A DNA stretch of 64,000 nt. Source: a virus. The DNA is taken from IMG/VR virus record IMGVR_UViG_3300043185_000079; one strand, written 5' to 3'. The notes below the pieces were generated by a model. That model saw only the letters and a list, made by a program, of their open reading frames with translations, was not told the origin of the DNA and made no database searches. A program made the translations under genes and the position numbers. Shown here one piece after another: positions 1-64,000 of the stretch. Within the stretch, counting starts at the first letter, position 1, and the number at the start of each line of letters is the position of its first letter.

Positions 1-2
1 AC

Positions 3-1820
3 TTCATTCTGGGCCAGGAGGCGAAGGCTCGCTCTGGCGATCGTGAGGACGACGAGGACACGTCCAACGACCGCTCAATCCTGTTGTGCTGCTTTCGAGA
101 CCTTGGACTCGGCTACAACACGGAGACAGCGAGGGCCACGCTCCAGTGGTACCGCGAGTCCGCTCCCAGTGTGGTGTCCATGTTGGCCGACGGGGGGTTG
201 TTGGCTCCGATGCTCGTCGAGGCCAAGAATCTGGCGGCGGAAGACAAGATGGGAGCGTTGCGTGTCGCCGCGAAGATCGTCGTGGCTCTCTGGCGTGCGT
301 CACAAGCGAAGGACCGCCCAAATCCGGAGTGCCCGTCGTGTGGTGCGGACGCGAGCCAAATCGAAATCGGTGCTGCCATGGACGCCGAGGGCAAGAAGAT
401 CCGCGGGCGAGGCGAGTTGCGATGTCGGGCGTGTGGTTATCGGCACGAGTTCGATCTCCCCGACGTGTCACTTAATCTCAATCAGCAAGATCAGAAGGAC
501 GCTGTGCAACCCGAGATCACCGACGACCTCAACCCCGAGGATGTGGGTGCGGGTCAGGACGGGTTCGGAGACGACGTCCGCGAGGCTGTCCGGGACAGCC
601 AGAATTCCCCGCAGGATGTCGAGACCCCGCCTCCGTTGCCTGTGGTGCCGGTCGTGCCGCCATCGCGTGCGATTGACGAAGGCGAGGATCCCGAGGTTCG
701 TTCGGGGGAGGAAATGAGCGAAGGAGCGGACGAAGAGTCTGCAATTGGCCCTTCCTTCGACCTCGGGTGGGAACCGACGAGTCAGCTCGCGGAGCAGATC
801 CTGTCGGGTTCTGGGGAACCTTTGAACAGCTCGAGCATCGCGGATGTGTTGGCGCAGGAAATCGACCGAGAGCATGAAGACCTGCAGCGTGGCGAACTGC
901 CGTGGTGCCCCCTCAATCCTTCGCTCGACGAGGCAGCCTTTGTGCAGCCTGCGACCACCGACGAGGAGGTCGCGAATCAGCTTCTCTCCGAGGTGCAGGA
1001 AGAAGTAGTGTACCTCCGTGCGCGCTTGCGAACGATTGTGCTGGCACAGGAGATGGTCGACACGTCACACGGCTTCAGGAAAGGCCGTCGCTTGTCCTCC
1101 AGGATGCTCGTGGACAGCCACGTCGAAATTTTGGCGAACTCGTCTCCGAGCCGTGCCTATGTGAATGCCGAAGCACGAACCGACACTAGCCTCGCTCTGG
1201 CCGTGTGCCTCGACGAGAGCGGATCAATGCGAGGTCAACAGCGGGTCGTCGCCCAGTGCATGCTCCTCTTGTGCGACGCTGTGGAGTCCGTGCAAGGGAA
1301 GACAATGGCCTTCGGATTCAGAGACGCATGTCAACGTGCGGACGTCCAGCCCGAAGATGGCCGGGAGTACCATCGAACGACCGGTGTCCGCTACGACGTG
1401 TTCAAAGTGTGGGAGGAGACACTGTCGGCTACGAAGCGGCGCTTCGCGTGTACCAAGGCGGATGGGAACACTCCGATGGCGGACGGCGTGCAATATGGCC
1501 TGATGTCGCTCAACGATCGTCGAGAAGCGCATCGAATTTTGGCGGTGGTGACTGACGGAGAGCCAGACCATTCCCACGAACGGGTGATCCAGCGTCAGTG
1601 TCGGCTTGCTCGAGAGGCTGGAGTCCACGTTCTCGGCATCGGCATCGGCCACGAAGCCCGCTACGTCAAGCACATGTTTCCCGATCACGTCCATGTGGAT
1701 CGCCTCAACGATCTGCCCGAGCAGCTGGTGGCCAAGATGAACGATCTGTGCGACTTCACGGGGCGGTTCCGTGGCAGTCGGGTGCACTTGGATGGGGCCA
1801 TCACGAGACACCTATCGTGA
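3..1820 (+). CDS. vWA (MIDAS) domain protein, CobT/NorD-like, with Zn-ribbon; 5'-truncated by window
   Basis: Frame open from position 3. MIDAS elements CLDESGSM, GNTPM and VTDGEP; CPSC...CRACG ribbon; acidic linker. Confidence 0.8.
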   Translation, partial: FILGQEAKARSGDREDDEDTSNDRSILLCCFRDLGLGYNTETARATLQWYRESAPSVVSMLADGGLLAPMLVEAKNLAAEDKMGALRVAAKIVVALWRASQAKDRPNPECPSCGADASQIEIGAAMDAEGKKIRGRGELRCRACGYRHEFDLPDVSLNLNQQDQKDAVQPEITDDLNPEDVGAGQDGFGDDVREAVRDSQNSPQDVETPPPLPVVPVVPPSRAIDEGEDPEVRSGEEMSEGADEESAIGPSFDLGWEPTSQLAEQILSGSGEPLNSSSIADVLAQEIDREHEDLQRGELPWCPLNPSLDEAAFVQPATTDEEVANQLLSEVQEEVVYLRARLRTIVLAQEMVDTSHGFRKGRRLSSRMLVDSHVEILANSSPSRAYVNAEARTDTSLALAVCLDESGSMRGQQRVVAQCMLLLCDAVESVQGKTMAFGFRDACQRADVQPEDGREYHRTTGVRYDVFKVWEETLSATKRRFACTKADGNTPMADGVQYGLMSLNDRREAHRILAVVTDGEPDHSHERVIQRQCRLAREAGVHVLGIGIGHEARYVKHMFPDHVHVDRLNDLPEQLVAKMNDLCDFTGRFRGSRVHLDGAITRHLS

Positions 1821-2119
1821 GCGACAAGAAACCACCTCCAGACTCCCCGGGCAACATCCGGGGACGCATGCTAGTGCTCGGCGATCATGCTCGGCGGGCG
1901 GCGGCCGCCGAGGCCCGTGAGGGAGGCGACTCCGAGAGGGCGTTGGCGAAACACATGAAAGAGATCGAGCCGGCACTAGAGGATCTCAGGCGTCGACTGA
2001 CGAAGTGCAAGAGCCCCCCGAAAAACACTGACCCGAAGATCGAGCGGGGGTCATCCACCAAGCTGGACAAGCCGGGTGCCAGCGAACAGAGCTTGATCGA
2101 TATGCTCGATGATCTCTAG
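1817..2119 (+). CDS. hypothetical protein
   Basis: GTG at 1817 overlaps the upstream TGA; 100 aa. Confidence 0.6.
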   Translation: MSDKKPPPDSPGNIRGRMLVLGDHARRAAAAEAREGGDSERALAKHMKEIEPALEDLRRRLTKCKSPPKNTDPKIERGSSTKLDKPGASEQSLIDMLDDL

Positions 2120-2383
2120 CCGCGTCGACGTGCAGGCCGGTGCCGCCACCGATCTCACGGTGGCCTCGCGCTCTCCGGCTCCGGCCGTCGCCTTTCTCTA
2201 CCTGGCCTGGAAGATGGGCGCAGATCGTCGGGCGAAGCGTTCTCGGACGCGAGGGGCGGTTGTTCGACGCACAGCTAGTGGTCGATGTACGCCTTGGCTC
2301 AGCGGCACCAGTAGATCTCTGGATCCGTGCCTACGACTCTTATTCCTCGTGAATGGCGCCGGATTGCTAGAGAGGGCCCTCGG

Positions 2384-2398
2384 CGGTAATTGGCTTAT
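2384..2398 (+). promoter_or_regulatory. candidate late promoter motif CGGTAATTGGCTTAT
   Basis: Matches CGNTnnTnnnnYTAT; 19 nt before ATG 2418. Confidence 0.65.
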
Positions 2399-2417
2399 CG
2401 GGGGCCAGATCGTGAGA

Positions 2418-3788
2418 ATGGCCGAGGCCGACCACACAGAGCACTACTTCACCGTCCGCGGCCGGGGCTTCGACCAGAAGAGCTGGAGGACGATCCTGTC
2501 GGTCGTCCGTCAGATCGTGGATGATGCTCGCGAGAACGGTGTTGACGCGACGCTCGAGGGCGACGCTCGACGAGTCATCGTGTCCCCTTCGGGCGAAGGA
2601 ATGCCGCTCGTGATCTGGCGGACGGGCCAGCCCAACATCCCGGAATGCGTCACGGCCACGCCCCCGTTCGACGCCCTCGTCGAGAGCGTGCTCTCCGGGG
2701 TCAAGAAGATCGCCCCGGACATCTTCGAGATGACATCACCGGATGGACGGGACTACCGTCGGATTTTCGCCGACCAGGCAGCCTCGAGAAAGCAAACAGC
2801 CATGACGACCGAAGAGATCATCAGGAAGGCTGCCATCAGAGTGGCTGCCGGCACCCAGGACAAGGTGCTCAAGAGGGAGCTGCTCACCATCTTGAAGGAC
2901 TCCGTCGAGCACTGCGGGGACGAGGGGTGCGCGAGCGAAGAGAAGGAATCTCGTCACGAAGAGGGTAAGTCGGTCGACATCGGGGACTGGCTCCGCGACC
3001 ACGGGTACGAGGAAGCCGCAGACAAGTGGGAGAAGCATGAGGGCAAGATCGAGGAAATCGGCAAGTCGGCCTCCGCGGTCGTCTTTCCCGAAATCCGAGA
3101 TCTCGCGTGGCGCTACGTGCTGGAGTTCTCCGCCGCGAAGCCGACGTCGAAGCTCGCCGCCGCTTCGACCGCGACAAAAGCCGCCGCCGCGGAGCGTATG
3201 GCCAAGAAGTGGATCTCCGACGCCATCAAGCGTCCGGGTCGGGTGCACGAGTATCTCGGGATCCCCGAGGATCAGACGATCCCGATGGCGAAGCTCGACG
3301 CGGCCATCGAGAAGGTTAAGGCCACCGGCAACAAGTCGCTCCTGGCTGCTCTACAACTGGCCAAGCGCCTGAAGGGGATGAAGAAAGCGGCGGCCCCGGA
3401 CAAGGCTGCGGCGAAGTGGAAGACGATGCCCAAGGGGTGGACTGACGAGTCTCGCAAGAAGTTCTGGGAGTCGCTCACTGGTCGGTCCCCGAAGCACAAA
3501 GTCACCGCGTGCATCAAGAGGATGGAGGGCAACGTGTCGGACGCCGGAGCGTTCTGTGCTGCCCTCGCTGATCGTGTCCTCGGCACGACCGACTGGCGGG
3601 GCGAGGACCGCACGGCCCGGGCCAATCCGTTCGACAACGACCGGGTTCGGGCGAGGATCGCATCGACCAATCCGTGGATATCGTACGCGGAAATGGTCGA
3701 TCTCTGTCCCTCGTGTGCAGAACGGATGCACAACCATGGGATCACGCGGATCCACGCCAGTGTCATCCGCCGACTACTCGGCGCTTGA
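2418..3788 (+). CDS. multi-module putative virion-internal protein
   Basis: ATG 2418 follows the motif. Small modules separated by K/R-x-A (KSA, RMA, KAA, RTA, RIA); basic KKWISDAIKRPG module. Confidence 0.65.
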   Translation: MAEADHTEHYFTVRGRGFDQKSWRTILSVVRQIVDDARENGVDATLEGDARRVIVSPSGEGMPLVIWRTGQPNIPECVTATPPFDALVESVLSGVKKIAPDIFEMTSPDGRDYRRIFADQAASRKQTAMTTEEIIRKAAIRVAAGTQDKVLKRELLTILKDSVEHCGDEGCASEEKESRHEEGKSVDIGDWLRDHGYEEAADKWEKHEGKIEEIGKSASAVVFPEIRDLAWRYVLEFSAAKPTSKLAAASTATKAAAAERMAKKWISDAIKRPGRVHEYLGIPEDQTIPMAKLDAAIEKVKATGNKSLLAALQLAKRLKGMKKAAAPDKAAAKWKTMPKGWTDESRKKFWESLTGRSPKHKVTACIKRMEGNVSDAGAFCAALADRVLGTTDWRGEDRTARANPFDNDRVRARIASTNPWISYAEMVDLCPSCAERMHNHGITRIHASVIRRLLGA

Positions 3789-3804
3789 CGGGTAGCGTCC
3801 AGAC

Positions 3805-4218
3805 ATGGACGCTCCGTGGCCCAAAGGAACGCACGTGGACTACTCGGCCTTCGTGATCGAGGTCCACGTTCGCCGCAGCCATGACGGAACGATGGCTTGC
3901 CACCGGGGGCTGCAGGACGCTACGGACGTGGCAGTCACCACTTCCCTCCGATCAGGGGGGATGGAGGAGGGCGCATGGGCTCTTCTCACCGAGGCGGTCC
4001 GAACCGAGGTAATGCTCCAGCTCCTCGTGAAAATGACTAAGGACGCGGAATTTCACGAGAAAACCCTAATCGACCCGGACGCAGAGGAACAATTGAAAGT
4101 AGCTCTCGCGGAGACTACTATGGAGCTGATGGACCGCGAGTTGCGTGGGATAATCCCCGGTGTAGTCCGCGACACCATCAAGGTTCTCCGCGATGGACTC
4201 AGAACCCAAGTCGGGTAG
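3805..4218 (+). CDS. hypothetical protein
   Basis: 137 aa ORF preceded by GGGTA; the start could be GTG 3835. Confidence 0.6.
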   Translation: MDAPWPKGTHVDYSAFVIEVHVRRSHDGTMACHRGLQDATDVAVTTSLRSGGMEEGAWALLTEAVRTEVMLQLLVKMTKDAEFHEKTLIDPDAEEQLKVALAETTMELMDRELRGIIPGVVRDTIKVLRDGLRTQVG

Positions 4219-4465
4219 AAGCGAGGAGGCGACCTTGTCCCTGCTCGGAGCAATTCGTGAGCGTCTGAAGCCCATTCTCCTGGGGCGGTGGCGCGCAGCT
4301 CGGAAACAAGTTTCCGACAGGGTCGCGCGTGACGGCTTGACGGCACGAGAACAGAGGCTCTTCTTCGGGGGGTTCCAGGAAGGTTACTGGCGCGGAGCCC
4401 GCGACGTGACCACGATCAGTCCGTCGGATCTTTGTCCGCGAGACCGCTCGGGCCAAGTTCACTAG
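4193..4465 (+). CDS. hypothetical protein
   Basis: 90 aa ORF overlapping the previous gene end. Confidence 0.5.
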   Translation: MDSEPKSGRSEEATLSLLGAIRERLKPILLGRWRAARKQVSDRVARDGLTAREQRLFFGGFQEGYWRGARDVTTISPSDLCPRDRSGQVH

Positions 4466-4727
4466 CGCCACTCTCAGCCTTGAGACGACGAGAGATGTGC
4501 AGCTTGGCCTGCACGCGCTCGACCGCAACAGTCCACTCCCCGTTCGGAAGACGGACGCGTTTCGCGGGTCGTCGGATTATCTTGAAGGTGCCAAGGGGGG
4601 TCCAGACCTTCTCGCCTTCCTGGCACATCATCACGATGTCGGGGAACACATCGAGAACTTGGCGCACCTTTGCTGGATCGACACCTGTGGCTTCGGAGAT
4701 CCGAGCAAGAAGTTCATCGTAGGGCAT
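4416..4727 (-). CDS. HU/IHF-family DNA-binding protein
   Basis: ELLARISEATGV...GEKVWTPLGTFKIIRRPAKRVRLPNGE matches the HU helix plus beta-arm pattern. Confidence 0.8.
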   Translation of the reverse strand: MPYDELLARISEATGVDPAKVRQVLDVFPDIVMMCQEGEKVWTPLGTFKIIRRPAKRVRLPNGEWTVAVERVQAKLHISRRLKAESGASELGPSGLADKDPTD

Positions 4728-4764
4728 TCTTCTGCGTTGGGGGGTGAAATAGGGGCGCTAACAG

Positions 4765-4779
4765 CGATAGTTCGCCTAT
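4765..4779 (+). promoter_or_regulatory. candidate late promoter motif CGATAGTTCGCCTAT
   Basis: Consensus match; intergenic, upstream of ATG 4806. Confidence 0.65.
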
Positions 4780-4805
4780 GGGGGCGGGCCCGATAGGGTC
4801 CGCCG

Positions 4806-5579
4806 ATGAGCAAGACTCAATCTACCGAAGACCAAATTGTTCGGCGCTTCGCCACTCGTCGTCTCGTTCGCGAGATGGTCGCGGACGGCGCGCGCATCGC
4901 CACGCGTCCGGCATCGCAGGGGCGTGACTACCGACTGTGGCAGGCCCTGTGTCGCATCGCTGATGAGGCGCCGGAGATTCTCGAGATGGTCCGCTCCGGG
5001 GAGGACCTGGAGCCCTGGCAAGAACATCGTCTGGAACTCGCGGCCGAGTACATCGACTCCGTCCACGACTCGCTCACCTGTCGACTCGACGCGAGTCCCG
5101 ATCCGGTCGAAATGGAAGTCGAAGAGGTACGGACCGCTGGCGCCCTGGACAACGCGGACGACACGTGGCCCAGTGAAAGCGACGACGTCCACACCCGAGC
5201 CGTTTTGGTCGCCCTCGACAGCCTCCTGGCTACGAACGAGATCGATGCCCAGGGGCGCGACCTGTTGCTGCGCCGGATGTTGGATCGATCGCGCCGTGAC
5301 CTGGGGGCCTCCAAAGTCCAGCAGGCACGGGTTCTCGCGGGGCGGATGCTGAACATCCTGGGGCGAATCGAATCTACCGGTCCTGTCAAGGCCAGGGCAG
5401 TCGCTGCAGTCGCTCTCAACGACATCGCATCATCCTCTCAACCGTGGGCACAGCAGCTCGAGAAGCCCATTACGTGGCTGGCGACCTACTTGTGGCGCCA
5501 GCTCGGACCGGAGGACCGGAGAGATGCCGCGCTTCTTCGCGCCAAGATCATGAGGGTGGCTCAGACCAGAGCCGAGTAG
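4806..5579 (+). CDS. putative virion-internal protein
   Basis: 257 aa; RFA/RIA/RTA/RVA motifs; LEPWQEHRLELAAEYIDSV helix. Confidence 0.6.
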   Translation: MSKTQSTEDQIVRRFATRRLVREMVADGARIATRPASQGRDYRLWQALCRIADEAPEILEMVRSGEDLEPWQEHRLELAAEYIDSVHDSLTCRLDASPDPVEMEVEEVRTAGALDNADDTWPSESDDVHTRAVLVALDSLLATNEIDAQGRDLLLRRMLDRSRRDLGASKVQQARVLAGRMLNILGRIESTGPVKARAVAAVALNDIASSSQPWAQQLEKPITWLATYLWRQLGPEDRRDAALLRAKIMRVAQTRAE

Positions 5580-5581
5580 TC

Positions 5582-6475
5582 ATGACGGAGAAGTTTGCCA
5601 GAGCCAGCGTGGAGCCTCGACGTCAGCGAACGCAGTACTCCTGCATGGCGTGCTCCATGATGATGTGCCTACGAGCGCACGGGATCGACTGCGACGAGGA
5701 CGAAGTGAACCGCACCATGGGAGCGCGTCCTATGCAGGGCGCGACTTGGGAGAGTGCCCTCGCCTGCGGCCAGCACTACGGGATGCGCTGCACCCTCGTG
5801 ACCCCCGCCACGCTCGGGCAGATCAAGAGTTGGACGGATCGCGGTGTGCCGGTGATGATCGCCTGGAATCCCGAAGGCCGCCCGTGGTCACATGCGTCGG
5901 TCATCTTCGACGTGGACGAGGACAACGTCCATGTCGCTGATCCAAATATCCCAGATCCAAGCGAGACGGTTCGGGTGGTTCCCAAAGCCGAGTTCTACAG
6001 CAAGTGGTACGAGAAGTGGCCCGACTACCTCGTGCGGCGGCCCGCGATGGCGGTCGAACGCGAGGTAACCTCCGATGGCCGGCAAGTCGTGGCGTCATCT
6101 CGACGCCAGATTTCCGCTGTGCAAATCGGCGAGGCGCTCGTGCGGGTCGGGACGACGCAAGAAGCAGTTAGGGGTGCGTACAATGATTACGTCCAGGCGG
6201 TGACGAACCTCGAGGCGGGGGCCGATCTCGTCGCCGTCGCCACCAACAGGCTCCGGGCACTCGGCTTTCCTCCCGACGAGACCACGTATCCGTTCGCCGA
6301 GAGCATCGAGGTGGTAGCGTCCGACATCTGGCGCTGGCGGAACAACATCGAGCGGATCTACGATCCAGACGATCGCCTCGCGGTGACACACAGGGTCGCA
6401 TCTCGTTTCCTTCAGGCAGAGCGGTACCCGGCGGAATGTCCAACATCGTCTTCCTCATTCGCTGGAAAGGAATGA
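5582..6475 (+). CDS. C39-like (papain-fold) cysteine peptidase with C-terminal module
   Basis: QRTQYSCMACS (Q...C), WSHASV (H), VHVADP (D); ends with HRVASRFL. Confidence 0.75.
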   Translation: MTEKFARASVEPRRQRTQYSCMACSMMMCLRAHGIDCDEDEVNRTMGARPMQGATWESALACGQHYGMRCTLVTPATLGQIKSWTDRGVPVMIAWNPEGRPWSHASVIFDVDEDNVHVADPNIPDPSETVRVVPKAEFYSKWYEKWPDYLVRRPAMAVEREVTSDGRQVVASSRRQISAVQIGEALVRVGTTQEAVRGAYNDYVQAVTNLEAGADLVAVATNRLRALGFPPDETTYPFAESIEVVASDIWRWRNNIERIYDPDDRLAVTHRVASRFLQAERYPAECPTSSSSFAGKE

Positions 6476-6534
6476 TGCCGCCCGAGTACTCGGCGGTCGT
6501 CATCCACCTGTACAGTCCAAGTTAGGAGCCCAAG

Positions 6535-7356
6535 ATGTCAGCACAGTACGCAAATCTCGGTGGTCGCCAGTTCGTGAACGAGGACTTCGTGAGCGACGTC
6601 CGCGAGCTGTACCCGCACTCGACGAGGAAGATTCCATTCGGGTGGAGTACGTACACAGGGTGGACTGGTAAAGACGAGGTGCTCTTCACCCGGCACGACG
6701 CGGTGGAGGGCCTTGAGGGGGACACCTACGAAGTCACGTTCGATCCGGTGAACCCGGCGGCGTTCGACGAGCGAATCCTCGGCGAAATCCAGCATGTCGT
6801 AAAGAGTGCGTCAGTCCCCATGGAACGGCAGGCCCGTGTTCCGAGTGGGCTCTACGGCTATGCAAAGTCCATTCAGGCAAGCTGCGAGTCCGCCTCGCGG
6901 CGGCTCAATCGCCGCGCCACCGACCTGGTGAAGAAGGCTGTCGCGCGTGACGCCTCGGTCCTCGGTTTCCTGGAGACGCATGCGCGTCGAGGGCCGAGTC
7001 TGGCCGCGCGGGTGCTCCTGGGGGCGTATGGGAGTTCGCTTCCCCGTCCCTCAGGGACTGTGACGGCTGGTGCCGTCAGGCTCGGTATGTACGGCTATCC
7101 GGCGAAGATCGCGAGGATCGCGTTGACGGCGTGCCAGGCCCTCCGAGAGGAGGCTGGCATGCTGGCGGCGGATCTGCATGTTCGCCGCGCCGGTGTGCAT
7201 GCGAAGATCGTCGGCTTCCTGGGCGAACACTCCAAGACCGGAGGCTGCACTGCGAGCGGCCTGATCCTGTCCTGCTACCCCGAGGCCGATTTCCGGTTCC
7301 GTCGGACCGCCACGGTCACGGACTGGATCGCGTGGGACGAGTCTCCTACGACATGA
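6535..7356 (+). CDS. putative virion-internal protein with internal duplication
   Basis: AGGAG RBS; two GLYGY/GMYGY repeats; KSA, RQA and RTA motifs. Confidence 0.6.
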   Translation: MSAQYANLGGRQFVNEDFVSDVRELYPHSTRKIPFGWSTYTGWTGKDEVLFTRHDAVEGLEGDTYEVTFDPVNPAAFDERILGEIQHVVKSASVPMERQARVPSGLYGYAKSIQASCESASRRLNRRATDLVKKAVARDASVLGFLETHARRGPSLAARVLLGAYGSSLPRPSGTVTAGAVRLGMYGYPAKIARIALTACQALREEAGMLAADLHVRRAGVHAKIVGFLGEHSKTGGCTASGLILSCYPEADFRFRRTATVTDWIAWDESPTT

Positions 7357-8749
7357 GATCATCGAGCGACCCGTCGTCTCGAGCCCGACGCATGAGGGAC
7401 TTCACGCGCTTGAGCGCGCCGGTGATTCTCTCCGTCTCCTCGATCGGAATGTGGTGTTCCTCGGCGATCTCGTCCACCGTCATCTCCTTGACGTAGCGAT
7501 CGACGAGCACCTGACGGTGCCACTCGACGTCCGCTTCATCACGGATCTCGCTGCACAGGACGCGCGAGATGCAGTCCAGGACGCTTTCCAGGTCCAGGTT
7601 CGCGCTGAGCGTACTCTCTGGGTTGAGACCATCGGTAAGGTACTCGATGGGGTCCGTGTTCGAGTCGTCCTCGCTATGCTCGGTGTGTGTGTACGACAGT
7701 CTTTGCTCTGATTCGTTGATCGTTCGAGGCACGACTTCGTGCGTCCAGTTCGTCGGGTCGTAGCTGGGGATTTCCCGCGGAGTGAGGGCTCCATGGAAAA
7801 CCCGGCATACGGGCTCGCGTCCATCGTTGCGGATCTCGCTGTAGGCTCCTCGACGCGCCCAGGCACAGATCTGGGAGGGCGCGGGACCTCGTCCATCGCG
7901 GACCCGTTCTTTCAGACCGTCTCGCTGGATGATTTTCTCGATCCAGCCCATCGCGTGGTCCTCGATTTTCCCGAGAGTCTCCGAGCGCGGCATCTTGGTC
8001 CGCAGGTGCATCGTCATGCGGCCGTAGATCCGGGAGAAGTGCTCGCCCAGGTAGCGCGCCGTCTCATTGGTGCCGCACGAGAGCACGATGCGTCCCTCGT
8101 ACGTCGGACACAGTGAGCGGGCCTTCTTCACCCCGTTGGCCGTCAGCTCCCACCCGCCCCGCTGAGATCCGCTGCACAGCGGGACGACATCCCCATGGAG
8201 TCCTCGAGTCTGGACATGCCAAGCGGCTTTGACGTCGCGTCGGGCGATGTCATCCGACTGGACCCCGAGAAGGCGAGGCGCGTCGGCGACGATGTGGTCG
8301 GGCCTCACGCTGACGTAAGGCTTGAAGCCCGACATCTTCCCGATGAGGTAGACCACAGGGTCCAGGTAGCGAGTGGCGCCGATTTCGACGGGACTCTCGT
8401 CGCGGAAGTAGCCATCCCACCGAGGGTACTTCTGCTGGACCTCGCGGGCAGCCGCGACCCCGGCCTCCGTCAAGCCCCACAGACCGGGAGCAGGAGCCGA
8501 ACACAGGCCCCACAGGTCCTTCAGCCACCGCCAGGCGAAGTGGACCTCGCGGTAAAGGCCAGGCGGGCTGTTGCCATGGAGCGGCCAGTCGGGGCGTCGA
8601 GGGTCGATCCCGCGCAACGCCAGGGCCTTGTCCCGTATCGCTCTCTGGTGGATCCCCACGTCTGAGCGGAAGTCGCTCGCCGTGCCGAGGAGATAGAGGA
8701 CGGGATCGTAGAAGTCGACGCCGCGTGGGCGTTCGGAGAGGTGCGCCAT
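7346..8749 (-). CDS. sigma70-like transcription factor with two N-terminal Mrr_N-like winged-helix repeats
   Basis: GAGGA RBS before ATG 8749. Repeats DPVLYLLG...GLWGLTEAG and DPVVYLIG...GGWELTANG; region-2-like WARRGAYSEIR; region-4-like RQVLVDRYVKEMTVDEIAEEH...ALKRVK. Confidence 0.6.
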   Translation of the reverse strand: MAHLSERPRGVDFYDPVLYLLGTASDFRSDVGIHQRAIRDKALALRGIDPRRPDWPLHGNSPPGLYREVHFAWRWLKDLWGLCSAPAPGLWGLTEAGVAAAREVQQKYPRWDGYFRDESPVEIGATRYLDPVVYLIGKMSGFKPYVSVRPDHIVADAPRLLGVQSDDIARRDVKAAWHVQTRGLHGDVVPLCSGSQRGGWELTANGVKKARSLCPTYEGRIVLSCGTNETARYLGEHFSRIYGRMTMHLRTKMPRSETLGKIEDHAMGWIEKIIQRDGLKERVRDGRGPAPSQICAWARRGAYSEIRNDGREPVCRVFHGALTPREIPSYDPTNWTHEVVPRTINESEQRLSYTHTEHSEDDSNTDPIEYLTDGLNPESTLSANLDLESVLDCISRVLCSEIRDEADVEWHRQVLVDRYVKEMTVDEIAEEHHIPIEETERITGALKRVKSLMRRARDDGSLDDLMS

Positions 8750-9040
8750 GTTGTCCTCGCCTGGGCTCAAGAGCCGCAGCTAAGTGGGGTGCCGGTGTGC
8801 TCGGGTCCTGGACATGTCCTGAGACGGGCAGGTCAGTGGACGGAAGCGCGACCCTTCTACGGCGCGAGGTGTGGCCCTGTCAAGATTTCCGCAGCGATGG
8901 GCGTCAGCAGAACATTGGTGAGAGAAGTCCGTGGCTTGCGGTCCGATAGCTAAACTATTGGTGCCGAGCGGCCGGAAAGATTTTTCCTGTGGATAACTCG
9001 GGAGAGATCTCCCTTTGGTCGGACCGGGGTGCGGCCCCGT

Positions 9041-9055
9041 CGCTTATGCCTCTAT
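9041..9055 (+). promoter_or_regulatory. candidate late promoter motif CGCTTATGCCTCTAT
   Basis: Consensus match 24 nt upstream of ATG 9080. Confidence 0.65.
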
Positions 9056-9079
9056 AGGCGAGACTCAGCGGTGACCCCC

Positions 9080-10312
9080 ATGCCCGATTTTGCCGACCCG
9101 CTCGTGCGCCGCTACCTGCGAGCCGCCATCGAGCGGACCGCGCTATGGAACATGGACATGTTCGCGCGGCTGAGCGTGTTGGAGGGCGCGGCTGGTCGCA
9201 CGCCCGGTGAGTGGGTCCGCATGGGTGAGCGCGGGTTCGGGAAGGCGAAGGAGCACTTCGGGCCAGGCCTCGCCGCGGCCTGGTCGACCTCGGGGAACAC
9301 AGGGGTGTACGACGCGGCTGTCTCGTCGGCTGAGAAGACGCTCCGTAACGTGCCCGGGTTGGACGGAGCTGATCTCGTCCAGGAGATGATGGTGGGCTCC
9401 AGCAGCCCACGAGCGCCGAGCAATGGCAACGGCAAGACCGAACTCGTGGGTCCTCGAAGGCAACGGATCTTCTACTCCGTCGGCGAGACCGTCAAGAAGA
9501 TGGAGGGCGATGACAGGCTGCGATCGGGGGTCATCGGGCCCTCTCACCGCCACATCATCGCGGACATCCGACGCTGGGTACAGCGCGCGGCTCTGGATGA
9601 AATCGCGAGATGGAAGCGGCAACGCATCGTTCCGTTCAGCCCAGGGGAACCACAAGGACTGGATCCGCTCAGGACTCGAGGCGAGAGGATGACGGATGAG
9701 CAACGAGAGAACCTCGTGCTGCTCGCCCTCCGGAGTCCAGGGGGTCCCGGACGCATCGTGCAGGATGTCGTGGAGGAGTTGGTCGACCGGCGATTCCCAC
9801 CCGCGCAAGCCAAGATCGTACGGGCGTTCTTGGCGAAGATCGGCCAGGAAAAGCTGCGGTCCTCGGCCGAGATGGGGCGCCTGGTCAAGACTTTCGATCC
9901 GAACAAGTGGTGGACGCAGGCGTTCAACGTCGTTCGTCGCGAGATCATGGAAGAGATGGGCGTCTCGGCACAGCAGCTCACCAACGCGCTCGGAGGAGGA
10001 GCGAAACGCGTCTTCGACTTCATGCAGAAGGACGTGGGGCGCGACCCGAGGATCATCAAGATCGTCGAGAACCTCGGAGAGCAGATTGACCTGCTCGAGC
10101 CCGGGCTCGGCAGCAGGGTTGCTCGTTCGCGGGTGCCGGAGTCTCTCCCGGAGCACCAGCGCCCCGTGTCGCCCTTCTCGTCGTTGAGCAATTGGCTGGA
10201 GAAGGATGAGCACATGGAGTGGGGCACGCAGAGCAGTCCGCTCGCGCAGCCCTCTCGGGGCCCCGTCCCCTTGCGCGTGGCGTCTCGGTGGATTGCCGTT
10301 AAGAATCGTTGA
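9080..10312 (+). CDS. divergent sigma-factor-like protein, probably virion-associated
   Basis: ADLVQEMM...RWVQRAALDEIARWKR resembles ECF region 2; REIMEEMGVSAQQL resembles an HTH; ERTA near the N-terminus and LRVASRWI at the C-terminus. Confidence 0.45.
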   Translation: MPDFADPLVRRYLRAAIERTALWNMDMFARLSVLEGAAGRTPGEWVRMGERGFGKAKEHFGPGLAAAWSTSGNTGVYDAAVSSAEKTLRNVPGLDGADLVQEMMVGSSSPRAPSNGNGKTELVGPRRQRIFYSVGETVKKMEGDDRLRSGVIGPSHRHIIADIRRWVQRAALDEIARWKRQRIVPFSPGEPQGLDPLRTRGERMTDEQRENLVLLALRSPGGPGRIVQDVVEELVDRRFPPAQAKIVRAFLAKIGQEKLRSSAEMGRLVKTFDPNKWWTQAFNVVRREIMEEMGVSAQQLTNALGGGAKRVFDFMQKDVGRDPRIIKIVENLGEQIDLLEPGLGSRVARSRVPESLPEHQRPVSPFSSLSNWLEKDEHMEWGTQSSPLAQPSRGPVPLRVASRWIAVKNR

Positions 10313-11463
10313 ACAGGAGGAATGCTGTGCTCCGTCGCATCGTGAAGACTACCATCGATCGTCCGGATCTCCGGCCCGTTCTCGTGCCTCTTGTGAAGGC
10401 AGCGCGATCCGGGGCTCTCGATCTGGCCGATCGTGCGCGCGCAATCCGATTTGCGTACTTTGTCCGCGACCGTGAGCTTCGTTCTGCCGTCGTCCGCCTT
10501 TTGGAATGCGTGTCGCCCTCGCCCGTGTCGCCTGCGCGCCTCGCTTCTCTCGTACGAGAAGCTCTCGCCGCGAAGGGAGTTGAGCGGCGAGTCCGAGTTG
10601 CGGCACTGCAACGCTTCGCCAAGTATGTGCCGGCCTTCCTCAAATGGGTCGAGACACAGTCGTTTCCCAACGCGGAGCTGAATCAAGACCTCAAGTTCTA
10701 CTCGCTGCCTCCCGAAGAACAGAAGAAGGTCTACGAGCGGTGGGGCACGTGGCGCAAACAATGGGCGGAAAAGTCCAAGCCGGAAGGCCTCTCGGACGAG
10801 ACGGTGCTCACCCCCGAGTGCTACGACGAAACGCAAGAGGGGGATCTGCTCTGGATCGCTTGGCGCCCCGACAAGCTGCACAAAGTTGTCGGCCGGGGCA
10901 AAACGAAGGGCGGCAAGTCTTATCTCGATCTGGTTCTGGTCGATCCGAAGGACACTTCCAAGGAGGGAACCCGCAGGTCGTTGTTCCGTTCCTCCGTGGA
11001 AGGGGGGGACGTCGAGATGCACAAGATGCCGAAGGTCGAGCCCGAGGAAATCGGGCTCGAAATCGAGGAAACCGAGCCGGAAACGGAAATCTCGTTTGAG
11101 GATGAGTCCGAGCCGGAAGTGGCCTCCACGGACGAGCCCGAACCGGATCCCGAAACAGCGCCAGACGAGCCCGAACCGCAGGGCAAGCGAAAACCGCGAA
11201 AGGACTCCGCCAAGGCGTCTGTTCCCGACAGCATCATCTCTTTGGCCACGCCAAAGAGCATGGGCCAGGCCATGGCGAAGAGGACGCGTGAGGGACTCAA
11301 AAAGATCACGGTCGGAGACGCCAAGAAACTGATCAAGAACATCGGTGAGGCCCTCGCTGATCTCGGCGGTGAGACAATGAAGAGTCTCCGGGCAGCCGGT
11401 TACACTGATCAGGCTCTCCGGGATCTTCAGTCAGAGCTGCAGCAGCACCTGGAAATCGTCTAG
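10309..11463 (+). CDS. putative virion-internal protein
   Basis: RPDLRPVLVPLV and RVAALQRFA motifs; shares an SLPxEEQxKxYxRW module with the 1678-aa protein; start uncertain. Confidence 0.6.
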   Translation: MNRRNAVLRRIVKTTIDRPDLRPVLVPLVKAARSGALDLADRARAIRFAYFVRDRELRSAVVRLLECVSPSPVSPARLASLVREALAAKGVERRVRVAALQRFAKYVPAFLKWVETQSFPNAELNQDLKFYSLPPEEQKKVYERWGTWRKQWAEKSKPEGLSDETVLTPECYDETQEGDLLWIAWRPDKLHKVVGRGKTKGGKSYLDLVLVDPKDTSKEGTRRSLFRSSVEGGDVEMHKMPKVEPEEIGLEIEETEPETEISFEDESEPEVASTDEPEPDPETAPDEPEPQGKRKPRKDSAKASVPDSIISLATPKSMGQAMAKRTREGLKKITVGDAKKLIKNIGEALADLGGETMKSLRAAGYTDQALRDLQSELQQHLEIV

Positions 11464-11708
11464 CCAGGGAGCACACAACCTCCCTGCGAGCGGTTGTGCT
11501 TGTCTGAAACCTCGGCCGAGGGGCTCCAAAGGTTCCCTGGTGTCGGTTGAAATCTAGTAGATGTCGTGCCGCAGGGAGATTCAAATTCCTTCAGCACATC
11601 GTGCACTCCGAGGACGCGCGACCTCGGAGGCTCGACTACCGAGGTTGCTTCGGGCCATGCGGGGAAGCCTCTCACTGCGCGGACGATTCGTGGCTTGACA
11701 GAGGCCAT
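11460..11708 (-). CDS. possible small hypothetical protein
   Basis: 82 aa; purine-rich (GAGGGAG) upstream; its stop abuts the opposing gene end. Confidence 0.3.
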   Translation of the reverse strand: MASVKPRIVRAVRGFPAWPEATSVVEPPRSRVLGVHDVLKEFESPCGTTSTRFQPTPGNLWSPSAEVSDKHNRSQGGCVLPG

Positions 11709-12190
11709 GGCGCTGCCCTAGTCTCCCTCAGCCGTCTCCCCTCCCTTGATTGGGGGGAGAGCCCCCGTAGGCAGGAGCGACCTGGACGGTCGCTCCTGGG
11801 GGCCGAGCGGAACGCTCGGACGCGTCTCACGCCAGGCATCCAGGTCCTCAGACGAAAGACCTCAGATGGGGACTTCCTGGTATTGACGCGCTCCGGGTGG
11901 GGAAGCTGGGGAAACCCAGGAGGGCTGACGAAGCCTCCGAGACGGCCGGGATCCATCCCGCAAGGTTGCACCGAACGAGCTGACCCTCAGGTCTTACCGG
12001 GTCTTCAGGATGACTCACCCTCGCATCAAGTTCTCCATCCAGGACGATCTCGTCCTGGATCCTCTTGGTCGAGGACGGGACACTCCCACACTCACGTTCG
12101 TTCTCGGGGACGACTCGACGCTACTCCTGGATGCCGGGGTGTTGTTGTTGTCCTACCATCTCTTGATGGATGAGAATTAACAGAACGTGG

Positions 12191-12208
12191 GTGTTCGTTC
12201 ACGAACAC
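12191..12208. repeat. perfect 8-bp inverted repeat GTGTTCGT-TC-ACGAACAC
   Basis: Read directly; lies in a long non-coding stretch. Confidence 0.7.
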
Positions 12209-12327
12209 ACACCGACTTCAGATCCTTGTTCTCCTTCTCCAAGTTCTCTGCCTAGCCCTCATCCACACCCACCCGGTCCTCCACCAGACAGTCCAAACAC
12301 AACACCTACCAGAACCACGACCTAGCA

Positions 12328-12342
12328 CAATGCTTCTTCTAT
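12328..12342 (+). promoter_or_regulatory. candidate late promoter motif variant CAATGCTTCTTCTAT
   Basis: One mismatch to consensus; followed by GGGAGG and ATG 12361. Confidence 0.5.
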
Positions 12343-12360
12343 CCTTCCACGACTGGGAGG

Positions 12361-12768
12361 ATGGGCGACAAGCGTAGAGCACGACAAGGGAGTGTGGGAG
12401 GCAACCTCACTCCTAAGCAAGCTCGAGATGCCCTCGCGATCCCCGTGTACGCTGTCGTGTCGGGGTACGCGACGCCCATTTTCCCGACCACAAATCTGGC
12501 GAGCTGGTCGAGCTTGGTGGGGATCTTCATGAAGCCAGGCGGATCCTGTCGGACCCTCAGAAGAGGGCAGACCGCGTTCTATCCTGTCTGGGTCAACGGC
12601 CGACAGTGGGAGCGTGCGGTCGTCCCTGTTTTGCTTGATCCTCGGTGGAACGCGTCGAATCCACTTTTCCAGTTCGTGGCTTTCTCCTCACCGTCGGAGA
12701 TAATCAGGCTGATCGGGGAAGCTCTCGCGCAGAGCTTTCACGACGCTGGGTATGGTCCCTTGCCATGA
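12361..12768 (+). CDS. hypothetical protein
   Basis: 135 aa; GGGAGG immediately upstream; KRRA near the N-terminus. Confidence 0.55.
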   Translation: MGDKRRARQGSVGGNLTPKQARDALAIPVYAVVSGYATPIFPTTNLASWSSLVGIFMKPGGSCRTLRRGQTAFYPVWVNGRQWERAVVPVLLDPRWNASNPLFQFVAFSSPSEIIRLIGEALAQSFHDAGYGPLP

Positions 12769-12968
12769 GCAATCCACGGCCGCCCTCTTCCCGGCCTCCC
12801 GGAGTCGAGTATCCCGCAGACGAGGTCGTCTGGGTGTCGTGCCGGGCGAGCAAGTCCTGCGAAGGGAAGAAGGCCAAGGTGCTGCTCCGGAAGAACGACG
12901 GGATCAATGGCACCTGGATTCAGTACATCTGCATGACGTGTCGCCGTCCGTTTTCCGTGCGCTTCTAG
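12765..12968 (+). CDS. small Zn-ribbon protein
   Basis: ATGA overlap with the previous gene; CRASKSC...CMTC. Confidence 0.6.
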   Translation: MSNPRPPSSRPPGVEYPADEVVWVSCRASKSCEGKKAKVLLRKNDGINGTWIQYICMTCRRPFSVRF

Positions 12969-12987
12969 CCATTGGGTAGAAGGACAG

Positions 12988-13587
12988 ATGCTCCGCTACC
13001 CCTCGGCGGTTCTCTTGCACGGTCCAGGAGCGCGACTAGAGGCCATCGCGTTAGCCCCGCGGCTCGGACGGGTTTTGCACGAGCCGTTCGGGGATGATGG
13101 CCTCAAGATCGCCGACAGCCGCGAGATCGTGGACCTGCTGAGCGCCTCTCCCGTGGGAGACGGCCCGGGCTCCGTGGTGATCGGTCCGATGGATGCTGCG
13201 AACCGGATGGCCGCCGATGCTCTACTCAAGACGCTGGAGGAGTTCGACGAACGTGTTGTTCGCCCCGTGCTGTGGGCCCGGGATGAAGGGGGCGTGGCCT
13301 CGACGATTCGCTCGCGTTGCATCCGAAGATGGTGCCCCGCGGAGGAGGAACACGAGGACGAGGTTGTCGATCTGGGACGCGCCGTTGTGACGGCCATACA
13401 AGATCGTGATGTGGCCGTGCTGATCGAGACGCTCAAGGAACGTGACCCGGAGCAGGTCATCGTTGGCGTTTCCTTGGCACTGGCGGAGCGTCGCTGCGCA
13501 GGCATGGCCGAAACCTGGCGGGCTCTCCGTGAGGTGTCCATGGTTCGAGATCCAACCTTGACCGAGGTGCTTGCGGCCCTCCTGTGA
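12988..13587 (+). CDS. holB: DNA polymerase III clamp-loader delta' subunit-like (short, degenerate)
   Basis: AADALLKTLEE and TIRSRC (SRC) motifs; no intact Walker A. Confidence 0.75.
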   Translation: MLRYPSAVLLHGPGARLEAIALAPRLGRVLHEPFGDDGLKIADSREIVDLLSASPVGDGPGSVVIGPMDAANRMAADALLKTLEEFDERVVRPVLWARDEGGVASTIRSRCIRRWCPAEEEHEDEVVDLGRAVVTAIQDRDVAVLIETLKERDPEQVIVGVSLALAERRCAGMAETWRALREVSMVRDPTLTEVLAALL

Positions 13588-13594
13588 TGTCCCG

Positions 13595-14599
13595 ATGAGT
13601 CGCTGGTCGAATCCACCCCCCGTTGTCGTACTGTCTGGCACCGACGACTACCTTCGGTCGAGGGAATTGCGAGCGGCGGTGTCGGCCGCCGATGAGGCCG
13701 GTCGTGGCGTGGAGTATCTTCAAGGAGGCAACAACGATGATCTGCGTCGTGTCTTGTCGAGTACGGGCGTTCTTTTCCGGGAGGAGGTTCTCGTTGTTGT
13801 GGACGCCCCAGAGGAGGTGGACGCTGCTCTTGTTCTCGAACACCATGCGACCGAGAACAACACGACGGTGATCGTCCTCCATCACGAGGGAGCGATCAAG
13901 GCGAAGTCGAACCTCGCCCAGATTGCGGACGCGCTCCCATCTCGTTTCGTCGCGCGCTTCGAGAAACCGAAGCCGTGGGAGGAGATCGAGTACGCCGCGA
14001 GGTTCTGCGTGTCGGAGGCGTCGACCAAGGGCGTCAGGCTTTCACTCGATTTGGCCGAACGCGTCGTCCGAACTGTCGGCACTGACCTCGGGATATTGGC
14101 CTTTGAGATCGACAAGGTAGCGCGGCTCATGCGTGCCGAGGGCGGAGATGATGTGACGATGGCGCACATGAAGCGAACGATCGGTGCCTTCTCTGAGATG
14201 GGCCCCAAGCCCATCGTGGAGGCCCTCGAGAGGCGCGACATCAGGGAGGTGGGATCTGCGCTCGCTAGCATGCGGAGAACTCACGCTGGCCAGCTTTCAG
14301 GGGGCACGCTTCGTGCGTGCGCCTTTATCGGGACCGCCGCCCGAAGCTGGCTGCACGTTGCGTCACTGTTGGAAGAGGGACTTTCTCAGGATGAGATCTC
14401 GGATAGGATCAAGTTGGCTCCCTTTGTTGTCCGTAAAACGTCCATTCCGACGGCAAGAAGGTGGGGCAAGGGAGATTTAATCTCCCTTCTGAAGTCCATT
14501 GCCGCAGTCGAGCGCGGCGTAAGGAACGGACATGCGAACTCGTGGGTCGCGTTGGAGTGCGCTCTCTTTCGCTCGCTCAGGACTACGACGAGCGGGTAA
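13595..14599 (+). CDS. holA: DNA polymerase III clamp-loader delta subunit-like
   Basis: VVVLSGTDDYL, GTDLGILAFEIDKV and a C-terminal collar pattern; about 334 aa. Confidence 0.75.
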   Translation: MSRWSNPPPVVVLSGTDDYLRSRELRAAVSAADEAGRGVEYLQGGNNDDLRRVLSSTGVLFREEVLVVVDAPEEVDAALVLEHHATENNTTVIVLHHEGAIKAKSNLAQIADALPSRFVARFEKPKPWEEIEYAARFCVSEASTKGVRLSLDLAERVVRTVGTDLGILAFEIDKVARLMRAEGGDDVTMAHMKRTIGAFSEMGPKPIVEALERRDIREVGSALASMRRTHAGQLSGGTLRACAFIGTAARSWLHVASLLEEGLSQDEISDRIKLAPFVVRKTSIPTARRWGKGDLISLLKSIAAVERGVRNGHANSWVALECALFRSLRTTTSG

Positions 14600-14604
14600 C
14601 ATGG

Positions 14605-14619
14605 CGTTAGGTCGCCTAT
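14605..14619 (+). promoter_or_regulatory. candidate promoter motif variant CGTTAGGTCGCCTAT
   Basis: Consensus except position 7; intergenic before the RNR gene. Confidence 0.4.
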
Positions 14620-14706
14620 ATCCGAGGTCATGTTGCGCGCGCGCGGGACTCTCGTGACCTGCGCGCCGCGTATAAGCTCAACGGACCGCATCGGTCGAGG
14701 TCACGC

Positions 14707-17700
14707 ATGCTCGATTTTCACACCAATCACGTCGCAGTGCCCAAGGATCCAAAGACCGAAGCTGATCTTCATGACGACGGCGCCGCGATGAAAACGATGA
14801 GGCCATCTCCGAAGACATACAGCTACGACGAAGCGTACGTAGCTGCCCGCGAGGCCTTCGGTGGAGACGACTTGGCGGCAAGCACGTGGGTCACGAAGTA
14901 TGCGTTGCGCGACCTCAATGGTCAGATCATCGAGCGATCTCCCGCCGACATGCACCAGAGATTGGCGAGAGCTTTCGCGGCGATCGAGGCACGTTACCCG
15001 AACTCGATGTCGGAGGACGAGATCTTCGCGCTCCTCGCGGACTGGACGGTGGTCCCCCAGGGGTCGCCGATGAGCGGGGTCGGGAATCCGTACAAGTTCC
15101 AGAGCGTCTCAAACTGCTTCGTCGTCCCCTCTCCCGAGGATTCCTACGGAGGCATCCTCCTCGTTGATCAGCTCCAGGCGCAGATCATGAAGAGGCGCGG
15201 GGGTGTCGGCTTCGACGTGTCGACGATCCGCCCGAAGGGCTTGCCCACTGCCAACGCCGCGCACACCACCGACGGTATCGGGATCTTCATGGAGAGATTC
15301 TCCAGGACATGCCGCGAGGTCGCCCAGGGAGGACGGCGTGGCGCCCTGATGCTCACGTGCGACGTGCACCATCCCGAGATCCTCACGTTCATCCGAATCA
15401 AGAACGATCTGACCAGATGCAAGGCGTGTGGCCACGGCGAGCGCATGAAGGTCACCGGAGCGAACGTCAGCGTCCGCCTCACCGACGAGTTCCTCAATGC
15501 AGTCGAGCGTGGCGAGAAGTATCAGCAGCGCTGGCCCGTGGACCGTTCTGATGTTCCTTCCATCGAGAACTGGGTCGACGCCAGGGCGATCTGGGAGGAG
15601 ATCACGCAGAATGCCCGGGACAGCGCCGAGCCCGGCCTGCTGTTCTGGGACAACATTCTGCGCGAGAGCCCAGCGGACTGCTACGCGGACGTCGGCTACC
15701 AGACCACGAGCACGAACCCGTGTTCCGAGATTCCTCTCTCCCCGTGGGACTCGTGCCGGCTGATGGCGATCAATCTCTCCAATTTCGTGTCCGATCCGTT
15801 CACGGACAACGCCGACTTCGATTGGCGCAGGCTGTCTGAAGTCGCCAAGAGGGCGCAGCGGCTGATGGACGATCTCGTTGACATCGAGATCGAGCACGTC
15901 GATCGGATCCTGGCGAAGATCGACAGGGACCACGAATCTGAGGATGTCAAGCGTGTCGAGAGAGATCTCTGGGAGCGTATCCGTGAGACCGGAGTGAACG
16001 GTCGGCGGACCGGGCTCGGCGTGACGGCCGTGGGCGACACCGTCGCCATGATGGGCATGAAATACGGCAGCGACCAGTCGATTGACTTCGTCGAGCGCAT
16101 GTACCGGGCGCTGGCCGTCGCCGCCTACGAGGCGTCGGTGGACATGGCCAGCGAGCGGGGATGTTTCCCGGCCTACGCCTTCCGCAAGGAGGCTGGACAC
16201 CCTTTCATCGAGCGCATCCTGGACGCCGCGCCGCCCGAGCTGAGGGTGAAGTACGAGCGTCATGGCCGACGTAACATCTCGTGTCTCACGACAGCCCCGA
16301 CGGGCAGTGTCAGCATCCTGACCCAGACATCATCTGGGATCGAGCCGGTGTTCCGCGCCATGTACACGCGTCGGAAAAAGATCAACCCCAGCGACGAGGG
16401 AACGCGCGTGGATGATGTCGATGCCCACGGCGACAGATGGCAGCATTTCACCGTGAAGGAACACGGGTTCAAGCGTTGGCAGGACGTCACGGGGAAGACC
16501 GACGAGGACTTCGCAGAGAGTCCGTACGCAGGAGCACAGGCCGAGGAGATCGATTGGCTGCAGCGGGTGAGGCTCCAGGCAGCGGCCGGTCGATGGATCG
16601 ATCACGCCATCAGCTCGTGTCTGGTTGCAGGCGAGAGTTTGGTGTGGACCGACAAAGGACTCCTCGATATCGAGGAGCTGGCCGGACACGCGGAACGGGG
16701 ACAGTTCGCGCCCGTCGACATGCAGGTTTCGTCCATTAACGCCGCCGGGACCCCGGCGCAGATCTCTCAGGGTTTCAACAACGGCCTCGCCAGGGTGTTG
16801 AGGATCTCATTCCCGAACGGGTTTGAGATTTCCTGTACCCCCAACCACAAGCTCGTGGTTCTGGACGAGAATTACACGCAGGTCTGGAAGGAAGCTGCGA
16901 GTCTCCGGCCGGGAGACGTCGTGGTGGGCCGCAAGGGAATCAATCTGTGGAATGATGGCAGCAAGTGCCTGACTCGACTCGTCGGCACGCCCTTCCAGTA
17001 CGAGCACAGGACCAACGCGAAGGATGTCCGCATCCCGAAGGACATGACACCCGCGCTGGCGAGGCTTCTCGGGTACATGTGCAGTGACGGGTTCTGGTCC
17101 GAGAACTCGATTGGCTTGTCGCAGCAGCGCAACGATGCTGCGGAGGACTTCGCAGGTCTCGTGGGCGACCTGTTCGATCTTGAGGTCTCGGAGAAGAAAG
17201 ACGAGCGTGGCGATAACCTTTTCCAGTACGTCGCCAACTCGCGCGAGGCGGCGGCGTTCATGCAGTGGATCGGAATCCGGCATCACGATGATCTCGTCGT
17301 CCCGCTCGCAATCCGCAGGTCGGGGCGCCAGTGCGTCAAGGAGTTCATCCGCGGCTTGACTATCAATGGATTCGTGTCGAGAGACAGCCTCGGCATCACG
17401 ACCTCTATCTGCCTGCCATTCTTGCGACAAGTGCAGCAGCTCCTGCTGAACCTCGGGATCGAGGCCGGCATCGACCAGTGCGCGGAGGAAGACCTGCGGA
17501 TGCTGCCCGACGGTAAGGAGTACCGCTGCAAGGATGCGTGGGTGCTTCGCATCTCCCACTCGGAGGAGGCCGAACGCTTTGTTCGGCTCGTGGGCTCTGT
17601 GGAGGATAGCGAAGACAAGTTCCACCGGGCCTCGCGCCCCAAGTTCCACCGGGCCTCGCGCCCCAAGCTCTGCGGCGAGGTCCCCGATCACGGTCTGCGG

Positions 17701-18678
17701 GAGCGATTCAGGGACCTACACCTGGGGCACGTCCGGTCGAACCGCCTGTACGAGATCTTCCACTCCCTCACCTGTGCCGACAAGCGTGGGCGGTGGCTCA
17801 ACCGAGAATCGCTTCTGGAGATGGCTGACGTGGGGCTCGATGTGCCGCCGATCCTGCTCGATCCAACGTACGTCTTCCGTCCCATCAAGACAATCGAGGA
17901 CGGGGGGATCCGGCAGACCTTCGATGTCGAGGTCCCCGATGGACATGCCTACGTCGCAAACGGGATCATCTCACACAACACGATCAACCTCCCCAAGGAC
18001 GTGTCCACCGAGGTCGTCCGCGACATCTACACGACGGCGTGGAAGATGGGTGTCAAGGGGATCACCGTCTACCGCGACACAGCCAGGGACGGTGTGCTGA
18101 TCGAGAAGAAGTCGGAGTTCGTGCAGCACAGTGCTCCGAAACGCCCCGAGGTACTCCCGTGCGACATCCACCGCACGCGCGTCAAGATTGTCGAGGACCA
18201 GTACGAGGACTGGATCTTCTTCGTCGGACTGTACGACGGGAAGCCCTTCGAGATTTTCGGCGGGACCACGGAGAACATCGAGCTTCCGCGCAAGGTGGAG
18301 AGGGGCTGGATCGTCAAGAGAGCCTTCAAGACGGGCGGGAAGTACGATCTCTGTTACGGCGAATCCGACGATCCCTTCAAGATCAAGGACATCGTTCGGC
18401 AGTTTGACAACCCGGAGCGAGGCTGGGCGACTCGGATGGTCTCCTTGTCGTTGCGGCACGGGGCTCCGATCCAGTACGTCGTGGAGCAGCTCCAGCGCGA
18501 TCGGGCGTCGGATATGTTCGACTTCGCCAGGACGATGGCCAGGGTCCTCAAGCGCTACATCCCCGACGGATCGACTGCGTCGCACAACCTCTGTGCGAGC
18601 TGTGGCGCCGAGGACAGCCTGCGGTACCAGGAAGGTTGTCTTCTCTGCGTCTCGTGTGGATCGAGCAAGTGCGGATAA
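14707..18678 (+). CDS. nrdJ: class II (adenosylcobalamin-dependent) ribonucleotide reductase, intein-containing
   Basis: SNCFV, GGVG, TNPCSE, APTGSVS, SSGIEP and KGITVYRD motifs; C-terminal Zn-binding tail; start may be 14788. Confidence 0.9.
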   Translation: MLDFHTNHVAVPKDPKTEADLHDDGAAMKTMRPSPKTYSYDEAYVAAREAFGGDDLAASTWVTKYALRDLNGQIIERSPADMHQRLARAFAAIEARYPNSMSEDEIFALLADWTVVPQGSPMSGVGNPYKFQSVSNCFVVPSPEDSYGGILLVDQLQAQIMKRRGGVGFDVSTIRPKGLPTANAAHTTDGIGIFMERFSRTCREVAQGGRRGALMLTCDVHHPEILTFIRIKNDLTRCKACGHGERMKVTGANVSVRLTDEFLNAVERGEKYQQRWPVDRSDVPSIENWVDARAIWEEITQNARDSAEPGLLFWDNILRESPADCYADVGYQTTSTNPCSEIPLSPWDSCRLMAINLSNFVSDPFTDNADFDWRRLSEVAKRAQRLMDDLVDIEIEHVDRILAKIDRDHESEDVKRVERDLWERIRETGVNGRRTGLGVTAVGDTVAMMGMKYGSDQSIDFVERMYRALAVAAYEASVDMASERGCFPAYAFRKEAGHPFIERILDAAPPELRVKYERHGRRNISCLTTAPTGSVSILTQTSSGIEPVFRAMYTRRKKINPSDEGTRVDDVDAHGDRWQHFTVKEHGFKRWQDVTGKTDEDFAESPYAGAQAEEIDWLQRVRLQAAAGRWIDHAISSCLVAGESLVWTDKGLLDIEELAGHAERGQFAPVDMQVSSINAAGTPAQISQGFNNGLARVLRISFPNGFEISCTPNHKLVVLDENYTQVWKEAASLRPGDVVVGRKGINLWNDGSKCLTRLVGTPFQYEHRTNAKDVRIPKDMTPALARLLGYMCSDGFWSENSIGLSQQRNDAAEDFAGLVGDLFDLEVSEKKDERGDNLFQYVANSREAAAFMQWIGIRHHDDLVVPLAIRRSGRQCVKEFIRGLTINGFVSRDSLGITTSICLPFLRQVQQLLLNLGIEAGIDQCAEEDLRMLPDGKEYRCKDAWVLRISHSEEAERFVRLVGSVEDSEDKFHRASRPKFHRASRPKLCGEVPDHGLRERFRDLHLGHVRSNRLYEIFHSLTCADKRGRWLNRESLLEMADVGLDVPPILLDPTYVFRPIKTIEDGGIRQTFDVEVPDGHAYVANGIISHNTINLPKDVSTEVVRDIYTTAWKMGVKGITVYRDTARDGVLIEKKSEFVQHSAPKRPEVLPCDIHRTRVKIVEDQYEDWIFFVGLYDGKPFEIFGGTTENIELPRKVERGWIVKRAFKTGGKYDLCYGESDDPFKIKDIVRQFDNPERGWATRMVSLSLRHGAPIQYVVEQLQRDRASDMFDFARTMARVLKRYIPDGSTASHNLCASCGAEDSLRYQEGCLLCVSCGSSKCG
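16618..17979 (+). mobile_element. intein (454 aa) with LAGLIDADG-type homing endonuclease in RNR
   Basis: HAISS|CLVAGES...TPNHK...LLGYMCSDG...NGIISHN|TINLP; removal restores AISSTINLP. Confidence 0.92.
17617..17664 (+). repeat. 24-bp perfect tandem duplication (KFHRASRP x2) inside the intein
   Basis: AAGTTCCACCGGGCCTCGCGCCCC occurs twice. Confidence 0.95.
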
Positions 18679-18712
18679 CTCCTCCCATTCTCGCGGGGGG
18701 TAGACTCTACAA

Positions 18713-19249
18713 GTGCCTGATCCGTTTGCCGGGCTCCGCGTCGTGGACGTTCTCGGGACCTTCTACCGGGAGAATGGCCGTCTGCTCGTGGCGGATGAGT
18801 TCGAGGGGGTCCGCGACGTTGACGCGATGCTCGCTGATTTCGTCGACATGCAGGTGCGGATTCTTGCCCACCACCGCCCGCGTGAGCCCCATGACTCGGC
18901 TCGGTGGGGCGGGGGATGCTGCTACCTCGAGAACACGGGGCAGTGCCACTTTGGTCACCACGAGGATCCCAGCAGACTATTCGTGTTCGATGGCGGCGGG
19001 ATCCTGAAGTTCCTTGCCGGGAGATGGAAGCTCGACGACACCGAAATGTGGTTGGACGCGCTGCTTGGGCACCGGTCTCAGATCGTAGTCATGACCGCCC
19101 CGGATGTTGATGTAATCTCCGAAGGTGTCGCGGCCCTCGACCCCGACAACATGACCAATCCCACGCTCGACGATCTCCTGGAGCGGCTCCGCCAGACCCG
19201 GGACTTCGTCGAGCAGATCAACGATCTCAAGAGCAAGATCGATGGCTGA
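18713..19249 (+). CDS. hypothetical protein with Cys/His cluster
   Basis: GGGCCYLENTGQCHFGHH; overlaps the start of the next gene. Confidence 0.6.
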   Translation: MPDPFAGLRVVDVLGTFYRENGRLLVADEFEGVRDVDAMLADFVDMQVRILAHHRPREPHDSARWGGGCCYLENTGQCHFGHHEDPSRLFVFDGGGILKFLAGRWKLDDTEMWLDALLGHRSQIVVMTAPDVDVISEGVAALDPDNMTNPTLDDLLERLRQTRDFVEQINDLKSKIDG

Positions 19250-21581
19250 GTACTTCTCTGGACGCGTCACCAGCGTGCGGTTCAACAACGCCGCGCAGGC
19301 GTTCTATGTGATGGACATGGAGCTGGAAAACGGGTTCAAGACGACCGTCCGAGGAACGGTGCCGGGCATCGAGGTGCGAGCTGGGTGCTGGTTCGGGTTC
19401 GAGGCGCGGTGGGAGATTCACCAGACGTACGGTCGTCAGCTCGTGATTGAGCGAGCCCCCATCATCCGCGGGGGGTGGAACGCGGAGACGGCCCTCAAGA
19501 TGCTCCAAGGCCATGGCGTGGGCGCCATGGTCTGCCGGCACATCGAGACGCATTTCGGGGACCGAATCCTCGACGCGCTCGGCAACGCACAGCTGCTCCA
19601 GGAGGCGCCAGGTATCTCCGAGTTCACGGCGCAGCTCGTGGTCGGCAGGTGGCACGCGGTACGAGCCATGTTTCAGTCGCTCAAGTTCCTTGGGGACATG
19701 GCACTCCCCAAGGGGAAGACCGAGCAGATTTACGCGCACTTCGGGGACGATGCGGAGAAGATTCTCAGCGAAGACCCGTGGGCTCTCGTGCAGATCGACG
19801 GCATCACTTTTGAGCAGGCCGACGAGGTTGCGCGTCGGCTGAGCCTCGATCTCGGGTCTGACAGGCGACTCAGGGGAGCCGTCCTCCACACATGCAAGAT
19901 GCGTCGCGGTCTCGGACACATCTACCTGGGCTCGGGGGAGATCGTGCAGGGTATTCAGCAGCTCGTGGCGGATGCTGACAAGGGACGGATCGCTAGAACG
20001 CTCAAGGGCCTCCACGACGAGGCGAAGCTGGTGCTCGACAACCGCACGCGAGCTGGAACGACGGCGATCTACGAGCCATGGTTCCATCGCCTCGAGTCCG
20101 AAGCCGCGAGAATGTTGGCGGAGCGTATTGGTGACGCGACGTTGATCGACGAGGCGAGAGCGAAGTATGCGACGCAGTTGGCAACGGTGGGCCCCAGGAC
20201 GACCGAGACCATGGTCAGTGGTGCTGACCTGCCCGCGGTGGCTCGCTCGGCCATTGAGGAGTGGTCGACGCACGGCAACCTGCGGCTTTCCGAGGACCAA
20301 ATGCGAGGGGCTGTGAACGCCCTGGTCGAGCCTGTCTCCATCCTCACCGGGTTGCCGGGTACTGGGAAAACGACCTGCCTGAAGGTCGTCGTCAAGGTGT
20401 TGCAGGATGCCGGCGTGCCGTTTTTGCTCGTCGCGCCGACGGGCATCGCAGCCAAGCGGATCACGGCCGTCACCGGGGCCGAAGCCAGCACCATCCATCG
20501 AGCCTTCGGGGCCAAGGGCGTCGAGTCCGAGGACGAGCGCGAGAGTACGTACGCCGGGATCATCGGGTTCTCTTCGGCAGGCGTGGACTCTGACGGCTCA
20601 AACGAGTCTTGGTCGTACTCAAACATGAGGCCTCACCCAGCGCAGGTCGTGGTCGTCGACGAGAGTTCCATGGTGGACCAGCATCTTCTGTTCCGCCTCC
20701 TTAGCTGCACGAGCCGAAATTGCCGTCTCGTGTTCGTTGGCGACGCGGCACAGTTGCCGTCCGTCGGTCCTGGCAACGTCCTCCGGGACATGATCACCTT
20801 GCGACATTTTCCGACCGTTGCGCTCAAGGAGATCTTCCGACAGGACGAGGCGTCGGACATCGTGATCGCGGCCCACGCGATCAACGCGGGCAATCCTCCG
20901 CGGTTCTCTCACAAGTCTCGAGACTTCACATTTGTCGATGTGCGCGACGAGAACGCGATCCTTGAGACGTTGGTATCGACGGTCGCTAAGCTCTTTGAGC
21001 GTCGCGCCAACTTCCAGGTCCTCAGTCCGCGTCACTCGGGGGTCCTTGGGGTCACGAACCTTAATCTCAGGATTCGCGAGTTGCTCAACCCACGAACTCC
21101 CGGTCTCCGCGAGATCCGACTCGGGTCGGAGACGATCCGCGAGGGCGACCGTGTCATGGTGTCCAAGAACAACTATCGGTACGAGATCTTCAACGGAGAC
21201 GTTGGGAAGGTCGTGAGCCTCGACGAGAAGGCGAAGCTCGTGACAATCAAGATCCATGGGCCGCCGGTCATGCAGGTCCAGATCCCGTTTCGCGATGCCC
21301 CGTCCCACCTGCGGATGGCCTACGCAGTTACGGTGCACAAGTCGCAAGGCCAAGAGTACGACGTAATCCTCATGCCCTGGGTGCTGGGGTTCAAGGCACA
21401 ACTCCAGAGAAATCTTCTCTACACGGCAATCACCCGAGCAAGGCGCAAGGTAATCCTGATTGGCCACCCAGAGGCCTTGGAACGAGCGGTCATGAACGGT
21501 AAGGAAGATACCAGGAACACGCTTTTCCCAGACCGCCTCGAGAGTTTTTTGAATGTGCCCCGGCAGTGCACGGCGGGGTAA
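19242..21581 (+). CDS. recD2: RecD2-like SF1B helicase
   Basis: N-terminal OB and HhH domains; GLPGTGKT, DESSM, GDAAQLPSVG, NGDVG and YAVTVHKSQG. Confidence 0.93.
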   Translation: MAEYFSGRVTSVRFNNAAQAFYVMDMELENGFKTTVRGTVPGIEVRAGCWFGFEARWEIHQTYGRQLVIERAPIIRGGWNAETALKMLQGHGVGAMVCRHIETHFGDRILDALGNAQLLQEAPGISEFTAQLVVGRWHAVRAMFQSLKFLGDMALPKGKTEQIYAHFGDDAEKILSEDPWALVQIDGITFEQADEVARRLSLDLGSDRRLRGAVLHTCKMRRGLGHIYLGSGEIVQGIQQLVADADKGRIARTLKGLHDEAKLVLDNRTRAGTTAIYEPWFHRLESEAARMLAERIGDATLIDEARAKYATQLATVGPRTTETMVSGADLPAVARSAIEEWSTHGNLRLSEDQMRGAVNALVEPVSILTGLPGTGKTTCLKVVVKVLQDAGVPFLLVAPTGIAAKRITAVTGAEASTIHRAFGAKGVESEDERESTYAGIIGFSSAGVDSDGSNESWSYSNMRPHPAQVVVVDESSMVDQHLLFRLLSCTSRNCRLVFVGDAAQLPSVGPGNVLRDMITLRHFPTVALKEIFRQDEASDIVIAAHAINAGNPPRFSHKSRDFTFVDVRDENAILETLVSTVAKLFERRANFQVLSPRHSGVLGVTNLNLRIRELLNPRTPGLREIRLGSETIREGDRVMVSKNNYRYEIFNGDVGKVVSLDEKAKLVTIKIHGPPVMQVQIPFRDAPSHLRMAYAVTVHKSQGQEYDVILMPWVLGFKAQLQRNLLYTAITRARRKVILIGHPEALERAVMNGKEDTRNTLFPDRLESFLNVPRQCTAG

Positions 21582-21607
21582 ACAGGAGGACCGAACTCGG
21601 TCTCACC

Positions 21608-22039
21608 ATGGCGACGAGCCTTTCCAGCCGCCCGACGAGGGGAGAAATCCGACAGAAGCTCCAGACGATTCGGCGGGGCATTCGCATCACCAAGATCACG
21701 TGCACGCGTTCGGTGAAGGGCCGCACCGGCGACTCGTTCGTCGGGTTCTCGGCCGCTTGGCAGGCAGTCCAGGACGAGGCGGATCATGTTGATCTAGGTG
21801 AAGAATCCGCTGCCGCTTCGCAGGGAATCTCGATCAAGGATGCGAGACTCGCTCGGTACATGCTGGCGCTCGAGTGTGACGTCGCGGCTCTTGAGTCGGC
21901 CTACGCCAACGGGTCGATCACCCAGGAGTACTTCCGCGACGCCGTTCGGGGCGTCAGGCATAACTACAACCAGCTCATCCTCAACGAGATGGGAGCCACC
22001 CCCGATGACGTCGAAGACCGTGGACACGAAAACCGTTGA
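21608..22039 (+). CDS. hypothetical protein
   Basis: AGGAGG upstream; 143 aa. Confidence 0.6.
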   Translation: MATSLSSRPTRGEIRQKLQTIRRGIRITKITCTRSVKGRTGDSFVGFSAAWQAVQDEADHVDLGEESAAASQGISIKDARLARYMLALECDVAALESAYANGSITQEYFRDAVRGVRHNYNQLILNEMGATPDDVEDRGHENR

Positions 22040-22997
22040 ACCGGAAACGCCCGTTGTGGACCAGGACCGTCTGCGGGGCACGTACACCGAGCTGAGGAAG
22101 ATGGAGGTTCACCTCGATCCTAATCCGCTGGAGTACGGTCCCAAGAGGTTCAACAATCGGATCGCGCATGTCCGCGCCATCTTGAACCGCATCGAGCAGA
22201 TTTACCTCCAGACGGCCGAGGATCTGCACTTCCTGCGCCGGATCATCAACGTCAAGCGAGGGCTCTACGAGCTGGAGCGGCGGGAACTCATGGTCAACGA
22301 TCCCAAGTGCCGCGTTGGTCGTTCACAGGGAGAACGTGAAGCCCTCGCCGATGTGCAGCTACGGTCGCATATCGAGAGCATCCAGAAGCTGGAGTTGGCT
22401 GCGTACGATCTTGAGACGGTGATGATGTCCATCAAGTCGAGGCGGACCGACATCAAGAATGCACAGAGTAAGATGCGCGATCAGATGACGATGATCGAGC
22501 ACGACCTCAGCATGGGTGCACAGTGGGGGCGGAAAGCAGTTCCCGATCTCTCGGTCGGGCTCGAGTCCCTCGACGCCGTTCTCTCGCAGATCGATCAGAA
22601 CCTCGGGGTGGTGGCCGATGAGAGCGATGAGAGCGATGAGAGCGATGAGAGCGATGAGAGCGATGAGAGCGATGAGAGCGATGAGAGCGATGAGAGCGAT
22701 GAGAGCGATGAGAGCGACATGCCCGTGGCCGCGTCTGGGCTCCTGCCCCTCGACCCAGCACCCAAGGCTGCCCTTGAGCCGGTGATCGTCCTGGGGGAGC
22801 CGGATGGCTCGGACATCGATGCGTTGCTCGGGGGAGATGATGCGGAGCCCCTTCTTCCGCAGGGCTCCGGTACGCAAGACGACGCAGACGACTTCCTCGC
22901 CAGTCTCGGCAGTATCGATCAGAGCGAGTTGATCGGTCCCGAACCACAGGCAGGTGGCGGTATCGACGACCTCATCGCCTCCCTCACAGACGACTAA
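22005..22997 (+). CDS. helical protein with acidic tail; possible UvsY-like recombination mediator
   Basis: Long helical N-half, (DES)11 and an acidic C-terminus; lies next to SSB-like, RuvC and RecA genes. Confidence 0.5.
   Translation: MTSKTVDTKTVEPETPVVDQDRLRGTYTELRKMEVHLDPNPLEYGPKRFNNRIAHVRAILNRIEQIYLQTAEDLHFLRRIINVKRGLYELERRELMVNDPKCRVGRSQGEREALADVQLRSHIESIQKLELAAYDLETVMMSIKSRRTDIKNAQSKMRDQMTMIEHDLSMGAQWGRKAVPDLSVGLESLDAVLSQIDQNLGVVADESDESDESDESDESDESDESDESDESDESDESDMPVAASGLLPLDPAPKAALEPVIVLGEPDGSDIDALLGGDDAEPLLPQGSGTQDDADDFLASLGSIDQSELIGPEPQAGGGIDDLIASLTDD
22617..22715 (+). repeat. perfect 9-bp tandem repeat (GATGAGAGC)x11
   Basis: Read directly; encodes (DES)11 in frame. Confidence 0.97.
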
Positions 22998-23081
22998 ATC
23001 CTTGATGGCGTGAAGGGGTAAAAGCCTCGACACGGCACGTCTGAACCAGACCCGCCCAGTCACAACCAAAAGGAATCAGAA

Positions 23082-23843
23082 ATGAGCACCGCATTCCAGT
23101 CTTTCGGTTTCGGCCACGGAGATAACAGCATCACGGGACGTCTGCAGAAGTTCAAGGGCGAGAAGGGCAAGACGTATCGCCTTGGTTTCGTATGGTGGGA
23201 GGGCATGGATGGCAACCGGGAGTTCACGGTCAACGATTTGACCCCGCCTCCCGATGCCGCCGAGGAAGAGCTGACCCCAAAGTTCGTCGGAGCCCAGCGC
23301 CACCTCATCCAGGGTGTCGGCTACGTCATCAACAAGGGCCCCGAGTGGACGCAGCTCGCGGGCTCCCCTCCGCGCATGGCGATCGCCACCATCATCGTCG
23401 TGTGGCCGCTCGGGAAGAATGGCCAGCCGACGAAGGACACCCTCTTCGGGCAGCAGCCCGACGTACAGCCCTGGGTATTCGGACAGGACAAGTACGAGAA
23501 GCTCAGGAAGATGCACCAGTCGGGCTATCCGATGTACGACTACGACGTGCAGGCCGACTGCGAGGAGAGCCAGTTCCAGAAGTTCAACTTCCTTCCCGCG
23601 AAGCAGAACATATTCAAGGAGATGCTCAAGGCCAACAGCCAGCAGGCGAAGGACGTGGCCAAGTTCATCATCGATCGCGTGCGCGCCATCGTGCCCGGGA
23701 TCGAGCGCGAGATCGGCCAGAACCTCACGCTCGACCAGCTCCGCGAGAAGATGGGCCAGTCGGTGCAGAACCCGACAGGGGGAAGCGCCGTCGCTGGCGA
23801 CCAGGAGGTGGACAACATCCTCGGGTCGATGCTGGAGGACTAG
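23082..23843 (+). CDS. putative ssDNA-binding protein (gp32-like role)
   Basis: AAGGA RBS, aromatic beta-rich core, acidic tail EVDNILGSMLED, and gene context. Confidence 0.5.
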   Translation: MSTAFQSFGFGHGDNSITGRLQKFKGEKGKTYRLGFVWWEGMDGNREFTVNDLTPPPDAAEEELTPKFVGAQRHLIQGVGYVINKGPEWTQLAGSPPRMAIATIIVVWPLGKNGQPTKDTLFGQQPDVQPWVFGQDKYEKLRKMHQSGYPMYDYDVQADCEESQFQKFNFLPAKQNIFKEMLKANSQQAKDVAKFIIDRVRAIVPGIEREIGQNLTLDQLREKMGQSVQNPTGGSAVAGDQEVDNILGSMLED

Positions 23844-23888
23844 GACGACCATCCTGGTGATGCCCCTGTTGAGGCCGGCGAGGAAATC

Positions 23889-24557
23889 GTGAGAGTCCTC
23901 GGACTCGACCCCTCGCTCACGAACTATGGGTGGGCGCTCCACGACACCGAGGGCGTGGGCGGGGGGCGATGCCTCGATAAGGGCAGATTCAGGACCAAGC
24001 CGCGCGACTTTCGAGACGAGATTTCCCGGTACGTGCATCTTCGTGAGAGCCTGCGCGGCAAGATCGAGGAACTCCGTCCCGATGCCGCGGGGATCGAACA
24101 TCCGGTGTTCGGGGAGGACTACTCGGAGGGCATGTACGGGCTCTTCCTGTTCAGTCTTGAGGTCCTCAAGGATTCGCGTCTCGATGTCGTCTTCTTCGCT
24201 CCTCCACAAGTCAAGCGCCATGCGAAGGACATCCTCGATCGACCGAAGGGGTGGAAGATGGCGAAGTCCGATATGGTCGATGCGGCTCGGGAGGACACCG
24301 ATGGTGGTCGGTGGGATCACAACGAGGCTGACGCCTATCACGTTGCGTGCATGGCTGGCCGGTTCTGGGGGCTCTACTCGGGGCAGATCGGAACGGACGT
24401 GCTCACCCCGTACGAGAACAAGCTGTTCACCGAGATCAGGACCATCACGCGGGGCAAACGGGCAGGCCAGGTACAGATCAAGGGTATCCTGCATCGAGAG
24501 TCCGAGCGTTTCTTCCTGTGGTCATCTTCCGCGAAAGCGGTGAAACGGAAAGCGTAG
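23889..24557 (+). CDS. ruvC: RuvC-like Holliday junction resolvase
   Basis: VLGLDPSLTNYG, GIEHP and HNEADA acidic motifs. Confidence 0.85.
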   Translation: MRVLGLDPSLTNYGWALHDTEGVGGGRCLDKGRFRTKPRDFRDEISRYVHLRESLRGKIEELRPDAAGIEHPVFGEDYSEGMYGLFLFSLEVLKDSRLDVVFFAPPQVKRHAKDILDRPKGWKMAKSDMVDAAREDTDGGRWDHNEADAYHVACMAGRFWGLYSGQIGTDVLTPYENKLFTEIRTITRGKRAGQVQIKGILHRESERFFLWSSSAKAVKRKA

Positions 24558-24567
24558 ACATACGACC

Positions 24568-25836
24568 ATGGCCAAGAAGACCAAGAAACCCTCGGGGGCC
24601 GAGCCCGCTAAGCCCAAGAAGCCGACCTCGAAGAAGTCCTCCCCGCTCACGCAGGCGTCGGAACTTCTGAAGCAAGCGTTGAAGGGGGACGACTGGAAGG
24701 CCGACCTCGACCCGAAGAATCTGCGGCAGCCCCTTCCCCACCTGTCCAGTGGGTCCTTGGTGATCGATCATCTGATCGGGGGCAAGGCTAACGCTAACGG
24801 CGTCTCGCCGTGTCCCGGGTTCCCTCGCGGGAGAATCCTCAACCTTTACGGTCACGAGGGCTCTGGTAAGACGACGATCGCCCTGCAGTCGTCGGCCGAG
24901 ACGATCAGGGCCGGTGGAACCGTCTGCTACATCGACTGGGAGCACGAGATCGTTCCTGGATACGCTCACGCTCTCGGAGTCCCGATCGGCGACGAGTCGA
25001 AATTCATGCTCTGCCAGCCCGATACGTTGGACGATGGAGTGGCGATCCTGTGGACAATGGCCTCGGCCGGCGTCGACCTCATCGTCCTGGACTCGGTTGG
25101 GGCAGGAGTGCCCAAGGCGTTCTTCGAGAAGTCAATCAAGGAGACCGCGGACCAGGGTCGGGTCGGGATGAATGCTGCCGTGTGGTCGCAGTTTTTGCCC
25201 AAGCTTAAGGCACGGATCAATAAGACCAAGTCGACCGTGATCGGCATCTCGCAGATCCGCGATGCCATCAACACGATGGGCTACGGTGACAAGATCACGG
25301 TCCAAGGAGGCAAGGCGTGGAAGTTTTACTCGGCCGTGCGCCTCCGGCTGCAGAAGGTTGGAACGGAGAAGGCTAGCGACTACTCTTCGCTTGTCAACAA
25401 GGCACAGGACCGTGTCGTGGGGGCTTTGATCAAGGCGAAGCTCGACAAGTGCAAGGTCTCATCTCAGCAGGGCAACGAGGAGAACTTCTACATCAGGTGG
25501 GGCGAGGGTATCGACAACACCCGCTCGTTGATCGAGATCGCGGTCGCCCACAAGATCATCGCCAAGAACGGAGCCCACTTCCGGTGGACAGCTCCCGATG
25601 GGACCGAACAAGCGCGCCAGGGCATGGACAAGCTCCGCCAGATGTTCATCGATAACGCGCTGTGGGCCAAGTTGCTCGAGAAGCAAGTGAAGCCTCACAT
25701 GGCCATGTCGGGTGAATCCAGTGACGATGACGAGGAAGACGATCCGGAGATGTACGATCAGGACGCCTTCACGATCGACGCGGAGATCGGAGAGATTCTC
25801 GGTTCGATCACGGACGGAGGCGAGGGCGAAGGGTAG
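24568..25836 (+). CDS. recA: RecA recombinase
   Basis: GHEGSGKTT, IDWEH, VLDSVGA, ISQIR and GGKAWKFYSAVR. Confidence 0.93.
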   Translation: MAKKTKKPSGAEPAKPKKPTSKKSSPLTQASELLKQALKGDDWKADLDPKNLRQPLPHLSSGSLVIDHLIGGKANANGVSPCPGFPRGRILNLYGHEGSGKTTIALQSSAETIRAGGTVCYIDWEHEIVPGYAHALGVPIGDESKFMLCQPDTLDDGVAILWTMASAGVDLIVLDSVGAGVPKAFFEKSIKETADQGRVGMNAAVWSQFLPKLKARINKTKSTVIGISQIRDAINTMGYGDKITVQGGKAWKFYSAVRLRLQKVGTEKASDYSSLVNKAQDRVVGALIKAKLDKCKVSSQQGNEENFYIRWGEGIDNTRSLIEIAVAHKIIAKNGAHFRWTAPDGTEQARQGMDKLRQMFIDNALWAKLLEKQVKPHMAMSGESSDDDEEDDPEMYDQDAFTIDAEIGEILGSITDGGEGEG

Positions 25837-25844
25837 GGTCTGTT

Positions 25845-27083
25845 GTGCCCCTGAAGGTCCGCGTCAGAAACTTCCAATCGATCGCCGACGCCGAAATCGA
25901 GATCGACGGTTTCACGGTCGTGACCGGGACGAACAACGCTGGGAAGTCGGCGATGCTCCGTGCGATCCGGGGGGCTTTCACGAATGCCCGGGGCTCGGAC
26001 TTCGTGCGCCTGGGGGCTTCCCACTGCACGGTCGACATCATGTTCGATGACGGCCAGACGCTGCGCTGGGAGAAGGGTGACAAGGGTGTCAACAACTATG
26101 TCATCAACGGGAGGTCCTTCAAGAAGGTTGGCCACGGGGTTCCTCCCGAGGCCCGAGTCTTCGGCGTCGAACCCATCGTCGTGAATGACGTCGAGCTTTG
26201 GCCGCAGATCGCCCCGCAAGTCACCGGCGTCAGTTTCCTCCTCGACCAGCCGGGGGCTGTCATTGCGGAAGCGGTCGCGGACGTCGGCCGGGTCAACCAG
26301 CTCACGCGCGCTCTGAAGTCGTGCGAATCGGACCGTAGGACGGCGCGAGGCGATCTCAAGACTCGCCGGGACGACGCAGGGACTCTCGCGGCGAGGAGGG
26401 AAAAATTCGACGGTCTCGACGCCGCCGTGTCCGTCCTTGATGACCTGACGACGCGCAGAGATCGGGCCGAGCGGACGTCGACCGCAGCTCGCAACCTCAC
26501 CAAGCTGCGCGACCGAATACGCCAAGCCTACGAGGCGGTTGAGCGCCTGCAGGGACTCGACATGGCGGCGGAGGGACTCCCAGACGAGGATCGTGTCGGT
26601 CAGACCGTCGACGCCCAGGGCGCCGTCTCCACGGTCCGGTCGCTCCAGAAGCGACACGCCCAGGCATCGAGGAGTGTGGTCGCCTTGGCCGGGCTGGACG
26701 AGGCCGGAGTCCTGCTCCCCTCCGACGAGAGGGTGACTCACGTCGAGAAGTTTCGGCAGGCCCTTGGGATCACCGTCACGCTCTCCATGAGGCTCGAGGA
26801 GGCACAGAAGGAGCTGAGCCAGGCTCGGGAGGCCGACGCCGTCGTGTCCCGGCTCTCGCTCGACGACGGGCCCGCGGACAAGGCCGACCGCATGAAGAGG
26901 GCGCTGTCGAAGATGCGGGATCTTGCCCGGAGGCTGTCGCAGGTTCGGCAAGAGGTCACGACGCTTGATGCAGAGACCGCGAGGCTGGAGGGAGAGCATG
27001 GCGTGATCGATGCGCGCGCGCGTGAAATCCTTGGATCCTACGAGGAGTGCCCCACATGCGGCAAGATCCTCGGCTCCGCGTGA
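25845..27083 (+). CDS. sbcC: SbcC/Rad50 N-terminal half (Walker A, coiled coil, Zn hook)
   Basis: RNFQS, GTNNAGKS, coiled coil; ends at CPTCG. Confidence 0.85.
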   Translation: MPLKVRVRNFQSIADAEIEIDGFTVVTGTNNAGKSAMLRAIRGAFTNARGSDFVRLGASHCTVDIMFDDGQTLRWEKGDKGVNNYVINGRSFKKVGHGVPPEARVFGVEPIVVNDVELWPQIAPQVTGVSFLLDQPGAVIAEAVADVGRVNQLTRALKSCESDRRTARGDLKTRRDDAGTLAARREKFDGLDAAVSVLDDLTTRRDRAERTSTAARNLTKLRDRIRQAYEAVERLQGLDMAAEGLPDEDRVGQTVDAQGAVSTVRSLQKRHAQASRSVVALAGLDEAGVLLPSDERVTHVEKFRQALGITVTLSMRLEEAQKELSQAREADAVVSRLSLDDGPADKADRMKRALSKMRDLARRLSQVRQEVTTLDAETARLEGEHGVIDARAREILGSYEECPTCGKILGSA

Positions 27084-27144
27084 TTTCCCGGGTCATGGGC
27101 GACCTCGTTGTGTAGAAACCTGAACTCTCCCGTACAGGCCCACC

Positions 27145-29391
27145 ATGCACTTCGACGTCGACACCCACACGATCTTCCTCGGGGTTACCGGGTCGCACGC
27201 GTACGGCATGGCGCGGGCCGGCTCCGACGTCGACGTGCGCGGAGCCTGCATCCCGCCCCGGGAGGTACGGGACAGCCACTACAAGGTGTTTGAGCAGTTT
27301 CTCGTCCAACAGCAACGAGGGGCCTGGGGTCCCGGTCCTGCTGCGCAGGCGATCGAGAACATCCTTGCACACCCGACCGCGGGCGAGTCGTATCGCCAGA
27401 GCGACCCGGTCTTCCGTCGGGCAAACGGTGTGGTGGACCTCTGCATCTACTCCCTGGCCAAGCTCGTGGCATTGGCCGCCAACAACAATCCAAACGTCCT
27501 TGAGCTGCTGTTCCTGGACGAGCGTGACGTCCTCTACGCCGATGCCAAGTGGCGTCGTATCGTGGAGCATCGTGACATCTTCCTCTCGCGCAAGTGCAAG
27601 CACACGTACCTCGGGTACGCCCACGCGCAGCTTAAGCGCATCAAGGGGCACCGGGAGTGGCTCCTCAATCCGCCGACGACGGAGCCCACGCGGAAGGACT
27701 TCGATTTGCCCGAGGAGTCTGTGTTGCCCGCCGACGTTCGCAACCAGATTGACGAGGTTGTGAAGAAGATCATCGGTGGTTGGAAGGTCGACGACGGGCT
27801 GGATGTGCTGAGCGGGGCCACGCTGGACGTGCTCATGGGGAGGATGCGGGAGTTCCACGCGACGCTGCTGGCTTGCACGGATGACATGCTCGACGAGAAG
27901 GTCTACGAGCTGGGTGCCGCGAGCATCGGGTTGAGCAAGGACGTGCTCTACGCCATCCGGCAGGAGCGGCGCTACCGTGCCGCTCGCAAGCACTGGGAGC
28001 AGTATCAACGGTGGATCAGGGAGCGTAACCCGGCGCGAGCCGAGCTGGAGGCGAAGTACGGCTTCGACTGCTACTCGGCGGACACGCAGTTCTTGACCGA
28101 GAACGGGTGGAAGTGTTTCGACGAGATCCAGGCGGGGGAGAGGCTCGCCACGGTCCATGTTGGGCGCGACATGCCGCATCGGAGGTTCGGATCGCTGGAA
28201 TACCAGGCCCCGACAGAGAGGTTTGACGGCACGTTCACCGGCAACATGTACCACTTCGGAGGGCACAACACAGACGTGCTCGTGACCCCAAACCATCGGA
28301 TGCTTTATCGTCAGGTCTCGCGAAGAAGAGGCGAAACGTATGGTGTCGTGATGGAGGAGGCGGCCCGGATGCCCGACGCCTTCGACTTCGTGCGGACGAT
28401 CCGACCGCGCACGAAGACGTACGGCACGAGGAGGTTGTTCGCGGAGATCCCGATCAAGCCGGAGGCGTTTCTACGCCTGATGGGGTGGTATCTGACTGAT
28501 GGCTCCGCCAACATGCGGAAAGGGAAGCGGAGAACCAGCGTTCACGACGTTCGCGTCAGCCAGAAGAAGAACGGACGCTCTCACGGAGAGATGGTCAAGT
28601 TCCAGAACAGGTACGGTAAGGCCCTTCAGAGTTCGATGTACGCCTACGACAAGAAGGGTCTCTCCGGTGATCCGATCACGGAGATCGTCCTGTCGGTCCG
28701 ACACCGCGGAGTCTGTGAGAGAATCGTGTCCGAGTGTGGTCGCACCGACAACAAGCGTATCCCGCGGTGGGTGTTCTCGCTGTCCAAGAGACACATGGAG
28801 ACCCTGTTTGACGCGATGTGTGGGGGTGACGGCACAGTTAAGCGAAGCTGGATCTACTACTCCTCCTTGAAAGGACTCGCCGACGACGTCAATGAACTGG
28901 CTCTGCACTGCGGCTGGGAAACCTCTCTGTGGGGTCCGTACGCAATCCCTACCGACCTCAGTCCTGACTGTGTCATGTACCATGTTCACGTCGACAAGCA
29001 CGCGGAGGAGTTCCAGAGGTTCGTCAGGAACAAGAGCATCGATCTGAATCCGGTGAAGAACCATCGCATTGTATGCTTCACGGTTCCGAACGGCACGCTC
29101 ATTACCCGCCGCAATGGCCGTGTGGGCATCCACGGGAACAGCAAGCACGGCGCCCATCTGATCAGGCTCATGAGGACGGGGCACGAGATTCTCACCGAGG
29201 GCGTTCTCCGAGTACGCAGGCCGGATGCGGAGGAACTGCTGGCGATCCGAGATGGGGCGTTGAGCTACGACGAGCTGATCGCGGAAGCGGAGCGGATCGA
29301 GAAGGCGGTGCTCGAGGCCGAGGTATCTTCCAAGCTGCCCAAGGCGCCCCAGGTCGAGCGGATCGACGAGGTGTTGCTGTCGATCCTGTAG
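27145..29391 (+). CDS. Pol beta-superfamily nucleotidyltransferase (YcgL/RlaP-like), intein-containing
   Basis: GSHAYG...SDVDVRG, NNNPNVLELLF, and GFD|SKHGAHLIRL after intein removal. Confidence 0.85.
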   Translation: MHFDVDTHTIFLGVTGSHAYGMARAGSDVDVRGACIPPREVRDSHYKVFEQFLVQQQRGAWGPGPAAQAIENILAHPTAGESYRQSDPVFRRANGVVDLCIYSLAKLVALAANNNPNVLELLFLDERDVLYADAKWRRIVEHRDIFLSRKCKHTYLGYAHAQLKRIKGHREWLLNPPTTEPTRKDFDLPEESVLPADVRNQIDEVVKKIIGGWKVDDGLDVLSGATLDVLMGRMREFHATLLACTDDMLDEKVYELGAASIGLSKDVLYAIRQERRYRAARKHWEQYQRWIRERNPARAELEAKYGFDCYSADTQFLTENGWKCFDEIQAGERLATVHVGRDMPHRRFGSLEYQAPTERFDGTFTGNMYHFGGHNTDVLVTPNHRMLYRQVSRRRGETYGVVMEEAARMPDAFDFVRTIRPRTKTYGTRRLFAEIPIKPEAFLRLMGWYLTDGSANMRKGKRRTSVHDVRVSQKKNGRSHGEMVKFQNRYGKALQSSMYAYDKKGLSGDPITEIVLSVRHRGVCERIVSECGRTDNKRIPRWVFSLSKRHMETLFDAMCGGDGTVKRSWIYYSSLKGLADDVNELALHCGWETSLWGPYAIPTDLSPDCVMYHVHVDKHAEEFQRFVRNKSIDLNPVKNHRIVCFTVPNGTLITRRNGRVGIHGNSKHGAHLIRLMRTGHEILTEGVLRVRRPDAEELLAIRDGALSYDELIAEAERIEKAVLEAEVSSKLPKAPQVERIDEVLLSIL
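28069..29139 (+). mobile_element. intein (357 aa) with LAGLIDADG-type endonuclease in the nucleotidyltransferase
   Basis: CYSADT...VTPNHRM...LMGWYLTDG...AMCGGDG...CFTVPNG...HGN|S. Confidence 0.9.
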
Positions 29392-29406
29392 CGGTTTTTG
29401 GGCTAT
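29392..29406 (+). promoter_or_regulatory. candidate late promoter motif CGGTTTTTGGGCTAT
   Basis: Consensus match directly after the NTase stop codon. Confidence 0.55.
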
Positions 29407-29851
29407 GGCCCATCTAAGGCATGCCCACGACACCAGCACGGCCCGAGTCGCATTGGAAGGGCCAGCCAAACGGGCTGCCGGCGCCCATTTCGATACCGCC
29501 TTTGTGTGGAACGACTCTGGCAAGTGGCGCGTGGAACTCACCAAGTTCATCTCGGGCGGTGGCATTCAACTCGGCAAGGCGACAGCCTTGGCCAACACGC
29601 ATGTCAGAGAGGCGAAGGCTTTTGCGAAGGCTCTCGAAGCTGGTCTGAACGAACAGGCCCTTGAGGCAAAGGTTACCGTGCCCTCCCCAGACAAGGTGAC
29701 CATCCTCGGCGATCTGGATGGCGCCTTCATGGCCATTGATGTCGATCTTGGCTTCCGAGAAGCCTCCCCACACGCAGAGAAGGCCATCAAGTCTGTGGTC
29801 TCTGATCTGGGGATCCGCGTCCGGCGTTACCCAGAGCCGGGCAGCGGCTGA
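29405..29851 (+). CDS. hypothetical, probable virion protein; start uncertain
   Basis: TARVALE and KRAA motifs near the N-terminus; ATG overlaps the promoter motif. Confidence 0.5.
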   Translation: MAHLRHAHDTSTARVALEGPAKRAAGAHFDTAFVWNDSGKWRVELTKFISGGGIQLGKATALANTHVREAKAFAKALEAGLNEQALEAKVTVPSPDKVTILGDLDGAFMAIDVDLGFREASPHAEKAIKSVVSDLGIRVRRYPEPGSG

Positions 29852-29875
29852 TCTGCGGCGGGTAGAGATGGGGAG

Positions 29876-30862
29876 ATGGTCCGTCTTCTCTGGCGCACCG
29901 ACGTCCACTACTCCGACCAAACGCCGTCGTCCAGGACCGATGACTGGACCGAAACGGTGGCGGGCAAGCTCGCCGAGGTTGGCGAGGTTGCCCGCGCCTA
30001 TGACGTCGCGGCGGTGCTCGACGGAGGCGACTTCTTCAACGACAAGACGCCGATTCGGACGAGTCACCGCCTCGTCAGCCGCATCGCGCAGATCCACGCA
30101 GGATATCCGTGTCCCGTCTACGGATCCGTCGGCAACCACGACATCCGCCTGGCGCAGATGGCCAACCTCGGGGAGAGTCCGTTGGAGAGCCTGTTCGCTG
30201 CGGGCGTGTTCAGGCGTCTCTACGACGAGCACGAGCTAGTCCTGGAGCGCGGGGGCGTGAAGGTGCGCGTCGTCGGGGTTCCGTACCACGGGCCTCGCTA
30301 CGACCTCGAAAGGTTTCGCAGGATCCGTCGCGGTGACGAGGACTGGCTCGTGTGTGTCGCCCATGTGCTGGCCAGCCCACAGGGCGGGGAGATGTTCAAG
30401 AACGAGGACATTCTCCGCTACGATGACCTGCCCGATCTGGCTCCGGACGTCTCGGTCTGGGCGTTTGGGCACTGGCACAAGAACCAGGGGATCCAGGAGA
30501 TCGCCGGAGGTCGGTGGGTGGTTAACGTTGGCAGTCTGACACGAGGGGCTCTCACGCAGGACAACATCGACCGCGAACCGGGCGTCGTGACCATGTGTTT
30601 CGGTCCCCGCGGCACCCGGCTGTCCCTCGACTTCGTCAAGATCCGCGTGCGTCCGGCGGGGGAGGTATTCGACATGCAGAAGCGTGTCCGAGAGGAGGCC
30701 AGGGCGATGACGGTTGACGCGTTCGTGGAGTCGATCCGGCGCGAACTCCAAGGGCCCACGGGTCGGCCGTTCCGCGAGATCATCGAGTCCGCCGACGTTC
30801 CAACGAAAGTCCGAGAGCGGGCCCTCGATTACATCGAGAGAGCTAGTGATTCGCCGCGGTAG
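29876..30862 (+). CDS. sbcD: SbcD/Mre11 metallophosphoesterase nuclease
   Basis: TDVH, GGDFF, GNHD, GHWH and NVGSL motifs. Confidence 0.88.
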   Translation: MVRLLWRTDVHYSDQTPSSRTDDWTETVAGKLAEVGEVARAYDVAAVLDGGDFFNDKTPIRTSHRLVSRIAQIHAGYPCPVYGSVGNHDIRLAQMANLGESPLESLFAAGVFRRLYDEHELVLERGGVKVRVVGVPYHGPRYDLERFRRIRRGDEDWLVCVAHVLASPQGGEMFKNEDILRYDDLPDLAPDVSVWAFGHWHKNQGIQEIAGGRWVVNVGSLTRGALTQDNIDREPGVVTMCFGPRGTRLSLDFVKIRVRPAGEVFDMQKRVREEARAMTVDAFVESIRRELQGPTGRPFREIIESADVPTKVRERALDYIERASDSPR

Positions 30863-30872
30863 AGTGTCCGCG

Positions 30873-31820
30873 ATGGCCAAACCCCCCGACACGCTGTACT
30901 GGGCGCATGTGGATGCCTACGAGAGGTGTCCGCAGAAAGGGCTGTGGCAGTATGGCTTCGGACAGATTGACATCGGTGGAGGCCCTGGGCGCCCGAAGCC
31001 CAAGCCACACGACAAGTCGCGTCACCATGCCGTCATGGGCATCGTGATCCAGGGGGTCCTCGAACAGTTCTACAACGAGGAGATGTGGCGGCACCGGGAA
31101 GGCCTCAAGGAGCGTCTCGTGAAAATGACGCGGGACAGACTGCTCGACGAACTCCCGCGCAATTACATCGACTGGAAAGAGTCCCCTCCACATGACGAGA
31201 TGGAACAGATCTGCGTGTCGGGCGTGTTGGGCTTCCTCTCGACGATGCAGGCGCACAAGCTGCTCGGACCGTACGCGCGCAGCGAGGTGACGCTGTTCGG
31301 CTACGCCGACAAGTACCTGGCTCTTGGAGGGAGAGCGGACTTCGTGATTCGTCGGGACGACACTGGGATCACGATGATCGACGGCAAGAACAGCATGACG
31401 AAGATGAAGCACGTGGACCCCGACCAGCTGCGGTGGTACGCCTTGTGCTTCGCGCTCAGCTATCGTAAGTTGCCCGATCGGCTCGGGTTCGTGTGGTTCA
31501 GGTTCCCCTACGATGAGGCGACAGGAGAGTCGGGTCTCGACTGGGTCGAGTTCACGCGGAGAGATCTCCGTGAGCTGGTCGAGCGGGCGCAGGCGGTGAG
31601 GAAGGGTCAGCGCAAGGAGCACTTTGACGCCAAGCCGGCTTACGATGTTTGCCGGCTCTGCGATTACGAGTCCGTGTGTCCGCAGCGCCAGGCCGCTCGC
31701 GAGGAAAACGCAGCCAAGCGGGCCAAGTCCCGCGGGCTGACGGTTGTCTCTGACGTCTCTCCCGAGGGAATCTTTGAGCTGGGATTCGGACGCCCACAGG
31801 ACGGGTCCGAAGGGGGGTAG
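30873..31820 (+). CDS. PD-(D/E)XK nuclease, Cas4/AddB-like with Fe-S-type cysteines
   Basis: RCPQ...GRADFV...IDGK...QLRWYA...CRLCDYESVC. Confidence 0.85.
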   Translation: MAKPPDTLYWAHVDAYERCPQKGLWQYGFGQIDIGGGPGRPKPKPHDKSRHHAVMGIVIQGVLEQFYNEEMWRHREGLKERLVKMTRDRLLDELPRNYIDWKESPPHDEMEQICVSGVLGFLSTMQAHKLLGPYARSEVTLFGYADKYLALGGRADFVIRRDDTGITMIDGKNSMTKMKHVDPDQLRWYALCFALSYRKLPDRLGFVWFRFPYDEATGESGLDWVEFTRRDLRELVERAQAVRKGQRKEHFDAKPAYDVCRLCDYESVCPQRQAAREENAAKRAKSRGLTVVSDVSPEGIFELGFGRPQDGSEGG

Positions 31821-31856
31821 TAGGGTTAGGACCATGTCGCGCCGCGAGAAGACCTT

Positions 31857-32126
31857 ATGAGCAACCTGGACCAGGAGCTGGAGCAGGTTGTCCAGAAGCG
31901 CAAGCGCCTGCGAGCGGACATCGAGCGGCTCAGAGGACGCAAGGAGCAGGCCGAGGCCAATCTTGCGCAGATCGAGGCCGAATGCCGGTCGAAGAACATC
32001 GACCCGGAGAAGATCGATCAGATCCTGGAACAGCTCGAAACCAAGTACCGCGATCTGGTCGAGGAACTGAAACGAGACACCGACGCAGCCGAACGGGCCC
32101 TCGCCCCGTTTGTCGGAGGAATGTGA
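31857..32126 (+). CDS. small coiled-coil protein
   Basis: 89 aa, heptad-rich. Confidence 0.7.
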   Translation: MSNLDQELEQVVQKRKRLRADIERLRGRKEQAEANLAQIEAECRSKNIDPEKIDQILEQLETKYRDLVEELKRDTDAAERALAPFVGGM

Positions 32127-32130
32127 ACCA

Positions 32131-33291
32131 ATGAAAATCGAAATCGCCAAGGCAGATCTGGAGGCCGCCCTCGCGGTCGTGTCCCCCGTAGCAAAGACGA
32201 GCAACAGCGACCTAACCGCGCATGTCGTCTTCCGTCGCCTCATGAATGATCAGGTCGAGGTGCTCTCCAACAGCGGCAGGATTGGGGCATCGACGATCCT
32301 CGTCGGCTGCAAGGTTACTCTCGGCGACGACGATGACGGCAAGTTCACGATCGAGGCCGCACGGCTCGGGAAGTGGATCGCTCCCGAGGAGGCCGGGGTG
32401 ATCACGCTGGAGGAGGAGAAACCGGGCGTCGTCGTGGCACGAGGGTCCTTCGGGTTCGTGAAGTTCCTGAGCGATGATCCCGACAAGTTCCCGTTCTGGG
32501 ACGACACGTTCGCCGAGGCAACGCAGGCATTGGCCGTCAAGGCCAAGCGCCTGCACTCGGCACTCTCGTACGTGAAGCTGTTTGTCAGCGATAAGGACAC
32601 CACGAACCCGAAGCTCGGCGTCACCGAGGCGATCAACGGTGCTCTCCAAGCGACCGACAAGGGAGCGCTCGCGGTCGTGACGTTGCCCGAACTCAAGGAC
32701 AGCCACCTCCGACTGCACCGAGAGGATCTTCCGTACGTGCTCTCGTTCATCGCCGGTTCGAGCGACGCGGAGGGGGACATCGAGATCAAGGAGCACGATA
32801 GGTGCCTGTTCTTCGTGCGTCCCGGCAGCGTCCTCCTCGTCGCCAAGACGCATCATGCCTTCCCGGCCATCGCTCTCGACAAAAACGCAGAGGATCCCCA
32901 CTGGTGGACGCTGCCCGCCGGCAAGCTCCAGGCGGCGATCAACGGAATTGCCGCGGCGGCCTCCAAGGAAGACAACCGGCTCCGTTTCCAGCTCGAGGGG
33001 GAGCGGGTGATGCTCTCCATGACCGCCCCCGACGGGACACGGATGGTGTACCAGCTGGATGCCGCGGAACCGGGCTCCCAGGATAACGCGGCCAGCCTCC
33101 CGGACGAGGGCTTCGATCTCTCCAACAACTATCTCCTCAAGGTGCTCGGTCATCATCAGGGAGAATCCATCCGCTTCGGGATCAACCCGCAGTTCGACAA
33201 GAAGACCAAGAAGCTGCAGGGGGGCTGGGTCCGTTTCCGAGAGGATCGGAATGGAGACGACTACTTGACGTTGCTCGTGTGGCAGCGATGA
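32131..33291 (+). CDS. dnaN: DNA polymerase III beta sliding clamp-like
   Basis: About 386 aa; MKIEIAKADLEAAL start, DKFP, QATDK, AFP and NNYLLKVL match beta-clamp repeats. Confidence 0.75.
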   Translation: MKIEIAKADLEAALAVVSPVAKTSNSDLTAHVVFRRLMNDQVEVLSNSGRIGASTILVGCKVTLGDDDDGKFTIEAARLGKWIAPEEAGVITLEEEKPGVVVARGSFGFVKFLSDDPDKFPFWDDTFAEATQALAVKAKRLHSALSYVKLFVSDKDTTNPKLGVTEAINGALQATDKGALAVVTLPELKDSHLRLHREDLPYVLSFIAGSSDAEGDIEIKEHDRCLFFVRPGSVLLVAKTHHAFPAIALDKNAEDPHWWTLPAGKLQAAINGIAAAASKEDNRLRFQLEGERVMLSMTAPDGTRMVYQLDAAEPGSQDNAASLPDEGFDLSNNYLLKVLGHHQGESIRFGINPQFDKKTKKLQGGWVRFREDRNGDDYLTLLVWQR

Positions 33292-33298
33292 GCACGGA

Positions 33299-33973
33299 GT
33301 GGGCACGGTGGATCTTCCCTCGCTCCCCGACCTGACACATGCACAGGCCCTGGCCAACCGGGCTCTGGGTCTACGAGAGGCCCTGGATGAGCAGATCGCG
33401 GAGAATGCCCGACAGATCAAGGACCTGGAGGACGAGGAACAGATCCTCGACCTCGTGGCCTCCCTGATCCGACAGATCATTGACGCAGAGGTCACCGATG
33501 GCGTGAAGGCGGTGGAGAGGCTTCAAAGCGAGGGCCTCCGGGAGATCTTCTACGACCAGGAGCTATCCGTCAGAGCTGACGTCGAGGAGGCTCGTGGAAA
33601 GATCTCCGTCACGCTCTTGACGAACCAGAAGCGCAAGGACGGCTCCGTTGTCGAAGGCGTGAGTGACCAGTCGTTCGGGGGAAGCGTCCTCACCATGCAG
33701 AGTGTGTTGATGCGGATCACCGTCATCTACCGCCGGAAGATGCGCCCACTCTTGCTCCTGGACGAGACGCTCGTAGCCGTGGCCAACAGGTACGTCGACC
33801 GTGCGGCCCGGTTCCTCTCCACGCTGTGTCGTCGTCTCGGTCTGGACGTTCTCCTGATTACGCACGACGAGGCCCTTGTGAGCGCTGCCCATCGGGCCTA
33901 TCAGGTGACCAACCACAATGACCGGGCCAAGTTCACGCCGATCTCGGCTGCCGACAGCGAGGGCATGAGGTGA
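33299..33973 (+). CDS. sbcC: SbcC/Rad50 C-terminal half (signature, Walker B, H-loop)
   Basis: Short coiled coil, SFGG signature-like motif, LLLLDE and LITHD. Confidence 0.8.
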   Translation: MGTVDLPSLPDLTHAQALANRALGLREALDEQIAENARQIKDLEDEEQILDLVASLIRQIIDAEVTDGVKAVERLQSEGLREIFYDQELSVRADVEEARGKISVTLLTNQKRKDGSVVEGVSDQSFGGSVLTMQSVLMRITVIYRRKMRPLLLLDETLVAVANRYVDRAARFLSTLCRRLGLDVLLITHDEALVSAAHRAYQVTNHNDRAKFTPISAADSEGMR

Positions 33974-34461
33974 AGACCGCTGGACAGATTCGGCAGAAGT
34001 TGAAGCAGGTCGTCTACCGGCACCGCAAGGAGCATGTCCGCCGGGGCTTGGCGAGGCGCCCTGAAAACTGCGAGCACAACGGTGTTGTTCATCTCCCGGT
34101 CCACATGGCCAACCGCGAGACGGTTAGGATCTGCCGTTACGTCGACGATAACGGCGCGTGGAGGAATCGAGTTTGCGACCCTGCGTTAGGCGGTGTACAG
34201 CAGGCGCAGGCGTGTCCCCACTTTTCGTGCTGCAACACGCCCGAATCCCTCAAGGAGGATTTTGGACGAGGAATCGGTCTTGACGGCACGCCCGTGGAGA
34301 TCGGACACATCGCCAAGCACTATCCAGACGTCGCCGCGCTCATGTGGGTCCTGGGCCCGGTCGCGGGACCCCAAGCCCCAGAGGATGACCCCATCGACGA
34401 TGGCATACTGGCCTTCTTCGGACCCTCCGAGAGCCTGGAGGACGAGGAGACCGATGAGTAG
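33970..34461 (+). CDS. Cys-rich hypothetical protein
   Basis: GTGA overlap; NCEHN...ICRY...VCD...CPHF. Confidence 0.6.
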   Translation: MKTAGQIRQKLKQVVYRHRKEHVRRGLARRPENCEHNGVVHLPVHMANRETVRICRYVDDNGAWRNRVCDPALGGVQQAQACPHFSCCNTPESLKEDFGRGIGLDGTPVEIGHIAKHYPDVAALMWVLGPVAGPQAPEDDPIDDGILAFFGPSESLEDEETDE

Positions 34462-34999
34462 CGATCTCATGGAGGTCGTGAACTTCGACGCCATGATCCG
34501 CGACACGCGTCGTGGACGCGCATCGCCGTACATGGTCGAGTTCCAGGTGAACCCTGGTATCGCGCCGTACCTCGTGTCGAGCTTGACGGCGGTGGTCTGG
34601 GTTGACCATGCCTCGCGTTCGTCCACGATCCGCGCGGCCGTCAGAAAGAGACAGGGGATTGAGGCGGACATGGTCGCCGCGATCGCTGACATGGGCGCCA
34701 AGGCAGACTGGGGGAACGTCCACCCCCTGACCAGCGACGGGCTTGCGGCTTGTGTGGCCCATCTTCGCTACTACGGCCTCGAGGCGATCGAGGCCCTCGT
34801 TGCGCCAGATACCGATCTGGCGGGAGTCACTCTCCCGGAGGGCGTGCCCCTCTCCGAGGCGCAGTGGTTACCGAGGAACACCGTCGTCGTCGTCCCCGGA
34901 GATCGGAGCTTCGTCGGCTCGCTGGGTACTATCGGCCAGCACAAGGCGGTCGCCGTGCTGCACAATCCGAGCCGCGGCGTTGGGGTGGCGTGGCGATGA
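34454..34999 (+). CDS. hypothetical protein
   Basis: AGGAG RBS; overlaps both neighbours. Confidence 0.6.
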   Translation: MSSDLMEVVNFDAMIRDTRRGRASPYMVEFQVNPGIAPYLVSSLTAVVWVDHASRSSTIRAAVRKRQGIEADMVAAIADMGAKADWGNVHPLTSDGLAACVAHLRYYGLEAIEALVAPDTDLAGVTLPEGVPLSEAQWLPRNTVVVVPGDRSFVGSLGTIGQHKAVAVLHNPSRGVGVAWR

Positions 35000-35697
35000 G
35001 GGAGTGGCTCCTTGCCGCACTGGAGGCATGCTCGCTCGACGACGAGGCACTAAATTACCTCGTCGCGCGGGGGGCCACCCCGGAAATCATCGAGCAATGG
35101 GGGATCAAGACATGGGACTGTCCCCTTCAACGGTGCCAGGATACGCAGATGGCCGAGAAGTACGGTCCGTACTTTGAGCACTTGGCTGGACGCGTCGTCT
35201 ATCCGTTGTGGTCTGCTCGAGGCGAGCTTCTCGGGATCGACACCCGCAACGTCGACCGAAAGGATGACGTGCGGGTGCTGCTCGCGGAGAGTCGTTGGAA
35301 CGCGGTGTGGATTGGCATGCCGGTGGCGATGGACGCTATCTGGAACCGTCGCGATGTCTACTTGGTTGAAGGTAGGTTCGACGTGTTCGCCATGCTCCAC
35401 GTCGTCCGAGAGGCCGCCGTCCTCGGTTCTGCCTCTGCTGGGCTCTCGTGGCGGCAGGCAGATTTCCTCGGTCGATGGCTCGGAGGCCGCGTTACCGAGG
35501 AACGGTCTGGCCGTGTCCACATCGTCTATGATATGGACGATGCTGGCCGGGAGGGCTCGTCGAAGGTCCTGCGTGATCTCCAGCGCCGTGGGGTAGAATG
35601 TGACGAGATCCGCTACGGTCGAGCCGGAGATGATCCCGGCGCAATCTGGGACCGCGGAGGCCGGGACGCACTGAGAGCGGCATTCCCTCAAATCTGA
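34996..35697 (+). CDS. dnaG: DnaG-type primase core (TOPRIM), no Zn-binding domain
   Basis: YLVARG, GRVVYP, YLVEGRFD, YDMDDAG and DDPG. Confidence 0.8.
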   Translation: MREWLLAALEACSLDDEALNYLVARGATPEIIEQWGIKTWDCPLQRCQDTQMAEKYGPYFEHLAGRVVYPLWSARGELLGIDTRNVDRKDDVRVLLAESRWNAVWIGMPVAMDAIWNRRDVYLVEGRFDVFAMLHVVREAAVLGSASAGLSWRQADFLGRWLGGRVTEERSGRVHIVYDMDDAGREGSSKVLRDLQRRGVECDEIRYGRAGDDPGAIWDRGGRDALRAAFPQI

Positions 35698-35708
35698 AAG
35701 GCAACGCC

Positions 35709-36245
35709 ATGGAAATCTGGAAGGCTGGACCGGACGTTATGAAGATGCTCCGGGATCTGATCAAGAAGCATCACCCTCACCTGCTCCTCGTCGAAGACGA
35801 GATCGGTGTAGTTTTCCGTGAGAAGGCAAAGGAAATTGCCGGTGTGACGATCCTCGGGGCGACACGCAAGGCACCTCCGCTCCTTCCCGTGCTCACCGAC
35901 AAGAAGTTCACGTACAAGTACATCGTCGAACTCGCTGCCGACGCGTGGCAGACCCTGGACGATCGGCAACGCATGGCCTGTCTGGACCACCACCTGTGCT
36001 CCATGCGCGTCGAAGAGGACGCGGAAAGCGGTGAGATGAAGTGTTCGATTCGTCCGCCCGACTTCATCGGCTACAAGGGTGAAGTAGAACGATGGGGCAT
36101 GTGGCGTCCTATGGACGATGAGACGTTGACGGTGATCGAGCAGATGTTCAGCGACAAGGCGGAGTCGAAACCACAGAAGCGGTCCTCTGCCGATGACGAC
36201 ATGGATGAAATCCTCGACGCTCTCAGCGGCAAGCAACCCAACTGA
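35709..36245 (+). CDS. phage metallopeptidase-like protein, degenerate HExxH
   Basis: WQTLDDRQRMACLDHHLCSM...PPDF...EVERWG. Confidence 0.55.
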   Translation: MEIWKAGPDVMKMLRDLIKKHHPHLLLVEDEIGVVFREKAKEIAGVTILGATRKAPPLLPVLTDKKFTYKYIVELAADAWQTLDDRQRMACLDHHLCSMRVEEDAESGEMKCSIRPPDFIGYKGEVERWGMWRPMDDETLTVIEQMFSDKAESKPQKRSSADDDMDEILDALSGKQPN

Positions 36246-36281
36246 CCCCGAGACGCCGGGAGGGTAAAAGGCAGACCCGGC

Positions 36282-37751
36282 ATGAGTCTGGACACGAAGT
36301 ACCGACCGACGCGTTACTCGGACGTGCTCGGTCAAGACGCCACGGTCAAGGTTTGTCGCGAGTACGTACGGTCGGGGCACGGTTTTCGGCAGAGCTATGT
36401 TTTCGCTGGTCCTTGGGGCTCCGGCAAGACCACACTCGCCCGGATCCTCGCTCGGGCTTTGCTCTGCGAGAACCCGCGTGAAGGCGAGCCGTGCGATGAG
36501 TGTTACCAGTGTCGCACGATGCTCGACGATCGATCGGAGGTGTTCGTCGAGGTTGACGCGGCCACCAACTCCGGCAAGGAGGACATTCGCCGCATCACGG
36601 ACGAGGTGCGATACGGGACGTTCTCGGGACTCAGGAAGGTCTATCTTCTGGACGAGTCCCATGAACTCAGCCGTCAAGCCATGGACGCGATGCTCAAGCC
36701 CCTAGAGGACAACGTTCGTGGCACCCAGGACAAGCAGCTGGTGTGCATATTCTGCACGACGGAACCGGAGAAAATGCGGAAGGCGATCCTTTCTCGCTGT
36801 GCGCCCGTGTTCAAGATCAGGACGAACACGCCCGAGGAGATCGTCAGCCGCCTCGACTCCATCTGCGAACAAGAGGGCATCGAGCGCGAGCCCGAGGCGC
36901 TGCGTCTCATCGCCGAAGCTACCGAGTGCCATGTGCGGGACGCGATCAAGTCCGTTGAGGGTGTGTCGATGCTCGGAGGCATCACACGGGCCAACGTCGA
37001 GGCGTACCTTCTCCTCGACGCGAACGTGTTGTTCCTCGACCTTCTCGATCTGATCGGAACAGACCTCCCCGGCGCGCTCGAAATCCTGGACCGGCTGGGT
37101 GAGAAAATCTCGCCCGCCTCGTGTTACGAGCGATTGGCAGACGTCTGCATGCTCGCCTATCGCCTGGCGAAAGTCGGAACCACGGCTATCCCCTCCTACT
37201 GGGATAGCCAACGGCTCTCAGCCGTTGGAGTCCGGCACGCGGATTTCCTGGTCGAGTTCGGGCAGCGTTTCGCACAGCGCCCCGGACACCCCACGCCGGC
37301 GATGCTGTGCTGCGACGTTGCCACGCTGCACCAGCAGCGTACGGGGGCCGTAGTTCGGGCGGAGACGGTCGTCGTTTCCGCCCCCACTCTGGTCCAGACT
37401 GTGATTGCGTCATCTCCATCTGTGGATCTCGTCGCCGATCGATCGACGGCACAGGCCGGGCATGCCGAAGTTCCTATCGTGGCCTCCCCGCCAGACGTCG
37501 CGAGCCCAGGGGAGCCGGGTAGTATGCGCCGAGACCCGGCCTTGACCGACGGGACTCGCACTTACATCGATCCACGAGCGCAGCAACATGCGAAATCCTT
37601 CCCCGCCTATCCCGCTCCGAGCAACGGTTCTGCGGGTCCTCTCTCGCTCGCGGCGTTCGAGCAGTACCTTCGGCAGTGGGTCCTTGAGCTGATTGAGGAG
37701 AAAGCGACCGGTGGTAGACCAGCGAGACGGGACGACATGGGTAGCCCTTGA
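36282..37751 (+). CDS. dnaX: DNA polymerase III gamma/tau clamp-loader ATPase
   Basis: KYRP, GPWGSGKTT, PCDECYQC, LDESH and ILSRC. Confidence 0.93.
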   Translation: MSLDTKYRPTRYSDVLGQDATVKVCREYVRSGHGFRQSYVFAGPWGSGKTTLARILARALLCENPREGEPCDECYQCRTMLDDRSEVFVEVDAATNSGKEDIRRITDEVRYGTFSGLRKVYLLDESHELSRQAMDAMLKPLEDNVRGTQDKQLVCIFCTTEPEKMRKAILSRCAPVFKIRTNTPEEIVSRLDSICEQEGIEREPEALRLIAEATECHVRDAIKSVEGVSMLGGITRANVEAYLLLDANVLFLDLLDLIGTDLPGALEILDRLGEKISPASCYERLADVCMLAYRLAKVGTTAIPSYWDSQRLSAVGVRHADFLVEFGQRFAQRPGHPTPAMLCCDVATLHQQRTGAVVRAETVVVSAPTLVQTVIASSPSVDLVADRSTAQAGHAEVPIVASPPDVASPGEPGSMRRDPALTDGTRTYIDPRAQQHAKSFPAYPAPSNGSAGPLSLAAFEQYLRQWVLELIEEKATGGRPARRDDMGSP

Positions 37752-38241
37752 GCTGACGCGCTACGGAGAAAAGCTGATTGAGGACGGGAGCCTCGCGACC
37801 GACTTGCGGCGGCAGCTGGACGTCGACGAGAACTGGCCCGTGTTCATTCCCGCCCGCATCTACGAGCGTAAGGGGCGAAAGTACACGGTCCACTTGATGG
37901 AGGGCTACGCCTTCGTCGCAACGGGACTCGACGAGGTTCGTTACTTCCGCCTGGAGACTACCAAGCTGGTCCAGCAGGTAATGGCTACGCGCGATCCGCG
38001 CGGAGTTCGGGTCCTGAGGCCCATCGGGGACAGCAAAGTGGCCGATCTTCGGCGCCGGCTAATCGACGAGGTGGCCGCTGACATCATCCCGGGGATGCAG
38101 GTTCTCGTCACGGATGGGATCTACAAGGCACTCGAAGGTATAGTGCTCGACATCGAGGGCGATCACGCGGTCGTCCACTTTGAGCTGCGGTCCCTCAAAG
38201 TCATTTCCAAGGTCCCCAAGATCTTCTTGGATACCGCGTGA
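37711..38241 (+). CDS. nusG: NusG/RfaH-like transcription factor
   Basis: VFIP...LMEGYAFV NGN domain; KOW motif GMQVLVTDGIYKALEGIV. Confidence 0.8.
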   Translation: MVDQRDGTTWVALELTRYGEKLIEDGSLATDLRRQLDVDENWPVFIPARIYERKGRKYTVHLMEGYAFVATGLDEVRYFRLETTKLVQQVMATRDPRGVRVLRPIGDSKVADLRRRLIDEVAADIIPGMQVLVTDGIYKALEGIVLDIEGDHAVVHFELRSLKVISKVPKIFLDTA

Positions 38242-38247
38242 ACCCAA

Positions 38248-38859
38248 ATGCCATCAGCGTGGTCGGACTGCCGGTCGGTAGATCCATCTGAAATTGAGAG
38301 TCGGGTCAGCACCGACGACAACCTGGAGTTCCTCGAACAGATCCTCTCCGAGGAGCCAACCGAGGAATCGCAGCGCAACCTCGAACGGGTGCGCCAGATC
38401 ATGGAGGAGCTGCCGCCCCGGGAGGCGGACTTCGTCGAACTCTACTTCTTCGCCCACAAGACCCAGACCGACATCGCGGAGATCTTCAAGGTGTCGCAGC
38501 CGACGGTGTGCTACCGGTTGCAGCGGGCGACCAAGCGCATTCGGTTCGTCCTCAGTCTCCCAGATGTGGATCCCGATGAGATGCAGAACGAGCTGGACCA
38601 CTTCCTGTCGGATCCAGAAGACGTCCGTATCATGGTGCTCATGTACGCGACCACGTGCCAGAGCGCGGTGGCCAAGGAACTGGGAGTCACACAGGGGAAG
38701 GTGCGGCATCGGTTCATGCGCAGCACCCGACGCATGGCTGACGATCCAGCCATGGAGAAGTACGCCCGAGTCTTCGAGCTGATTTCCCACAACCTCAACA
38801 TCCGGCGCGAGGTGGATCGTCCGGCGTGGGACGAGAAGATAGCCTACGTCGTGGATTAA
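38248..38859 (+). CDS. tandem sigma70 region-4 HTH protein
   Basis: LPPREADFVELYFFAHKTQTDIAEIFKVSQPTV and QSAVAKELGVTQGKV. Confidence 0.75.
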   Translation: MPSAWSDCRSVDPSEIESRVSTDDNLEFLEQILSEEPTEESQRNLERVRQIMEELPPREADFVELYFFAHKTQTDIAEIFKVSQPTVCYRLQRATKRIRFVLSLPDVDPDEMQNELDHFLSDPEDVRIMVLMYATTCQSAVAKELGVTQGKVRHRFMRSTRRMADDPAMEKYARVFELISHNLNIRREVDRPAWDEKIAYVVD

Positions 38860-38862
38860 GGG

Positions 38863-38877
38863 CGGTTTTCGTCCTAT
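38863..38877 (+). promoter_or_regulatory. candidate late promoter motif CGGTTTTCGTCCTAT
   Basis: Consensus match at the start of the structural block, followed by AGGAGG and ATG 38903. Confidence 0.7.
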
Positions 38878-38902
38878 CCGAACGTGCCTCGTAGGAGGCA
38901 CC

Positions 38903-39466
38903 ATGCACCGGATCAGCTCCATCGTTCTCGCGACCGTAGCCCTAACGGCGGCAACGGGATGCAGGCCCAACCGGGGCACTGCGAATCCAGACGACTACTA
39001 CCCGTTGATCCAAGTCGCGTTCGAGGGGGGCGAGGTTGCGGCGATGATCGGCCGCAACGAGGCCATCAAGGCCAAGGATTTTGCCGGGTGCGTCGCCAGC
39101 GACGTGATCGCGTCCGCGCTCGACAGCGCGGGTCAGGCTCTGGCCGGGAAGCTGGCAGACGCACCCGTGATCCCTGGTTTCGACCTCGACCTCGCCGATT
39201 GCATGGCCATCCGAGCGGACAACCCGACGGGAGACCAGGACGCGGCAGTGCTTGTCCAGGGTATCGCTGGGGTGTCTCTTGCCGTCGCCAAGCACTATGC
39301 CGAGAAGATCAAGGGTGCCGACTGCCGTCGCGGCACGGCCGCGCTCGCGGCGGTCGCGTACGTGGGGGGTACGGTTGCCCCCATCACGGAAGAAATCGCC
39401 AACCCCGACGGCAAGCTGTCCGTGAAGGCTTCCGTCATCGACCTCAAGGCATGCGCAGGATCCTGA
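38903..39466 (+). CDS. predicted lipoprotein
   Basis: Signal peptide MHRISSIVLATVALTAATG|C. Confidence 0.7.
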   Translation: MHRISSIVLATVALTAATGCRPNRGTANPDDYYPLIQVAFEGGEVAAMIGRNEAIKAKDFAGCVASDVIASALDSAGQALAGKLADAPVIPGFDLDLADCMAIRADNPTGDQDAAVLVQGIAGVSLAVAKHYAEKIKGADCRRGTAALAAVAYVGGTVAPITEEIANPDGKLSVKASVIDLKACAGS

Positions 39467-39490
39467 ACCATTGGTCGCACGAGGCTACCC

Positions 39491-39793
39491 ATGTCTGACA
39501 CGCCTGCACGTCGCATCGTGATGTCGAAGTCGGTGGCCCGACAGTGGATCCTCCGACACGCGAAGGTCGAGTACAGGTTCCGAGTGTTCAATCCGGCCGT
39601 GAAGGACTACCCATCGGTGCTGCGCGGGTTCCGAGATGGCCGGGTGAAGCTCGCCGGGGTCTCCCCCCTCCCTGATCTCGGGATCCGGGAGGACTTCGGG
39701 GGCTTCTACGTCTGGTCCTCCGACCTGGGGGCCCTCAAGACGCTTGAGCAGTGGCTGACCAAGCGCGGCCTGGAGACGACCTGGATCTGGTGA
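39491..39793 (+). CDS. hypothetical, probable virion protein
   Basis: SVARQWILRHA motif. Confidence 0.6.
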   Translation: MSDTPARRIVMSKSVARQWILRHAKVEYRFRVFNPAVKDYPSVLRGFRDGRVKLAGVSPLPDLGIREDFGGFYVWSSDLGALKTLEQWLTKRGLETTWIW

Positions 39794-39794
39794 G

Positions 39795-40238
39795 ATGGCA
39801 GCAGTTAGAACGCGTCTGGAGAGCTGCTTCACCTACGCGGTGCGGATCGACGATCCGTGTAATCCGCAGTGGAGGTTCACGATCGTCGTTAACCAGGATG
39901 GCACGTGTGGCGTCCGCGACATCCGTTCCGGACACGGAGGAATCTGCGACTCACTCGTCCAGGTGCCAGGAGTCATCCTGGACGAGATCAACGCCGCCAA
40001 GGCGGAGGTGATGAACATCTTGGCACAGACGAGCGCTATAAACGGTACGTTGAGCTTCGTCGCACAGACGAGCCAGTCGATCGTCTTCGCCACGCCGATG
40101 GCGAATACCGACTACCGCGTCTATGTGACTCTCCAGGACTTCATCGACTACCGGATCACCAACAAGACCACCGTGGGCTTCGACATTGAGCTGAATGTGA
40201 CCTACACGGGCACCGTGCAATACGACGTGTTCGTCTGA
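39795..40238 (+). CDS. structural protein with C-terminal beta-sandwich
   Basis: IVFATPMANTDYRV resembles the C-terminus of the 40771 protein. Confidence 0.6.
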   Translation: MAAVRTRLESCFTYAVRIDDPCNPQWRFTIVVNQDGTCGVRDIRSGHGGICDSLVQVPGVILDEINAAKAEVMNILAQTSAINGTLSFVAQTSQSIVFATPMANTDYRVYVTLQDFIDYRITNKTTVGFDIELNVTYTGTVQYDVFV

Positions 40239-40247
40239 ACAGGGTAG

Positions 40248-40562
40248 ATGCAGATGACCAGTAACAAGAACCTGCCGGATCGTCGATCGCTGGACCAACA
40301 GAAGGCACGCCAATTCCTCCGAGAAGCCCGAGACATCGTCGCGGCACCACTGTGGGGAATTGAGACTGCTTCGCTCGTGGATCGTCTGTACCGTGCCGCG
40401 GACCTCTACGAGAAGGGTGCAAGGGAGTTGCGACATGAGGCAAACAAGATCACGCGGACTCCCGCCTTCCTGGACCAAGCCATGAAGAATGTCGAACAAG
40501 TTCTGCGGCCCGTTGAGCTGGTGGCTCGAGCAATTCGGGCCGCCGCGGAAAAGGCTAAGTAA
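40248..40562 (+). CDS. hypothetical protein
   Basis: 104 aa helical ORF. Confidence 0.5.
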   Translation: MQMTSNKNLPDRRSLDQQKARQFLREARDIVAAPLWGIETASLVDRLYRAADLYEKGARELRHEANKITRTPAFLDQAMKNVEQVLRPVELVARAIRAAAEKAK

Positions 40563-40606
40563 CATGGCCGTTCAACCCTCTAGTACGATGTTCGTCTGAG
40601 GAGCAC

Positions 40607-40717
40607 ATGTCCCGCACGCAGATCGTCCACCGAATCGTCAAGGAGCGACCCGAGATTCGTCGGGAGTTGCAGGCCGAAATACGCCGACACCTCAACGAGA
40701 GGTACGTGTGGGACTGA
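40607..40717 (+). CDS. 36-aa microprotein MSRTQIVHRIVKERPEIRRELQAEIRRHLNERYVWD
   Basis: GAGGAG RBS; not in the ORF track; resembles RRIVKTTIDRPDLRPVL of the 10309 protein. Confidence 0.55.
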   Translation: MSRTQIVHRIVKERPEIRRELQAEIRRHLNERYVWD

Positions 40718-40770
40718 CACTAGAACCCGTGATGCGCACGCTCCGTCAACGCGCGGGGTCCAGGTAACCC

Positions 40771-42372
40771 ATGGCCGTCCAACCACCATTTCGCAGCGAC
40801 GCCTACGAGGTCGAGAACGCCGACGCTCCAGTCGGTCCCCGCTTGATCGAGGCGTCTCTGCTCGACGGGTCGATCAGGTTCACGGACCCACGGAATCCCA
40901 CGGGGATCAACCTGGCCGAACTCGCCGGCCTCCAGCGCGCGCACAACGTGATCGTCGTGTCACAGACCGGGGTGGCGGCCAGCAAGGACGTCGACGGCGA
41001 TCCCATCACAACGATTCAGGGAGGCCTCGACAATGTCCCAGACTCTGCCGATGTGAACGATCCGTGGCTTGTCCTCGTGATGCCAGGCCTCTACGTCGAG
41101 GACGTGATCTGGGTGAAGGACGGCACCACCCTCCGTGGACTCGGCGGCGCCACTCTCCGAGAATCGGGAGCCTTCAGCACCATTCGCATGCGGACGGGGC
41201 CTACCACCGTTCCACGTCGGGTCAGGATCGAGGGGCTGAGGATTGAGAATGCCACGGCCGCGGAGGCGTGCGTCGACATCGACAGTTCCACGTTCGCCAC
41301 CGGGACGTTCACCATCGCGTCCGTTCCCAACATCGGCGACGTCGCGGAGGTGGACGGCACGAACCTCACCGCCATCGCCAACGGCAGCGTTCCAGCGCCT
41401 GGTGAATTTGAACTTGGCCTGACGGTCGCCGAAACGGCCGCGAACCTGGCCCTGGCCATCAACGATCCAGTCAACGGCCTGAACACGACAGTCATCGCCT
41501 CTGCCACGGGTGCCGTGGTCTTGATCCGCGCGCTTCAGCCTGGCGTGGCCGGCAACGCGATTACGATCTCGTCGACAGTCCCCCTGATCATCGTCGCGTC
41601 TGGCGCGACGCTCACCGGTGGCACCGCTGCGAGCCCGTTGTCGACCGTCGGAGACGACCTGATCGAGATCATCGACTGCGACCTGGTGGCGACCGGGGCC
41701 TCGGGATTCCAGGTTCGCGCGTCCTCCGTCAACAACATCTCGATCCGTGGCGGAGACTGGCGAGAGAGCAGCACGACGTCCTTCGTCGACGTGCGCGAGT
41801 GTGCGTTCCTCAGCCTCGTCGAGCTGCCCCGCATGTTCCGCGCAGAGCTGCACTACGACAACACGAATCCGAACCTTCCGTCCATCGGCACGTCGCAATA
41901 CATCGTCCAGCGAGTCACGAGCGACTTCACCCTCGCCTCGGCACTCGTGGGGGTCGGCAGCCTGACGGTGAACGACTCAAACTTCCTGACCAGCGCTTCG
42001 TGGAGCGGAGACTCAGCGGCTCGCACTTGGCACTCCACGCGATGTCGTTACGGAGCGGTCACGCTCGGCGGCACCGGCACCGTGACGATGAGCAACTGCA
42101 CGCGGGGAGCCCTCGTCGCCGCAGGTACCGGCACCCTGGCGGAGAGCATGTCGCAGGGCAGCGCGATCTTCGCGGCCGTTCCCGTCGTCACCGTGACGTT
42201 CGCTGAGCCGCAGCCCGACACCAGCTATCGCGTTCTTCTCGAGTCGACGGTCCCGCCCGTGGCGTTCACGGACATCCCGTTCGTGACGCTCAAGACACCG
42301 ACGAGTTTCGACATCGTTTTCGGAGCCCCACAGGTCGCCACGATCGAGTTCGTGGTTACCCGCGATATCTAG
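40771..42372 (+). CDS. tail fibre/appendage-like structural protein
   Basis: TTIQGGLD...VMPGLYVE beta-helix start; Thr/Gly-rich; TAANLALAIN...GNAITI...LTGG segment. Confidence 0.6.
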   Translation: MAVQPPFRSDAYEVENADAPVGPRLIEASLLDGSIRFTDPRNPTGINLAELAGLQRAHNVIVVSQTGVAASKDVDGDPITTIQGGLDNVPDSADVNDPWLVLVMPGLYVEDVIWVKDGTTLRGLGGATLRESGAFSTIRMRTGPTTVPRRVRIEGLRIENATAAEACVDIDSSTFATGTFTIASVPNIGDVAEVDGTNLTAIANGSVPAPGEFELGLTVAETAANLALAINDPVNGLNTTVIASATGAVVLIRALQPGVAGNAITISSTVPLIIVASGATLTGGTAASPLSTVGDDLIEIIDCDLVATGASGFQVRASSVNNISIRGGDWRESSTTSFVDVRECAFLSLVELPRMFRAELHYDNTNPNLPSIGTSQYIVQRVTSDFTLASALVGVGSLTVNDSNFLTSASWSGDSAARTWHSTRCRYGAVTLGGTGTVTMSNCTRGALVAAGTGTLAESMSQGSAIFAAVPVVTVTFAEPQPDTSYRVLLESTVPPVAFTDIPFVTLKTPTSFDIVFGAPQVATIEFVVTRDI

Positions 42373-42380
42373 GACACACC

Positions 42381-42956
42381 ATGGCAGATGACACCGATTT
42401 CTGGAATGACCTGGTCCTCGGCCAGCAGAGCAAGACGGCCTCCTCTCTCGACGCCTATCTCCAGGCTCGCGAGGCGGAGTCCTGGACCAGCGGTATCCGG
42501 CTCCTCACCGACCGCGGTCGAGAGGCTGCGGCTCTGCAGGTCCCGGTCGAGTCGGGAGCCAGGGTCGCATTCGTCACGAACATCGGCAGCGTGCTCACCT
42601 ACCCGGATCCTCCTGCCCCCGACGCTCTCGGTACCGTGGTGCTGGTGAGGACCGCTGAGGGAGATCAGACGGGGATGGGCGATCTCGTGTTCGTCAAGTT
42701 CGACGACGGGAAATTCCTCGCGATTCACCGCGAACATTTGCGCCGATCCGCGTCCAGCGCCAAGCGAGCGGCTTCGTTTGTGCGCCGAGCGGCGAGCCTG
42801 GGGGACCTCAGCGGTTTCCTCAGGTGGGGTTCCGAGGATTCCACCGATCTCGTTCACAAGGCCACGAGAGACCTGTGGTCGTTCTCGCAGACGGATGACG
42901 GCGATTTCGTGATTACTCGGCTCTTCAACGACACAGGTGCGCCGATCAAGGTCTAG
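42381..42956 (+). CDS. putative virion protein
   Basis: KTAS, KRAAS and RRAAS motifs. Confidence 0.6.
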   Translation: MADDTDFWNDLVLGQQSKTASSLDAYLQAREAESWTSGIRLLTDRGREAAALQVPVESGARVAFVTNIGSVLTYPDPPAPDALGTVVLVRTAEGDQTGMGDLVFVKFDDGKFLAIHREHLRRSASSAKRAASFVRRAASLGDLSGFLRWGSEDSTDLVHKATRDLWSFSQTDDGDFVITRLFNDTGAPIKV

Positions 42957-42985
42957 GGCGCGAAACCCGCCCGGCCCCCTTTCGG

Positions 42986-43000
42986 CGGTGTTTTCGCTAT
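42986..43000 (+). promoter_or_regulatory. candidate late promoter motif CGGTGTTTTCGCTAT, overlapping a hairpin arm
   Basis: Consensus match; GCGAAACCCGCC (about 42960) can pair with GGCGGTGTTTTCGC. Confidence 0.65.
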
Positions 43001-43023
43001 AGGAGGCGGCTGACAAGAACCCC

Positions 43024-43887
43024 GTGTCCTCGCCTGATCCAAAGCGCGTTGCCGAAGCCCATCTTCTCAAGAGGGTCGCGGGCGAGGTCATCTTCAAGAA
43101 AGACCGCGGCGGTGATGTCTCGCAGTGGGCGTACGCCGACCACCATCCGTCAAAACGAGACATTCCTGGCGACTTCAACTACTCGCCATCGCACCAGAAG
43201 CCTCTCGCGAAGGTTCTGCGGTCAACCCTGGCCGCTCTCGGTCATGTGCTCTCCGCCCACAACTCTTTCGCTAAGGTCAAGTCAGCCAGGGTCTCCCCCG
43301 ACGGAAGTCTCGGGGGGCGCGGCTACATCATGAAGATCCACGACATGCGCAAGCAGTACATGAACTGCGTCGAGGCGCTGTCGGCTCTCAGCGACACACT
43401 CTACGACGAGGTCAACGCGCCACACTGGTCTCTCCTGTCGCGTCAAGAGGACACGGTCGACAAGGACACGGTGTCCGCGCTCATTCAGGACTCGGAGAAG
43501 ATCAGGGAGGACCCGCAGGAGTGGGCGGAAGACCAGATCGAGGACGAGTTTGAAGATGACGAGGATGAGAGCAACGAAGAGTTCGACCTTGAGGATGCGG
43601 CGGGACAGGAACTGGATATCGTTGATGACAGCGAGGATGGGTGGACTGTAGACGAGGACGTGGACGAAGAGAACCCGCTGCTTCTCGGTGTGATGGGGAA
43701 GACGGCGAGCGCCCGAGACGTCCGACTCGCACTCCTGCCCCAACGCGTTGCGTTGGACTGGATCGTGGCCCACGAGAACCAGATCCCTGGAGGGGTTTCC
43801 GACAAGAGGCTTCCGACTGACTTCGACCACTTGGTCGAGGACAATCACTACGACAAGCTCGAGACGATCGAGGGAGAGCACACCTGA
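43024..43887 (+). CDS. putative virion protein with acidic tract
   Basis: KRVAEAHLLKRVA, KTAS and QRVALDWI. Confidence 0.65.
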   Translation: MSSPDPKRVAEAHLLKRVAGEVIFKKDRGGDVSQWAYADHHPSKRDIPGDFNYSPSHQKPLAKVLRSTLAALGHVLSAHNSFAKVKSARVSPDGSLGGRGYIMKIHDMRKQYMNCVEALSALSDTLYDEVNAPHWSLLSRQEDTVDKDTVSALIQDSEKIREDPQEWAEDQIEDEFEDDEDESNEEFDLEDAAGQELDIVDDSEDGWTVDEDVDEENPLLLGVMGKTASARDVRLALLPQRVALDWIVAHENQIPGGVSDKRLPTDFDHLVEDNHYDKLETIEGEHT

Positions 43888-46142
43888 TGCCACGCAAGAA
43901 GGCTGATTCGACTCTCCCCCAAGAGCTGAACGAGAACTGGGGATCCAACTTCATGATGGACGGGTTCTGGCACGACATGGACTACGGGCACGGTCTCCGT
44001 GATTCCATCGGGAAGGACCCAGTGCCACAGCCCTCCACGTCAGGCTTCGCGCACCTCCCCGATGGGGTTATCGTGAGCAACGAGGGACTTGCCGAGTTGG
44101 AGGTTCCGGAGGGTGTCGTGCGCGAAGAAGATGGCGGCATGGATCTCGAGGGGCTCGAGATCGTAGCCAATGTCAATCCAGACCTTGATCGGAGCAACAC
44201 GGGGGTGGTTGATCACTCGTGGTTGGCCGATGCATTTCAAGATCCCGAACGTCTGCCGAATGCCCCGTCCTACAATTCGGTCCTCAACCTCCAGGAAGCA
44301 TGGGGAGATCGAACAGACGGGATCCATCGCGTCGAACTCTATGACCGTGAGGTCACGGACTACGAAGCCGTGACGCAGCGGAAGAAGGACGATGATCCGT
44401 TCCAGGCGGACAAGATTTCGCACATCGTCCGTTCGGCCATGCGGCGCTCGGCAATGGGCCATCCCATCGCTGTCATCCTCGACGATGCCCGAGCACAGGC
44501 CGCGGGTGCGCGCTCCCGGATCGCGCGTTCCCTCCGCGCCGTCGAGCTGGAGCACGGCCTCGTCGGCAACGTCTATGTGCGTGCCTCGGCATACCCGGGT
44601 CTCCATCGCGGACGATGGTCACGAGATCTCGCCAAGGCCGCGAAGAGGGCGCGTTACCTCATCGCGCAGTCCGGTCTCGACTGCACATCGTGCGCCGAGG
44701 CTCTGGGTCTGCGCCTCATCACCGATCCCGCGCAGATCGACTGGAACGCTGCGTACGCGCACTACGCCCCTGGGCTGTCGGCCTCTGGGCGGCTCGACCG
44801 AAACGCCACGATCGATGACAAACGCGAAACCCTGCGTCGCGCTTTTCTTGTCGCCGAAAAGTCGCCGACGATGTACATCGAGCCGGGGAGGGTCCGTCAC
44901 TCGACCCCGAGCGACCGCGTAACCCTGGAAGCTGCTCGTCAAGCTCTGACCGGGCCGGCAGTTCCACGCGCTATCGTGTCGGGCACCTCGAAAGCTCGTC
45001 GAGCGGAGTCGTTGCGCTTGGTTCGGAAACTGGGTGCACTCGTGAAAGGGCGGCTCATCACCCTCGGCGAGGCCGAGGAGCTGGCCCGTTCCCGCGCGCC
45101 CGCCATGGCCAGGATCAGGATGGCGGAGACCCTGGCGGCCCGGACCGCCCGCAGCCAGTACAGTGGGGGCGTCGTGCGGGACTCAAGGGTGGCGATCTCG
45201 GGCGCGGACTTCGCCGCTGACACGGGGAAAGCGCTGAAGCACGAGACACGGGCGAAGGTGGCCTCCGTGTCGGAGGACCGCGAGCGAACCAAGATGCTGG
45301 CGAGGTTTTCGGAGATCGCGGAGGTCTACAGGGGTGCCGAGACCAAGGTGCGCAAGATCGCGGCCGCAGTCAAGGCAGGACGGCGCGGAGCAGACATCAC
45401 GCGCCTCGCCGGGAACCTTCTGAACGAGAACGAGCGTCGGCTCGTTGCCTCGATCCTGGATCCGATTCTCGTCGAGGCTGGGTGCTTCGCCCGAGAGTCC
45501 GCGCAGACCTACCAGGGGCCGACGATTCGTCAAGCAGTCGCGGGCTCGCCGGTGACCGTCGTTTCTCCGGTCGAGGCGCGCGCGGCAGTCCGCTGGGCTG
45601 CCCGCCAGTTGAATGAAGGCGCCGTCGGGAATGATCTCGATCAGCTCCTCGCGCATCGGTTTTCGCCGCCCGTGCTCAAGGCTGCGAGCGCAACCTTGGT
45701 CCAGATCCGCCAGAAGCACGAGGGGCTAGCAGGCCACCTCTACGTCGATGCGAGTGTCTATGCCAGCCCCGCCGGAACGGAGGGGTGTGATGCTGGAGCG
45801 CTCCGTCATCGCACTAACGGTATCCGATACCTGCTGGCGATGGATCGGTGCAAGACATGCGTCTTCAAGAACGCTGACGAGACGTGCCAGAAGTATCGCA
45901 AGCAGATCGTGGCCTCCGTGCCGGTCGAGGATGCGGAAGCGTATCGCCGCAACGTGCTGACCTCCCACGCACGCTCGGATGCCGAAGAAACGGCGGCCCT
46001 GTTCACCGATAGCAGCACGGCCATGTCGAATGTCGTGGCGGAGTTCGGCCTCCACAATGCGTCGCTCGACGAGGTGGAGATTTCGGATACGACGGCTCCT
46101 CCGGCGCTGTCCGATATCCACTTCGGAGGGATCGAACTGTGA
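43887..46142 (+). CDS. large putative virion/head protein with internal duplication
   Basis: EHGLVGNVYVRASAY and HEGLAGHLYVDASVY repeats; C-terminal Cys cluster. Confidence 0.65.
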   Translation: MPRKKADSTLPQELNENWGSNFMMDGFWHDMDYGHGLRDSIGKDPVPQPSTSGFAHLPDGVIVSNEGLAELEVPEGVVREEDGGMDLEGLEIVANVNPDLDRSNTGVVDHSWLADAFQDPERLPNAPSYNSVLNLQEAWGDRTDGIHRVELYDREVTDYEAVTQRKKDDDPFQADKISHIVRSAMRRSAMGHPIAVILDDARAQAAGARSRIARSLRAVELEHGLVGNVYVRASAYPGLHRGRWSRDLAKAAKRARYLIAQSGLDCTSCAEALGLRLITDPAQIDWNAAYAHYAPGLSASGRLDRNATIDDKRETLRRAFLVAEKSPTMYIEPGRVRHSTPSDRVTLEAARQALTGPAVPRAIVSGTSKARRAESLRLVRKLGALVKGRLITLGEAEELARSRAPAMARIRMAETLAARTARSQYSGGVVRDSRVAISGADFAADTGKALKHETRAKVASVSEDRERTKMLARFSEIAEVYRGAETKVRKIAAAVKAGRRGADITRLAGNLLNENERRLVASILDPILVEAGCFARESAQTYQGPTIRQAVAGSPVTVVSPVEARAAVRWAARQLNEGAVGNDLDQLLAHRFSPPVLKAASATLVQIRQKHEGLAGHLYVDASVYASPAGTEGCDAGALRHRTNGIRYLLAMDRCKTCVFKNADETCQKYRKQIVASVPVEDAEAYRRNVLTSHARSDAEETAALFTDSSTAMSNVVAEFGLHNASLDEVEISDTTAPPALSDIHFGGIEL

Positions 46143-46693
46143 ACTTGGACACGTGGACCATGAACAAGCCTCCGGCGGTCGTGGAAACTCTCCAATGGCT
46201 ACTGGCGCTCTTGCGGGCGCAGTACTGGATGTACCAGAACCTCCACTGGGAAGTTCAGGGAGACGCGGCCTACGGCAACCATCTCCTGTTCCAGAGGATC
46301 TACGAGGGCGACGACGCCGAGGGAGAGGACGACGACGGTGTCCAAGGGGAGGTCGACGCACTCGCCGAGAAGATGGTCGGGACCTACGGGAACGCGGCCG
46401 TATCCTCCGCGGCCTTGATTGACAAGGTCAACAGGTGGTTGCACACGTGGGATCAGGTCGACTGCCTGTTTCGGCGCGCTCTCTACTCCGAGCGATGCGC
46501 TCGTATCTGCATCCGTCGCACGTACGAGCGTCTCAAGGACCTCGGTGCCATCTCCCTGGGGATGGACGACTTCCTTATGGGACTCGACAGCGGGCACGAG
46601 ACGAACGAGTACCTCCTTCGACAGGTTCTCCGAGCGAAGGAGTCCGCTGAGCGAACCGCCGCAGATTGGGCCGCGTTGAGGAAAGGAACGTAG
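46139..46693 (+). CDS. Dps/ferritin-like protein
   Basis: LHWEVQG...HLLFQRIYE...EVDALAEK ferroxidase-type pattern; start may be 46160. Confidence 0.75.
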   Translation: MNLDTWTMNKPPAVVETLQWLLALLRAQYWMYQNLHWEVQGDAAYGNHLLFQRIYEGDDAEGEDDDGVQGEVDALAEKMVGTYGNAAVSSAALIDKVNRWLHTWDQVDCLFRRALYSERCARICIRRTYERLKDLGAISLGMDDFLMGLDSGHETNEYLLRQVLRAKESAERTAADWAALRKGT

Positions 46694-46696
46694 TTC

Positions 46697-47320
46697 ATGC
46701 CGACCGCCGCACAGCCATCGTTCCAGCTCCTCGTCGCCAACTTCTCAAGGCCGTACCCGAGCCTGATCACGGGCGCAGATCCGATCACGGCTGGCCCCAC
46801 GAAGACGCGGGGAGGATTCGTGTTCGCCCACGTCAGCCAGCTGGGGTTCTCGCCGGACCTCACGCAGCAGGGAGAGGCGAGTTCGGTCGTCGTGTCGACC
46901 ACGAACGTTGGATGGGACCCGTTCAAGAACAATCCTCCTGATCTCCCAGAGGCCGACATCACGGTAGCGAGTGATGTGTTCGCCGGAACGTCGGCCTCCA
47001 TCTTCCTCGGACCGTTTGAGCTGGTCAGCAACCGCGATTTCACCACGGGGGGAGGTGTCGCGGCCACTGCGACCAACATCGCTAACGCGGTGAACAACCT
47101 CCCTGGATACACCGCCTCCGTGGCTGGTCCGACGGTCACCGTGGAAGGTCCAGCAGGCCAGGGGCCGGAAAGCATCCAGTTCAGGGCCGTCTACCGTGGC
47201 GGCACGGAGAACTTCACGTTCGTATGGCCGCGCAAGGAAGGCTTCCTCGGGTATCCGACCGTCGCTCCGATGGAGATCGAGTTCCTGCCTACCACACCCA
47301 ACCACTATCCGCCTCCGTAG
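46697..47320 (+). CDS. structural protein
   Basis: ATATNIANAVN motif shared with the 40771 protein. Confidence 0.55.
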   Translation: MPTAAQPSFQLLVANFSRPYPSLITGADPITAGPTKTRGGFVFAHVSQLGFSPDLTQQGEASSVVVSTTNVGWDPFKNNPPDLPEADITVASDVFAGTSASIFLGPFELVSNRDFTTGGGVAATATNIANAVNNLPGYTASVAGPTVTVEGPAGQGPESIQFRAVYRGGTENFTFVWPRKEGFLGYPTVAPMEIEFLPTTPNHYPPP

Positions 47321-47323
47321 CCC

Positions 47324-48022
47324 ATGGACGCAGCGAAGAACCCATTGAGTCGTGACCAGCTCCTGGCGTTGATCCCTGACGACGCGCAGAGGGTGAAGGT
47401 CGTTGACGAGAAGGGGCAGGAGCGCTGGCGCGACGTAGCTGCGGACGGCCTCGACGCGATCTTGGACAGCGACGAGATTGTCCTTCTCTCTGGTGAGCCG
47501 GTCGTCATGCGCATGCGACCCGGACGCCGTAAGAAGCCTCCGAGGGCCGCACCTCCTCCCGCGGTGAACCAAACAGTCGCACAGCTCCAGGCGTCCAAGT
47601 CACAACATTTTGAAGACGATGCGCTGATCAACAAGATCGATCACGGGATCGACTCCGAGGACGTTCTGTACCTCGTCATGCGGGGATTCGCTGAGGAGGC
47701 AGCGTCGCTGGAGTTCGAGCGTGGGGAAGCCGAGCGCACGGGCAGAGAGACGAGCCAGTTGTCGATCCGGCGCATCAACGCTCTCAAGGCCCTGGCAGAG
47801 ACGTGGATTAAGCGCAAGGAGCAGCTCGCCGGCAAGTCCATCGACATGGAGTCGCCCGCGTTCACCAAACTTTTCGACTTTATCATCGCCACGTTTCGCG
47901 AGGCGATGATGGCAGGGGGAGTTCCGGTGGACCAAGCGGAGATCGTGTTCACGCGCTTGGCCGATCGTCTCAAGGATGAGACGTGGGAGCAGGAGGCGCA
48001 GAACAGGATGAAGGGAGCGTGA
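47324..48022 (+). CDS. putative terminase small subunit
   Basis: Helical protein immediately upstream of TerL; positional evidence only. Confidence 0.4.
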   Translation: MDAAKNPLSRDQLLALIPDDAQRVKVVDEKGQERWRDVAADGLDAILDSDEIVLLSGEPVVMRMRPGRRKKPPRAAPPPAVNQTVAQLQASKSQHFEDDALINKIDHGIDSEDVLYLVMRGFAEEAASLEFERGEAERTGRETSQLSIRRINALKALAETWIKRKEQLAGKSIDMESPAFTKLFDFIIATFREAMMAGGVPVDQAEIVFTRLADRLKDETWEQEAQNRMKGA

Positions 48023-48023
48023 C

Positions 48024-49916
48024 GTGGCCAAGGCGGCTGCCAACTTGGCCAGGATGGCCCTCAACGCGGGCCGCCTCCCTGAAGACGCCGGTCGACGCGA
48101 TGTTGTAGACAGCATCACCTTCGTCGAGTCCGAGTGGGGCCTGGGGATGCGGCTCTACCCGGTCCAGAGGGTCATCCTCAAGGCCCATTACGGGATTCCC
48201 CTGGACGATGACCCGGCGAACGCGTTCACGATCACGGACTGGCGCCGACAGAATCCCAAGGACTTCACCGAGGCCGGGTATCTCCGCTATCTGTACGAAC
48301 AGGGCCGGTCCAACATCCGTGAGGTCGTGCCGGGTGTCGAGAGACGTCAGCTCGTGCTTTCCATCGGCCGGCGATCTGGAAAAACCCTGATCGCGTCCTG
48401 CATTTCGGCCTACGAGACGTACAAGCTGATCAACCTTGGCAATCCACAGCGATATTTCGGTCTGAGCCCGTCATCGAACATTCAGCTCATCTCGATCGCC
48501 ACCGGCAAGGACCAGGCGGGACTGCTCTACTCCGAGGTGTCCGGACACTTCTCCAAGTGCAACTTCTTCCGGCGTTACACGGCGAACCATACGATGAGCT
48601 ATGCGCGCTTTCAGACCCCGCGCGACATCGAGGAGTTCGGGTCGTACGATGAGAATCCCAAGGCTCGGGCCAGTCTCAAGGTCACGTTCCACGCCTGCAA
48701 CGCCAAGGGGCTCCGCGGCGCCGGCAACATCGTCGTCATCCTCGACGAGGTTGCACACTTCGTCGAGCAGGGCGGATCCTCGGCCGAAGAGGTCTATCAG
48801 GCGGTGCACGCGTCGACCGGCACGTTCACGCCGAAGGACGACCTCGGTGAGCCGATCGACGGCGCGATGACAGAGTCCGAGGGACGGATGATTCTCATCT
48901 CGTCTCCACTGGGTAAGCAGGGACTGTTCTACAAGAAATTCCAGCAGGGGATGAGTGGCGGAGAATCGGCCGGGCACATGCTGTGCATCCAGGCTCCGAC
49001 ATGGGAAGTCAACCCGACAGTCTCCGCGAGCGTGTTCAAGGACGCCTACGCCGAGGACCCGAGGATCTTCTTCACGGAGTGGGGCGGGGAGTTCACGGAC
49101 CGTACTCTCGGATGGCTGGAGAACCCTGAGGATCTCCTCGCGTGCATTGACAAGGAACTACGCCCACGGACGCGCGGGCAACCACGACGCCAGTACTTCG
49201 TAGGCTTCGACCTCGGGCTCGTCAACGACGCGAGCGCGATCGCAATCACCCACATCGACGAGAACAACAGGATTGTTCTCGACTTCATCGGTCAGATGAT
49301 GGCGGGTGAAGGAGAGTACGCGGACAAGGAGCGACTGGAGTTCGATGATGTGGCGGCGTGGATCTACGGCCTATCGCGTCGGTTCCACTTCCACTCGGGA
49401 CTCTTTGACCAGTGGGGAGCGATCCCACTGGAACAGGCGCTCGCCAAGAAAGGCTTGACGCAGATCGAGGGAAAGTTGTTCTCGCCGCAGGAGAAGTCGC
49501 AGATTTGGCAGAACTTCAAGTCCATGATCTGGGACAAACGTCTCGTCCTCTTCGACATCACACCGGAAGAGAGGCAGAAGTATCTGTCCCGGGAGGAGAT
49601 TCCGCCGGACCACCTCGCGTACATCCAGCAGATGCTCGAGCTGCAGGCGACGTACAAGAGTCGGTACGTCGTCGAGGTCGAAGCGCCGCAGACGGATGGC
49701 AAGCACGACGACTTGGCGGACGCGCTCTCCAGGTCGGTATGGCTCGCGAGTCAGCAGATTGGGAAGCTCAAACACATCGCTCGCAGCGGCCTCAACACTC
49801 CAGCACACGTCGTGCGACCCCAGGTTTCGGCCGCGATTCGCCGGGCCAATCGCAGGCAGTCCCTCCTTGGAGGGTCCGATCCCAAGCGGCAGATCCAGAA
49901 ACGGAGGCGATGGTAG
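48024..49916 (+). CDS. terL: terminase large subunit
   Basis: GRRSGKT, VILDE, LISSP, and RNase H-like GFDLG...HDDLADA. Confidence 0.9.
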   Translation: MAKAAANLARMALNAGRLPEDAGRRDVVDSITFVESEWGLGMRLYPVQRVILKAHYGIPLDDDPANAFTITDWRRQNPKDFTEAGYLRYLYEQGRSNIREVVPGVERRQLVLSIGRRSGKTLIASCISAYETYKLINLGNPQRYFGLSPSSNIQLISIATGKDQAGLLYSEVSGHFSKCNFFRRYTANHTMSYARFQTPRDIEEFGSYDENPKARASLKVTFHACNAKGLRGAGNIVVILDEVAHFVEQGGSSAEEVYQAVHASTGTFTPKDDLGEPIDGAMTESEGRMILISSPLGKQGLFYKKFQQGMSGGESAGHMLCIQAPTWEVNPTVSASVFKDAYAEDPRIFFTEWGGEFTDRTLGWLENPEDLLACIDKELRPRTRGQPRRQYFVGFDLGLVNDASAIAITHIDENNRIVLDFIGQMMAGEGEYADKERLEFDDVAAWIYGLSRRFHFHSGLFDQWGAIPLEQALAKKGLTQIEGKLFSPQEKSQIWQNFKSMIWDKRLVLFDITPEERQKYLSREEIPPDHLAYIQQMLELQATYKSRYVVEVEAPQTDGKHDDLADALSRSVWLASQQIGKLKHIARSGLNTPAHVVRPQVSAAIRRANRRQSLLGGSDPKRQIQKRRRW

Positions 49917-50177
49917 ATGGTGAAGGGTATCTCGCCCGACGATCCTTGTCGGGCCGACCATCGGATCATCCGGTTCTTGCTCGACACGTTCTTCAAGAAG
50001 AAGAACGCACTGCACGACCCGAAGGAATTCGACAAGGTATCGCGAGTATTCGCCAAAGCAGGTGGATCCTGGGAGCGACTGTTCAAGGGGGCGGCCGAGG
50101 ACCTGAATCTCCTTAAGCGCGTCATCAAAATCGCCCTCAAGACGGGCCACATCTCCAAGGCACCGCGTCTCCGGTAG
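49917..50177 (+). CDS. hypothetical protein
   Basis: 86 aa ORF abutting TerL. Confidence 0.55.
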   Translation: MVKGISPDDPCRADHRIIRFLLDTFFKKKNALHDPKEFDKVSRVFAKAGGSWERLFKGAAEDLNLLKRVIKIALKTGHISKAPRLR

Positions 50178-50192
50178 GATGAGGACGAGTAG

Positions 50193-50687
50193 ATGCACGA
50201 GGACGACGACATCCAGCCCGAGAATCTCAAGGCTCCCGAGAAAGAGCCCGATGCGAGTCCTGAACTCGCGAAGATCGAGCGGCAGTCGATCCATGAGGCC
50301 ATCGCATCCCTCAATGATGCCCAGCTTCAAGAGCGGATCGACGCGGAACGGGCGGCCCGCCGTCGAGAGCACGAAGAGAAGACTCGGGTCTTCAAGGTAC
50401 GCAGGACGGAAGAGGCCAGGCGTGCCCGTACACAACGAGTCCGGGCCCTCGTCAGTGCCGAGGAGAAGGTGCAGGCGCACGTTGCCGCCGCCTCGCGGTC
50501 CATCCGGGCCGCTATCCGCGAACTCACGGATCTCCCCCTACCGCGCCACTCGCGGGAGGCGAGGGAACAGAGGCGAGCCATCACCACGCTGGGAACAGCA
50601 CTGGGATCTCTCCGGGCAGCCGGTCGCCGCATGTCCGTGTCCGAAGACGCCGACATTGATCCCGATCTCGATCTTGATGTCGGGTGA
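50193..50687 (+). CDS. hypothetical coiled-coil protein
   Basis: 164 aa; GAGGA upstream. Confidence 0.55.
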   Translation: MHEDDDIQPENLKAPEKEPDASPELAKIERQSIHEAIASLNDAQLQERIDAERAARRREHEEKTRVFKVRRTEEARRARTQRVRALVSAEEKVQAHVAAASRSIRAAIRELTDLPLPRHSREAREQRRAITTLGTALGSLRAAGRRMSVSEDADIDPDLDLDVG

Positions 50688-50728
50688 ACCTACGATGAAG
50701 ACCATGATCCCACAGACGCGAGGACGCT

Positions 50729-52672
50729 ATGCCGGCTGAGGGCACGAAGAACGCCATCGCTGGGTCGGCAAGCCCCTCGTCTCTCAAGAAGAACGACGAC
50801 GAGGTCGTGGTGGGCACGGTCGAGCAGCGAAGAGGACGGCCCGAACGCGTGGGCGTGGACACCATGAGAACGGCATCGGCCGGGAACGCTCAGGTGGCCG
50901 AGGATAGTCGTCGAGGGGTTCAAGTTGGAAAACCTTCCCGTGTTGTCACGGGAACCATGCGTGGCCGGGCTGGTCCTCCCAGCTTCCGTGACAAGGTAGC
51001 GGCGGCATGTGGCCCTGGATCGGGGAGTTTCGGTGGCCTTGGCGGCGCTGGGGGCGTTGTCGGCGGGGGAGGAGGGAGCGGCGGGGGAGGAGGGTTCTCT
51101 GGCAACTTCGGACCGGGCAGTGTCGCGCAGGCCAGTTCGGGCAACTTCTACAGTCCCGAACTCAGCACGGACTTCCTGGAGCTTCCACAGTCTCTCAACG
51201 AACAGTGGAACTACTACAGGTTTTTCTACAACAACGAGCCGTTCGTCGGACAGGCTATCGATCTACACACGGAGCTGCCGCTGTCGAAGGTCCGGCTGGC
51301 TCGCCCGAGGGCTCAGACCCGCGAACTCGCCGATCAGGCTCTCCGGTTTTGCGAGAAGTGGATCAACCGGATCGGACTCCTGCAGCGGCTTATTGAGATT
51401 GTTCACGAGTACTACCTGATCGGCGAGGTGTTCATCTTCTGCGAGGACGCGAACCCGGACATGCCGCAGGAGGTCCGACAGAAGGTGGTGCGCGAGGTCA
51501 AGCCCGACGGCTCCCTGGTCGAGACATGGGTGGACTACGATGACGCCGACGCGCGAGCGGTGCGGTGGATGAAGAAGAACTACAGGGGCTGGACGGCCAT
51601 CCGCGTGCTGCCACCAGAGCAAGTCCACATCGAGACATTCCCCTTCACGAGCCAGGCTCTCATCGAGCTAATTCCTGACGCCAAGACGAGGCATGTCATT
51701 AACATGGCGGACCAGGGCGACGAAAGGGCCTGGCGCATTGTCGAATCCATGGACTCCGCCGTCGTGGATGCCGTGCGCGGTGGCGCGAACATCCCCCTGA
51801 GCACCGATCCGGACGGGGGCTCTTTTGTCCACTACATGGCGAACAAGAAGTCCCAGTATGAGCCCAGGGGCCACAGTATCCTGCAGCGATGTTTGAGGGT
51901 CTTGGTATTTTCTGACAAACTGAGACAGGCTCAGACTCAAATTGCTTCGCGGCACATGACCCCGATCCGTCTCGTCTACGCTGAGGACATGGACGAGACG
52001 GACACGGAGGCGCTGCGCGACCAGATTGATCTCGCCTTGCAGGACCCCGACTACTCGATCGTGACCAACTTCCAGGTCACGTGGGAGGAGATGAACAGTA
52101 ACGGCCGTTTGCTTGAGCTGTCCTCAGAGTACGACCTCATCAACCGCCAGCTCTACGCGGGTCTCGGCGTCACCGAGGCGCTCCTCAACGGCGAGTCGAG
52201 CTATTCCGGCGACCGCATCAACCTGGAAGTCATCAACACGAGGTACATGCTCCTCCGCGAGAACATCCAGAACCTCGTGGAGGAGAACTTCTTCAAGCCC
52301 ATGTGTCGACGCATGGGGTTCGTCGAGGAGGATGAGGACGGCAACCTGGAAGTCATCTACCCTCGCCTGTCCTTCACGCGGCTCGCTCTCCGGGACAACC
52401 AGGACACCTTCGACGCGCTGTTCCAGCTCTACCAGAAGGGCTCGCTGGACGTGGAGACCATCCTGGATCTACTGAACATCGACCCCGTGACCGTGCGCGA
52501 GCGCCTGGAGCGGGATTTTGCGACGTATAACGACGCGAACTTCAACGAGGTTCTTCGGTCGATGTACGGACGAGTCGGTGACCAGATCGTGGAGGGGTCG
52601 GACCTGGTGGAGAGGATCGCCAAGACCCTCGGGCTCGAGTACAAGAAGCCCGAGCAGGCTGGCCGTTTCTAG
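50729..52672 (+). CDS. portal protein
   Basis: Downstream of TerL; RFFY..EPFVGQAIDLH, EYYLIGEVF and RGHSILQRCLR patterns; Gly-rich N-terminal extension. Confidence 0.75.
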   Translation: MPAEGTKNAIAGSASPSSLKKNDDEVVVGTVEQRRGRPERVGVDTMRTASAGNAQVAEDSRRGVQVGKPSRVVTGTMRGRAGPPSFRDKVAAACGPGSGSFGGLGGAGGVVGGGGGSGGGGGFSGNFGPGSVAQASSGNFYSPELSTDFLELPQSLNEQWNYYRFFYNNEPFVGQAIDLHTELPLSKVRLARPRAQTRELADQALRFCEKWINRIGLLQRLIEIVHEYYLIGEVFIFCEDANPDMPQEVRQKVVREVKPDGSLVETWVDYDDADARAVRWMKKNYRGWTAIRVLPPEQVHIETFPFTSQALIELIPDAKTRHVINMADQGDERAWRIVESMDSAVVDAVRGGANIPLSTDPDGGSFVHYMANKKSQYEPRGHSILQRCLRVLVFSDKLRQAQTQIASRHMTPIRLVYAEDMDETDTEALRDQIDLALQDPDYSIVTNFQVTWEEMNSNGRLLELSSEYDLINRQLYAGLGVTEALLNGESSYSGDRINLEVINTRYMLLRENIQNLVEENFFKPMCRRMGFVEEDEDGNLEVIYPRLSFTRLALRDNQDTFDALFQLYQKGSLDVETILDLLNIDPVTVRERLERDFATYNDANFNEVLRSMYGRVGDQIVEGSDLVERIAKTLGLEYKKPEQAGRF

Positions 52673-52679
52673 CTCACAG

Positions 52680-52694
52680 CGCTACTCGTTCTAT
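52680..52694 (+). promoter_or_regulatory. candidate late promoter motif CGCTACTCGTTCTAT
   Basis: Consensus match 20 nt before ATG 52715. Confidence 0.7.
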
Positions 52695-52714
52695 CCGATA
52701 CCGTGGGAGAGACC

Positions 52715-54784
52715 ATGGTGCTCCCATCGATCGATCTCCCGACTCGCGAGAGTATCGGACATCCTGCGGACACCCCGGCCAGGGTCGGAATTCTCGTCCA
52801 CATGGCTCGACCCTCCAGGCGCCGCGAGTACAGCATGTCTCGGTGCATGGGGGAGGGTTGCAAGCGGTCCCCTGAGATCGAGTGCATCTGGGCCGACGGT
52901 CGTGGCCGCGCCTGGTTCTGTGAGCGACACTTCGACGCCTGGGCTGCGAAAGACACGGACGGAGGACTCCCGAAGGCTATCGTCAAGCAGCGCAGGGTTC
53001 CTGACGGTGTGGTGGGCGAAAAGTACGGCGAGTATCCCGAAGCCAAGACGGCTGCGGGGGCCCAGTTCATCGTCGTGTCCGCGAAGGGCCCTGGACAGTG
53101 GCCTACCGACCCCGTCCAAGTCATGTCCCGGGAAAGGGCCCTCGACTACCAGTCCGCGGGTGTCGTGATAGCCGGGTTTCGCACGGAGCGCGAGGCTGAG
53201 GAATTCGCAGACAAGATGCGTGACGCTGCTATCGACGTGACGGCGCCCGACGGGACGATCGTGTTCTCCGGGCGTCTCCTCGACTTCTCCGATCTGGCTC
53301 CGCGCCTCGGACTCAGGTTCGTCGACCGAGGGCGGCTTTTGCAGATCCTGCACCGTCCCACGACGGTGATCGGATCCGGCAGGCGCCAGATGACGGTCAC
53401 GCGCCGCGCGGGCAAGACCGCCAAGGCCACCGGATGCAAGACAGGCGACGGTCACAGCGTTGGGCTGTTCATCCCGCTCCCGCGAGATTTGGCCAAGAAG
53501 TTCCCTTCGCTGGGCGAGAATGACGACTCACCCTCCCATGTGACATTCCTGTACATCGGAGATTTCAAGGGAAAACGGAAGCAGGAGCGGCTCGTCGCCG
53601 TCCTACGAAGCTGCTTGCGTCGTTGGTGGCCCTCCTGTCGGGCGACACTCGGAGACTTGGCCTACTTCGATCACCACGACAAGGATCGCCGCGTGCCTCA
53701 CGTCCAGGTCGACTTCGACAAGGACATGAGTGGATTCAAGCACCGGCTGCGACAGGAACTTCACGAGGCCGGCATTGATGTTGGCGACACGTTCCCCGAG
53801 TACAAGCCCCACGTCACACTCGCTTACATGCCGGGCATGGATAGCGAGTGGGAAGGCCCTGTTCCGAAGGGGTCGTGGGACTTCGACACAGTCGAGATCT
53901 GGGGACTTCCGGAGGTCCACAAGATCAAGCTGGGGCCGTCGATTCACAAGATCTCGGAGGAGTGGGTTCTCCAAGTGATTGCTCGTCGTGTCGCGATGAA
54001 GCATTATGCTGCCGGTTGGCCGGACCGCGGCAGAGTAGCATCGGTATCCGTGAACGCGACGCACAGGCGCAACGTCACCCTCGTCAAGTGGCTATCCGAC
54101 TTGGCGCAACATCTCGGCGTCGCAAGGGACACGTACGTCGTGGGTGGGGCCGTGCGAAATTTCATCCTCGGCGAGCCCATCAAGGACGTGGATGTCGTCA
54201 TCGACACCATCAAGGCCGGCAGGGATTCTGAATGGCTGGCGCAGCAGGTGGCCAAGGCGATCCCGGTCCCGACCAACGTGACAACGAACCAGTACGGAGT
54301 GGCCATTCTCACCGTCAAGGGCGACTGGGTCCTCGACGACGAGAACCTCCGCGGCGAGATCATCGAAATCGCCAACGCGCGCAAGGAGAGCTACGGAGGC
54401 GAGACGGGCAAGGGTTATAAGCCGCACATGGTAGAGCCCGCCACCATCGAGGAGGACCTCAGGCGAAGGGATTTCACGGTTAATACGCTGATGTGGAGGT
54501 TGCTCGACTTGGCACACGGACCCGACCGGGCCGAGGTCGTCGATCTGATGGGATGTGGTCGGCGAGATCTTGAGCAGCGAATACTTCGATGCCCGCAGGA
54601 TCCAGATATCACTTTTTCGGATGATCCGACAAGGATGCTACGTCTGGTGCGGTTCATGTCCAGATACAACATGAAAGTATCTCCCGACGTAGCGGCAGCA
54701 GTGCGTCGCAACGCGCCCAAGCTCAAGAATGCTCCTTGGGAGGCCATCGCTTCGGTCCTGATGCAGACTCTGGAGGGACGGTAG
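52715..54784 (+). CDS. polyprotein: Cys module, 2H phosphoesterase and CCA-adding/poly(A) polymerase head
   Basis: 2H motifs SHVTF and PHVTL; NTase motifs VGGAVRN, KDVDV, DLRRRDFTVN and DDPTRMLR. Confidence 0.85.
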   Translation: MVLPSIDLPTRESIGHPADTPARVGILVHMARPSRRREYSMSRCMGEGCKRSPEIECIWADGRGRAWFCERHFDAWAAKDTDGGLPKAIVKQRRVPDGVVGEKYGEYPEAKTAAGAQFIVVSAKGPGQWPTDPVQVMSRERALDYQSAGVVIAGFRTEREAEEFADKMRDAAIDVTAPDGTIVFSGRLLDFSDLAPRLGLRFVDRGRLLQILHRPTTVIGSGRRQMTVTRRAGKTAKATGCKTGDGHSVGLFIPLPRDLAKKFPSLGENDDSPSHVTFLYIGDFKGKRKQERLVAVLRSCLRRWWPSCRATLGDLAYFDHHDKDRRVPHVQVDFDKDMSGFKHRLRQELHEAGIDVGDTFPEYKPHVTLAYMPGMDSEWEGPVPKGSWDFDTVEIWGLPEVHKIKLGPSIHKISEEWVLQVIARRVAMKHYAAGWPDRGRVASVSVNATHRRNVTLVKWLSDLAQHLGVARDTYVVGGAVRNFILGEPIKDVDVVIDTIKAGRDSEWLAQQVAKAIPVPTNVTTNQYGVAILTVKGDWVLDDENLRGEIIEIANARKESYGGETGKGYKPHMVEPATIEEDLRRRDFTVNTLMWRLLDLAHGPDRAEVVDLMGCGRRDLEQRILRCPQDPDITFSDDPTRMLRLVRFMSRYNMKVSPDVAAAVRRNAPKLKNAPWEAIASVLMQTLEGR

Positions 54785-54837
54785 GCGTGGCGGGCAATTT
54801 CGCGAGATTCAATGAGATGTTCGGCTGCAGAGTCTAT

Positions 54838-55276
54838 GGCTGACCCAAGGAAAGCACTCAAGGAGATGAAGGCACTGGGTCTGCTGGACGTGGTGTCTGA
54901 GATGATCCGGGAACAGAAGCCGTTCGCTACCTACATGGCCAACCAGCTCAGAGCCGACAGGCGCGTCCAGCTCCTTCTCGACATGATGGACCTTGGCGTC
55001 CCGGCCAGTATGCCCCTGTCCTTCCTCGACGCGGCCGGACGACAGCGCCTGCGCGAGCTGACCGTATCGATGTCTGAGGACGAGGCGTCGAGGCTCGTCG
55101 ATCTCCTGATTAAGCCGCCCGTGGACAGCATGCGCGTCATCACAGAGCTTGCCCTGGAGGGGCCGGCGCGGGCCGGGATCCTGCCCGCAGCCAGGCAGCT
55201 GATTCTCGCGCACCCGTGGCTGGCTAACGATTCCCGCCGGCTGACGGAGGAGGTGATCCGGCAGTGGACCAAATGA
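54838..55276 (+). CDS. probable detached C-terminal part of the CCA/poly(A) polymerase-like protein
   Basis: Same frame as the upstream gene; RKALKEMKALGLL matches the helix that follows the head/neck in this family. Confidence 0.55.
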
Positions 55277-55425
55277 TCACCCGTGTCGCCGCCCGACATG
55301 CCGTGCTCCGTTCGGCAACGGGTTACTTCCGCGAGGGCGAGGACATCCTGTTCGATCGCTACAACAAGGCCGGAAGAGGAACCGGACGATGGGCCTCTTC
55401 AACATCTGGAAGTTGTCTGAGGTGA
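55273..55425 (+). pseudogene. short RVA-motif ORF; probable frameshifted N-terminus of the 55389 protein
   Basis: ATGA-coupled start MITRVAARHAVLRSATGYF...; overlaps the 55389 frame, which is open upstream of its ATG. Confidence 0.5.
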
Positions 55426-58400
55426 GAGGCCTGCCTCCAAAAACCGGACGTGGAGTCGCGTTTCATGGTACGCGGTCGAAGAATCTCGATCACCTGCGGC
55501 GTTATGGGCTCGTGCCTGGAGCACGCAGTGCGTACACGGACGCCTATAGTAAGTACGACGACGGGCGTCATCTGTTCTTCACAGACAATGAGGACTTGGC
55601 GCGCCATTACGGAGACCTGATTCTGCGATTCCCTTGGCCAAGCGAAGCCAAGCCTGATGTTAACGAATTCGGACGCTATCTTCCTGGACAGTTCGTCTCC
55701 TTGCGGAAAATCCCGCCAGACGAGATCGATGTTTTGCGTGAGGGTACTTGGGAACCTCTCGTTGGAGGCTTGTCGAAGCAGGCCTGCATCATCGTCGGCA
55801 AGGACTTCGACGGCCACCTCTGTCTCCTCAAGAACCGGGATCGGTCGTACGACGTCAAGCTCCAGATCATGCACATGGAGTTCAACGGCGTCGAGATGGC
55901 GTTCGTACTCGATCTCGAGACCGGCTACCTGGAAGGGGTCAACGAGCACGGGATCGGCGTTGTCAACACGACGCTCATGGTGCTTCATGATGAGGCAGAA
56001 GGGCACTCGACCAAAACCAAGGGCAAGACGACGCTCAAGTCGAAGGATGGCCCGAAGATCTTCCACGCCCTCATACAGGACAATCTCCAAGACGCGGTCG
56101 ATGTTCTCGTGAGTTTCCGGGGAGGGATCCGCGGCCACACGTTCGTGGCCGACGGACAGACGCTGCTCAGTATTGAGTGCACTCGAAAGAACCCGGCCCG
56201 GGTACATCATCTCGATCCGGGGAGGGTCAACACGAGGACCAACCATGGCGTCTCATATCCCGAGGCTGGGTACACGCGCGGCGAGGACTATGTCTCGTCC
56301 ATCGTCCGTCGATGGGAGGCGCAGAAGCGGATTCAAGGGGTGAAGCGGCCAGAGGCCGCTGCTCCGGCCCTCGCAACGCTGATCGACGAGGCCGACAGCC
56401 CGTTCAATCCTGTCCGAGTGACTGACAAGATGCGGACGACGAGCCAGCTCCTCATCGATACGAGCACTCCGTCTCTCTACCTCTACCTTATTCCAGGTCA
56501 CGCGCGCGTCACCAAGATTCTCAATCTCCTTCCCGGAGGCAGAGCACCGAAGATTCCCGTCCGGGTGTTTCGCTACCGCAAGCGGATGGAAGACCGAGAC
56601 TTTGAGGACGACGGCCATGAGATGAAGGATGAAGTGGCAGATCCAGGAGGTGACTTGCTGGAGAAACGAACTGCTCGCTATAAGGACAAGAAGACGGTCA
56701 AGACCAAAGACGGCGACGAGCGAGTCATCTACGAGTACGGCCCGCGACAGGTCCTCAACCGCAACAAGGCCAAGGCGGAGCGTATCGAGAATCTGCGCAA
56801 GCAGATGTCGGCTCTCCGTCGGAAGGTCAAGAAGGACCTGGAGTCGTCCGACGACCAGAAACGCGCTGTTGCTCTCGCCGTCGCGCTGATGGACGAAACC
56901 TATGAGCGGCCCGGCAACGAAGCCAGTGCCAGCGAGGGTCACTACGGCGTGACGACGTGGCAGAACCGGCACGTCAAGTTCCGCAACGGAAAGGCCACGA
57001 TCACATACGTCGGGAAGTCTGGAGTCGAGCACAAGAAGGTCGTCGAGACACCGGCAGTCGTGAAGGCTCTCAAGATGCTCTGCAAGGGCCGAGGGAAGGA
57101 TGATCGCCTCATCGACGTCGAGGCGGCTGACGTCAACGAGTTCCTACGCTCGTTCGAGATTACGGCCAAGGACATCCGAGGGTTCCACGCGAACCGCGAG
57201 ATGAAGGACCGTCTCAAGAGGATCCGCCGTGAGGGGCCGGATCTCCCGCGGCCCCTCAAAGATCGAGACAAGATCCTGAAAGAGGAGTTCAAGCAGGCGC
57301 TGGCCGAAACCGCTGAGGCCGTAGGCCATACCGAATCCACGCTGCGCAGCCAGTACCTCGTCCCCGGGCTCGAGGACGAGTACATGAAGGACGGCACCGT
57401 CAGCGACAGCCACGTGAAGTCCGGGGGGGCGGCCCTTCTAGGCGCTCCTGGGGTCCAGGAGCGCCCAGAAGGCGCGCTGAGGGTCGCCGCCACCCGAGGC
57501 ACACCGACGGAGCGGAGGATCCTGGCGAACGCCCTGCTTGCCCCGGTGCTCGTAGTGCGCGATCGCCGCTGGTGGCTCGACGAGGCGCCGTCCCTCTACC
57601 GCCTGGCCCGTGACCACGAGCGGCCTAGACCTGTCATCGACGGTCTCCGGTTCGACCCCGACCTGTTCGCGATGCTCTGGTACGAGGACGAGGACGGGAA
57701 CAGGTTGCCCGAACCGCCCATTGGGGACCTCGCAATTCCGGAGGACTCCCATACACAGCATTCGAGGTTCCCCAACGTGCTGCGGCACACCATCCTGTTG
57801 CTTAATGACGACGGGACGTCGTCGAGCCTCGCGGCTGGGGAAAGTTCCTTTCCCTCTGATCTCGTGACGCAGATGGTTCGCAGCGGCGACTGGGACACCG
57901 CAGACGCAATCATGGTTGCCGGCCAGGCCTGCGAGCGATGCCTCAACGTCCTGCTCCACCATTACGGGATCGGGGATGGCTACCCGTTCGGGTCCGAGGA
58001 CTATTGGCGGGCGAACACAGTCTGTTCGATGTGCGAGGACATCGGCCGTCGAATGGCGACGAAGTCTCCCGCCGAGAAGGAGGATGAGAACGTCGAGAAG
58101 ATGCTACGGCCGGAACCGAAGAAGAAGCCTCCGCGCTACGACCTCCGCAACAACAGAACGCTGGAGGACCGGGACGAGGACCTGGAGGGTATGGGCGCAG
58201 GAGATCGTGGGGATCGAGACTTGAGTCTCAAGTGGAACAAGGTCGCTCATCGGGTGGCGTTCCGGTGGCTGGCCGTTCCCCTCGCGCCCGCTCCTCTGCG
58301 TGTGGCAATGCGGCGCATCGCCAGGCAGTTCCCCTCCGAGTTCCAGGACGAGGTGGCACACCAGCGGTTCACGCATCCAGAGACGCGCAACTCAGTCGGG

Positions 58401-60425
58401 TTTGGGTCGTTGCCTAGCGAGGAGCAGTCGAAGATCTACAAGCGGTGGAAAAGCAAGGCGCGGGAAGACAAGGCTCCACCAGAGGATGCCGAGAAATCCG
58501 AGAAAGGCAAGGAGGATGACGTCGAGCGTGAACTCGACGAGGCACGCGATCGGGTCGATTCTCTGGAGGATAAGGTTGATAAGGCCAAGGACCAGATCAA
58601 GGAATCGCGCGAAAACATCAAGGGGATCAAGAATCTGCTAGAGAAGGCTGGCGAGACGGCCCGAGGACAGCTCGAAGGAAAGCTGCGCGAGGAGGTCTCC
58701 AAGATGCGGAAGGCCGAGGACGCGCTGGAGGAAGTCACCGACGAATTGGAGGCGGCGCGCAAGCGTGTCGATCAGCTCAAGGCGGAGCGTAAGGCTCCCA
58801 CGAGCCGCGAAGACAAACGACGCGAGGATGAAGAGAAGCGCCGCAAGGAACGTGCCGAGGAGACTCTGGACGAGGTGCGCGATGCGGTGCGGGGGATGGT
58901 GTCGAAGGACTCCGACATCCCCGAGGACGTTCGGGCACAGATTGAGACCGCCTTCGCCAACTTGAGCGAGGAGCAAGTAGAGGATTTTTCCGAGGCATTC
59001 CAGAAGTCGTTGGGGAAGCTCGTCAGAACGGACGCTTCGTCCGAGGAGGCTGCGAACCTGGCCAACGCCTCGGTCCGCGCCGATCTGAGTGAGATTGAGG
59101 ATCCCGCAGAGCTGGCACGCACAGTTGCCGAAGTCGCGTACGCACGCAACGTGGTGACCAATCCTCTCGTCGTGGGTGGGAAGCCGCTCGGACAGACGAA
59201 GATGGACGATGCTGGCTACTCCGGTCGTGCTATGGAATCGTTCCGTCAGTTTCAGCGTCTCAGCCCTGCTCTCCGCGAGAGTGCGGCGGAAAAGATCGCG
59301 GAAGAGCTTCGCGGTCTCGACGAGGACTCCGATAAGGCACAAGAGCTACAGGCGATTCTCACAGGCATCAACACGGCTCATATCGCGGACACAGGCCACG
59401 CTTTGCCGGGTCGACCGCAGCCGAACAAAGGTGCCGCGGCTCTCATCCGTCGCATGGTGGAGAACGGTCAAGCCGAGACGATGTTCAAGCCGGTCGAGGA
59501 CTTCTTCGCCGACGACAGCCGCGCCGCGATGCAAAAGGCGCTCTCGGAAATGGACGACGCGGAGGTTGCTGACTTCGTGATCGGAGACGACGGGGATCAC
59601 CCATTCGGTAAGCTCCGCGAGGCCATGCAGGAGAAGGGCGCCAGTGAGTACAAGCAGCTCATCAAGGACTTCCTGATCCAAGATTTCATGAGTGACATCT
59701 GGGGTGATCGGGCCGTACGCGATTACATGGAGTCCGCTGGTTTCGCCGACTTCGATAATCCGGAGGCCAGGGCGCAGTTGCTTCGGGACACGAGGTACGC
59801 AACTGCACCCGAGGCAGACATGCAGGCGATCGCCAGGGCGCAGGCGGCGATCGCGGCCGGTCAGAAACCTGATCCAGAGGATGAGGAGCGTGCTCGAAAT
59901 TTCCTCGATCCAGAGACGGGGGGCGGGATCCGTGGGAAACTCCGCAAGCTCATGGAGATCTTGCAATCCAAGGTCAAGAAGCGTGTTGTCACCCCCGCGA
60001 CCGCGGTGATCAACCACTTCCTGGAGACGGGCGAGGCCGAGGTCCTCCACCAGGAGACCCTTCCACATCCTGACGAGGGCCGGGGCGGGGACACGGAGGC
60101 CAAGGAAGACGAGGGACACGGGTTGGGCGACGTGTGGAAAACTGACGAGGGGAACTGGCGCGCCAAGAATCTCGACGGAGTGCCCAAGACTTTCGATACG
60201 CGAGAGAAGGCCCAAGCATACGCCAAGGGCGGCAAGGACCGCAGGAAGCCATCGCGCGGCAGCGAGGCCCCTGGCGAGGAATTCTCGGCCGAGTTCACCG
60301 TGCCCGTCGAAGAACGAGGACCGACGAGGTTTGCCAACCATGTCGCGAACGCTTGGCTGGCCCAAGTGCGCAAATGCCACCCAGACGATCCGGGGCGTCC
60401 GCGAGTGGTTTTTGATACGGCTTGA
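55389..60425 (+). CDS. 1678-aa polyprotein: ART-like domain, Ntn-hydrolase, DNA topoisomerase IB, unknown and coiled-coil modules
   Basis: FHGT...GLVP...FFT...IPP; C-IIV...KNRD...EGVNEHG; topo IB residues ERPGN, GKSG, KDIR and GHT...QY. Confidence 0.8.
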   Translation: MGLFNIWKLSEVRGLPPKTGRGVAFHGTRSKNLDHLRRYGLVPGARSAYTDAYSKYDDGRHLFFTDNEDLARHYGDLILRFPWPSEAKPDVNEFGRYLPGQFVSLRKIPPDEIDVLREGTWEPLVGGLSKQACIIVGKDFDGHLCLLKNRDRSYDVKLQIMHMEFNGVEMAFVLDLETGYLEGVNEHGIGVVNTTLMVLHDEAEGHSTKTKGKTTLKSKDGPKIFHALIQDNLQDAVDVLVSFRGGIRGHTFVADGQTLLSIECTRKNPARVHHLDPGRVNTRTNHGVSYPEAGYTRGEDYVSSIVRRWEAQKRIQGVKRPEAAAPALATLIDEADSPFNPVRVTDKMRTTSQLLIDTSTPSLYLYLIPGHARVTKILNLLPGGRAPKIPVRVFRYRKRMEDRDFEDDGHEMKDEVADPGGDLLEKRTARYKDKKTVKTKDGDERVIYEYGPRQVLNRNKAKAERIENLRKQMSALRRKVKKDLESSDDQKRAVALAVALMDETYERPGNEASASEGHYGVTTWQNRHVKFRNGKATITYVGKSGVEHKKVVETPAVVKALKMLCKGRGKDDRLIDVEAADVNEFLRSFEITAKDIRGFHANREMKDRLKRIRREGPDLPRPLKDRDKILKEEFKQALAETAEAVGHTESTLRSQYLVPGLEDEYMKDGTVSDSHVKSGGAALLGAPGVQERPEGALRVAATRGTPTERRILANALLAPVLVVRDRRWWLDEAPSLYRLARDHERPRPVIDGLRFDPDLFAMLWYEDEDGNRLPEPPIGDLAIPEDSHTQHSRFPNVLRHTILLLNDDGTSSSLAAGESSFPSDLVTQMVRSGDWDTADAIMVAGQACERCLNVLLHHYGIGDGYPFGSEDYWRANTVCSMCEDIGRRMATKSPAEKEDENVEKMLRPEPKKKPPRYDLRNNRTLEDRDEDLEGMGAGDRGDRDLSLKWNKVAHRVAFRWLAVPLAPAPLRVAMRRIARQFPSEFQDEVAHQRFTHPETRNSVGFGSLPSEEQSKIYKRWKSKAREDKAPPEDAEKSEKGKEDDVERELDEARDRVDSLEDKVDKAKDQIKESRENIKGIKNLLEKAGETARGQLEGKLREEVSKMRKAEDALEEVTDELEAARKRVDQLKAERKAPTSREDKRREDEEKRRKERAEETLDEVRDAVRGMVSKDSDIPEDVRAQIETAFANLSEEQVEDFSEAFQKSLGKLVRTDASSEEAANLANASVRADLSEIEDPAELARTVAEVAYARNVVTNPLVVGGKPLGQTKMDDAGYSGRAMESFRQFQRLSPALRESAAEKIAEELRGLDEDSDKAQELQAILTGINTAHIADTGHALPGRPQPNKGAAALIRRMVENGQAETMFKPVEDFFADDSRAAMQKALSEMDDAEVADFVIGDDGDHPFGKLREAMQEKGASEYKQLIKDFLIQDFMSDIWGDRAVRDYMESAGFADFDNPEARAQLLRDTRYATAPEADMQAIARAQAAIAAGQKPDPEDEERARNFLDPETGGGIRGKLRKLMEILQSKVKKRVVTPATAVINHFLETGEAEVLHQETLPHPDEGRGGDTEAKEDEGHGLGDVWKTDEGNWRAKNLDGVPKTFDTREKAQAYAKGGKDRRKPSRGSEAPGEEFSAEFTVPVEERGPTRFANHVANAWLAQVRKCHPDDPGRPRVVFDTA

Positions 60426-60647
60426 GGGAGGGCAAACGTCCCTCGCGACGCTGTAAACCGATTTCTTGTCCTGTCTCGGGGGGTTTTCAATCCCTTCAAA
60501 GGCCGTCAGCGAGGAATCAGCACGCGGTTGCGGTAGGCCATCGATCCCAAAGGGGTGGTGAAGGTGGGTTTGTGTTCCTCGCGGAGGGCATTGAGATCTC
60601 GTGGGGATCTCGGGGGTGTTTTTCAGACCCGAAAACCCACGTTAGGT

Positions 60648-60662
60648 CGGTTTTCCCCTTAT
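60648..60662 (+). promoter_or_regulatory. candidate late promoter motif CGGTTTTCCCCTTAT
   Basis: Consensus match upstream of the operon that includes the protease. Confidence 0.7.
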
Positions 60663-60740
60663 ATGGGGCGCGAATAAGCGAAGGGCTCTGCCCTCCCGTC
60701 CCGAGGACGTTGAAGCCCGCCCGCCAGGAGAACCAATCCA

Positions 60741-61217
60741 ATGTCATCCAAACCGATCACGAAGGAAGCGGCCCTCAAGGTGTCCCGCCTCCTGGACCAA
60801 GCAGCCACCACGTTCCAGAAGCACCACGTTGCTCTCGGGATCAAGCCGAAGATCGCGAATGACTTCGCACTTCGGTGTGACATCCTCTCCGACCACGTGG
60901 AGAAGCAGGCGGGCATCGACCGTCGCGCGCAGATGGATCCCAAGGAAAACTACACCGAGGATGCTCTGGGCCCGGATGACTTCGACCCAGCCGAGATCGG
61001 CGAGCAGACTCCCGGCGCGCTGCTGCGGAACGAGGACGAGCCCTACATGGACACGTTCAACCAGCAGTGGTTCGATCAGCTTCGCGAAGTTCAACAGACG
61101 GGTCAGTTCTCCAACGCGAAGACCGCCGCGCAGCTCATCAAGCACATGGCCGGCCTCCTCCACGCTCACGGCATCCCTCTCGTCGTCCGCAGGAAGAAGA
61201 GCCCGAAGGTCGCCTGA
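60741..61217 (+). CDS. putative head protein
   Basis: AGGAG RBS; KEAA, KQAG, RRAQ and KTAA. Confidence 0.65.
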   Translation: MSSKPITKEAALKVSRLLDQAATTFQKHHVALGIKPKIANDFALRCDILSDHVEKQAGIDRRAQMDPKENYTEDALGPDDFDPAEIGEQTPGALLRNEDEPYMDTFNQQWFDQLREVQQTGQFSNAKTAAQLIKHMAGLLHAHGIPLVVRRKKSPKVA

Positions 61218-61274
61218 AGATCGCGACGGTCTGGACTTCCTGACCGTCGTCGTGACGCGCCGACGCGACTCGCT

Positions 61275-61904
61275 ATGAAACGTACAGCAGACGCAGGAAA
61301 CTGGCAGGCCCGCGGACAAGAGTTCGCGGTGGGGCAAGCTGTGCGTCTCGTCAATGGCAGCCCAACCGACGAGGGTCGCGTCACCGCTGTCTGGCCTGGA
61401 ATCGGATGCGTCGATGTGCAGTGGCCACACACGTCGTATCGCCACTTGGTTGAGGATCTCCAGATTGTCAACCCGGGCGAGGACGAGTTCGTCGCGCCCA
61501 TGCACGAGGACGTGCCGGGAGGGCCCCCGTCCTCGGCGTGGGTCTCGCAAGGGGCCCCTCAGACGAACGAGATCACGCACGAGGACCCACGAGTCGAGTT
61601 CGTCCACGACATCGCGGGCAAAGTGGCATCTCAACCGTCTGCGCAGCGGGTGGCGATCGCGTTCGTGAAGCATTCTCTTTACTGGCACGCTCGGGACCGG
61701 AAGTACCGCGTCAGCCGGGACGAACACGCAGAGGGCCGGTATAGATGCCCCACCCGTGGGTGCGAACAGATGTTGCGCCGTGCAACCTACAAGATGGAGA
61801 ACGGATCTCCGATCAAGCTGCTCGCCTGCGGCTCGTGCTTGTTCATGATCCGCGAGCATGACGTACTCTCTGACCACTGCACTCCACATGAGGAGACCTG
61901 CTAG
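61275..61904 (+). CDS. putative head protein with Zn-ribbon
   Basis: KRTA, KVAS and QRVAIAF; CPTRGC...CGSC. Confidence 0.65.
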   Translation: MKRTADAGNWQARGQEFAVGQAVRLVNGSPTDEGRVTAVWPGIGCVDVQWPHTSYRHLVEDLQIVNPGEDEFVAPMHEDVPGGPPSSAWVSQGAPQTNEITHEDPRVEFVHDIAGKVASQPSAQRVAIAFVKHSLYWHARDRKYRVSRDEHAEGRYRCPTRGCEQMLRRATYKMENGSPIKLLACGSCLFMIREHDVLSDHCTPHEETC

Positions 61905-61905
61905 C

Positions 61906-64000
61906 GTGGCGTTCCTCAAGCGAGCCAGCGGGGTCGTCGTTCATCGGGGGTGGTCTCCAGAGAACTGGGGCAACTTCGTCGGCCAGAACAAGGAGCGACT
62001 CGCGAATGGGCCGTACCGAACGGCCGCCGGGGCGCTGAACTTGGTCGCGCAGGCGAGCGAGATCCTCGGCGAAGAGTTCGATCCGAAGAACTTCCTCCTG
62101 ACGCACGCGACGATCGTGGCCTCGGTCGACACGGAGGAGGCCGGGAACGTCAAGCTCGGGTCCGTCGTCGAGGACGGACGCAAGATCCTGCGCAAGTTTG
62201 GCGACTACAGGATCACGCCCGACACCGAGCAGTGGATCAACAACAACCACGACAGCTGGTCTCGCGGGGTCCTGCTCAAGAGCTACCGGACGTTCGTCGG
62301 TGCCCACAACTTCCTCGAGCACTGCCAGCTCGAGCACCTGTCGAAGGGTCGAATCGTCGACGCCGTCGCCCGCGACATCGGACCGTCGATCTACGTCGAC
62401 ATCCTCGTCGCCACCAACCGCAAGCACGCGAGCCTCATCCAGGACATCGAGAACGGCCGGATGGGCACGCTGTCCATGGGGTGCACTTGCGTGCACACGA
62501 CCTGCACGAAGTGCGGGAACGTGGGCCATGATGAGACTGAGCTTTGCTTCCCTCCCGGCACTCGTGTACTGCTTGCCGAAGGCAAGTACCGTCCCATTGA
62601 GGAGATCGTCGAAGGCGATTTCGTGCTCTCTCACACGGGTAGGCGTCGTGCTGTTGTTAGGACCATGCGCCGTGAGTACGAGGGCAACTTGGTGGTCCTC
62701 GACGTAGAGGGCGTTCCGGTCTCGGTGAAGGCAACGCCCAAGCATCCGTTTTGGACGCTGCGACCAGCACAGATCTGTGCTTGCGGCTGCGGTCAACCCC
62801 TTCGACGGACCGTCGAGCACGAACGGGGATCCGCCAAGGCATTCAAGCGTCGATTTTTGCCACACCATGCCGGCTCTCTACACAACGTAGTATCGATGGA
62901 CGCGTACCAGCGCATCTTCGATACCGAGATGGAGTTCGTCGAGGCACAGGATCTCCGTCGAGGAGATTACTTGGCCTTCCCGATTCCGCGCGACGTCGAG
63001 AACAGCGCGGATGCCACAGTCAACCGGGCTCGTTTGATCGGGTTCTTTCTGGCCGAAGGCAGTTTCATTAAGCGAGACGGCAGGAGGGTCGGCATCGCCT
63101 TTTCGTTTGGGTACCACGAGTACGACACCCTTGCGGCCGAGGTCCAGAGGCTTCTGAACCTTGAGTTTGGACGAGACGAGCGTCGGCAAGATTGTCTTGA
63201 CTGGCAGGATTTGGTTGCTCGCAATCACACGCGGGCAATCAAAAGGCGCGCCAACAGCCGCGCCGTCCCTCCAGAGGTGACGTGTCCGACATGTGCTGCG
63301 CCCTCGCAGTACGCCTACAATGCCCGTTTCAAGGCGGGGCACGACGACTGTTATCAGTGCAAGGTATGTGGGCGCTCGTGGATCCACCAAGCGGACAGAT
63401 CCCTTCACGCCACACGATACAAGTGTCCGATTGACAGACCTGAGACTGGGTCCGTCGAAGTCCGGCTCATGGACGAAGAGGCGGCGGATTTTTTCTACAG
63501 CTACTGCGGCGAATACGCGAACGAGAAGGCGCTGGATCCATCGGTCCTGCGTTGGGCTCCTGATGTCCAGAGACACGTTTTGTTCGGGTGGCTCGGAGGA
63601 GATGGGACCCAGAGTGTGGTTGGTATCCGAGGCAACACGGCTTCCTTCCATCTCCAGAATCAGATGCACATTCTCGCCGCGCGGTGCGGTCTGTATGCCT
63701 ACAGAACGGTCGTGTTCGACGGGAGATCAGGGACCATCGATCAAGTGGTGAACGGTGACGGCTCTGTCACGGCGCGAGATTGCAGAGGCTGGCTTCCGAG
63801 CTTTGGTCTCGTGCTATCTGAGCCGAAGGGGTTCAATGGCGAGGTCCGGTTTTCCGATCGGGAGCCGCGGACCACCCTCACCGAGATGACAGATAGTTAC
63901 AAGCGCGTTGGGGACTGGTTCGTCTATCGGATCCGAGATGTTGGCCGCGAGTCGTACTGCGGAACGGTCCACAATCTGGAAATCTCTGAAGACAACTCCT
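61906..64000 (+). CDS. prohead (capsid maturation) protease, intein-containing; 3'-truncated and absent from the ORF track
   Basis: AGGAG RBS and GTG. Hand translation is open to the window end: INNNHDSW...FLEH...GRIVDA...LSMGC...CTKCGN. Confidence 0.75.
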   Translation, partial: MAFLKRASGVVVHRGWSPENWGNFVGQNKERLANGPYRTAAGALNLVAQASEILGEEFDPKNFLLTHATIVASVDTEEAGNVKLGSVVEDGRKILRKFGDYRITPDTEQWINNNHDSWSRGVLLKSYRTFVGAHNFLEHCQLEHLSKGRIVDAVARDIGPSIYVDILVATNRKHASLIQDIENGRMGTLSMGCTCVHTTCTKCGNVGHDETELCFPPGTRVLLAEGKYRPIEEIVEGDFVLSHTGRRRAVVRTMRREYEGNLVVLDVEGVPVSVKATPKHPFWTLRPAQICACGCGQPLRRTVEHERGSAKAFKRRFLPHHAGSLHNVVSMDAYQRIFDTEMEFVEAQDLRRGDYLAFPIPRDVENSADATVNRARLIGFFLAEGSFIKRDGRRVGIAFSFGYHEYDTLAAEVQRLLNLEFGRDERRQDCLDWQDLVARNHTRAIKRRANSRAVPPEVTCPTCAAPSQYAYNARFKAGHDDCYQCKVCGRSWIHQADRSLHATRYKCPIDRPETGSVEVRLMDEEAADFFYSYCGEYANEKALDPSVLRWAPDVQRHVLFGWLGGDGTQSVVGIRGNTASFHLQNQMHILAARCGLYAYRTVVFDGRSGTIDQVVNGDGSVTARDCRGWLPSFGLVLSEPKGFNGEVRFSDREPRTTLTEMTDSYKRVGDWFVYRIRDVGRESYCGTVHNLEISEDNS
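62545..64000 (+). mobile_element. intein with LAGLIDADG-type endonuclease in the protease (end lies beyond the window)
   Basis: CFPPGTRV, ATPKHPF, LIGFFLAEG, FGWLGGDG and VHNLEISEDNS. Confidence 0.88.

Follow-up and report, generated by a model that had tools for sequence, protein, structure and literature searches.

The window, meaning here the whole stretch of 64,000 nt of viral DNA that was analysed, carries a 15-nt motif, CGNT-NN-T-NNNN-YTAT, in eight exact copies, all located on the plus strand, and the genes behind the copies include those for terminase, portal and head protease (Table 1). Shuffled sequences (n = 100) gave an expectation of 0.76 exact matches (s.d. 0.9, maximum 4), and none of the 100 reached eight. 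Seven of the eight exact sites are inside gaps of at least 20 nt, which make up 5.7% of the window, while the eighth, at 29392, begins directly behind a stop codon and overlaps an ATG. The intergenic and plus-strand enrichment, a check proposed in an earlier sequence-only reading of this DNA, was borne out by these counts, and the presence of an enriched and oriented motif in this phage is confirmed. The ten sites listed in that reading agree with the eight exact matches plus two variants, one with A at position 2 (12328) and one with G at position 7 (14605). A relaxed pattern adds two matches in the window, 4749-4763 on the minus strand and 8944-8958 on the plus strand, each of them within a divergent gap. 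The statement that every copy is on the plus strand thus stood for the exact sites but not for the relaxed set.

Table 1. Motif copies and candidate reader proteins in the window. Spacings at the ten sites first listed, 29392 apart, are counted from the final T of the motif (T15).
Feature	Position	Strand	Description	Orthologous positions in relatives
Motif copy	2384..2398	+	Exact; 19 nt 5' of ATG 2418	Exact motifs 26-27 nt 5' of the matching genes in G002 and G004
Motif variant	4749..4763	-	Relaxed match; T at position 1, C at position 7; 21 nt 5' of ATG	Exact minus-strand copy in G002
Motif copy	4765..4779	+	Exact; 26 nt 5' of ATG 4806	Exact copy in G002
Sigma-like protein	7346..8749	-	Sigma70_r4 1.8e-5; TIGR02937 0.005, below cut-off; marginal ECF-like match	
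Relaxed match	8944..8958	+	Within conserved near-palindrome, divergent gap 8750-9079; role uncertain	Block conserved in G002 and G004
Motif copy	9041..9055	+	Exact; 24 nt 5' of ATG 9080	T-run and CTAT end kept in G002 and G004, but A at position 2
410-aa protein, second candidate reader	9080..10312	+	Motif copy upstream; weak structural likeness to sigma factors	
Motif variant	12328..12342	+	A at position 2; 18 nt 5' of ATG 12361	Motif at identical 18-nt spacing in G002 and G004
Motif variant	14605..14619	+	G at position 7; 13 bits; 87 nt 5' of start of ribonucleotide reductase (RNR) gene	Variant with G at position 7 kept 5' of RNR gene in G002 and G004
Motif copy	29392..29406	+	Exact; directly behind stop of gene 27145-29391; gene at 29405 downstream	No orthologue of downstream gene found in G002 or G004
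NusG-family paralogue	37693..38241	+	Weak KOW, NusG and UpxY matches	
203-aa protein, two tandem sigma region 4 type HTH domains	38248..38859	+	Prime candidate reader	
Motif copy	38863..38877	+	Exact; directly 3' of tandem sigma-4 gene; 25 nt 5' of ATG 38903	Conserved in most relatives examined
Motif copy	42986..43000	+	Exact; 23 nt 5' of GTG 43024; heads operon reaching terminase and portal	L001-L004, G1 and G3
Motif copy	52680..52694	+	Exact; 20 nt 5' of ATG 52715 (2H phosphoesterase / nucleotidyltransferase gene)	L002-L004
Motif copy	60648..60662	+	Exact; 78 nt 5' of gene 60741; gene run goes on to head protease	G1 and G3, with conserved leader

The closeness to gene starts (18-26 nt) described in the same reading was reproduced at seven sites, and longer spacings were found at 60648 and 14605. 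Among the gene starts that it had corrected, 2418 and 9080 are backed by the N-termini of homologues and 52715 by the position of the Shine-Dalgarno sequence in relatives.

Orthologous positions keep seven of the eight exact sites and both variants, in relatives whose marker protein is about 50% identical and whose flanking sequences have diverged. When non-redundant copies were pooled from 25 related sequences, 85 were found on the plus strand versus 8 on the minus strand. The orientation tracks that of the genes, as the 7 copies in G001 are all reverse and the 6 in G003 all forward (control with the reversed pattern, at most one copy). Downstream of the pooled copies, a purine-rich Shine-Dalgarno signal is fixed at +16 to +20, and upstream of position -2 no conservation was detected; within the 5' half, only C1, G2, T4 and T7 are invariant. 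Since the motif persists in relatives spanning a G+C content of 42% to 66%, its reader is likely to be phage-encoded. A megablast search with the 6-kb stretch 43887-49916 against phage records returned nothing, no cultured relative was found, and at the protein level relatedness was confined to LR745208.1 and, for terminase, to distant records of jumbo phages and actinophages. The closest record is an unannotated 485-kb "uncultured phage", and these large phages are known from metagenomes alone.

The 4749-4763 and 4765 sites lie back to back on opposite strands, each facing a gene of its own strand, the one behind the minus-strand variant being an overlooked gene (4416-4727, minus strand) homologous to a gene of G002. 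In G002 itself, the orthologous minus-strand copy forms a pair of exact motifs 3 nt apart, and each copy has its own start codon 24 or 32 nt away. The back-to-back pairs of the window and G002 occupy divergent gaps of 78-89 nt, leaving no room for a separate upstream promoter, and thus favour a self-contained promoter over a signal that needs prior transcription.

This arrangement bears on a possible role of the motif within transcribed DNA, as the site that the phage NusG paralogue recognises or uses for loading. RNA polymerase would thereby withstand termination over very long arrays of genes on one strand, in the manner of RfaH and its ops element. RfaH requires G5, A7, G8 and the C3:G8 pair of the ops element, GGCGGTAG (PMC5995543). 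The likeness is apparent in the conservation of a NusG-family gene beside the first copy and next to a regulator gene, in the strict strand specificity of an element placed in leaders, and in the ops core (CGGTAG; PMC5995543) that the 5' half resembles in some relatives. The bases essential in ops, however, fall on motif positions 3, 5 and 6, which are variable, and the copies are many, each short gap having its own instead of a long operon sharing one. The divergent copies, 1-3 nt apart, seem to leave no upstream promoter to feed either of them, which argues for control of initiation rather than of elongation. Loading of the NusG paralogue is therefore considered unlikely.

A signal acting at the RNA level, for instance one for processing or for the control of translation before each cistron, would account for the fixed distance to the ribosome-binding site, and in many relatives the Shine-Dalgarno sequence at one orthologous site can base-pair with the 3' half of the motif. 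Such pairing is not general, as cognate pairs of motif and ribosome-binding site were no better than permuted ones (p = 0.16), and sequestration of the Shine-Dalgarno sequence as a general mechanism was rejected; at the single suggestive site the consensus fold is weak. Moreover, the invariant 5' half has no pairing partner, and divergent copies would each need transcription from within the opposing gene. An RNA-level role is thus very unlikely.

The sequence-only reading had set the motif apart from -35/-10 promoters of the sigma70 type, and rightly so: the conserved element is only 15-17 bp long with nothing conserved upstream. A scan of positions 36000-55900 for hexamers like TTGACA and TATAAT, 16-18 bp apart, gave one site versus 3.0 expected, and none at the motif. 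Neither does the motif resemble the -24/-12 element of sigma-54, in which GG and GC are invariant and 10 bp apart, because YTAT lacks the GC and position 3 is variable. An intrinsic terminator followed by a promoter was rejected, as terminator-like sites were not in excess (14 versus 11.2 expected in 36000-55900), and so was a hairpin promoter of the N4 type, the stems around TAT averaging 2.9 pairs versus 2.7 at control YTAT sites.

Promoters of the T7 family are, like this motif, compact and contiguous without a -35 element, and they share with it a CTAT close to the 3' end, in many cases with a purine behind it. A phage-encoded RNA polymerase that escaped recognition would suit a contiguous element of 15-17 bp in which, in many copies, the base behind CTAT is A or C and the next one G, and these phages encode many large proteins without known function. 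On the other hand, neither the T7-type profile PF00940 nor PF00562, for the RNA polymerase beta subunit, was matched in any of the five relatives searched, of which two are at least 90% complete (the T7-polymerase search being run without a positive control), and the long ORFs of the window, G1 and G3 lack a catalytic motif of the DFDGD type. The strongly conserved initiating bases that come right behind the CTATA-like end of T7-type promoters are also missing, as positions 16-18 of the pooled copies carry only about 0.1 bit each. A polymerase of this kind appears quite unlikely.

The promoter reading is supported by the strand and intergenic bias, the conservation at orthologous positions, the phasing with the ribosome-binding site and the divergent pairs. 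We consider it reasonably probable that the motif represents a compact, self-contained and phage-specific promoter for host RNA polymerase re-targeted by phage proteins, and promoter activity, late timing, start site and reader identity are inferences. Of the earlier proposal of a late promoter read by a phage sigma factor, the promoter part is backed, late timing fits the gene content, and a sigma-type reader is plausible only. The motif is probably a phage-specific promoter of the late class, as judged from its genes: the class fits an operon after the regulators, the terminase-portal operon, genes of the head module and the protease. Since RNR and the gene at 29405 are non-structural and also have copies in front of them, "late" may be too narrow.

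The prime candidate for the reader is the 203-aa protein (38248-38859), which matches Pfam Sigma70_r4 at 1.4e-13 and TIGR02937 at positions 86-162 only. It consists of a region 3.2/4 match followed by a second region-4-like HTH, the first HTH being nearest to region 4 of SigB/F/G, and the best domain matches of its AF2 model (pLDDT 77.6) are sigma region 4. Among 27 loci its identity is 50-79% with invariant recognition helices, and at 74-79% it is much better conserved than the marker protein (50%). The NusG paralogue gene is located directly upstream in every locus carrying the sigma-4 gene, and the sigma-4 family includes several virus-only clusters of 65-182 members. A search of the literature gave nothing relevant on this gene pair or on the motif.

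The sequence-only reading had named three proteins for in vitro transcription, those at 7346-8749, 9080 and 38248. No region 2 was detected in the 203-aa protein, although members of the sigma-70 family have both region 2 and region 4; it is thus not a complete sigma factor, DNA melting is not explained by this protein alone, and no clear region 2 partner was identified. In LR745208.1, the exact pattern is not enriched though the recognition helices are the same as those of the window, which counts against the promoter reading favoured here. The 410-aa protein (9080-10312) gave no Pfam or PDB sequence match; residues 219-330 of its AF2 model (pLDDT 64) align to sigma region 3.2-4, and its structural matches are nearly all sigma factors, yet with Z about 5 at best. 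The 7346-8749 protein, with its marginal match, is more likely tied to another promoter class. A weak Sigma70_r2 match in G002 and G004 was discarded, since the ORF is unrelated to the sigma-like proteins of the window, and co-variation of the recognition helices with motif variants was uninformative because the helices are invariant.

Alternatively, the two-HTH protein might bind the motif as a repressor or architectural protein, the motif then being an operator for this or another DNA-binding regulator with the promoter elsewhere. Half-sites one helical turn apart suit such a protein, and a near-palindromic version is found in the gap 8750-9079. No other shared promoter-like element accompanies the copies, however, and it would be unusual for an operator to be oriented so strictly toward the gene and to keep a constant distance from its start codon. 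An operator is therefore most unlikely.

As a promoter, the motif would comprise about 15-17 bp and head the head and packaging operons together with a few other genes. Host RNA polymerase, re-targeted by phage proteins, would read it, with the tandem sigma-region-4 protein as the leading candidate for the specificity factor; its two HTH domains could contact the half-sites CGnTnnT and YTAT, about one helical turn apart, and the NusG paralogue and/or the sigma-like 9080 protein may serve as partners. The positions just 3' of the motif are weakly conserved, so that the start site cannot be placed from them; a start 2-10 nt past the final T would make the leaders short, the ribosome-binding site being 16-20 nt downstream of the motif. 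It is conceivable, if improbable, that the tandem sigma-4 protein and the NusG paralogue form a new split specificity factor whose way of initiating dispenses with a canonical region 2. A "compressed" bipartite promoter would then be read as double-stranded DNA by the two region 4 HTHs, while the NusG-like domain, seated on the clamp helices in place of sigma region 2, would deal with the non-template strand. Such a mechanism would be widespread, because the family has several virus-only clusters.

For phages known from metagenomes, a conserved promoter signal gives an operon map and corrected gene starts, and it places dozens of genes without known function, among them the enzymes encoded in the head module, in a likely temporal class. 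It is also linked to a conserved gene pair of unknown function, the tandem sigma-region-4 protein and the NusG paralogue, and this link leads to a simple testable hypothesis on the way in which phages of this uncultured clade seize the transcription of their host. Should the motif be read by the two-HTH protein itself, the two would make a compact and portable promoter-factor pair.

Among known systems, the late promoters of T4 (gp55, gp33 and the gp45 clamp) are, like the motif, short and phage-specific, lack a -35 hexamer and occur in many copies close to late gene starts. They are read by host polymerase with small phage sigma-like proteins, as proposed here for the motif, and the T4 late factors are clamp-linked while the candidate factor gene here adjoins clamp-loader genes. 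The T4 late element, however, is a single, -10-like 8-bp TATAAATA, whereas the motif differs in sequence and is bipartite, and gp55 is region-2-like whereas the candidate here has two region 4 domains. The sigma factor SigO-RsoA of B. subtilis is composed of two subunits, and a region-4 protein without region 2 would likewise need a partner to make a working specificity factor; the difference is that region 4 is duplicated in tandem here. Promoters of the SigB/SigF type, GTTTAA-N12-14-GGGTAT (PMC8346170), are similar in that many motif copies have GGTTT within the 5' half and TAT as their last bases, but the two halves of the motif are about 10 bp closer to each other and no GGG precedes the TAT.

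A total of eight matches to the 15-nt motif CGNT-NN-T-NNNN-YTAT were identified in the window, all on the plus strand, as the sequence-only reading had claimed; 0.76 matches were expected, and none of 100 shuffles reached eight. Seven of the eight lie inside non-coding gaps of at least 20 nt, which make up 5.7% of the window, and the eighth (29392) begins immediately past a stop codon. By position matrix, the exact copies score 15.6-24.1 bits and are set apart from all other sites, the next-best plus-strand match being 14605 (13.0 bits). Within the window, the checks proposed with that reading (matrix scan, gap placement, and strand count) left eight copies that stand out, are intergenic, and are biased to the plus strand. 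The relaxed pattern gave 10 matches against 3.3 expected, of which just two were new. One of these is on the minus strand, so that the claim of plus-strand location holds for the exact copies but not for this variant. Among pooled copies, positions 1-15 carry the information, and the preferences around them are weak: G at -2/-1, a base other than T at 16, G at 17, and G or C at 18. No conservation was seen farther upstream, and a purine-rich Shine-Dalgarno signal has its peak at a constant distance of 16-20 nt past the last T.

Positions of motif copies, associated elements, and genes in the window. G001-G004, G1, and G3 are related phage sequences; L-numbers are related loci.
Feature	Position	Strand	Remarks
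Exact copy	2384	+	Exact orthologous copies in G002 and G004
Exact copy	4765	+	Exact orthologous copy in G002
Exact copy	9041	+	Variant orthologous copy in G002 and G004
Exact copy	60648	+	Orthologous copies in G1 and G3
Variant, A at position 2	12328	+	Kept in G002 and G004; spacing unchanged at 18 nt
Variant, G at position 7	14605	+	Kept in G002 and G004; G retained
Relaxed match	4749-4763	-	Divergent regulatory gap
Relaxed match	8944-8958	+	Divergent regulatory gap
GGGTA(A/G) element	18679-18712
GGGTA(A/G) element	22998-23081
GGGTA(A/G) element	29852-29875
GGGTA(A/G) element	36246-36281
Shine-Dalgarno pairing after sigma-4 gene	38871-38905		Also at L002-L004, L008, L009, L011, L016, L025, L028
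Ribonucleotide reductase large subunit	14707-18678		Intein with LAGLIDADG endonuclease domain (Pfam)
NusG paralogue	37693-38241	+
Tandem sigma-4 protein	38248-38859	+	203 aa
Marker protein	43887-46142		751 aa
Terminase large subunit	48024-49916
Portal protein	50729-52672
Head protease	from 61858

The window (G+C 62%, nearly all genes on the plus strand) is a piece of a contig of about 144.7 kb and also codes for RecA-, RecD2-, and SbcC-like proteins and clamp-loader proteins. Based on its terminase, portal, head protease, and replication-type genes, it is a portion of a large tailed phage. Phage-record searches yielded no cultured relative; among public phage records, the nearest is LR745208.1 (485 kb, unannotated). 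Dozens of metagenomic homologues of the marker protein lie on syntenic contigs, which reach 618 kb in length. Even where the marker is only about 50% identical and the non-coding flanks have diverged, the motif is kept at three gene junctions, after the tandem sigma-4 gene, before the DUF5661 gene (the first of the terminase-portal operon), and before the 2H/nucleotidyltransferase gene. Within the near family, the consensus reads cGGTTTTCnnnCTAT with c or a next, and CGGTAGT is the preferred 5' half among more distant relatives. No orthologue of the gene behind 29392 was found in G002 or G004, so the comparison covers the other window sites; it upheld 12328 and 14605 as copies. The strand rule also holds in whole relatives (0 forward and 7 reverse copies in G001, 6 and 0 in G003, at most 1 with reversed-pattern controls), and 25 pooled sources gave 85 plus-strand versus 8 minus-strand non-redundant copies. 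The exact pattern is not enriched in LR745208.1, where the sigma-4 gene has just one degenerate copy behind it. At locus L056 of G004 (304174-304203, minus strand), two exact copies form a direct tandem ahead of the 12361-gene orthologue; the distal one has the canonical 18-nt spacing to the start codon, and the proximal one ends 3 nt before the ATG.

The most telling evidence on whether the motif is a promoter or a transcribed signal comes from divergent pairs. In an 89-nt gap of G002 between a minus-strand and a plus-strand gene, two exact copies stand back to back with 3 nt between them, each facing its own gene, with 24 and 32 nt to the respective start codons. The layout is orthologous in the window: the 4765 copy and the minus-strand variant at 4749-4763 are 1 nt apart, and the variant is 21 nt ahead of the ATG of a gene missed in the sequence-only reading (4416-4727, minus strand, 103 aa), divergent from the 4806 gene. 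Over 69 residues, the product of this gene shares 57% identity with that of a 186-aa minus-strand gene of G002, and its sequence suggests a putative DNA-binding protein of the HU/IHF type. Such pairs leave no room for a separate upstream promoter; therefore, barring an unlikely interleaving of promoters, the motif itself must direct initiation. They also speak against the idea, prompted by the CGGTAG core of some copies, that the motif is an ops-like site at which the NusG paralogue loads; furthermore, the ops bases essential for RfaH (PMC5995543) land on variable motif positions. Scanning of the presumed late region (36000-55900) detected no excess of sigma-70-type promoters or of intrinsic terminators. 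Taken together, the motif is genuine, is conserved, and depends on orientation, and the promoter proposed by the sequence-only reading is backed by conservation, orientation, and the back-to-back pairs: the best reading of the motif is a predicted class of phage-specific promoters that would serve head, packaging, and some other genes.

An RNA-level signal is not supported as a general feature, nor is a hairpin promoter supported. Base pairing between the 3' half of the motif and the Shine-Dalgarno sequence of the following gene is possible in many relatives, and some of the changes are compensatory; this pairing is weak in the consensus fold and not general. Where it forms, the ribosome-binding site would be masked in read-through RNA and unmasked in RNA started after the motif, the same logic as for T4 lysozyme and soc. 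At 8944-9013, in a divergent gap, two blocks are kept in G002 and G004. The first, ATAG-N5-CTAT, is nearly palindromic and fits the relaxed motif on either strand; in the second, the DnaA-box consensus is present as its reverse complement, TGTGGATAA. This region may be an origin or may be regulatory. The leader after the 60648 copy (60663-60740) carries a block like AATAG.CGAAGGGCTGCCC, common to the orthologous leaders of G1 and G3; lying ahead of the scaffold/protease genes, it may act as an RNA element. The 87-nt leader 14620-14706 before ribonucleotide reductase, with blocks ATGCGCGCG and GGTCGAGGTCA kept in G002 and G004, may be regulatory.

Persistence of the motif across relatives ranging from 42% to 66% G+C speaks for a reader encoded by the phage and against a host sigma factor. 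Searches of five relatives, of which two are 90% complete or more, detected neither a T7-type polymerase nor a beta-subunit homologue, and the long ORFs searched in the window, G1, and G3 showed no catalytic DFDGD motif. The gene directly before the 38863 copy codes for the tandem sigma-4 protein, and at the loci examined a NusG-family gene is always directly upstream of it. Residues 14-100 match sigma region 3.2/4, closest to the SigB/F/G group, and another region-4-like HTH occupies about 115-165; two tandem HTHs would suit two half-sites about one helical turn apart. The AlphaFold model (pLDDT 77.6) is all-helical, with sigma region 4 as its top domain matches (40% identity to SigF region 4). 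The protein is 74-79% identical in relatives with the marker at 50%, and both recognition helices are invariant among aligned relatives, including LR745208.1. Its family forms several ESM Atlas clusters of 65-182 members, all or nearly all viral, and no described function was found in the literature searched. The protein lacks region 2 and is therefore not a complete sigma factor. The 410-aa product of the gene at 9080, itself behind a motif copy, has structural matches that are nearly all sigma factors, at just Z of about 5. The phage sigma factor first proposed as reader is plausible, with the tandem sigma-4 protein as the leading candidate.

The location of the dnaX-NusG-sigma-4 genes behind a different motif class would fit a regulatory cascade. 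Several replication-region starts, that of the dnaX-NusG-sigma-4 run among them, are preceded at about 10 nt by a short element that reads GGGTA and then A or G. This element is similar to the SigB-type -10 element (GGGTAT or GGGTAG), and the SigB/F-type -35 element (GTTT) is similar to the 5' half of the motif in many copies (PMC8346170), although C1, G2, T4, and T7 are the sole invariant bases in that half.

Follow-up and report, generated by a model that had tools for sequence, protein, structure and literature searches.

A recurrent helix motif and K/R-x-A sites as a candidate loading and cleavage code in the head region of an uncultivated huge phage

How huge phages choose the proteins that enter their capsids is, to our knowledge, largely obscure outside T4 and the phiKZ group. 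The stretch analysed here (64,000 nucleotides, hereafter the window) is the head-assembly region, together with a replication block, of an uncultivated huge phage of 62% GC with distant kinship to Bacillus phage G, and its head genes follow the order terminase, portal, polyprotein genes and protease. Proteins of this region carry a short helix and K/R-x-A sites that resemble an address label and a cutting code by which enzymes would be loaded into the capsid, both the targeting and the cleavage being what we infer from sequence. The ten helix peptides quoted in the first-pass annotation all exist, each at or within 3 nt of the position given for it, and they lie, with one variant and one more tag, in the following places.

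3195..3218, + strand: helix variant RMAKKWIS in gene 2109-3788, directly 5' of a fusellovirus-VP2-like DNA-binding domain
6386..6421, + strand: C-terminal tag THRVASRFLQAE of a C39-like cysteine peptidase (gene about 5660-6475)
10268..10303, + strand: C-terminal tag PLRVASRWIAVK of gene 9029-10312, a protein of unassigned function
39524..39559, + strand: N-terminal tag SKSVARQWILRH of a 100-aa protein (39491-39793)
43039..43074, + strand: N-terminal tag PKRVAEAHLLKR of gene 43024-43887
43699..43773, + strand: KTAS (43699-43710), then C-terminal tag PQRVALDWIVAH (43738-43773) of gene 43024-43887
53981..54016, + strand: internal tag ARRVAMKHYAAG of gene 52703-54784, in the linker between 2H-phosphoesterase and CCA-adding/poly(A)-polymerase domains
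55279..55302, + strand: TRVAARHA, in a 53-aa remnant ORF (55264-55425)
58245..58328, + strand: two internal tags, AHRVAFRWLAVP and PLRVAMRRIARQ, of the giant protein 55389-60425
60333..60368, + strand: C-terminal tag ANHVANAWLAQV of the giant protein 55389-60425
61620..61676, + strand: KVAS, then tag AQRVAIAFVKHS, in a zinc-ribbon protein (61275-61904) directly upstream of the protease

The tag is a motif of 9-12 residues with the consensus [A/P]-x-R-V-A-x-R-[W/F/Y/H]-[L/I]-A. Its hydrophobic residues are spaced in a way that suggests an amphipathic helix. It is found on at least 8 unrelated proteins of the window, at either terminus or at a module junction, and its bearers include the C39 peptidase, the 2H-phosphoesterase/CCA-enzyme fusion, the giant topoisomerase-IB polyprotein, the VP2-like DNA binder and several proteins of no known kind. 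The terminal bias is moderate (6/10 in the window, p=0.04; 10/13 in relative G001, p=0.004). A short, basic, aromatic-containing and often C-terminal segment could also be a membrane-targeting amphipathic helix like the C-termini of MinD or FtsA; we hold this to be very unlikely, as the near-invariant R-V-A core indicates specific protein recognition rather than lipid binding, and the tag is also placed at N-termini and internally.

The helix was found to be enriched over the composition background. The pattern RVAxx[WFH] occurs 7 times in the 57 gene products of the window against 0.88 expected, a count that none of 2000 shuffles reached. With a position-specific scoring matrix (PSSM, score >=12), 10 matches were obtained in the coding frames of the window (20,482 aa), and the other five frames together (102,047 aa) gave a single one, TRVAARHA, which is an out-of-frame remnant of a conserved N-terminus. 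Because third codon positions differ among the copies, the tag is not a DNA repeat. The same matrix, trained only on the ten sites of the window, gave 14 matches in G001 (618 kb) against 1.9 expected and 6 in a second relative, G002 (234 kb), against 1.4 expected. Outside the window, the scrambled-order controls AVRxx[WFH] and RAVxx[WFH] and the reversed motif occur at expectation. By these tests the tag is a real motif, selected at the protein level. That it is a chance product of an Ala/Arg-rich, high-GC genome is hardly credible: an unbiased search through exact patterns of 4 residues, confined to the window, did not single out the tag motif (the top patterns are acidic/Ser low-complexity repeats), and the generic [KR]xA signal is weak, but the shuffles, the scrambled-order and six-frame controls, the two further genomes and hundreds of orthologues contradict it, and for the helix a composition artefact was rejected.

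Conservation in relatives is in agreement with this, and with the earlier claim that many late proteins share the helix, often near a terminus. The tag is kept in orthologues of 40-75% identity in which the flanks differ in length. It lies within the C-terminal 60 residues in 56/71 short orthologues of the C39 peptidase (0% of shuffled tails), and an internal tag of the ARRVAFRWLA type is found in 18/26 orthologues of the giant topoisomerase-IB protein. In long orthologues, where further modules are joined to that of 9029, the tag is retained at the junction, at about residues 380-470. The SKSVARQWILRH tag of protein 39491-39793 is kept in L007, L031, G001 and G002, and the G001 orthologue of gene 2109-3788 reads KVAS...RLAKKWIQ, where the window has a KSAS site 44 aa upstream of RMAKKWIS. 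No cultured phage bearing the tag was found, and it is absent from the 45-50 kb examined of phage G and Tunturi_5.

The layout of tagged genes bears on what the helix may be for. Terminase, portal and protease are flanked by tagged genes, which are most densely clustered between these three, and none of the 10 window tags falls inside the replication block (approximately 10.3-39.5 kb; helicase, RNR and clamp-loader-like genes), as the first-pass annotation had noticed for the replication enzymes. It could be hypothesized that the helix, as a short linear motif, binds a hub unrelated to the capsid (candidates being a sliding clamp, a chaperone, a phage compartment and a factory for transcription or replication), and that tagged enzymes are thereby recruited in the infected cell and never packaged. 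Many tagged proteins do act on nucleic acids (topoisomerase IB, CCA/NTase, the VP2-like DNA binder, the Zn ribbon), hub-binding motifs are typically terminal, and in G001 tags are also present on dispersed, non-orthologous genes at 78, 198-200, 415, 520-526 and 600 kb, far from the head module. However, the replication block without tags, the density between terminase, portal and protease, and the tags that stand beside conserved K-x-A sites in the upstream neighbour of the protease and in the head-module protein 43024 all speak against a hub, which we regard as fairly improbable.

The gene at 61906 encodes a head protease, as the first-pass annotation had suggested.

61906..64000, + strand: head-maturation protease, GTG start at 61906, continuing past the window end

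Its N-terminus has a conserved MAFLK..A leader and R-T-A-A at 62017-62028, and a Hint/LAGLIDADG intein interrupts it from about position 62545. The gene matches a PHROG head-maturation protease (E=1.5e-9), and the family has >1,400 metagenomic members. The AF2 model of an intein-free orthologue (core pLDDT >90) shows the fold of T4 gp21 and the herpesvirus assemblins (clan SH): the top Foldseek match is 5jbl (T4 gp21, probability 1.0) with herpes proteases next, and VIA-align Z values are 10.1 for VZV, 9.7 for PRV and 8.9 for gp21, the top 34 matches all having this fold. His57, His131, Ser138, Ser182 and His233 are invariant in 87 protease sequences. The neighbourhood is also that of a gp21/assemblin-type head module, since the next genes after the protease in G001 encode an acidic scaffold-like protein, a 219-aa protein and the major head protein.

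The first-pass annotation had proposed K/R-x-A as the cleavage motif, and here only a narrower form held up. Generic [KR]xA is barely enriched in the window (301 vs 259 expected; z=1.4 in G001), and in the giant protein its conservation is no better than that of [KR]xK or [KR]xG; on these counts it is too degenerate as a signal. The sharper site, [KR]-x-[A/G] with S/A/G/C as the next residue, located at linker-to-domain (disordered-to-folded) boundaries, is supported by the sequences, and it is carried by the protease, the portal leader, the scaffold-like protein and some putative cargo proteins. In the window flanks [KR]xA[SG] occurs 36 times vs 21.4 expected, and in the middle block 6 times vs 12.9. 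Two of its places, besides those listed above with tags, are the following.

42381..42956, + strand: 191-aa protein with KTAS, RSAS, RAAS and RAAS, the top site density in the window
50993..51004, + strand: KVAA in the portal N-terminal leader (gene 50729-52672), directly before a Gly-rich linker

The 191-aa protein has 4 [KR]xA[S] sites vs 0.4 expected (p=8e-4). In both relatives the genome-wide maximum of [KR]xA[SG] is the protein after the protease (9 vs 0.8, p=2e-7 among 587 proteins; 12 vs 1.5, p=8e-8 among 204 proteins), with two sites holding the same position in both; this site-rich acidic protein is scaffold-like, as judged by position and composition. In the protease, [VI]-R-T-A-[S/A] is near-invariant in 120 orthologues and is found where the disordered N-terminal stretch of the AF2 model ends, so the claimed RTAA was borne out. 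Two sites had also been claimed for the portal N-terminus, of which KVAA is conserved ([KR]VA[AS] in the leader of 7/8 distinct full-length relatives, KTAA in the eighth), while RTAS is not.

The genes after the portal were said to encode modular polyproteins, and this agrees with their being fused and split differently among relatives: they form a single 2808-aa ORF in L018 and 2-4 ORFs in others, and the enzyme modules vary, e.g., NUDIX, GGACT and AAT. The 2H/CCA linker has 1-2 tags in relatives, the gene is broken at this linker in G001 and L003, and in the window RVAS stands 15 aa after ARRVAMKHYAAG. TRVAARHA is the tag that relatives conserve at the N-terminus of their giant protein (P0123, P0129, P0137), and a deletion of approximately 70 nt shifts it out of the giant-protein frame in the window. 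The giant protein (1678 aa) has its topoisomerase IB core at residues 457-651 and a further site in front of another module.

55776..55787, + strand: K-Q-A↓C, junction before a putative Cys-Ntn-hydrolase module (AAT/CBAH-like) of the 1678-aa protein 55389-60425 (↓, candidate cut)

[KR]-x-[A/G] precedes the putative Ntn-hydrolase Cys in 12/12 orthologues where the Cys was found, the Cys-Ntn-hydrolase assignment itself being weak (Pfam AAT E=0.013, atlas scores 0.86-0.88). Self-processing is usual for Ntn-hydrolases.

How the tag and the site are related was examined next to each other. In two proteins a site precedes the C-terminal tag at a short distance, in orthologues alike: in 43024 as KTAS, 12 aa and tag, and in 61275 as KVAS, 6 aa and tag. 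The KTAS of gene 43024-43887 comes after an acidic linker and its relatives keep K-x-A-S/R and then the helix, and for protein 61275-61904 most of 10 relatives have [KR]-[TVS]-A and, after it, RVAxA[FYHW][VI]K. No canonical site was found upstream of the C-terminal tag in the C39, 9029 and giant proteins. Altogether, a canonical site lies within 40 aa on the body side in 5/18 terminal tags, above the 9% expected, yet a minority; 13/18 have none between tag and body, and therefore the suggested tag-then-cut route is no general rule.

A simpler possibility would be one code instead of two, the tag being either an extended site, R-V-A↓x-R-W-L, that the protease recognizes or cuts, or an exosite motif for the docking of substrates. 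R-V-A is compatible with the P3-P1 rule, RVAS replaces RTAS in 4/84 protease N-termini, the portal site is [KR]VAA, several tags read RVAS, and in the 43024 protein of the window RVAG replaces KTAG (RVA↓GEV at 43072-43083, after PKRVAEAHLLKR, where 14-15 relatives have K-T/L/M-A↓GEV). On the other hand, in most tags R-V-A is followed by a residue other than S/A/G (R 7, S 4, then E, M, N, H, A, T and others), while at the protease N-terminal R-x-A it is S or A in 73/83 sequences; the sites do not share the aromatic residue (+5) and the aliphatic residue (+6) that tags require; and no tag is present in the most site-rich protein, the scaffold-like one. We consider a single code quite doubtful.

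The reading that we prefer keeps two signals, a docking helix that recruits proteins into the procapsid and a gp21/assemblin-fold protease that cuts after [K/R]-x-A, and we find it about evenly poised between right and wrong. The helix would be a docking peptide by which tagged proteins enter the assembling procapsid via the scaffold, the capsid interior or the portal; the protease would then cut after [K/R]-x-A, by which the scaffold would be dismantled, the portal and the protease itself trimmed, some polyprotein modules separated and possibly the Ntn-hydrolase Cys exposed, and the loaded enzymes would ride in the head and reach the host together with the DNA. A bolder version, in which RVAxRW[LI] is a position-independent capsid address that docks cargo in the procapsid interior and has its own release switch, as the protease would cut at [K/R]-x-Ala sites and also at R-V-A inside the helix, seems to us rather unlikely; these cuts would free the cargo, split polyprotein modules and activate enzymes (the Ntn-hydrolase, for one, through exposure of its Cys), and would allow programmable loading and activation, with enzyme sets (topoisomerase IB, RNA-repair enzymes, peptidases) delivered to the host.

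Should the docking-and-cleavage reading be right, a tag of 9-12 residues and a simple cut rule would make packaging testable in a widespread uncultivated clade, and the injected proteome could be predicted directly from sequence via the tag. The predicted set contains topoisomerase IB, the 2H-phosphoesterase/CCA-adding RNA-repair pair and the C39 peptidase. The tag would also be a handle for putting foreign proteins into large capsids.

Several known systems resemble parts of this arrangement. MuF/SPP1 gp7-type loci likewise have a variable multi-enzyme gene directly after the portal, but Pfam detected no MuF (Phage_Mu_F) domain in 52703-54784, 54812-55276 or 55389-60425, and the resemblance is limited to the post-portal position. 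The C-terminal capsid-targeting tail of the HK97 protease, a terminal targeting segment on a head protease, is a further parallel; in comparison with both systems, the tag is common to many genes and not to one. Encapsulin cargo-loading peptides are each one short conserved terminal peptide on unrelated enzymes, which is also what is found here, and they direct enzymes into an HK97-fold shell, as our tag may do; their sequence differs, and they involve no protease step and no DNA.

In phiKZ and SPN3US, N-terminal propeptides of head proteins are cut at S/A/G-x-E by gp175/gp245. These are giant phages with many head-internal ejection proteins, multi-site propeptides and protease autoprocessing (PMC10052503), which is the likeness, but the cleavage rule is another one, no shared helix tag is described, and they belong to an unrelated, nucleus-forming clade.

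The T4 capsid-targeting sequence (CTS; IPI-III/Alt, gp21) is similar in that unrelated proteins share a short peptide, this peptide is coupled to a head protease with the same fold, delivery of the cargo enzymes along with the DNA is presumed, and the scaffold is full of protease sites. The T4 leader, however, is strictly N-terminal and ends in an L/I-x-E cut site, while the tags are not leaders of the extreme N-terminus that end in a protease site: they are N-terminal, C-terminal or internal, have another sequence (RVAxRW[LI]) and mostly stand apart from a canonical site. T4 cuts after Glu, and here the cut would be after [K/R]-x-Ala.

Herpesvirus assemblins cut at x-Q-A↓S/T, and the M-site cut releases the scaffold from the capsid protein (PMC4498786). 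The protease fold is the same (Z up to 10.1), an Ala-then-Ser cut would be shared, and in 43024 and 61275, though not in the C39, 9029 and giant proteins, a candidate site followed by a short, putative C-terminal docking segment recalls the order in the herpesvirus scaffold (PMC4498786). P3 is Lys/Arg in our case, and the herpesvirus tail is on scaffold and protease only, whereas the tag is on many unrelated enzymes and at N-termini too. An Ala↓Ser-type specificity of a phage protease, if true, would mean that the maturation proteases of phages and herpesviruses, already linked by structure, are also alike in function.

All ten of the short RVA-type peptides quoted by the first-pass annotation as a helical tag on late proteins were found in the window, and its observation is confirmed. 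The helix is also enriched over a composition background, since RVAxx[WFH] occurs 7 times in the 57 window gene products against 0.88 expected, a count that none of 2000 shuffles equalled (0/2000). A matrix built from the ten sites alone matched 14 times in G001 (1.9 expected) and 6 times in G002 (1.4 expected), the two relatives that we retrieved whole (618,736 bp and 234,244 bp). After iteration, it gave 10 against 0.3 in the window, 13 against 1.5 in G001 and 5 against 0.2 in G002, and motif controls with scrambled order stayed at expectation. In an unbiased enumeration of exact patterns of four residues, confined to the window, D/E/S low-complexity repeats dominated and RVAxxW was not prominent; because an exact-pattern search misses the motif, its significance comes from the degenerate patterns and the matrix, from replication in other genomes and from conservation.

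A repeat or promoter at the DNA level was considered as the source of the motif and rejected, with third codon positions that vary and the other five frames without the motif; as the tag copies differ in their codons, it is the protein sequence that carries the signal. A six-frame scan of the window found 10 matches in coding frames and 1 in the remaining frames. This sole off-frame match, TRVAARHA at 55279, corresponds to the conserved N-terminus, in relatives, of the giant protein (1678 aa, 55389-60425).

The GC content of the window is 62%, and almost all of its genes lie on the + strand. The features that frame the analysis are as follows.

Landmarks of the window
About 10-39 kb: replication and nucleotide-metabolism block
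14707-18678: ribonucleotide reductase, within the replication block
19242-21581: helicase, within the replication block
48024-49916: large terminase
50729-52672: portal
61906-64000, continuing past the window end: head-maturation protease

A nucleotide search of the phage collection with the window returned zero matches. The nearest public record is LR745208.1, an uncultured phage of 485 kb (portal identity 67%), more distant portal relatives being Tunturiibacter phage Tunturi_5 (38%) and Bacillus phage G (28%), and 30 IMG/VR contigs carry portals that are 58-75% identical. The gene order of G001 is collinear with the window. Protein searches among cultured phages with the C39 peptidase and the product of the gene starting at 43024 matched the uncultured record LR745208.1 alone, and no tag was found in cultured phages.

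The tag consensus is [A/P]-[K/H/Q]-R-V-A-x-R-[W/H/F/Y]-[L/I]-[A/L]; in a helical conformation, the residues V, A, W/F, L and A would share one face. Tags lie within 50 residues of an end in 6 of 10 cases in the window and in 10 of 13 in G001 (p=0.004), and mostly so in the three genomes, while internal copies are located at module junctions.

Internal tags
Gene 2109-3788: immediately ahead of a VP2-like DNA-binding domain
Gene 52703-54784: between the 2H-phosphoesterase and CCA-enzyme domains
Giant protein, mid-length: after a charged low-complexity stretch

In G001 and in another relative (L003), the 52703-54784 gene is divided precisely at the tag-bearing linker. Conservation of the tag is strong, and the lengths of its flanks vary. 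The C39 peptidase carries the tail ...RVAHRVARR[FHY]LE[KR]K in 56 of 71 short orthologues (shuffled tails: 0), ARRVAFRWLA is present in 18 of 26 giant-protein orthologues, and the tag is kept at the junction where the module of gene 9029 is fused to further modules. Tags distant from the head module of G001 are found at 78, 198-200, 415, 520-526 and 600 kb, one of these genes encoding an 1820-aa nucleotidyltransferase-containing protein. The replication block of the window holds 0 tags.

Two further genes are interspersed with the tagged ones at the left end, one for a VWA/CobT-like protein (84-1820), the other for a clamp-loader fragment resembling DNA polymerase III delta' (12988-13587). The sole clearly minus-strand gene (7346-8770) encodes a 474-aa protein which matches sigma-70 region 4 and may be a sigma factor of the phage. 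Directly after some tags comes a small conserved module, Y-x-P-E-F...(R/K)-F-x-(N/H)-P-x-T-G-(N/R)-x-V-x-F-x-S-L-P, which recurs in several giant proteins (window 58330-58440; G001 518895-526271); as few tags have it, it was rejected as a tag component and placed outside the tag.

The true start of the protease gene is the GTG at 61906, because it yields the conserved MAFLK..A N-terminus. From about 62545 the gene is interrupted by a Hint/LAGLIDADG intein, and intein-free orthologues are about 480-500 aa long. The 1323-aa ribonucleotide reductase (14707-18678) has room for an insertion too, since its PHROG matches are split. In G001 244915-249040 (L047), three ORFs resembling LAGLIDADG/HNH homing endonucleases come after a 292-aa major head protein ORF; mobile elements have invaded the capsid gene region of this relative. 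An AF2 prediction based on 5 aligned protease sequences had a mean pLDDT of 44; the model used is a rerun with 87 sequences, confident over residues 31-275 and 385-484, with T4 gp21 and the herpesvirus assemblins as the closest structures. The PDB sequence-profile search and Pfam gave no matches for the protease.

This protease was proposed to cut after [KR]-x-A, and the proposal needs to be narrowed. The generic pattern is too loose: it occurs 301 times in the window against 259 expected, reaches only z=1.4 in G001, and within the giant protein is conserved no better than [KR]xK or [KR]xG; as a signal, it was rejected. The sharper form [KR]xA[SG] is well supported, with 36 occurrences against 21.4 expected in the flanks of the window and 6 against 12.9 in its middle block. 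When every G001 and G002 protein was ranked on [KR]xA[SG] density, the top position in both was taken by an acidic protein encoded directly after the protease (9 against 0.8, p=2e-7, and 12 against 1.5, p=8e-8), with two sites at the same position in both relatives. Its gene lies ahead of those for a 219-aa protein and the major head protein; judged by this position and by its composition, it looks like a scaffold. Pfam gave no matches for this protein or for 43024, and the protein atlas gave no lead for 43024, whose family has K-T-A↓G-E-V in 15/15 aligned relatives.

In the protease itself, the N-terminal site [VI]-R-T-A-[S/A] is kept in essentially all 120 orthologues, notwithstanding the insertions around it, and in the AF2 model it lies at the border of the disordered N-terminus and the folded core. 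A second site, K-[Q/E]-[A/G], comes after an acidic linker and ahead of the C-terminal helical domain. Two N-terminal sites had been named in the portal, KVAA and RTAS. The leader has a conserved F-R-A-[KR]-V-A-[A/S] ahead of a glycine-rich linker, and RTAS is not conserved. Our literature search for a Lys-x-Ala rule of a phage head protease found no paper, and the multi-omics paper on Bacillus phage G assigns the head protease to gp19 and reports no cleavage motif or leader.

Of the 18 terminal tags, 5 have a canonical site no more than 40 residues away toward the protein body, which exceeds the 9% expected, and 0 have one on the outer side; the majority of tags may be retained in the mature protein or processed in another way. 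The residue following R-V-A in the tags is mostly other than S/A/G, an argument for treating tag and site as separate signals. Some sites do read R-V-A, so the protease may also cut within the tag.

The three post-portal genes of the window encode the 2H and CCA enzyme, a 154-aa module and the 1678-aa protein with a topoisomerase IB core. In other relatives, they form a single 2808-aa ORF (L018) or two ORFs (L001, L005, G003), or are scattered (G002), and the orthologues exchange enzyme modules (NUDIX, GGACT/AIG2, AAT). In the giant protein, [KR]-x-[A/G] stands before the Cys that opens a putative Ntn-hydrolase module in 12/12 orthologues (KQA, KTA, REA, RTA, KDA, KVG, KLG). The module is probably an Ntn-hydrolase, a weak assignment from a Pfam AAT match (E=0.013), AAT on one orthologue and atlas leads to AAT/CBAH; a PDB sequence search with it gave no matches. 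In the window, the main ORF is separated from its N-terminal tag and from part of a small conserved domain (55264-55425): compared with L024 and L005, about 70 nt are deleted, which shifts the tag out of frame. Genuine decay, an error of assembly or the use of an internal ATG at 55389 could account for this.

Taken together, the interpretation of cargo loading and cutting is partly supported. It is of solid interest, since capsid cargo selection in huge phages becomes a sequence rule open to testing.

Another leader, of the M-K-R-L-I-K-K-A-S type, is shared by about 11 of 55 annotated proteins near the portal of phage G (NC_023719.1 1-45000, L082), for example MKRLIKKAS, MKKSRLKKVS, MSKKISRLKKTA, MKKFSRLQKKAA and MKRLISKTAARY. 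It terminates in K-x-A/S and may be the N-terminal address and cut site of that lineage; the window-tag PSSM had no matches in the same 45 kb.

In logic, the system resembles the capsid-targeting sequence and gp21 of T4, the propeptides of phiKZ/SPN3US (PMC10052503), the herpesvirus M-site and the cargo peptides of encapsulins. It differs in clade and tag sequence, in a tag placed at either end or internally, and in a cut that would be Ala-type with Lys/Arg at P3. Herpes assemblins cut after Ala, e.g., YLQA↓T and VQA↓S, and the M-site cut strips the scaffold of its C-terminal capsid-binding tail (PMC4498786). For the site-then-tail order in 43024 and 61275 (the zinc-ribbon protein just upstream of the protease), the M-site is the nearest mechanistic precedent.

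Follow-up and report, generated by a model that had tools for sequence, protein, structure and literature searches.

Gene locus and neighbourhood

The window, a stretch of 64,000 nucleotides of viral DNA (IMG/VR record IMGVR_UViG_3300043185_000079), carries in its head module a gene for a giant protein, here called P0001, which lies among the following features:

50729-52672, portal gene, 5' of the P0001 gene
55389..60425, + strand, whole P0001 gene, 1678 aa
from 61858, protease-like gene with an intein, the head protease, 1.4 kb downstream of the P0001 gene

Coordinates and length of the reading frame agree exactly with the preliminary description, and its position between portal and protease is confirmed. 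The start ATG is preceded by a Shine-Dalgarno-like sequence (GGAAGAGGAA), a 69-kb Logan contig carries a gene call for an identical protein, and a scan for sigma-70 promoters around the gene returned none. In three other contigs the gene order is TerL, portal, 2H esterase, giant protein, three small genes, protease and MCP; the head-module position is thus conserved in four contigs, one of them of 230-235 kb.

Three unrelated enzyme domains had been proposed for this single chain, and all of them were found, namely an ART fold, a C45-type Ntn-hydrolase and a type IB topoisomerase. The domain-wise profile comparison that had been suggested gave an uneven result, with the topoisomerase above threshold, the C45 domain below its cut-off and the ART module matching no curated profile. 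PADLOC returned no match to any segment of P0001, and the profile search found neither MuF (PF04233) nor portal nor any other known head-incorporation domain in it.

Type IB topoisomerase module

56673..57437, + strand, type IB topoisomerase module, aa 429-683 (Pfam, PDB sequence matches, catalytic pentad)

This module is recognised by Pfam PF01028 with E 7e-27 (aa 457-651; score 94.7 bits, cut-off 23.7), and phmmer against solved structures returned the type IB topoisomerase 6z01 (3e-11) and the vaccinia enzyme 2h7f (8.5e-10). The catalytic R, K, R, H and Y noticed at first reading are all present: R507, K543, R597, H647 and Y656 align to FIRFG, VGK, KDLR, GHT and AYM of the vaccinia protein, motifs which we take to hold R130, K167, R223, H265 and Y274, and the whole pentad is invariant in 28 homologues. 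About 25 residues stand before the catalytic domain, among them Y448 and Y450, which align to the vaccinia Y-x-Y hairpin; this last hairpin appears to be the only part of the poxvirus-type N-terminal domain that is present in P0001.

Ntn-hydrolase module and predicted self-cleavage

55782..55787, + strand, Ala132-Cys133, predicted Ntn autoprocessing bond (Cys codon at 55785)
55785..56600, + strand, C45-type Ntn-hydrolase module, aa 133-404 (profile matches, invariant residues)

Profile matches and conserved residues suggest that aa 133-404 are a divergent C45-type Ntn-hydrolase. The NCBIfam profile C45_proenzyme (NF040521) matches aa 140-339 over its positions 100-287 of 313 with E 1.3e-8 and a score of 34.6 bits, which is below the curated cut-off of 85, and the match recurs in four homologues (1.8e-12 to 9.5e-9). 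Pfam AAT (PF03417) passes its threshold only in the homologue P0033 (30.5 against 23.2 bits), and the C45 segment, compared by sequence with the PDB, gave chance antibody matches only. A stand-alone protein of 274 aa in Chryseobacterium phages has 36% identity to the module. The invariant residues include C133, R150, D151, N285 and R307; Cys133 itself is invariant in 28 homologues, with Ala or Gly in the P1 position, and the spacing of 18 residues from Cys to Asp is presumably the same in the fungal C45 enzyme.

Five homologues begin only 5 residues before the nucleophile (M-x-x-x-A-C), which indicates an Ntn domain that has no alpha-subunit and in which the bond before the Cys coincides with the module border. 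The candidate role of aa 1-132 as the alpha-subunit of a C45 proenzyme was rejected on the same ground, and because the segment models as an ART fold.

ART-fold module

55455..55766, + strand, ART-fold module, aa 23-126 (AF2 model, structure matches, homologue conservation)

A confident AF2 model (pLDDT 84.9) assigns to aa 23-126 a predicted ADP-ribosyltransferase fold, nearest to the NAD+ lobe of Tpt1/KptA. The top 13 Foldseek matches of the model are Tpt1/KptA proteins, the top ranks having probability 1.0. In the VIA structure search KptA reached Z 9.9 (rmsd 2.4 over 82 residues), other matches were TreX (8.2), pertussis (7.3), DarT and PARPs, and nearly all of the top 50 rows are ART-superfamily folds. 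A profile also matches KptA by sequence (E 7.5e-5). For aa 1-132 no family match was obtained in Pfam (cut-off E 10), PADLOC (cut-off E 1) or PHROG (cut-off E 0.001, whole protein), and no curated ART family profile matched, the ART families of polyvalent proteins included.

Conserved positions of the module, in query numbering, are [YF]25 (F in the query), H26, T28, G40, L41, P43, R80, F81, P84 and W121. H26 occurs in at least 90% of the module sequences, an aromatic residue stands on the next core strand, and R80 is invariant; no invariant Glu was found, E86/D being common and not universal. As no clearly conserved catalytic Glu and no Pfam ART match were found, the role of the module may be limited to binding NAD+ or a nucleotide, with no transfer. 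Arg46 occupies the position of the arginine in the GLxPMxR stretch of KptA, which we take to be catalytic; it was rejected as the Tpt1 catalytic Arg, since the residue is not conserved in the ART-module family.

Tpt1/KptA enzymes (for example 9ld3, 8tg4 and 7yw2) are the best structural matches and have the motif YHGT...GLxP in common with the module, but their whole RNA-binding lobe, to which three of the four catalytic residues belong, is absent from the module, and Phe or another aromatic residue stands in place of the second His of the Tpt1 motif. The module is a clean insertion in comparison with the closest relative, P0003, and it is mobile, with 67 clusters found by phmmer; it stands together with Phage_Mu_F and topoisomerase IB (P0048), NUDIX and topoisomerase IB (P0051) or GNAT (P0062). 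Because of its mobility and its size of about 105 aa it is not a Tpt1. The Phage_Mu_F match in the distant relative P0048 has E 1e-8, and none is seen in P0001.

Downstream modules and C-terminal region

57465..58046, + strand, Cys-rich module (CxxC ... CxxC), aa 693-886 (homologue alignment)
58050..58274, + strand, linear motif with the highest conservation in the family, aa 888-962 (invariant residues)
58476..58838, + strand, coiled-coil region, about aa 1030-1150 (weak coiled-coil-type matches to SMC, keratin and XhlA; long helix in the model)
58806..60422, + strand, conserved C-terminal region, aa 1140-1678 (AF2 model, homologue conservation)

The Cys-rich module is missing from some homologues and occurs also as stand-alone proteins; it has no match in Pfam, PADLOC or the ESM Atlas (Atlas query aa 690-890). 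It is followed by the linear motif, which is composed of a basic part (KKKPPRYDLR), an acidic run and then KWNKVAHRVAFRW, with R907, P910, K913-R916, D918-R920, R923, D939 and D942 invariant. In shorter topoisomerase IB proteins the same basic/acidic cassette follows the active-site Tyr at a distance of 46 aa.

The C-terminal region consists of a helical domain and a small strand/helix tail that ends in the conserved ...RFANHVANAWLAQVR..., and it is conserved even in distant homologues. The AF2 model of the C-terminal 539 aa (pLDDT 81.8, pTM 0.74) gave no meaningful structural match in Foldseek searches of the PDB (E >= 0.34) and BFVD (E >= 0.65); the best Z in the VIA-wide search was 6.7, which is the noise level for an all-helical model, and the ESM Atlas feature search with aa 1150-1678 returned no match.

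Family architecture and module shuffling

About 40 full-length metagenomic homologues of 1100-2600 aa were compared, some of them on contigs of 200-600 kb. Their invariant core is formed by the topoisomerase IB module, the basic/acidic motif, which closes with an RVA-x-R-W helix, and the helical C-terminal region; GGACT/AIG2, NUDIX, GNAT, DUF5661, PolyA_pol, cREC_REC and LigD_N are variable modules. Insertions of 67-316 aa are placed exactly at the linkers 404/429, 684/693 and 886/888. The comparison of domain order in relatives, which had been recommended as a check, thus bore out the modular picture, with the core kept and the other enzyme modules shuffled at linkers. More than 700 conserved residues of P0001, the coiled coil included, are non-enzymatic.

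A rival idea is that of an assembly-phase enzyme which is not injected; the topoisomerase would relieve at the portal the twist produced by the terminase motor, and the producing cell would be the place of action of the other modules. This idea is consistent with the embedding of the gene between the terminase/portal and protease/MCP genes in every relative examined, and a type IB topoisomerase, which needs no cofactor, would suit DNA under torsion. Nevertheless, it leaves unexplained both the fusion to variable enzymes of counter-defence type (NUDIX, GNAT, 2H, ART-like) and the MuF fusion in P0048, and the packaging motors that are known do not depend on a topoisomerase, so that this explanation is considered improbable.

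Motifs at the module borders

55273..55425, + strand, out-of-frame remnant of the ancestral N-terminus (M-I-T-RVAARH...), 50 codons (comparison with the family)

Borders of the KQA and KRTA type had been noticed between the domains at first reading. Six [KR]-x-A sites (aa 130, 427, 698, 888, 955 and 971) are indeed conserved in position among the homologues, even beside inserted modules; as a cleavage code, however, [KR]-x-A is not above chance in P0001, which has 22 such sites in comparison with 25.7 +/- 4.3 in shuffled sequences. A different motif, RV[AVLSI][AS]x[HWYF], is present in 75 of the 120 proteins of the topoisomerase IB clade against 1.4 +/- 1.1 in shuffles, typically at the start of the topoisomerase IB module and at the end of solo proteins, and it is found also on the neighbouring 2H/CCA enzymes. 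In P0001 an apparent 76-nt deletion, with its junction near 55367/55368, has destroyed the ancestral N-terminus and left the remnant listed above, so the N-terminal RVA motif cannot be essential here.

The position-conserved sites, together with the head protease gene 1.4 kb downstream, are arguments for a polyprotein, in which the prohead protease would cut after [KR]-x-A at every domain border, KQA-C included, and free the enzymes inside the capsid; T4 and phiKZ-like phages are known to process their head cargo. Against this speaks, besides the chance-level count, that the first site is the canonical bond of the predicted Ntn self-processing, which explains the KQA junction better than a prohead protease does. 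Moreover, three relatives lack the RVA motif in MCP, scaffold and portal, proteins in which one would expect a maturation site, and in solo topoisomerase IB proteins it is so near the ends, only a few residues away, that cleavage there would set nothing free. The polyprotein is consequently judged rather unlikely, and the RVA-x-x-aromatic motif that flanks the modules looks more like an address tag than a cleavage code.

These address-like motifs, common to P0001 and the neighbouring enzymes, also speak against an ordinary cytoplasmic late enzyme of DNA topology or RNA/nucleotide metabolism, neither packaged nor processed, whose place in the head operon would be incidental. For distant topoisomerase IB genes of phages (PaBG, Motura, Xanthomonas phages) the annotation is simply that of a topoisomerase, and the gene of the jumbo phage PaBG encodes an ordinary protein of 562 aa which is not among the 14 virion proteins identified; however, the strictly conserved head-module synteny and the large conserved non-enzymatic part of the chain make this view very improbable for P0001.

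Proposed role

On the basis of gene position and domain content, P0001 is probably an enzyme cargo which enters the capsid and is delivered together with the phage DNA. Arguments against such a role are that P0001 has no known head-incorporation domain, that its C-terminal region resembles no known fold and that the distant topoisomerase IB of PaBG is not among the virion proteins reported for that phage. The initial proposal of a packaged head-module toolkit acting at infection is supported in part, in so far as it fits the conserved place of the gene, the shuffling at linkers and the P0048 fusion of ART-like, topoisomerase IB and Phage_Mu_F domains. Packaging, self-cleavage and delivery, as well as all substrates, are what we infer for this protein. 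In the proposed mechanism the core would carry the protein into the prohead and supply DNA relaxation independent of ATP and Mg, and this activity could act within the capsid or on the entering genome, by analogy with the virion topoisomerase IB of poxviruses. The enzyme modules specific to each phage, here the mini ART fold resembling Tpt1/KptA, the C45 Ntn-hydrolase and the Cys-rich domain, are inserted at the linkers. Most likely the Ntn module cleaves the Ala132-Cys133 bond of its own chain; this would free an N-terminal ART fragment of 14.8 kDa and leave Cys133 at the new N-terminus as the catalytic nucleophile.

If P0001 is packaged, tailed phages would, like poxviruses, carry a cofactor-free topoisomerase in the particle, which would bear on packing, ejection and first transcription of very long genomes, and the family would be a natural catalogue of the NAD+-, nucleotide- and RNA-end-directed enzymes delivered by huge phages at entry. 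The candidate short address motif and the predicted self-cleaving module might be reused for loading foreign proteins into capsids. It can also be imagined, as a tentative generalisation that we hold doubtful, that huge uncultured phages generally load their capsids in this manner, with enzyme modules, bordered by a short RVA-x-x-aromatic address helix, on a topoisomerase IB "hub", an Ntn self-cutter freeing the upstream cargo and a topoisomerase acting on the genome in the capsid or at ejection. Were this true, phages would have their own equivalent of the poxvirus virion enzyme; neither feature was found described for phages in the literature searched.

Comparison with known systems

The C45 autoproteolytic acyltransferases and hydrolases (acyl-CoA:6-APA acyltransferase family) resemble the Ntn module in the beta-subunit profile and in the nucleophile Cys placed after a small residue. 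In contrast to them, the sub-threshold module of P0001 has neither alpha-subunit nor propeptide domain, and its predicted cleavage would also detach the upstream module from the chain.

With vaccinia Top1 (2h7f) the topoisomerase module has the fold and the catalytic pentad in common over about 225 aligned residues, but identity is low and the module is embedded in a chain of 1678 aa. Both are viral enzymes, and independence of cofactors, a property of the vaccinia enzyme, is predicted for P0001. Vaccinia topoisomerase IB is packaged in the virus particle, as is proposed here for P0001.

The analogy with T4 Alt, drawn in the preliminary description, is retained as a functional likeness only, in the proposed logic of an ART-fold enzyme that would be carried in the head and injected; no relationship of the ART module to Alt was detected by sequence in Pfam or PHROGs, nor to any Pfam ART family. 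Alt is an ART of the R-S-E type and is loaded via an N-terminal targeting peptide cut by gp21, while the H-aromatic pattern of the ART module is nearest to Tpt1. Tpt1/KptA enzymes act on nucleic-acid phosphates and not on proteins.

In the literature searched there was no description of a topoisomerase-IB-centred head protein and nothing relevant on topoisomerase IB in phage virions or on Ntn-hydrolases in capsids; a citing paper (PMC7247149) mentions at second hand that a DNA topoisomerase is reported among the virion proteins of a Ralstonia jumbo phage. A close parallel is offered by the polyvalent proteins of phages and conjugative elements (Iyer, Burroughs, Anand, de Souza, Aravind 2017, PMC5512222); for these, as for effectors fused to MuF or to a portal, packaging is predicted. 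They combine several unrelated enzyme domains per chain at the portal-terminase locus, their domains are shuffled, their themes are NAD+, nucleotides and RNA ends, and delivery with the DNA is predicted. P0001 likewise has at least two unrelated effector-type enzyme domains, a locus among packaging genes and a variable architecture. The reading which we favour, and regard as somewhat more likely than not, is that P0001 belongs to the polyvalent proteins as a variant centred on topoisomerase IB and would cleave itself at Ala132-Cys133 to release the ART module. It differs from them in that topoisomerase IB and the C45 Ntn-hydrolase are not among the modules described in PMC5512222, in that their hallmark domains (MuF, MPTase and others) are not detectable in P0001, and in that its family keeps a fixed core of topoisomerase IB, motif and helical tail, with variation only around this core.

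Position and neighbourhood of the giant gene

The giant protein (P0001, 1678 residues) is encoded by an ORF at 55389-60425 on the plus strand, which carries almost all coding in the window; the G+C content is about 62% throughout.

Genes around the giant gene
48024-49916, large terminase (PHROG, E 1e-22)
50729-52672, portal (PHROG, E 3e-34)
52703-54784, 693-aa 2H phosphoesterase and CCA/poly(A)-type nucleotidyltransferase, directly after the portal
54812-55276, small ORF
55389-60425, plus strand, giant gene
60741-61217, small ORF
61275-61904, small ORF
61858-64000 (from 61858 on), head-protease-like gene split by an intein (Hint and LAGLIDADG)

When the same contig is read from another assembly, genes of 477 aa and 221 aa come after the protease, and then a capsid-like gene of 292 aa. 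Together with the gene order in the window this places the giant gene between portal and protease, as the preliminary description had stated.

The 2H part of the 52703-54784 protein gave weak LigT and Acb1-like matches. This protein carries RRVAMKHY at aa 429, measures 212-1006 aa across relatives, and has its nucleotidyltransferase joined to the giant topoisomerase (topo) IB protein in two homologues (P0035 and P0038). The intein-bearing protease-like gene is also present at L001 2695-6144 and reaches 926-1414 aa in relatives; a LAGLIDADG insert was also noticed within the portal of one relative, with LAGLIDADG genes after its MCP. The gap behind the giant gene (60425-60741, about 320 nt) is retained in three divergent phages and holds a hairpin right behind the stop codon. 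An invariant TTTTCCnCTTATA element (60651-60665, about 75 nt ahead of the next gene), whose exact form occurs only once in the window, is probably a phage promoter.

Fixed backbone and variable modules

The core of P0001 is common to 40 metagenomic proteins of 1100-2600 aa, several of them located on contigs of 200-600 kb, and in three other contigs the gene occupies the same spot of the same head module. The comparison of domain order among related phages, proposed at the outset, was performed by pairwise mapping and revealed a constant backbone (C45 domain in most, topo IB, linear motif and C-terminal region) with variable N-termini and with 67-316 aa inserted precisely at the linkers. Recognisable variable modules are GGACT/AIG2, NUDIX, GNAT, DUF5661, poly(A)-polymerase-type nucleotidyltransferase, cREC_REC and LigD 3'-phosphoesterase. 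The topo IB clade is large (457 matches among the shorter proteins searched) and comprises solo forms of 270-360 aa as well as fusions with GNAT, 2H, cREC, GGACT, PAP2 and Ham1-type domains. The ART-like module moves among the same partner domains: it is combined with Phage_Mu_F and topo IB in P0048, with NUDIX and topo IB in P0051, and with GNAT in P0062. The MuF fusion, found in the distant relative P0048, is the one link that leads directly to a domain known to be built into heads.

Enzymatic modules

The N-terminal part (aa 1-132) was not recognised by any profile library searched. Exhaustive phmmer collected 67 clusters with this module, either as stand-alone proteins of 100-160 aa or as parts of larger ones, and the AlphaFold model built from the cluster alignment reached pLDDT 84.9 and pTM 0.76. 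Foldseek placed Tpt1/KptA at ranks 1-13, with PARPs and pertussis toxin next; the exhaustive structure aligner also put KptA first (Z 9.9, rmsd 2.4, 82 residues), and nearly all of its 50 listed matches are ART-superfamily folds. The domain profile matches KptA by sequence as well (E 7.5e-5) via the common YHGT...GLxP motif. Since both fold searches and the profile agree, the name ART-like is correct at the level of fold; its nearest relative is the NAD+ lobe of the nucleic-acid-directed enzyme Tpt1/KptA rather than T4 Alt, named earlier as an analogue. The catalytic Glu is not clearly conserved.

The predicted Ntn-hydrolase is matched by the C45 autoproteolytic family (NCBIfam) at aa 140-339 with E 1.3e-8, over profile positions 100-287 of 313; the score lies below the curated cut-off. 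The same model matches four homologues (1.8e-12 to 9.5e-9), and Pfam AAT is over threshold in homologue P0033. Cys133 is invariant, the residue before it is always Ala or Gly, and five homologues start only five residues ahead of it; the domain is therefore devoid of an alpha-subunit, with the Ala132/Cys133 bond as the exact module border.

The topo IB module is matched by PF01028 at aa 457-651 (Pfam, E 7e-27, far over threshold), and phmmer connects P0001 with solved type IB topoisomerases, including that of vaccinia. All five catalytic residues named in the preliminary description were found: R507, K543, R597, H647 and Y656 are invariant in 28 full-length homologues and align on the vaccinia motifs that hold R130, K167, R223, H265 and Y274. 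Only the last hairpin of the poxvirus-type N-terminal domain is present, with Y448 and Y450 invariant. Type IB topoisomerases need neither ATP nor Mg.

The Cys-rich module (aa 693-886, 57465-58046) is another mobile module, missing in some homologues; its stand-alone homologues (P0109-P0118, 146-372 aa) are without family assignment. Among linear stretches, aa 888-962 is the one best conserved across the family; it consists of basic KKKPPRYDLR, an acidic run and KWNKVAHRVAFRW. Behind it lie a coiled coil and then a conserved C-terminal region, which was modelled confidently as a helical domain (pLDDT 81.8) and for which structure searches gave no informative match.

Origin of the N-terminus

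The closest relative, P0003 (81% identity over the C45-topo IB part), keeps the ancestral N-terminus of the family, made up of the RVAARxL motif plus a small domain whose last part reads ...KGRKQNKT-MG-F-N-W...RGLP..K-x-A/C. DNA alignment with its contig (L009) revealed a 76-nt frame-breaking deletion inside this small domain in the window (junction about 55367/55368), which may reflect genuine variation or a misassembly and by which the ancestral domain appears to have been destroyed. A remnant ORF of 50 codons (55273-55425), out of frame, still encodes RVAARH, and its ancestral start codon at 55273 forms an ATGA overlap with the stop of the upstream gene. P0001 starts at a conserved internal Met preceded by an SD-like sequence. 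Relative to P0003, the ART module is cleanly inserted, with RGLPxK on one side and KQA/C on the other.

Junction motifs

The [KR]-x-A tripeptides, taken earlier as domain borders, occur 22 times in P0001 versus 25.7 +/- 4.3 in residue shuffles, a count that carries no signal; six sites are nevertheless conserved in position among homologues. A narrower motif, RV[AVLSI][AS]x[HWYF], does carry signal: of the 120 shorter topo IB-clade proteins listed (P0119-P0238), 75 contain it, versus 1.4 +/- 1.1 in shuffles. It usually opens the topo IB module (RVAARYKSKKKV) and often closes solo topo IB proteins; the typical topo IB opening, RVAA[RK]YKSKKKV, is degenerated to RTARYKDKK in P0001. A cassette of PPRxDLR, an acidic run and DLSLNYKKVA lies 46 residues past the active-site Tyr in 15 proteins of this set. 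In three related contigs the RVA motif marks the 2H/CCA enzymes as well as one small gene nearby, and is absent from MCP, the scaffold-sized gene and portal. The window holds seven copies of the related pattern [RK]VAxx[WFHY] versus 1.6 +/- 1.4 in 300 shuffles (maximum 9). Such a distribution would suit a motif that addresses or joins cargo modules better than a general maturation site, and the motif could be both.

Proposed role and known systems

It is rather likely that the giant protein is packaged cargo. Past domain identity each step is inference: the conserved core would carry P0001 into the prohead; the Ntn module would cut Ala132/Cys133, freeing the ART fragment and arming its own nucleophile; the topoisomerase could relax the genome inside the particle or upon entry; and the variable modules may target host NAD+, nucleotide or RNA. 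The neighbouring 2H-CCA gene is probably part of the same kit.

The class of polyvalent proteins has been described without topo IB or C45 modules (PMC5512222). According to a jumbo-phage survey, phiRSL1, Lu11, PaBG and Motura have a topoisomerase I of the tyrosine-recombinase type that is specific to phages, and a Ralstonia jumbo phage virion proteome with topoisomerase is cited second-hand in a passage of PMC7247149. In Pseudomonas phage PaBG the enzyme, not among the 14 virion proteins identified, is a distant 562-aa topo IB (gp84, L005 56209-57897), encoded three genes upstream of MCP and adjoining an SprT-like protease gene. This cultured jumbo phage might be a culturable test case for topo IB virion association.

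Follow-up and report, generated by a model that had tools for sequence, protein, structure and literature searches.

Putative activation of a viral Cys-type Ntn hydrolase by the prohead maturation protease

Introduction

Ntn hydrolases are textbook self-activating enzymes, and those of the C45/choloylglycine hydrolase-like type require a free N-terminal Cys as nucleophile. Among the described enzymes closest to the viral domain considered here, acyl-CoA:isopenicillin N acyltransferase (AAT, family C45) has an alpha chain of about 100 residues and cuts itself between Gly102 and Cys103. NAAA and acid ceramidase (C89) are lysosomal, non-viral enzymes that retain the alpha subunit and whose self-cleavage is triggered by acid. 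Bile salt hydrolase (BSH) and penicillin V acylase (PVA) (C59, choloylglycine hydrolase) consist of a single chain whose first residue is the Cys nucleophile: in BSH the removal of Met exposes Cys2, in PVA a 3-residue propeptide is removed autocatalytically.

Proteolytic processing is also known from the heads of phages. The internal proteins and Alt of phage T4 carry a short N-terminal leader with a protease motif at its end, and the prohead is where this leader is cleaved off (PMC9958956; PMC9026906). In phiKZ and SPN3US (gp175/gp245 protease), many head-internal enzymes carry propeptides that are cut at a three-residue motif, S/A-X-E (PMC5694885). More generally, the gp21-family proteases (T4, phiKZ, 201phi2-1, SPN3US) recognise x-X-E motifs and cleave behind the Glu (PMC5694885; PMC9026906). 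Ntn zymogens on the one hand, and capsid targeting leaders with their processing by prohead proteases on the other, are already known; a literature search returned no paper that links an Ntn hydrolase with a prohead protease.

Here we describe a locus at which both may meet. The window, i.e. the whole stretch of DNA that was analysed, consists of 64,000 nucleotides of a virus (IMG/VR record IMGVR_UViG_3300043185_000079). The original prediction for this DNA had noted the putative catalytic Cys of an Ntn hydrolase directly behind a K-Q-A tripeptide, and had proposed that cleavage after K-x-A activates the enzyme, with autoprocessing as the alternative explanation.

Results

Genomic context of the polyprotein

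The Ntn domain is part of a multidomain polyprotein whose gene is located among head genes of the window (Table 1). The polyprotein has 26 homologous proteins with lengths between 1118 and 2586 aa. Its residues 1-117 may adopt an ADP-ribosyltransferase/Tpt1-like fold, which we list as a candidate. Within this region, K-T-G (residues 18-20, 55440-55448) is aligned with the KKTA site that closes the leader of the homologues. In the latter, the leader comprises about 65 aa in frame with, and fused to, the polyprotein; in the window, its first half is encoded in a short upstream ORF. We discarded a programmed -1 frameshift as the link between this ORF and the polyprotein, as 55384-55392 contains no slippery heptamer. 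Downstream, two small ORFs separate the polyprotein gene from the gene of the candidate maturation protease, which is interrupted by an intein from 62545 (Hint/LAGLIDADG matches from residue 230).

Table 1. Coordinates of the polyprotein, its constituent features and the surrounding head genes in the window.
Feature	Position	Strand	Basis or remark
Large terminase	48024-49916		head module
Portal protein	50729-52672	+	phrog_16240, E 3.3e-34; marks head module
2H-phosphoesterase + CCA-enzyme fusion	52703-54784		head module, between portal and polyprotein
Short ORF, other frame	55273-55425	+	first half of conserved leader (RVAARH...GYF..GEDILF..YNK)
Polyprotein ORF, 1678 aa, multidomain	55389-60425	+	ORF list; between portal and prohead protease genes
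N-terminal domain, residues 1-117	55389-55739	+	weak NCBIfam RNA 2'-phosphotransferase match, E 0.067
Linker, residues 118-132	55740-55784	+	ends K130-Q131-A132 (55776-55784), proposed P3-P1
Cys133 codon TGC, predicted N-terminal nucleophile	55785-55787	+	invariant column, structural superposition
Ntn-hydrolase domain (predicted), residues 133 to ~397	55785-56579	+	AF2 model, Foldseek, VIA, NCBIfam
R427-T-A tripeptide, linker ahead of topoisomerase IB	56667-56675	+	motif list, linker alignment (26 polyproteins)
Topoisomerase IB catalytic core, residues 457-651	56757-57341	+	Pfam PF01028 (Topoisom_I), E 7.1e-27
Candidate prohead maturation protease, N-extein	61858-62544	+	phrog_18299 head maturation protease, E 1.6e-5

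Fold and nucleophile of the Ntn domain

The domain was modelled with AlphaFold from residue 121 of the polyprotein, using an alignment of 50 homologues. The model (pLDDT 89.5, pTM 0.88) consists of alternating sheets and helices; linker residues 121-128 (model residues 1-8) have a pLDDT below 50. The alignment-based model was used instead of a prediction from the single sequence (residues 1-420), which reached a pLDDT of only 34. Foldseek yielded 88 PDB matches with E <= 0.001, and all of the top ones are Ntn hydrolases: the precursor and mature forms of AAT lead the ranking (best match 2x1c, E 3.9e-9), followed by BSH, NAAA, PVA and acid ceramidase. VIA structural alignments to these enzymes give Z values of 17-21 (by enzyme: AAT 19, NAAA and acid ceramidase 19-20, BSH and PVA 16-17). 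The matches bear out the C45/choloylglycine hydrolase-like Ntn fold that had been proposed for this region, with the four-layer alpha-beta-beta-alpha architecture of the superfamily.

In the superpositions, model residue 13, which corresponds to Cys133, lies opposite residue 1 of the mature chain (NAAA 126-131, acid ceramidase 143, BSH 2, PVA 1). In NAAA and acid ceramidase this position is the start of the beta chain, namely Cys126 of human NAAA and Cys143, respectively. For the AAT precursor, model residue 6 is paired with residue 96 in the VIA alignment, which places residue 13 on Cys103. The Cys column is invariant in the 51 aligned sequences, as are the columns of K-x-R-D-R, the Asn in T-N-H-G and a later Arg (set C, K, R, D, R, N, R). 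The fold matches, the Cys on the nucleophile position and the invariant columns together identify polyprotein residues 133 to about 397 as a predicted Cys-type Ntn hydrolase. Of the span originally assigned to the feature (55770-56640), the junction is correctly placed, whereas the end is slightly generous, as the fold ends near residue 397 (about 56579). The two peptide blocks quoted at the time, CIIVGKDFDGHLCLLKNRD and EGVNEHGIGVVN, are both present, the latter about 50 residues after the Cys.

At the level of sequence, the domain matches the NCBIfam model C45_proenzyme (NF040521, 'C45 family autoproteolytic') with E 1.2e-9 and 38 bits vs a cut-off of 85; the match spans profile positions 101-307 only, and positions 1-100 are unmatched. 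Pfam AAT (PF03417) yields a sub-threshold score of 14.1 bits vs a cut-off of 23.2. With scores below both curated cut-offs, the family is related to C45/AAT yet separate. It is virus-specific, and the alpha chain of AAT has no counterpart in it. BSH and PVA differ from the phage domain in that they show no sequence-level match to it, and phmmer of the domain against PDB sequences returned chance antibody matches only.

These relationships are the background against which an exclusively autocatalytic activation has to be weighed, in which Cys133 itself opens the bond directly ahead of it through an N-to-S acyl shift and the prohead protease is uninvolved at this position. Among solved structures, those nearest to the domain (AAT, NAAA, acid ceramidase, PVA) belong to Cys-Ntn enzymes that activate by autoproteolysis, and the NCBIfam match is to a model of this very kind. 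The residues required for self-cleavage are conserved, and the catalytic Cys/Arg/Asp/Asn set is invariant. The family, however, has no equivalent of the alpha chain or pro-segment found in AAT, NAAA and acid ceramidase, and its upstream sequences are unrelated. Further evidence on this explanation comes from the junction ahead of the Cys and from the proteases encoded alongside it.

The junction ahead of the nucleophile

The codons AAG-CAG-GCC-TGC (55776-55787) encode K-Q-A followed by Cys133, with the Cys codon starting at 55785 as originally noted. We note that a lone [KR]-x-[AGS] tripeptide is weak evidence: the polyprotein ORF contains 46 of them, compared to 57.7 expected from composition, and judged from the sequences it is the conservation of the junction that beats chance. 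In all 26 polyprotein homologues, [KR]-x-[A/G/S] directly precedes the aligned Cys, while the upstream part consists in some of the five residues M-K-K-E-A, in others of a conserved leader or of unrelated domains. Across the family, the upstream extent varies from a single Met over leaders of 4-5 residues to unrelated domains. The upstream sequences are unrelated among homologues, yet P3 and P1 are kept.

The junctions of 160 representatives fall into few types. The majority (110 of 160) carry [KR]-x-[AGS], denoted as K class, with K (73) or R (37) at P3, A (87), S (12) or G (11) at P1, and variable residues at P2 and P4. A second type, [LIVM]-x-E (E class), is found in 43 representatives, and one further member has T-S-E. 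Four representatives have Met alone before the Cys (M/C class; the slash marks the bond ahead of the Cys), two have the near variants R-L-V and L-G-Q, and none of the 160 has an arbitrary junction. The preference of homologues for K/R-x-A/G/S, a check set in the original prediction for K/R-x-A, is hence found in the polyproteins as well as in the larger set of representatives.

The frequency of [KR]-x-[AGS] in a protein of this composition would fit a domain that is not cleaved at this bond at all, i.e. one that is inactive or non-catalytic or that uses an internal Cys, the tripeptide being a chance feature of the linker. We consider this extremely improbable, given that no aligned sequence departs from the Cys or from the catalytic set, that the junction is conserved among the 160 homologues, and that the M/C members put the Cys at the true N-terminus. 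To judge from their sequences, the enzymes of the latter would be able to work without a protease route, by exposing the Cys as BSH does.

In the tree of the domain, the K class and the E class each form a clade of their own (support 99), separated by a single K/E change. Any link between junction motif and protease is therefore to be read as one evolutionary event plus a mechanistic match, and not as many independent switches. With two clades, each could also have its own self-cleavage context. If the domain were exclusively autoprocessed, the residues at P3 and P1 would reflect what the reaction demands in this particular family, or would be left over from former gene starts; Met occupies P5 in 44 of the 110 K-class junctions, which suggests inherited M-x-K-x-A leaders.

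The register of the motif argues for the protease. It is exact in about 154 of the 160 members, and because a self-cleaving enzyme would allow a protease site to drift, it would be the protease cut, rather than a later self-cut, that makes the N-terminus. The same argument applies to a combination of both routes, in which the protease trims the upstream parts and the domain self-cleaves too, so that the motif is kept for separation or clearance and not for activation. Motifs of the [KR]-x-A type indeed occur at other junctions of the polyprotein: ahead of topoisomerase IB most homologues have R-V/T-A, and R427-T-A of the window is aligned with their conserved R-V-A/A-R-Y-K junction in the linker alignment of the 26 polyproteins. 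In addition, phiKZ-type propeptides carry redundant sites (PMC9026906). If self-cleavage sufficed, however, the site would be free to drift upstream, which the exact register contradicts, and we regard the combined route as very unlikely.

Junction class and protease type

Protease typing covered 25 IMG/VR contigs, of which 9 belong to the K class, 13 to the E class and 3 to the M/C class. Peptidase_S77, the type of T4 gp21, is found in 7 of the 13 E-class contigs (among them each of the three with a completeness of 94% or more), in all 3 M/C-class contigs, and in none of the 9 K-class contigs. The type of protease encoded in the window is found in four of the K-class contigs (54-65% identity) and in neither of the other classes (0/13 and 0/3). 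For E and M classes together, gp21/S77 is present in 10 of 16 contigs and the window type in 0 of 16. The remaining five K-class contigs, mostly fragments, contain no protease detectable with the window-type profile, Peptidase_S78 or phrog_18299; one of the five has terminal repeats, and window-type, S77 and S78 proteases are all absent from it. The low-GC K-class member P0081 shows no recognisable head genes in its gene context.

The sampled E- and M-class contigs are T4-like; four near-complete ones encode a gp23-type capsid protein (E about 1e-76). The consensus of T4 gp21 is L/I-x-E, and all 43 E-class members have an upstream part that ends in the cognate [LIVM]-x-E. For example, in a complete T4-like contig the Ntn gene, with the leader M-A-K-L-L-N-E, is located between gp21 and the acidic scaffold (gp22)/gp23. 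It adjoins two paralogous small IP-like genes whose leaders end in I-M-E, and this gene layout is that of the T4 internal proteins. Likewise, the cultured phage MA9V-1 (locus tag MA9V1_182) combines an F-L-N-E/C junction with an S77 protease, which was so annotated by its authors too.

In some T4-like contigs, the Ntn gene is distant from the head genes.

The window-type protease and its putative motif

The candidate protease of the window is not of the gp21/S77 type (no match to PF03420, Peptidase_S77, at E <= 0.1), and sequence searches of Pfam, NCBIfam and the PDB gave no match to its N-extein. Relatives were identified by tblastn in Tunturiibacter phage Tunturi_5, Gordonia phage Stormageddon and Rhodococcus phage E3 (gp77), where they are annotated as head/capsid maturation or prohead proteases; further relatives are gp19 of phage G and proteins of cluster C mycobacteriophages. 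The multi-omics paper on phage G contains no data on cleavage sites.

The specificity of this protease type can be approached via the scaffold. In the relatives G024 and G001, a scaffold-like gene comes after that of the protease, and in G024 the next gene encodes a 291-aa major head protein (phrog_2522, E 3.8e-50). As in the window, the Ntn gene of G024 lies between portal and protease. The extended motif [KR]-x-A-[SAGT] occurs 17 times in the scaffold of G024 (3.7 expected, z 7.5), a count inflated in part by an internal five-fold repeat, and 11 times in the scaffold of G001 (1.2 expected, z 9.5), where the sites are distinct from each other and lie in acidic stretches. Within the lineage of the window, the over-representation in scaffolds amounts to 5-9 times. 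Besides the scaffolds, the proteases themselves and a small gene just upstream show an enrichment of the motif. In the capsid protein, the terminase (TerL) and enzyme domains its count does not exceed expectation. The protease of this lineage appears to prefer [K/R]-x-A followed by a small residue, which in the lineage with enriched scaffolds corresponds to the [KR]-x-[AGS] at the end of the part upstream of the Ntn domain.

The Ntn domains of the K class are themselves depleted of this motif, with 7 occurrences vs 58.2 expected (ratio 0.12, about 8 times under), compared to 18 vs 17.7 expected inside E-class domains. Avoidance that is restricted to K-class domains points to exposure to such a protease. 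It speaks against an exclusively autocatalytic origin of the N-terminus, and so does the fact that the two junction contexts fit the known protease rule of the E lineage and the motif enriched in the scaffolds of the K lineage, respectively. On balance, we hold autoprocessing alone to be unlikely.

Occurrence of the family

An exhaustive phmmer search assigns 427 representative clusters (50% identity) to the family, 149 of them below 1e-30, and IMG/VR contains at least 559 loci. The domain is either stand-alone (about 265-300 aa) or occupies varied places within proteins as long as 2792 aa. The Atlas clusters nearest to it are 100% viral. None of the five members queried has a family in PHROGs, and neither Pfam nor NCBIfam yields a match above cut-off. 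Among 50,697 cultured phage records, tblastn identifies the domain only in the Chryseobacterium phages MA9V-1 and MA9V-2, and megablast of the polyprotein gene against cultured phages returned no match. The family is large and almost wholly uncultivated.

Discussion

The evidence assembled here suggests that the prohead protease probably frees the nucleophile of the Ntn hydrolase and thereby gates an enzyme carried as virion cargo. The activation originally proposed, whose cut is inferred, gains support from the agreement of E-class junctions with x-X-E, from the motif enrichment in scaffolds and from the motif avoidance in K-class domains. The polyprotein would be synthesised as an inactive precursor and then taken into the prohead, where the maturation protease would cut between Ala132 and Cys133. 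The cut would yield a free alpha-amino group on Cys133 and at the same time release the domain from its neighbours. Activation of the enzyme would thereby be coupled to capsid maturation and switched on only inside the capsid, and the active enzyme would enter the next host along with the DNA. In this scheme the cut, the entry of the enzyme into the virion and its delivery to the host are inferred steps. The Ntn gene sits in the head-assembly module in the window, in G024 and in one T4-like contig. Self-cleavage ahead of packaging would part the cargo from its N-terminal leader, a further argument against autoprocessing. By analogy with the related enzymes, our default guess for the substrate is an amide bond of a host lipid, peptide or small molecule.

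For the family as a whole, we lean slightly towards the view that self-activation was lost and that the enzyme became a zymogen of the capsid maturation protease, with the junction rewritten according to the protease of each lineage. The junction would have been rewritten to L/I-x-E in T4-like phages and to K/R-x-A in the present huge-phage lineage, and one protease cut would process scaffold and cargo and create the nucleophile.

The comparison with the known enzymes illustrates the difference. AAT is the top structural match, with Cys133 on its own Cys103, but AAT cuts itself at this position, whereas the phage junction bears the motif of a phage protease. The propeptide of PVA is comparable in length to the five-residue M-x-K-x-A leaders, but its removal is autocatalytic, whereas the phage leaders end in lineage-specific protease motifs. 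Compared to the T4 internal proteins and Alt, the position of an E-class Ntn gene within the gp21-gp23 cluster of a T4-like contig is a likeness; in T4, however, the cut frees the cargo from the core, while in the Ntn hydrolase it would also create the catalytic residue, which would make the cargo a zymogen of the capsid protease. The lineage of the window differs from phiKZ and SPN3US in its apparent [K/R]-x-A motif, in the family of its protease, and in that it packs enzymes as long polyproteins.

The nucleophilic Cys has to be the first residue of the active chain, so that the junction defines the register of the protease cleavage to the residue. It provides a handle, from sequence only, on the specificity of a prohead protease family that is common to phage G and cluster C mycobacteriophages, and it helps to locate cuts in the enzyme polyproteins of huge phages. 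If the zymogen reading is true, the family would be a built-in reporter of protease specificity and register in uncultivated phages, and would anchor a K/R-x-A processing code for capsid-packed enzyme polyproteins. The cultured phages MA9V-1 and MA9V-2 open the idea to bench testing. Activation of an Ntn hydrolase by a separate protease, timed to the maturation of the capsid, would constitute a different control logic from self-activation, and a clean example of a phage in which an enzyme carried as cargo stays inactive until enclosed in the head.

Domain composition of the polyprotein and its neighbor

The partner domains fused to the Ntn-hydrolase domain are highly diverse among the homologues and comprise topoisomerase IB, AIG2/GGACT, NUDIX and a CCA enzyme; on two homologues the source label reads GNAT. 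In 44 of the 110 K-class members, that is, homologues with [KR]-x-[AGS] before the catalytic Cys, the P5 residue of the junction is Met, a pattern that would fit repeated fusion of entire genes, each bringing a leader of five residues. At its N-terminus the window polyprotein has a domain with a single weak match, to RNA 2'-phosphotransferase (Tpt1/KptA, E 0.067); this domain possibly adopts an ADP-ribosyltransferase-like fold. Between the portal and polyprotein genes lies a fusion of a 2H phosphoesterase and a CCA-adding enzyme, which suggests RNA-repair cargo.

Coordinates of features in the window and in related phage records
Feature	Location	Strand	Remarks
2H phosphoesterase / 2'-5' RNA-ligase-like + CCA-adding (PolyA_pol head) fusion	window 52703-54784	+	693 aa
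ORF with first half of leader	window 55273-55425	+	50 aa
Polyprotein N-terminal domain	window 55389-55739	+	
Site preceding topoisomerase IB domain	window 56667-56690		conserved as R-V-A|A-R-Y-K in homologues
Intein with LAGLIDADG domain in prohead protease gene	window 62545-64000	+	inserted after residue 229
Two paralogous small genes, complete T4-like contig	L018 2049-2968	+	start MK[K/T]QNSYLIME
Open frame with S77 prohead protease domain, Chryseobacterium phage MA9V-1	L002 126501-130544		~1349 aa
Scaffold-like protein of G024	L089 13854-15215	+	

Prohead proteases and scaffold in related phages

In the complete T4-like contig, the Ntn gene immediately follows two small paralogues whose starts are similar to the targeting leaders of T4 internal proteins. 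The open frame that holds the S77 prohead protease domain in MA9V-1 is far longer than T4 gp21. An intein also interrupts the protease of the relative G003 (DNA L085), but its insertion point differs and immediately follows the invariant L-S-M-G motif; within the aligned N-terminal region, the proteases of the relatives G001, G024 and G002 contain no intein. In the scaffold-like protein of G024, a PKAEAKKKA(S/A) repeat occurs five times, with one or two K/R-x-A sites per copy; RLARLRRLAGEEE comes after several of the copies.

Leader and proposed cleavage junction

Homologous polyproteins open with an in-frame N-terminal leader of about 65 residues, RVAARH..GYFxVGDEILFGKYKNK..PKGRKQN..MGLYxIW. 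In the window, the first half of this leader forms an ORF of its own in a frame different from that of the polyprotein (start 55389), which there begins MGLFNIW; about 28 residues are absent. No slippery site for programmed frameshifting was seen, and the split looks like a deletion combined with a frame change. The site preceding the topoisomerase IB domain is conserved in the alignment of homologue linkers and resembles the RVAxR-aromatic 'tag' that opens the leader. The supposed targeting tag may be the same element as the cleavage motif.
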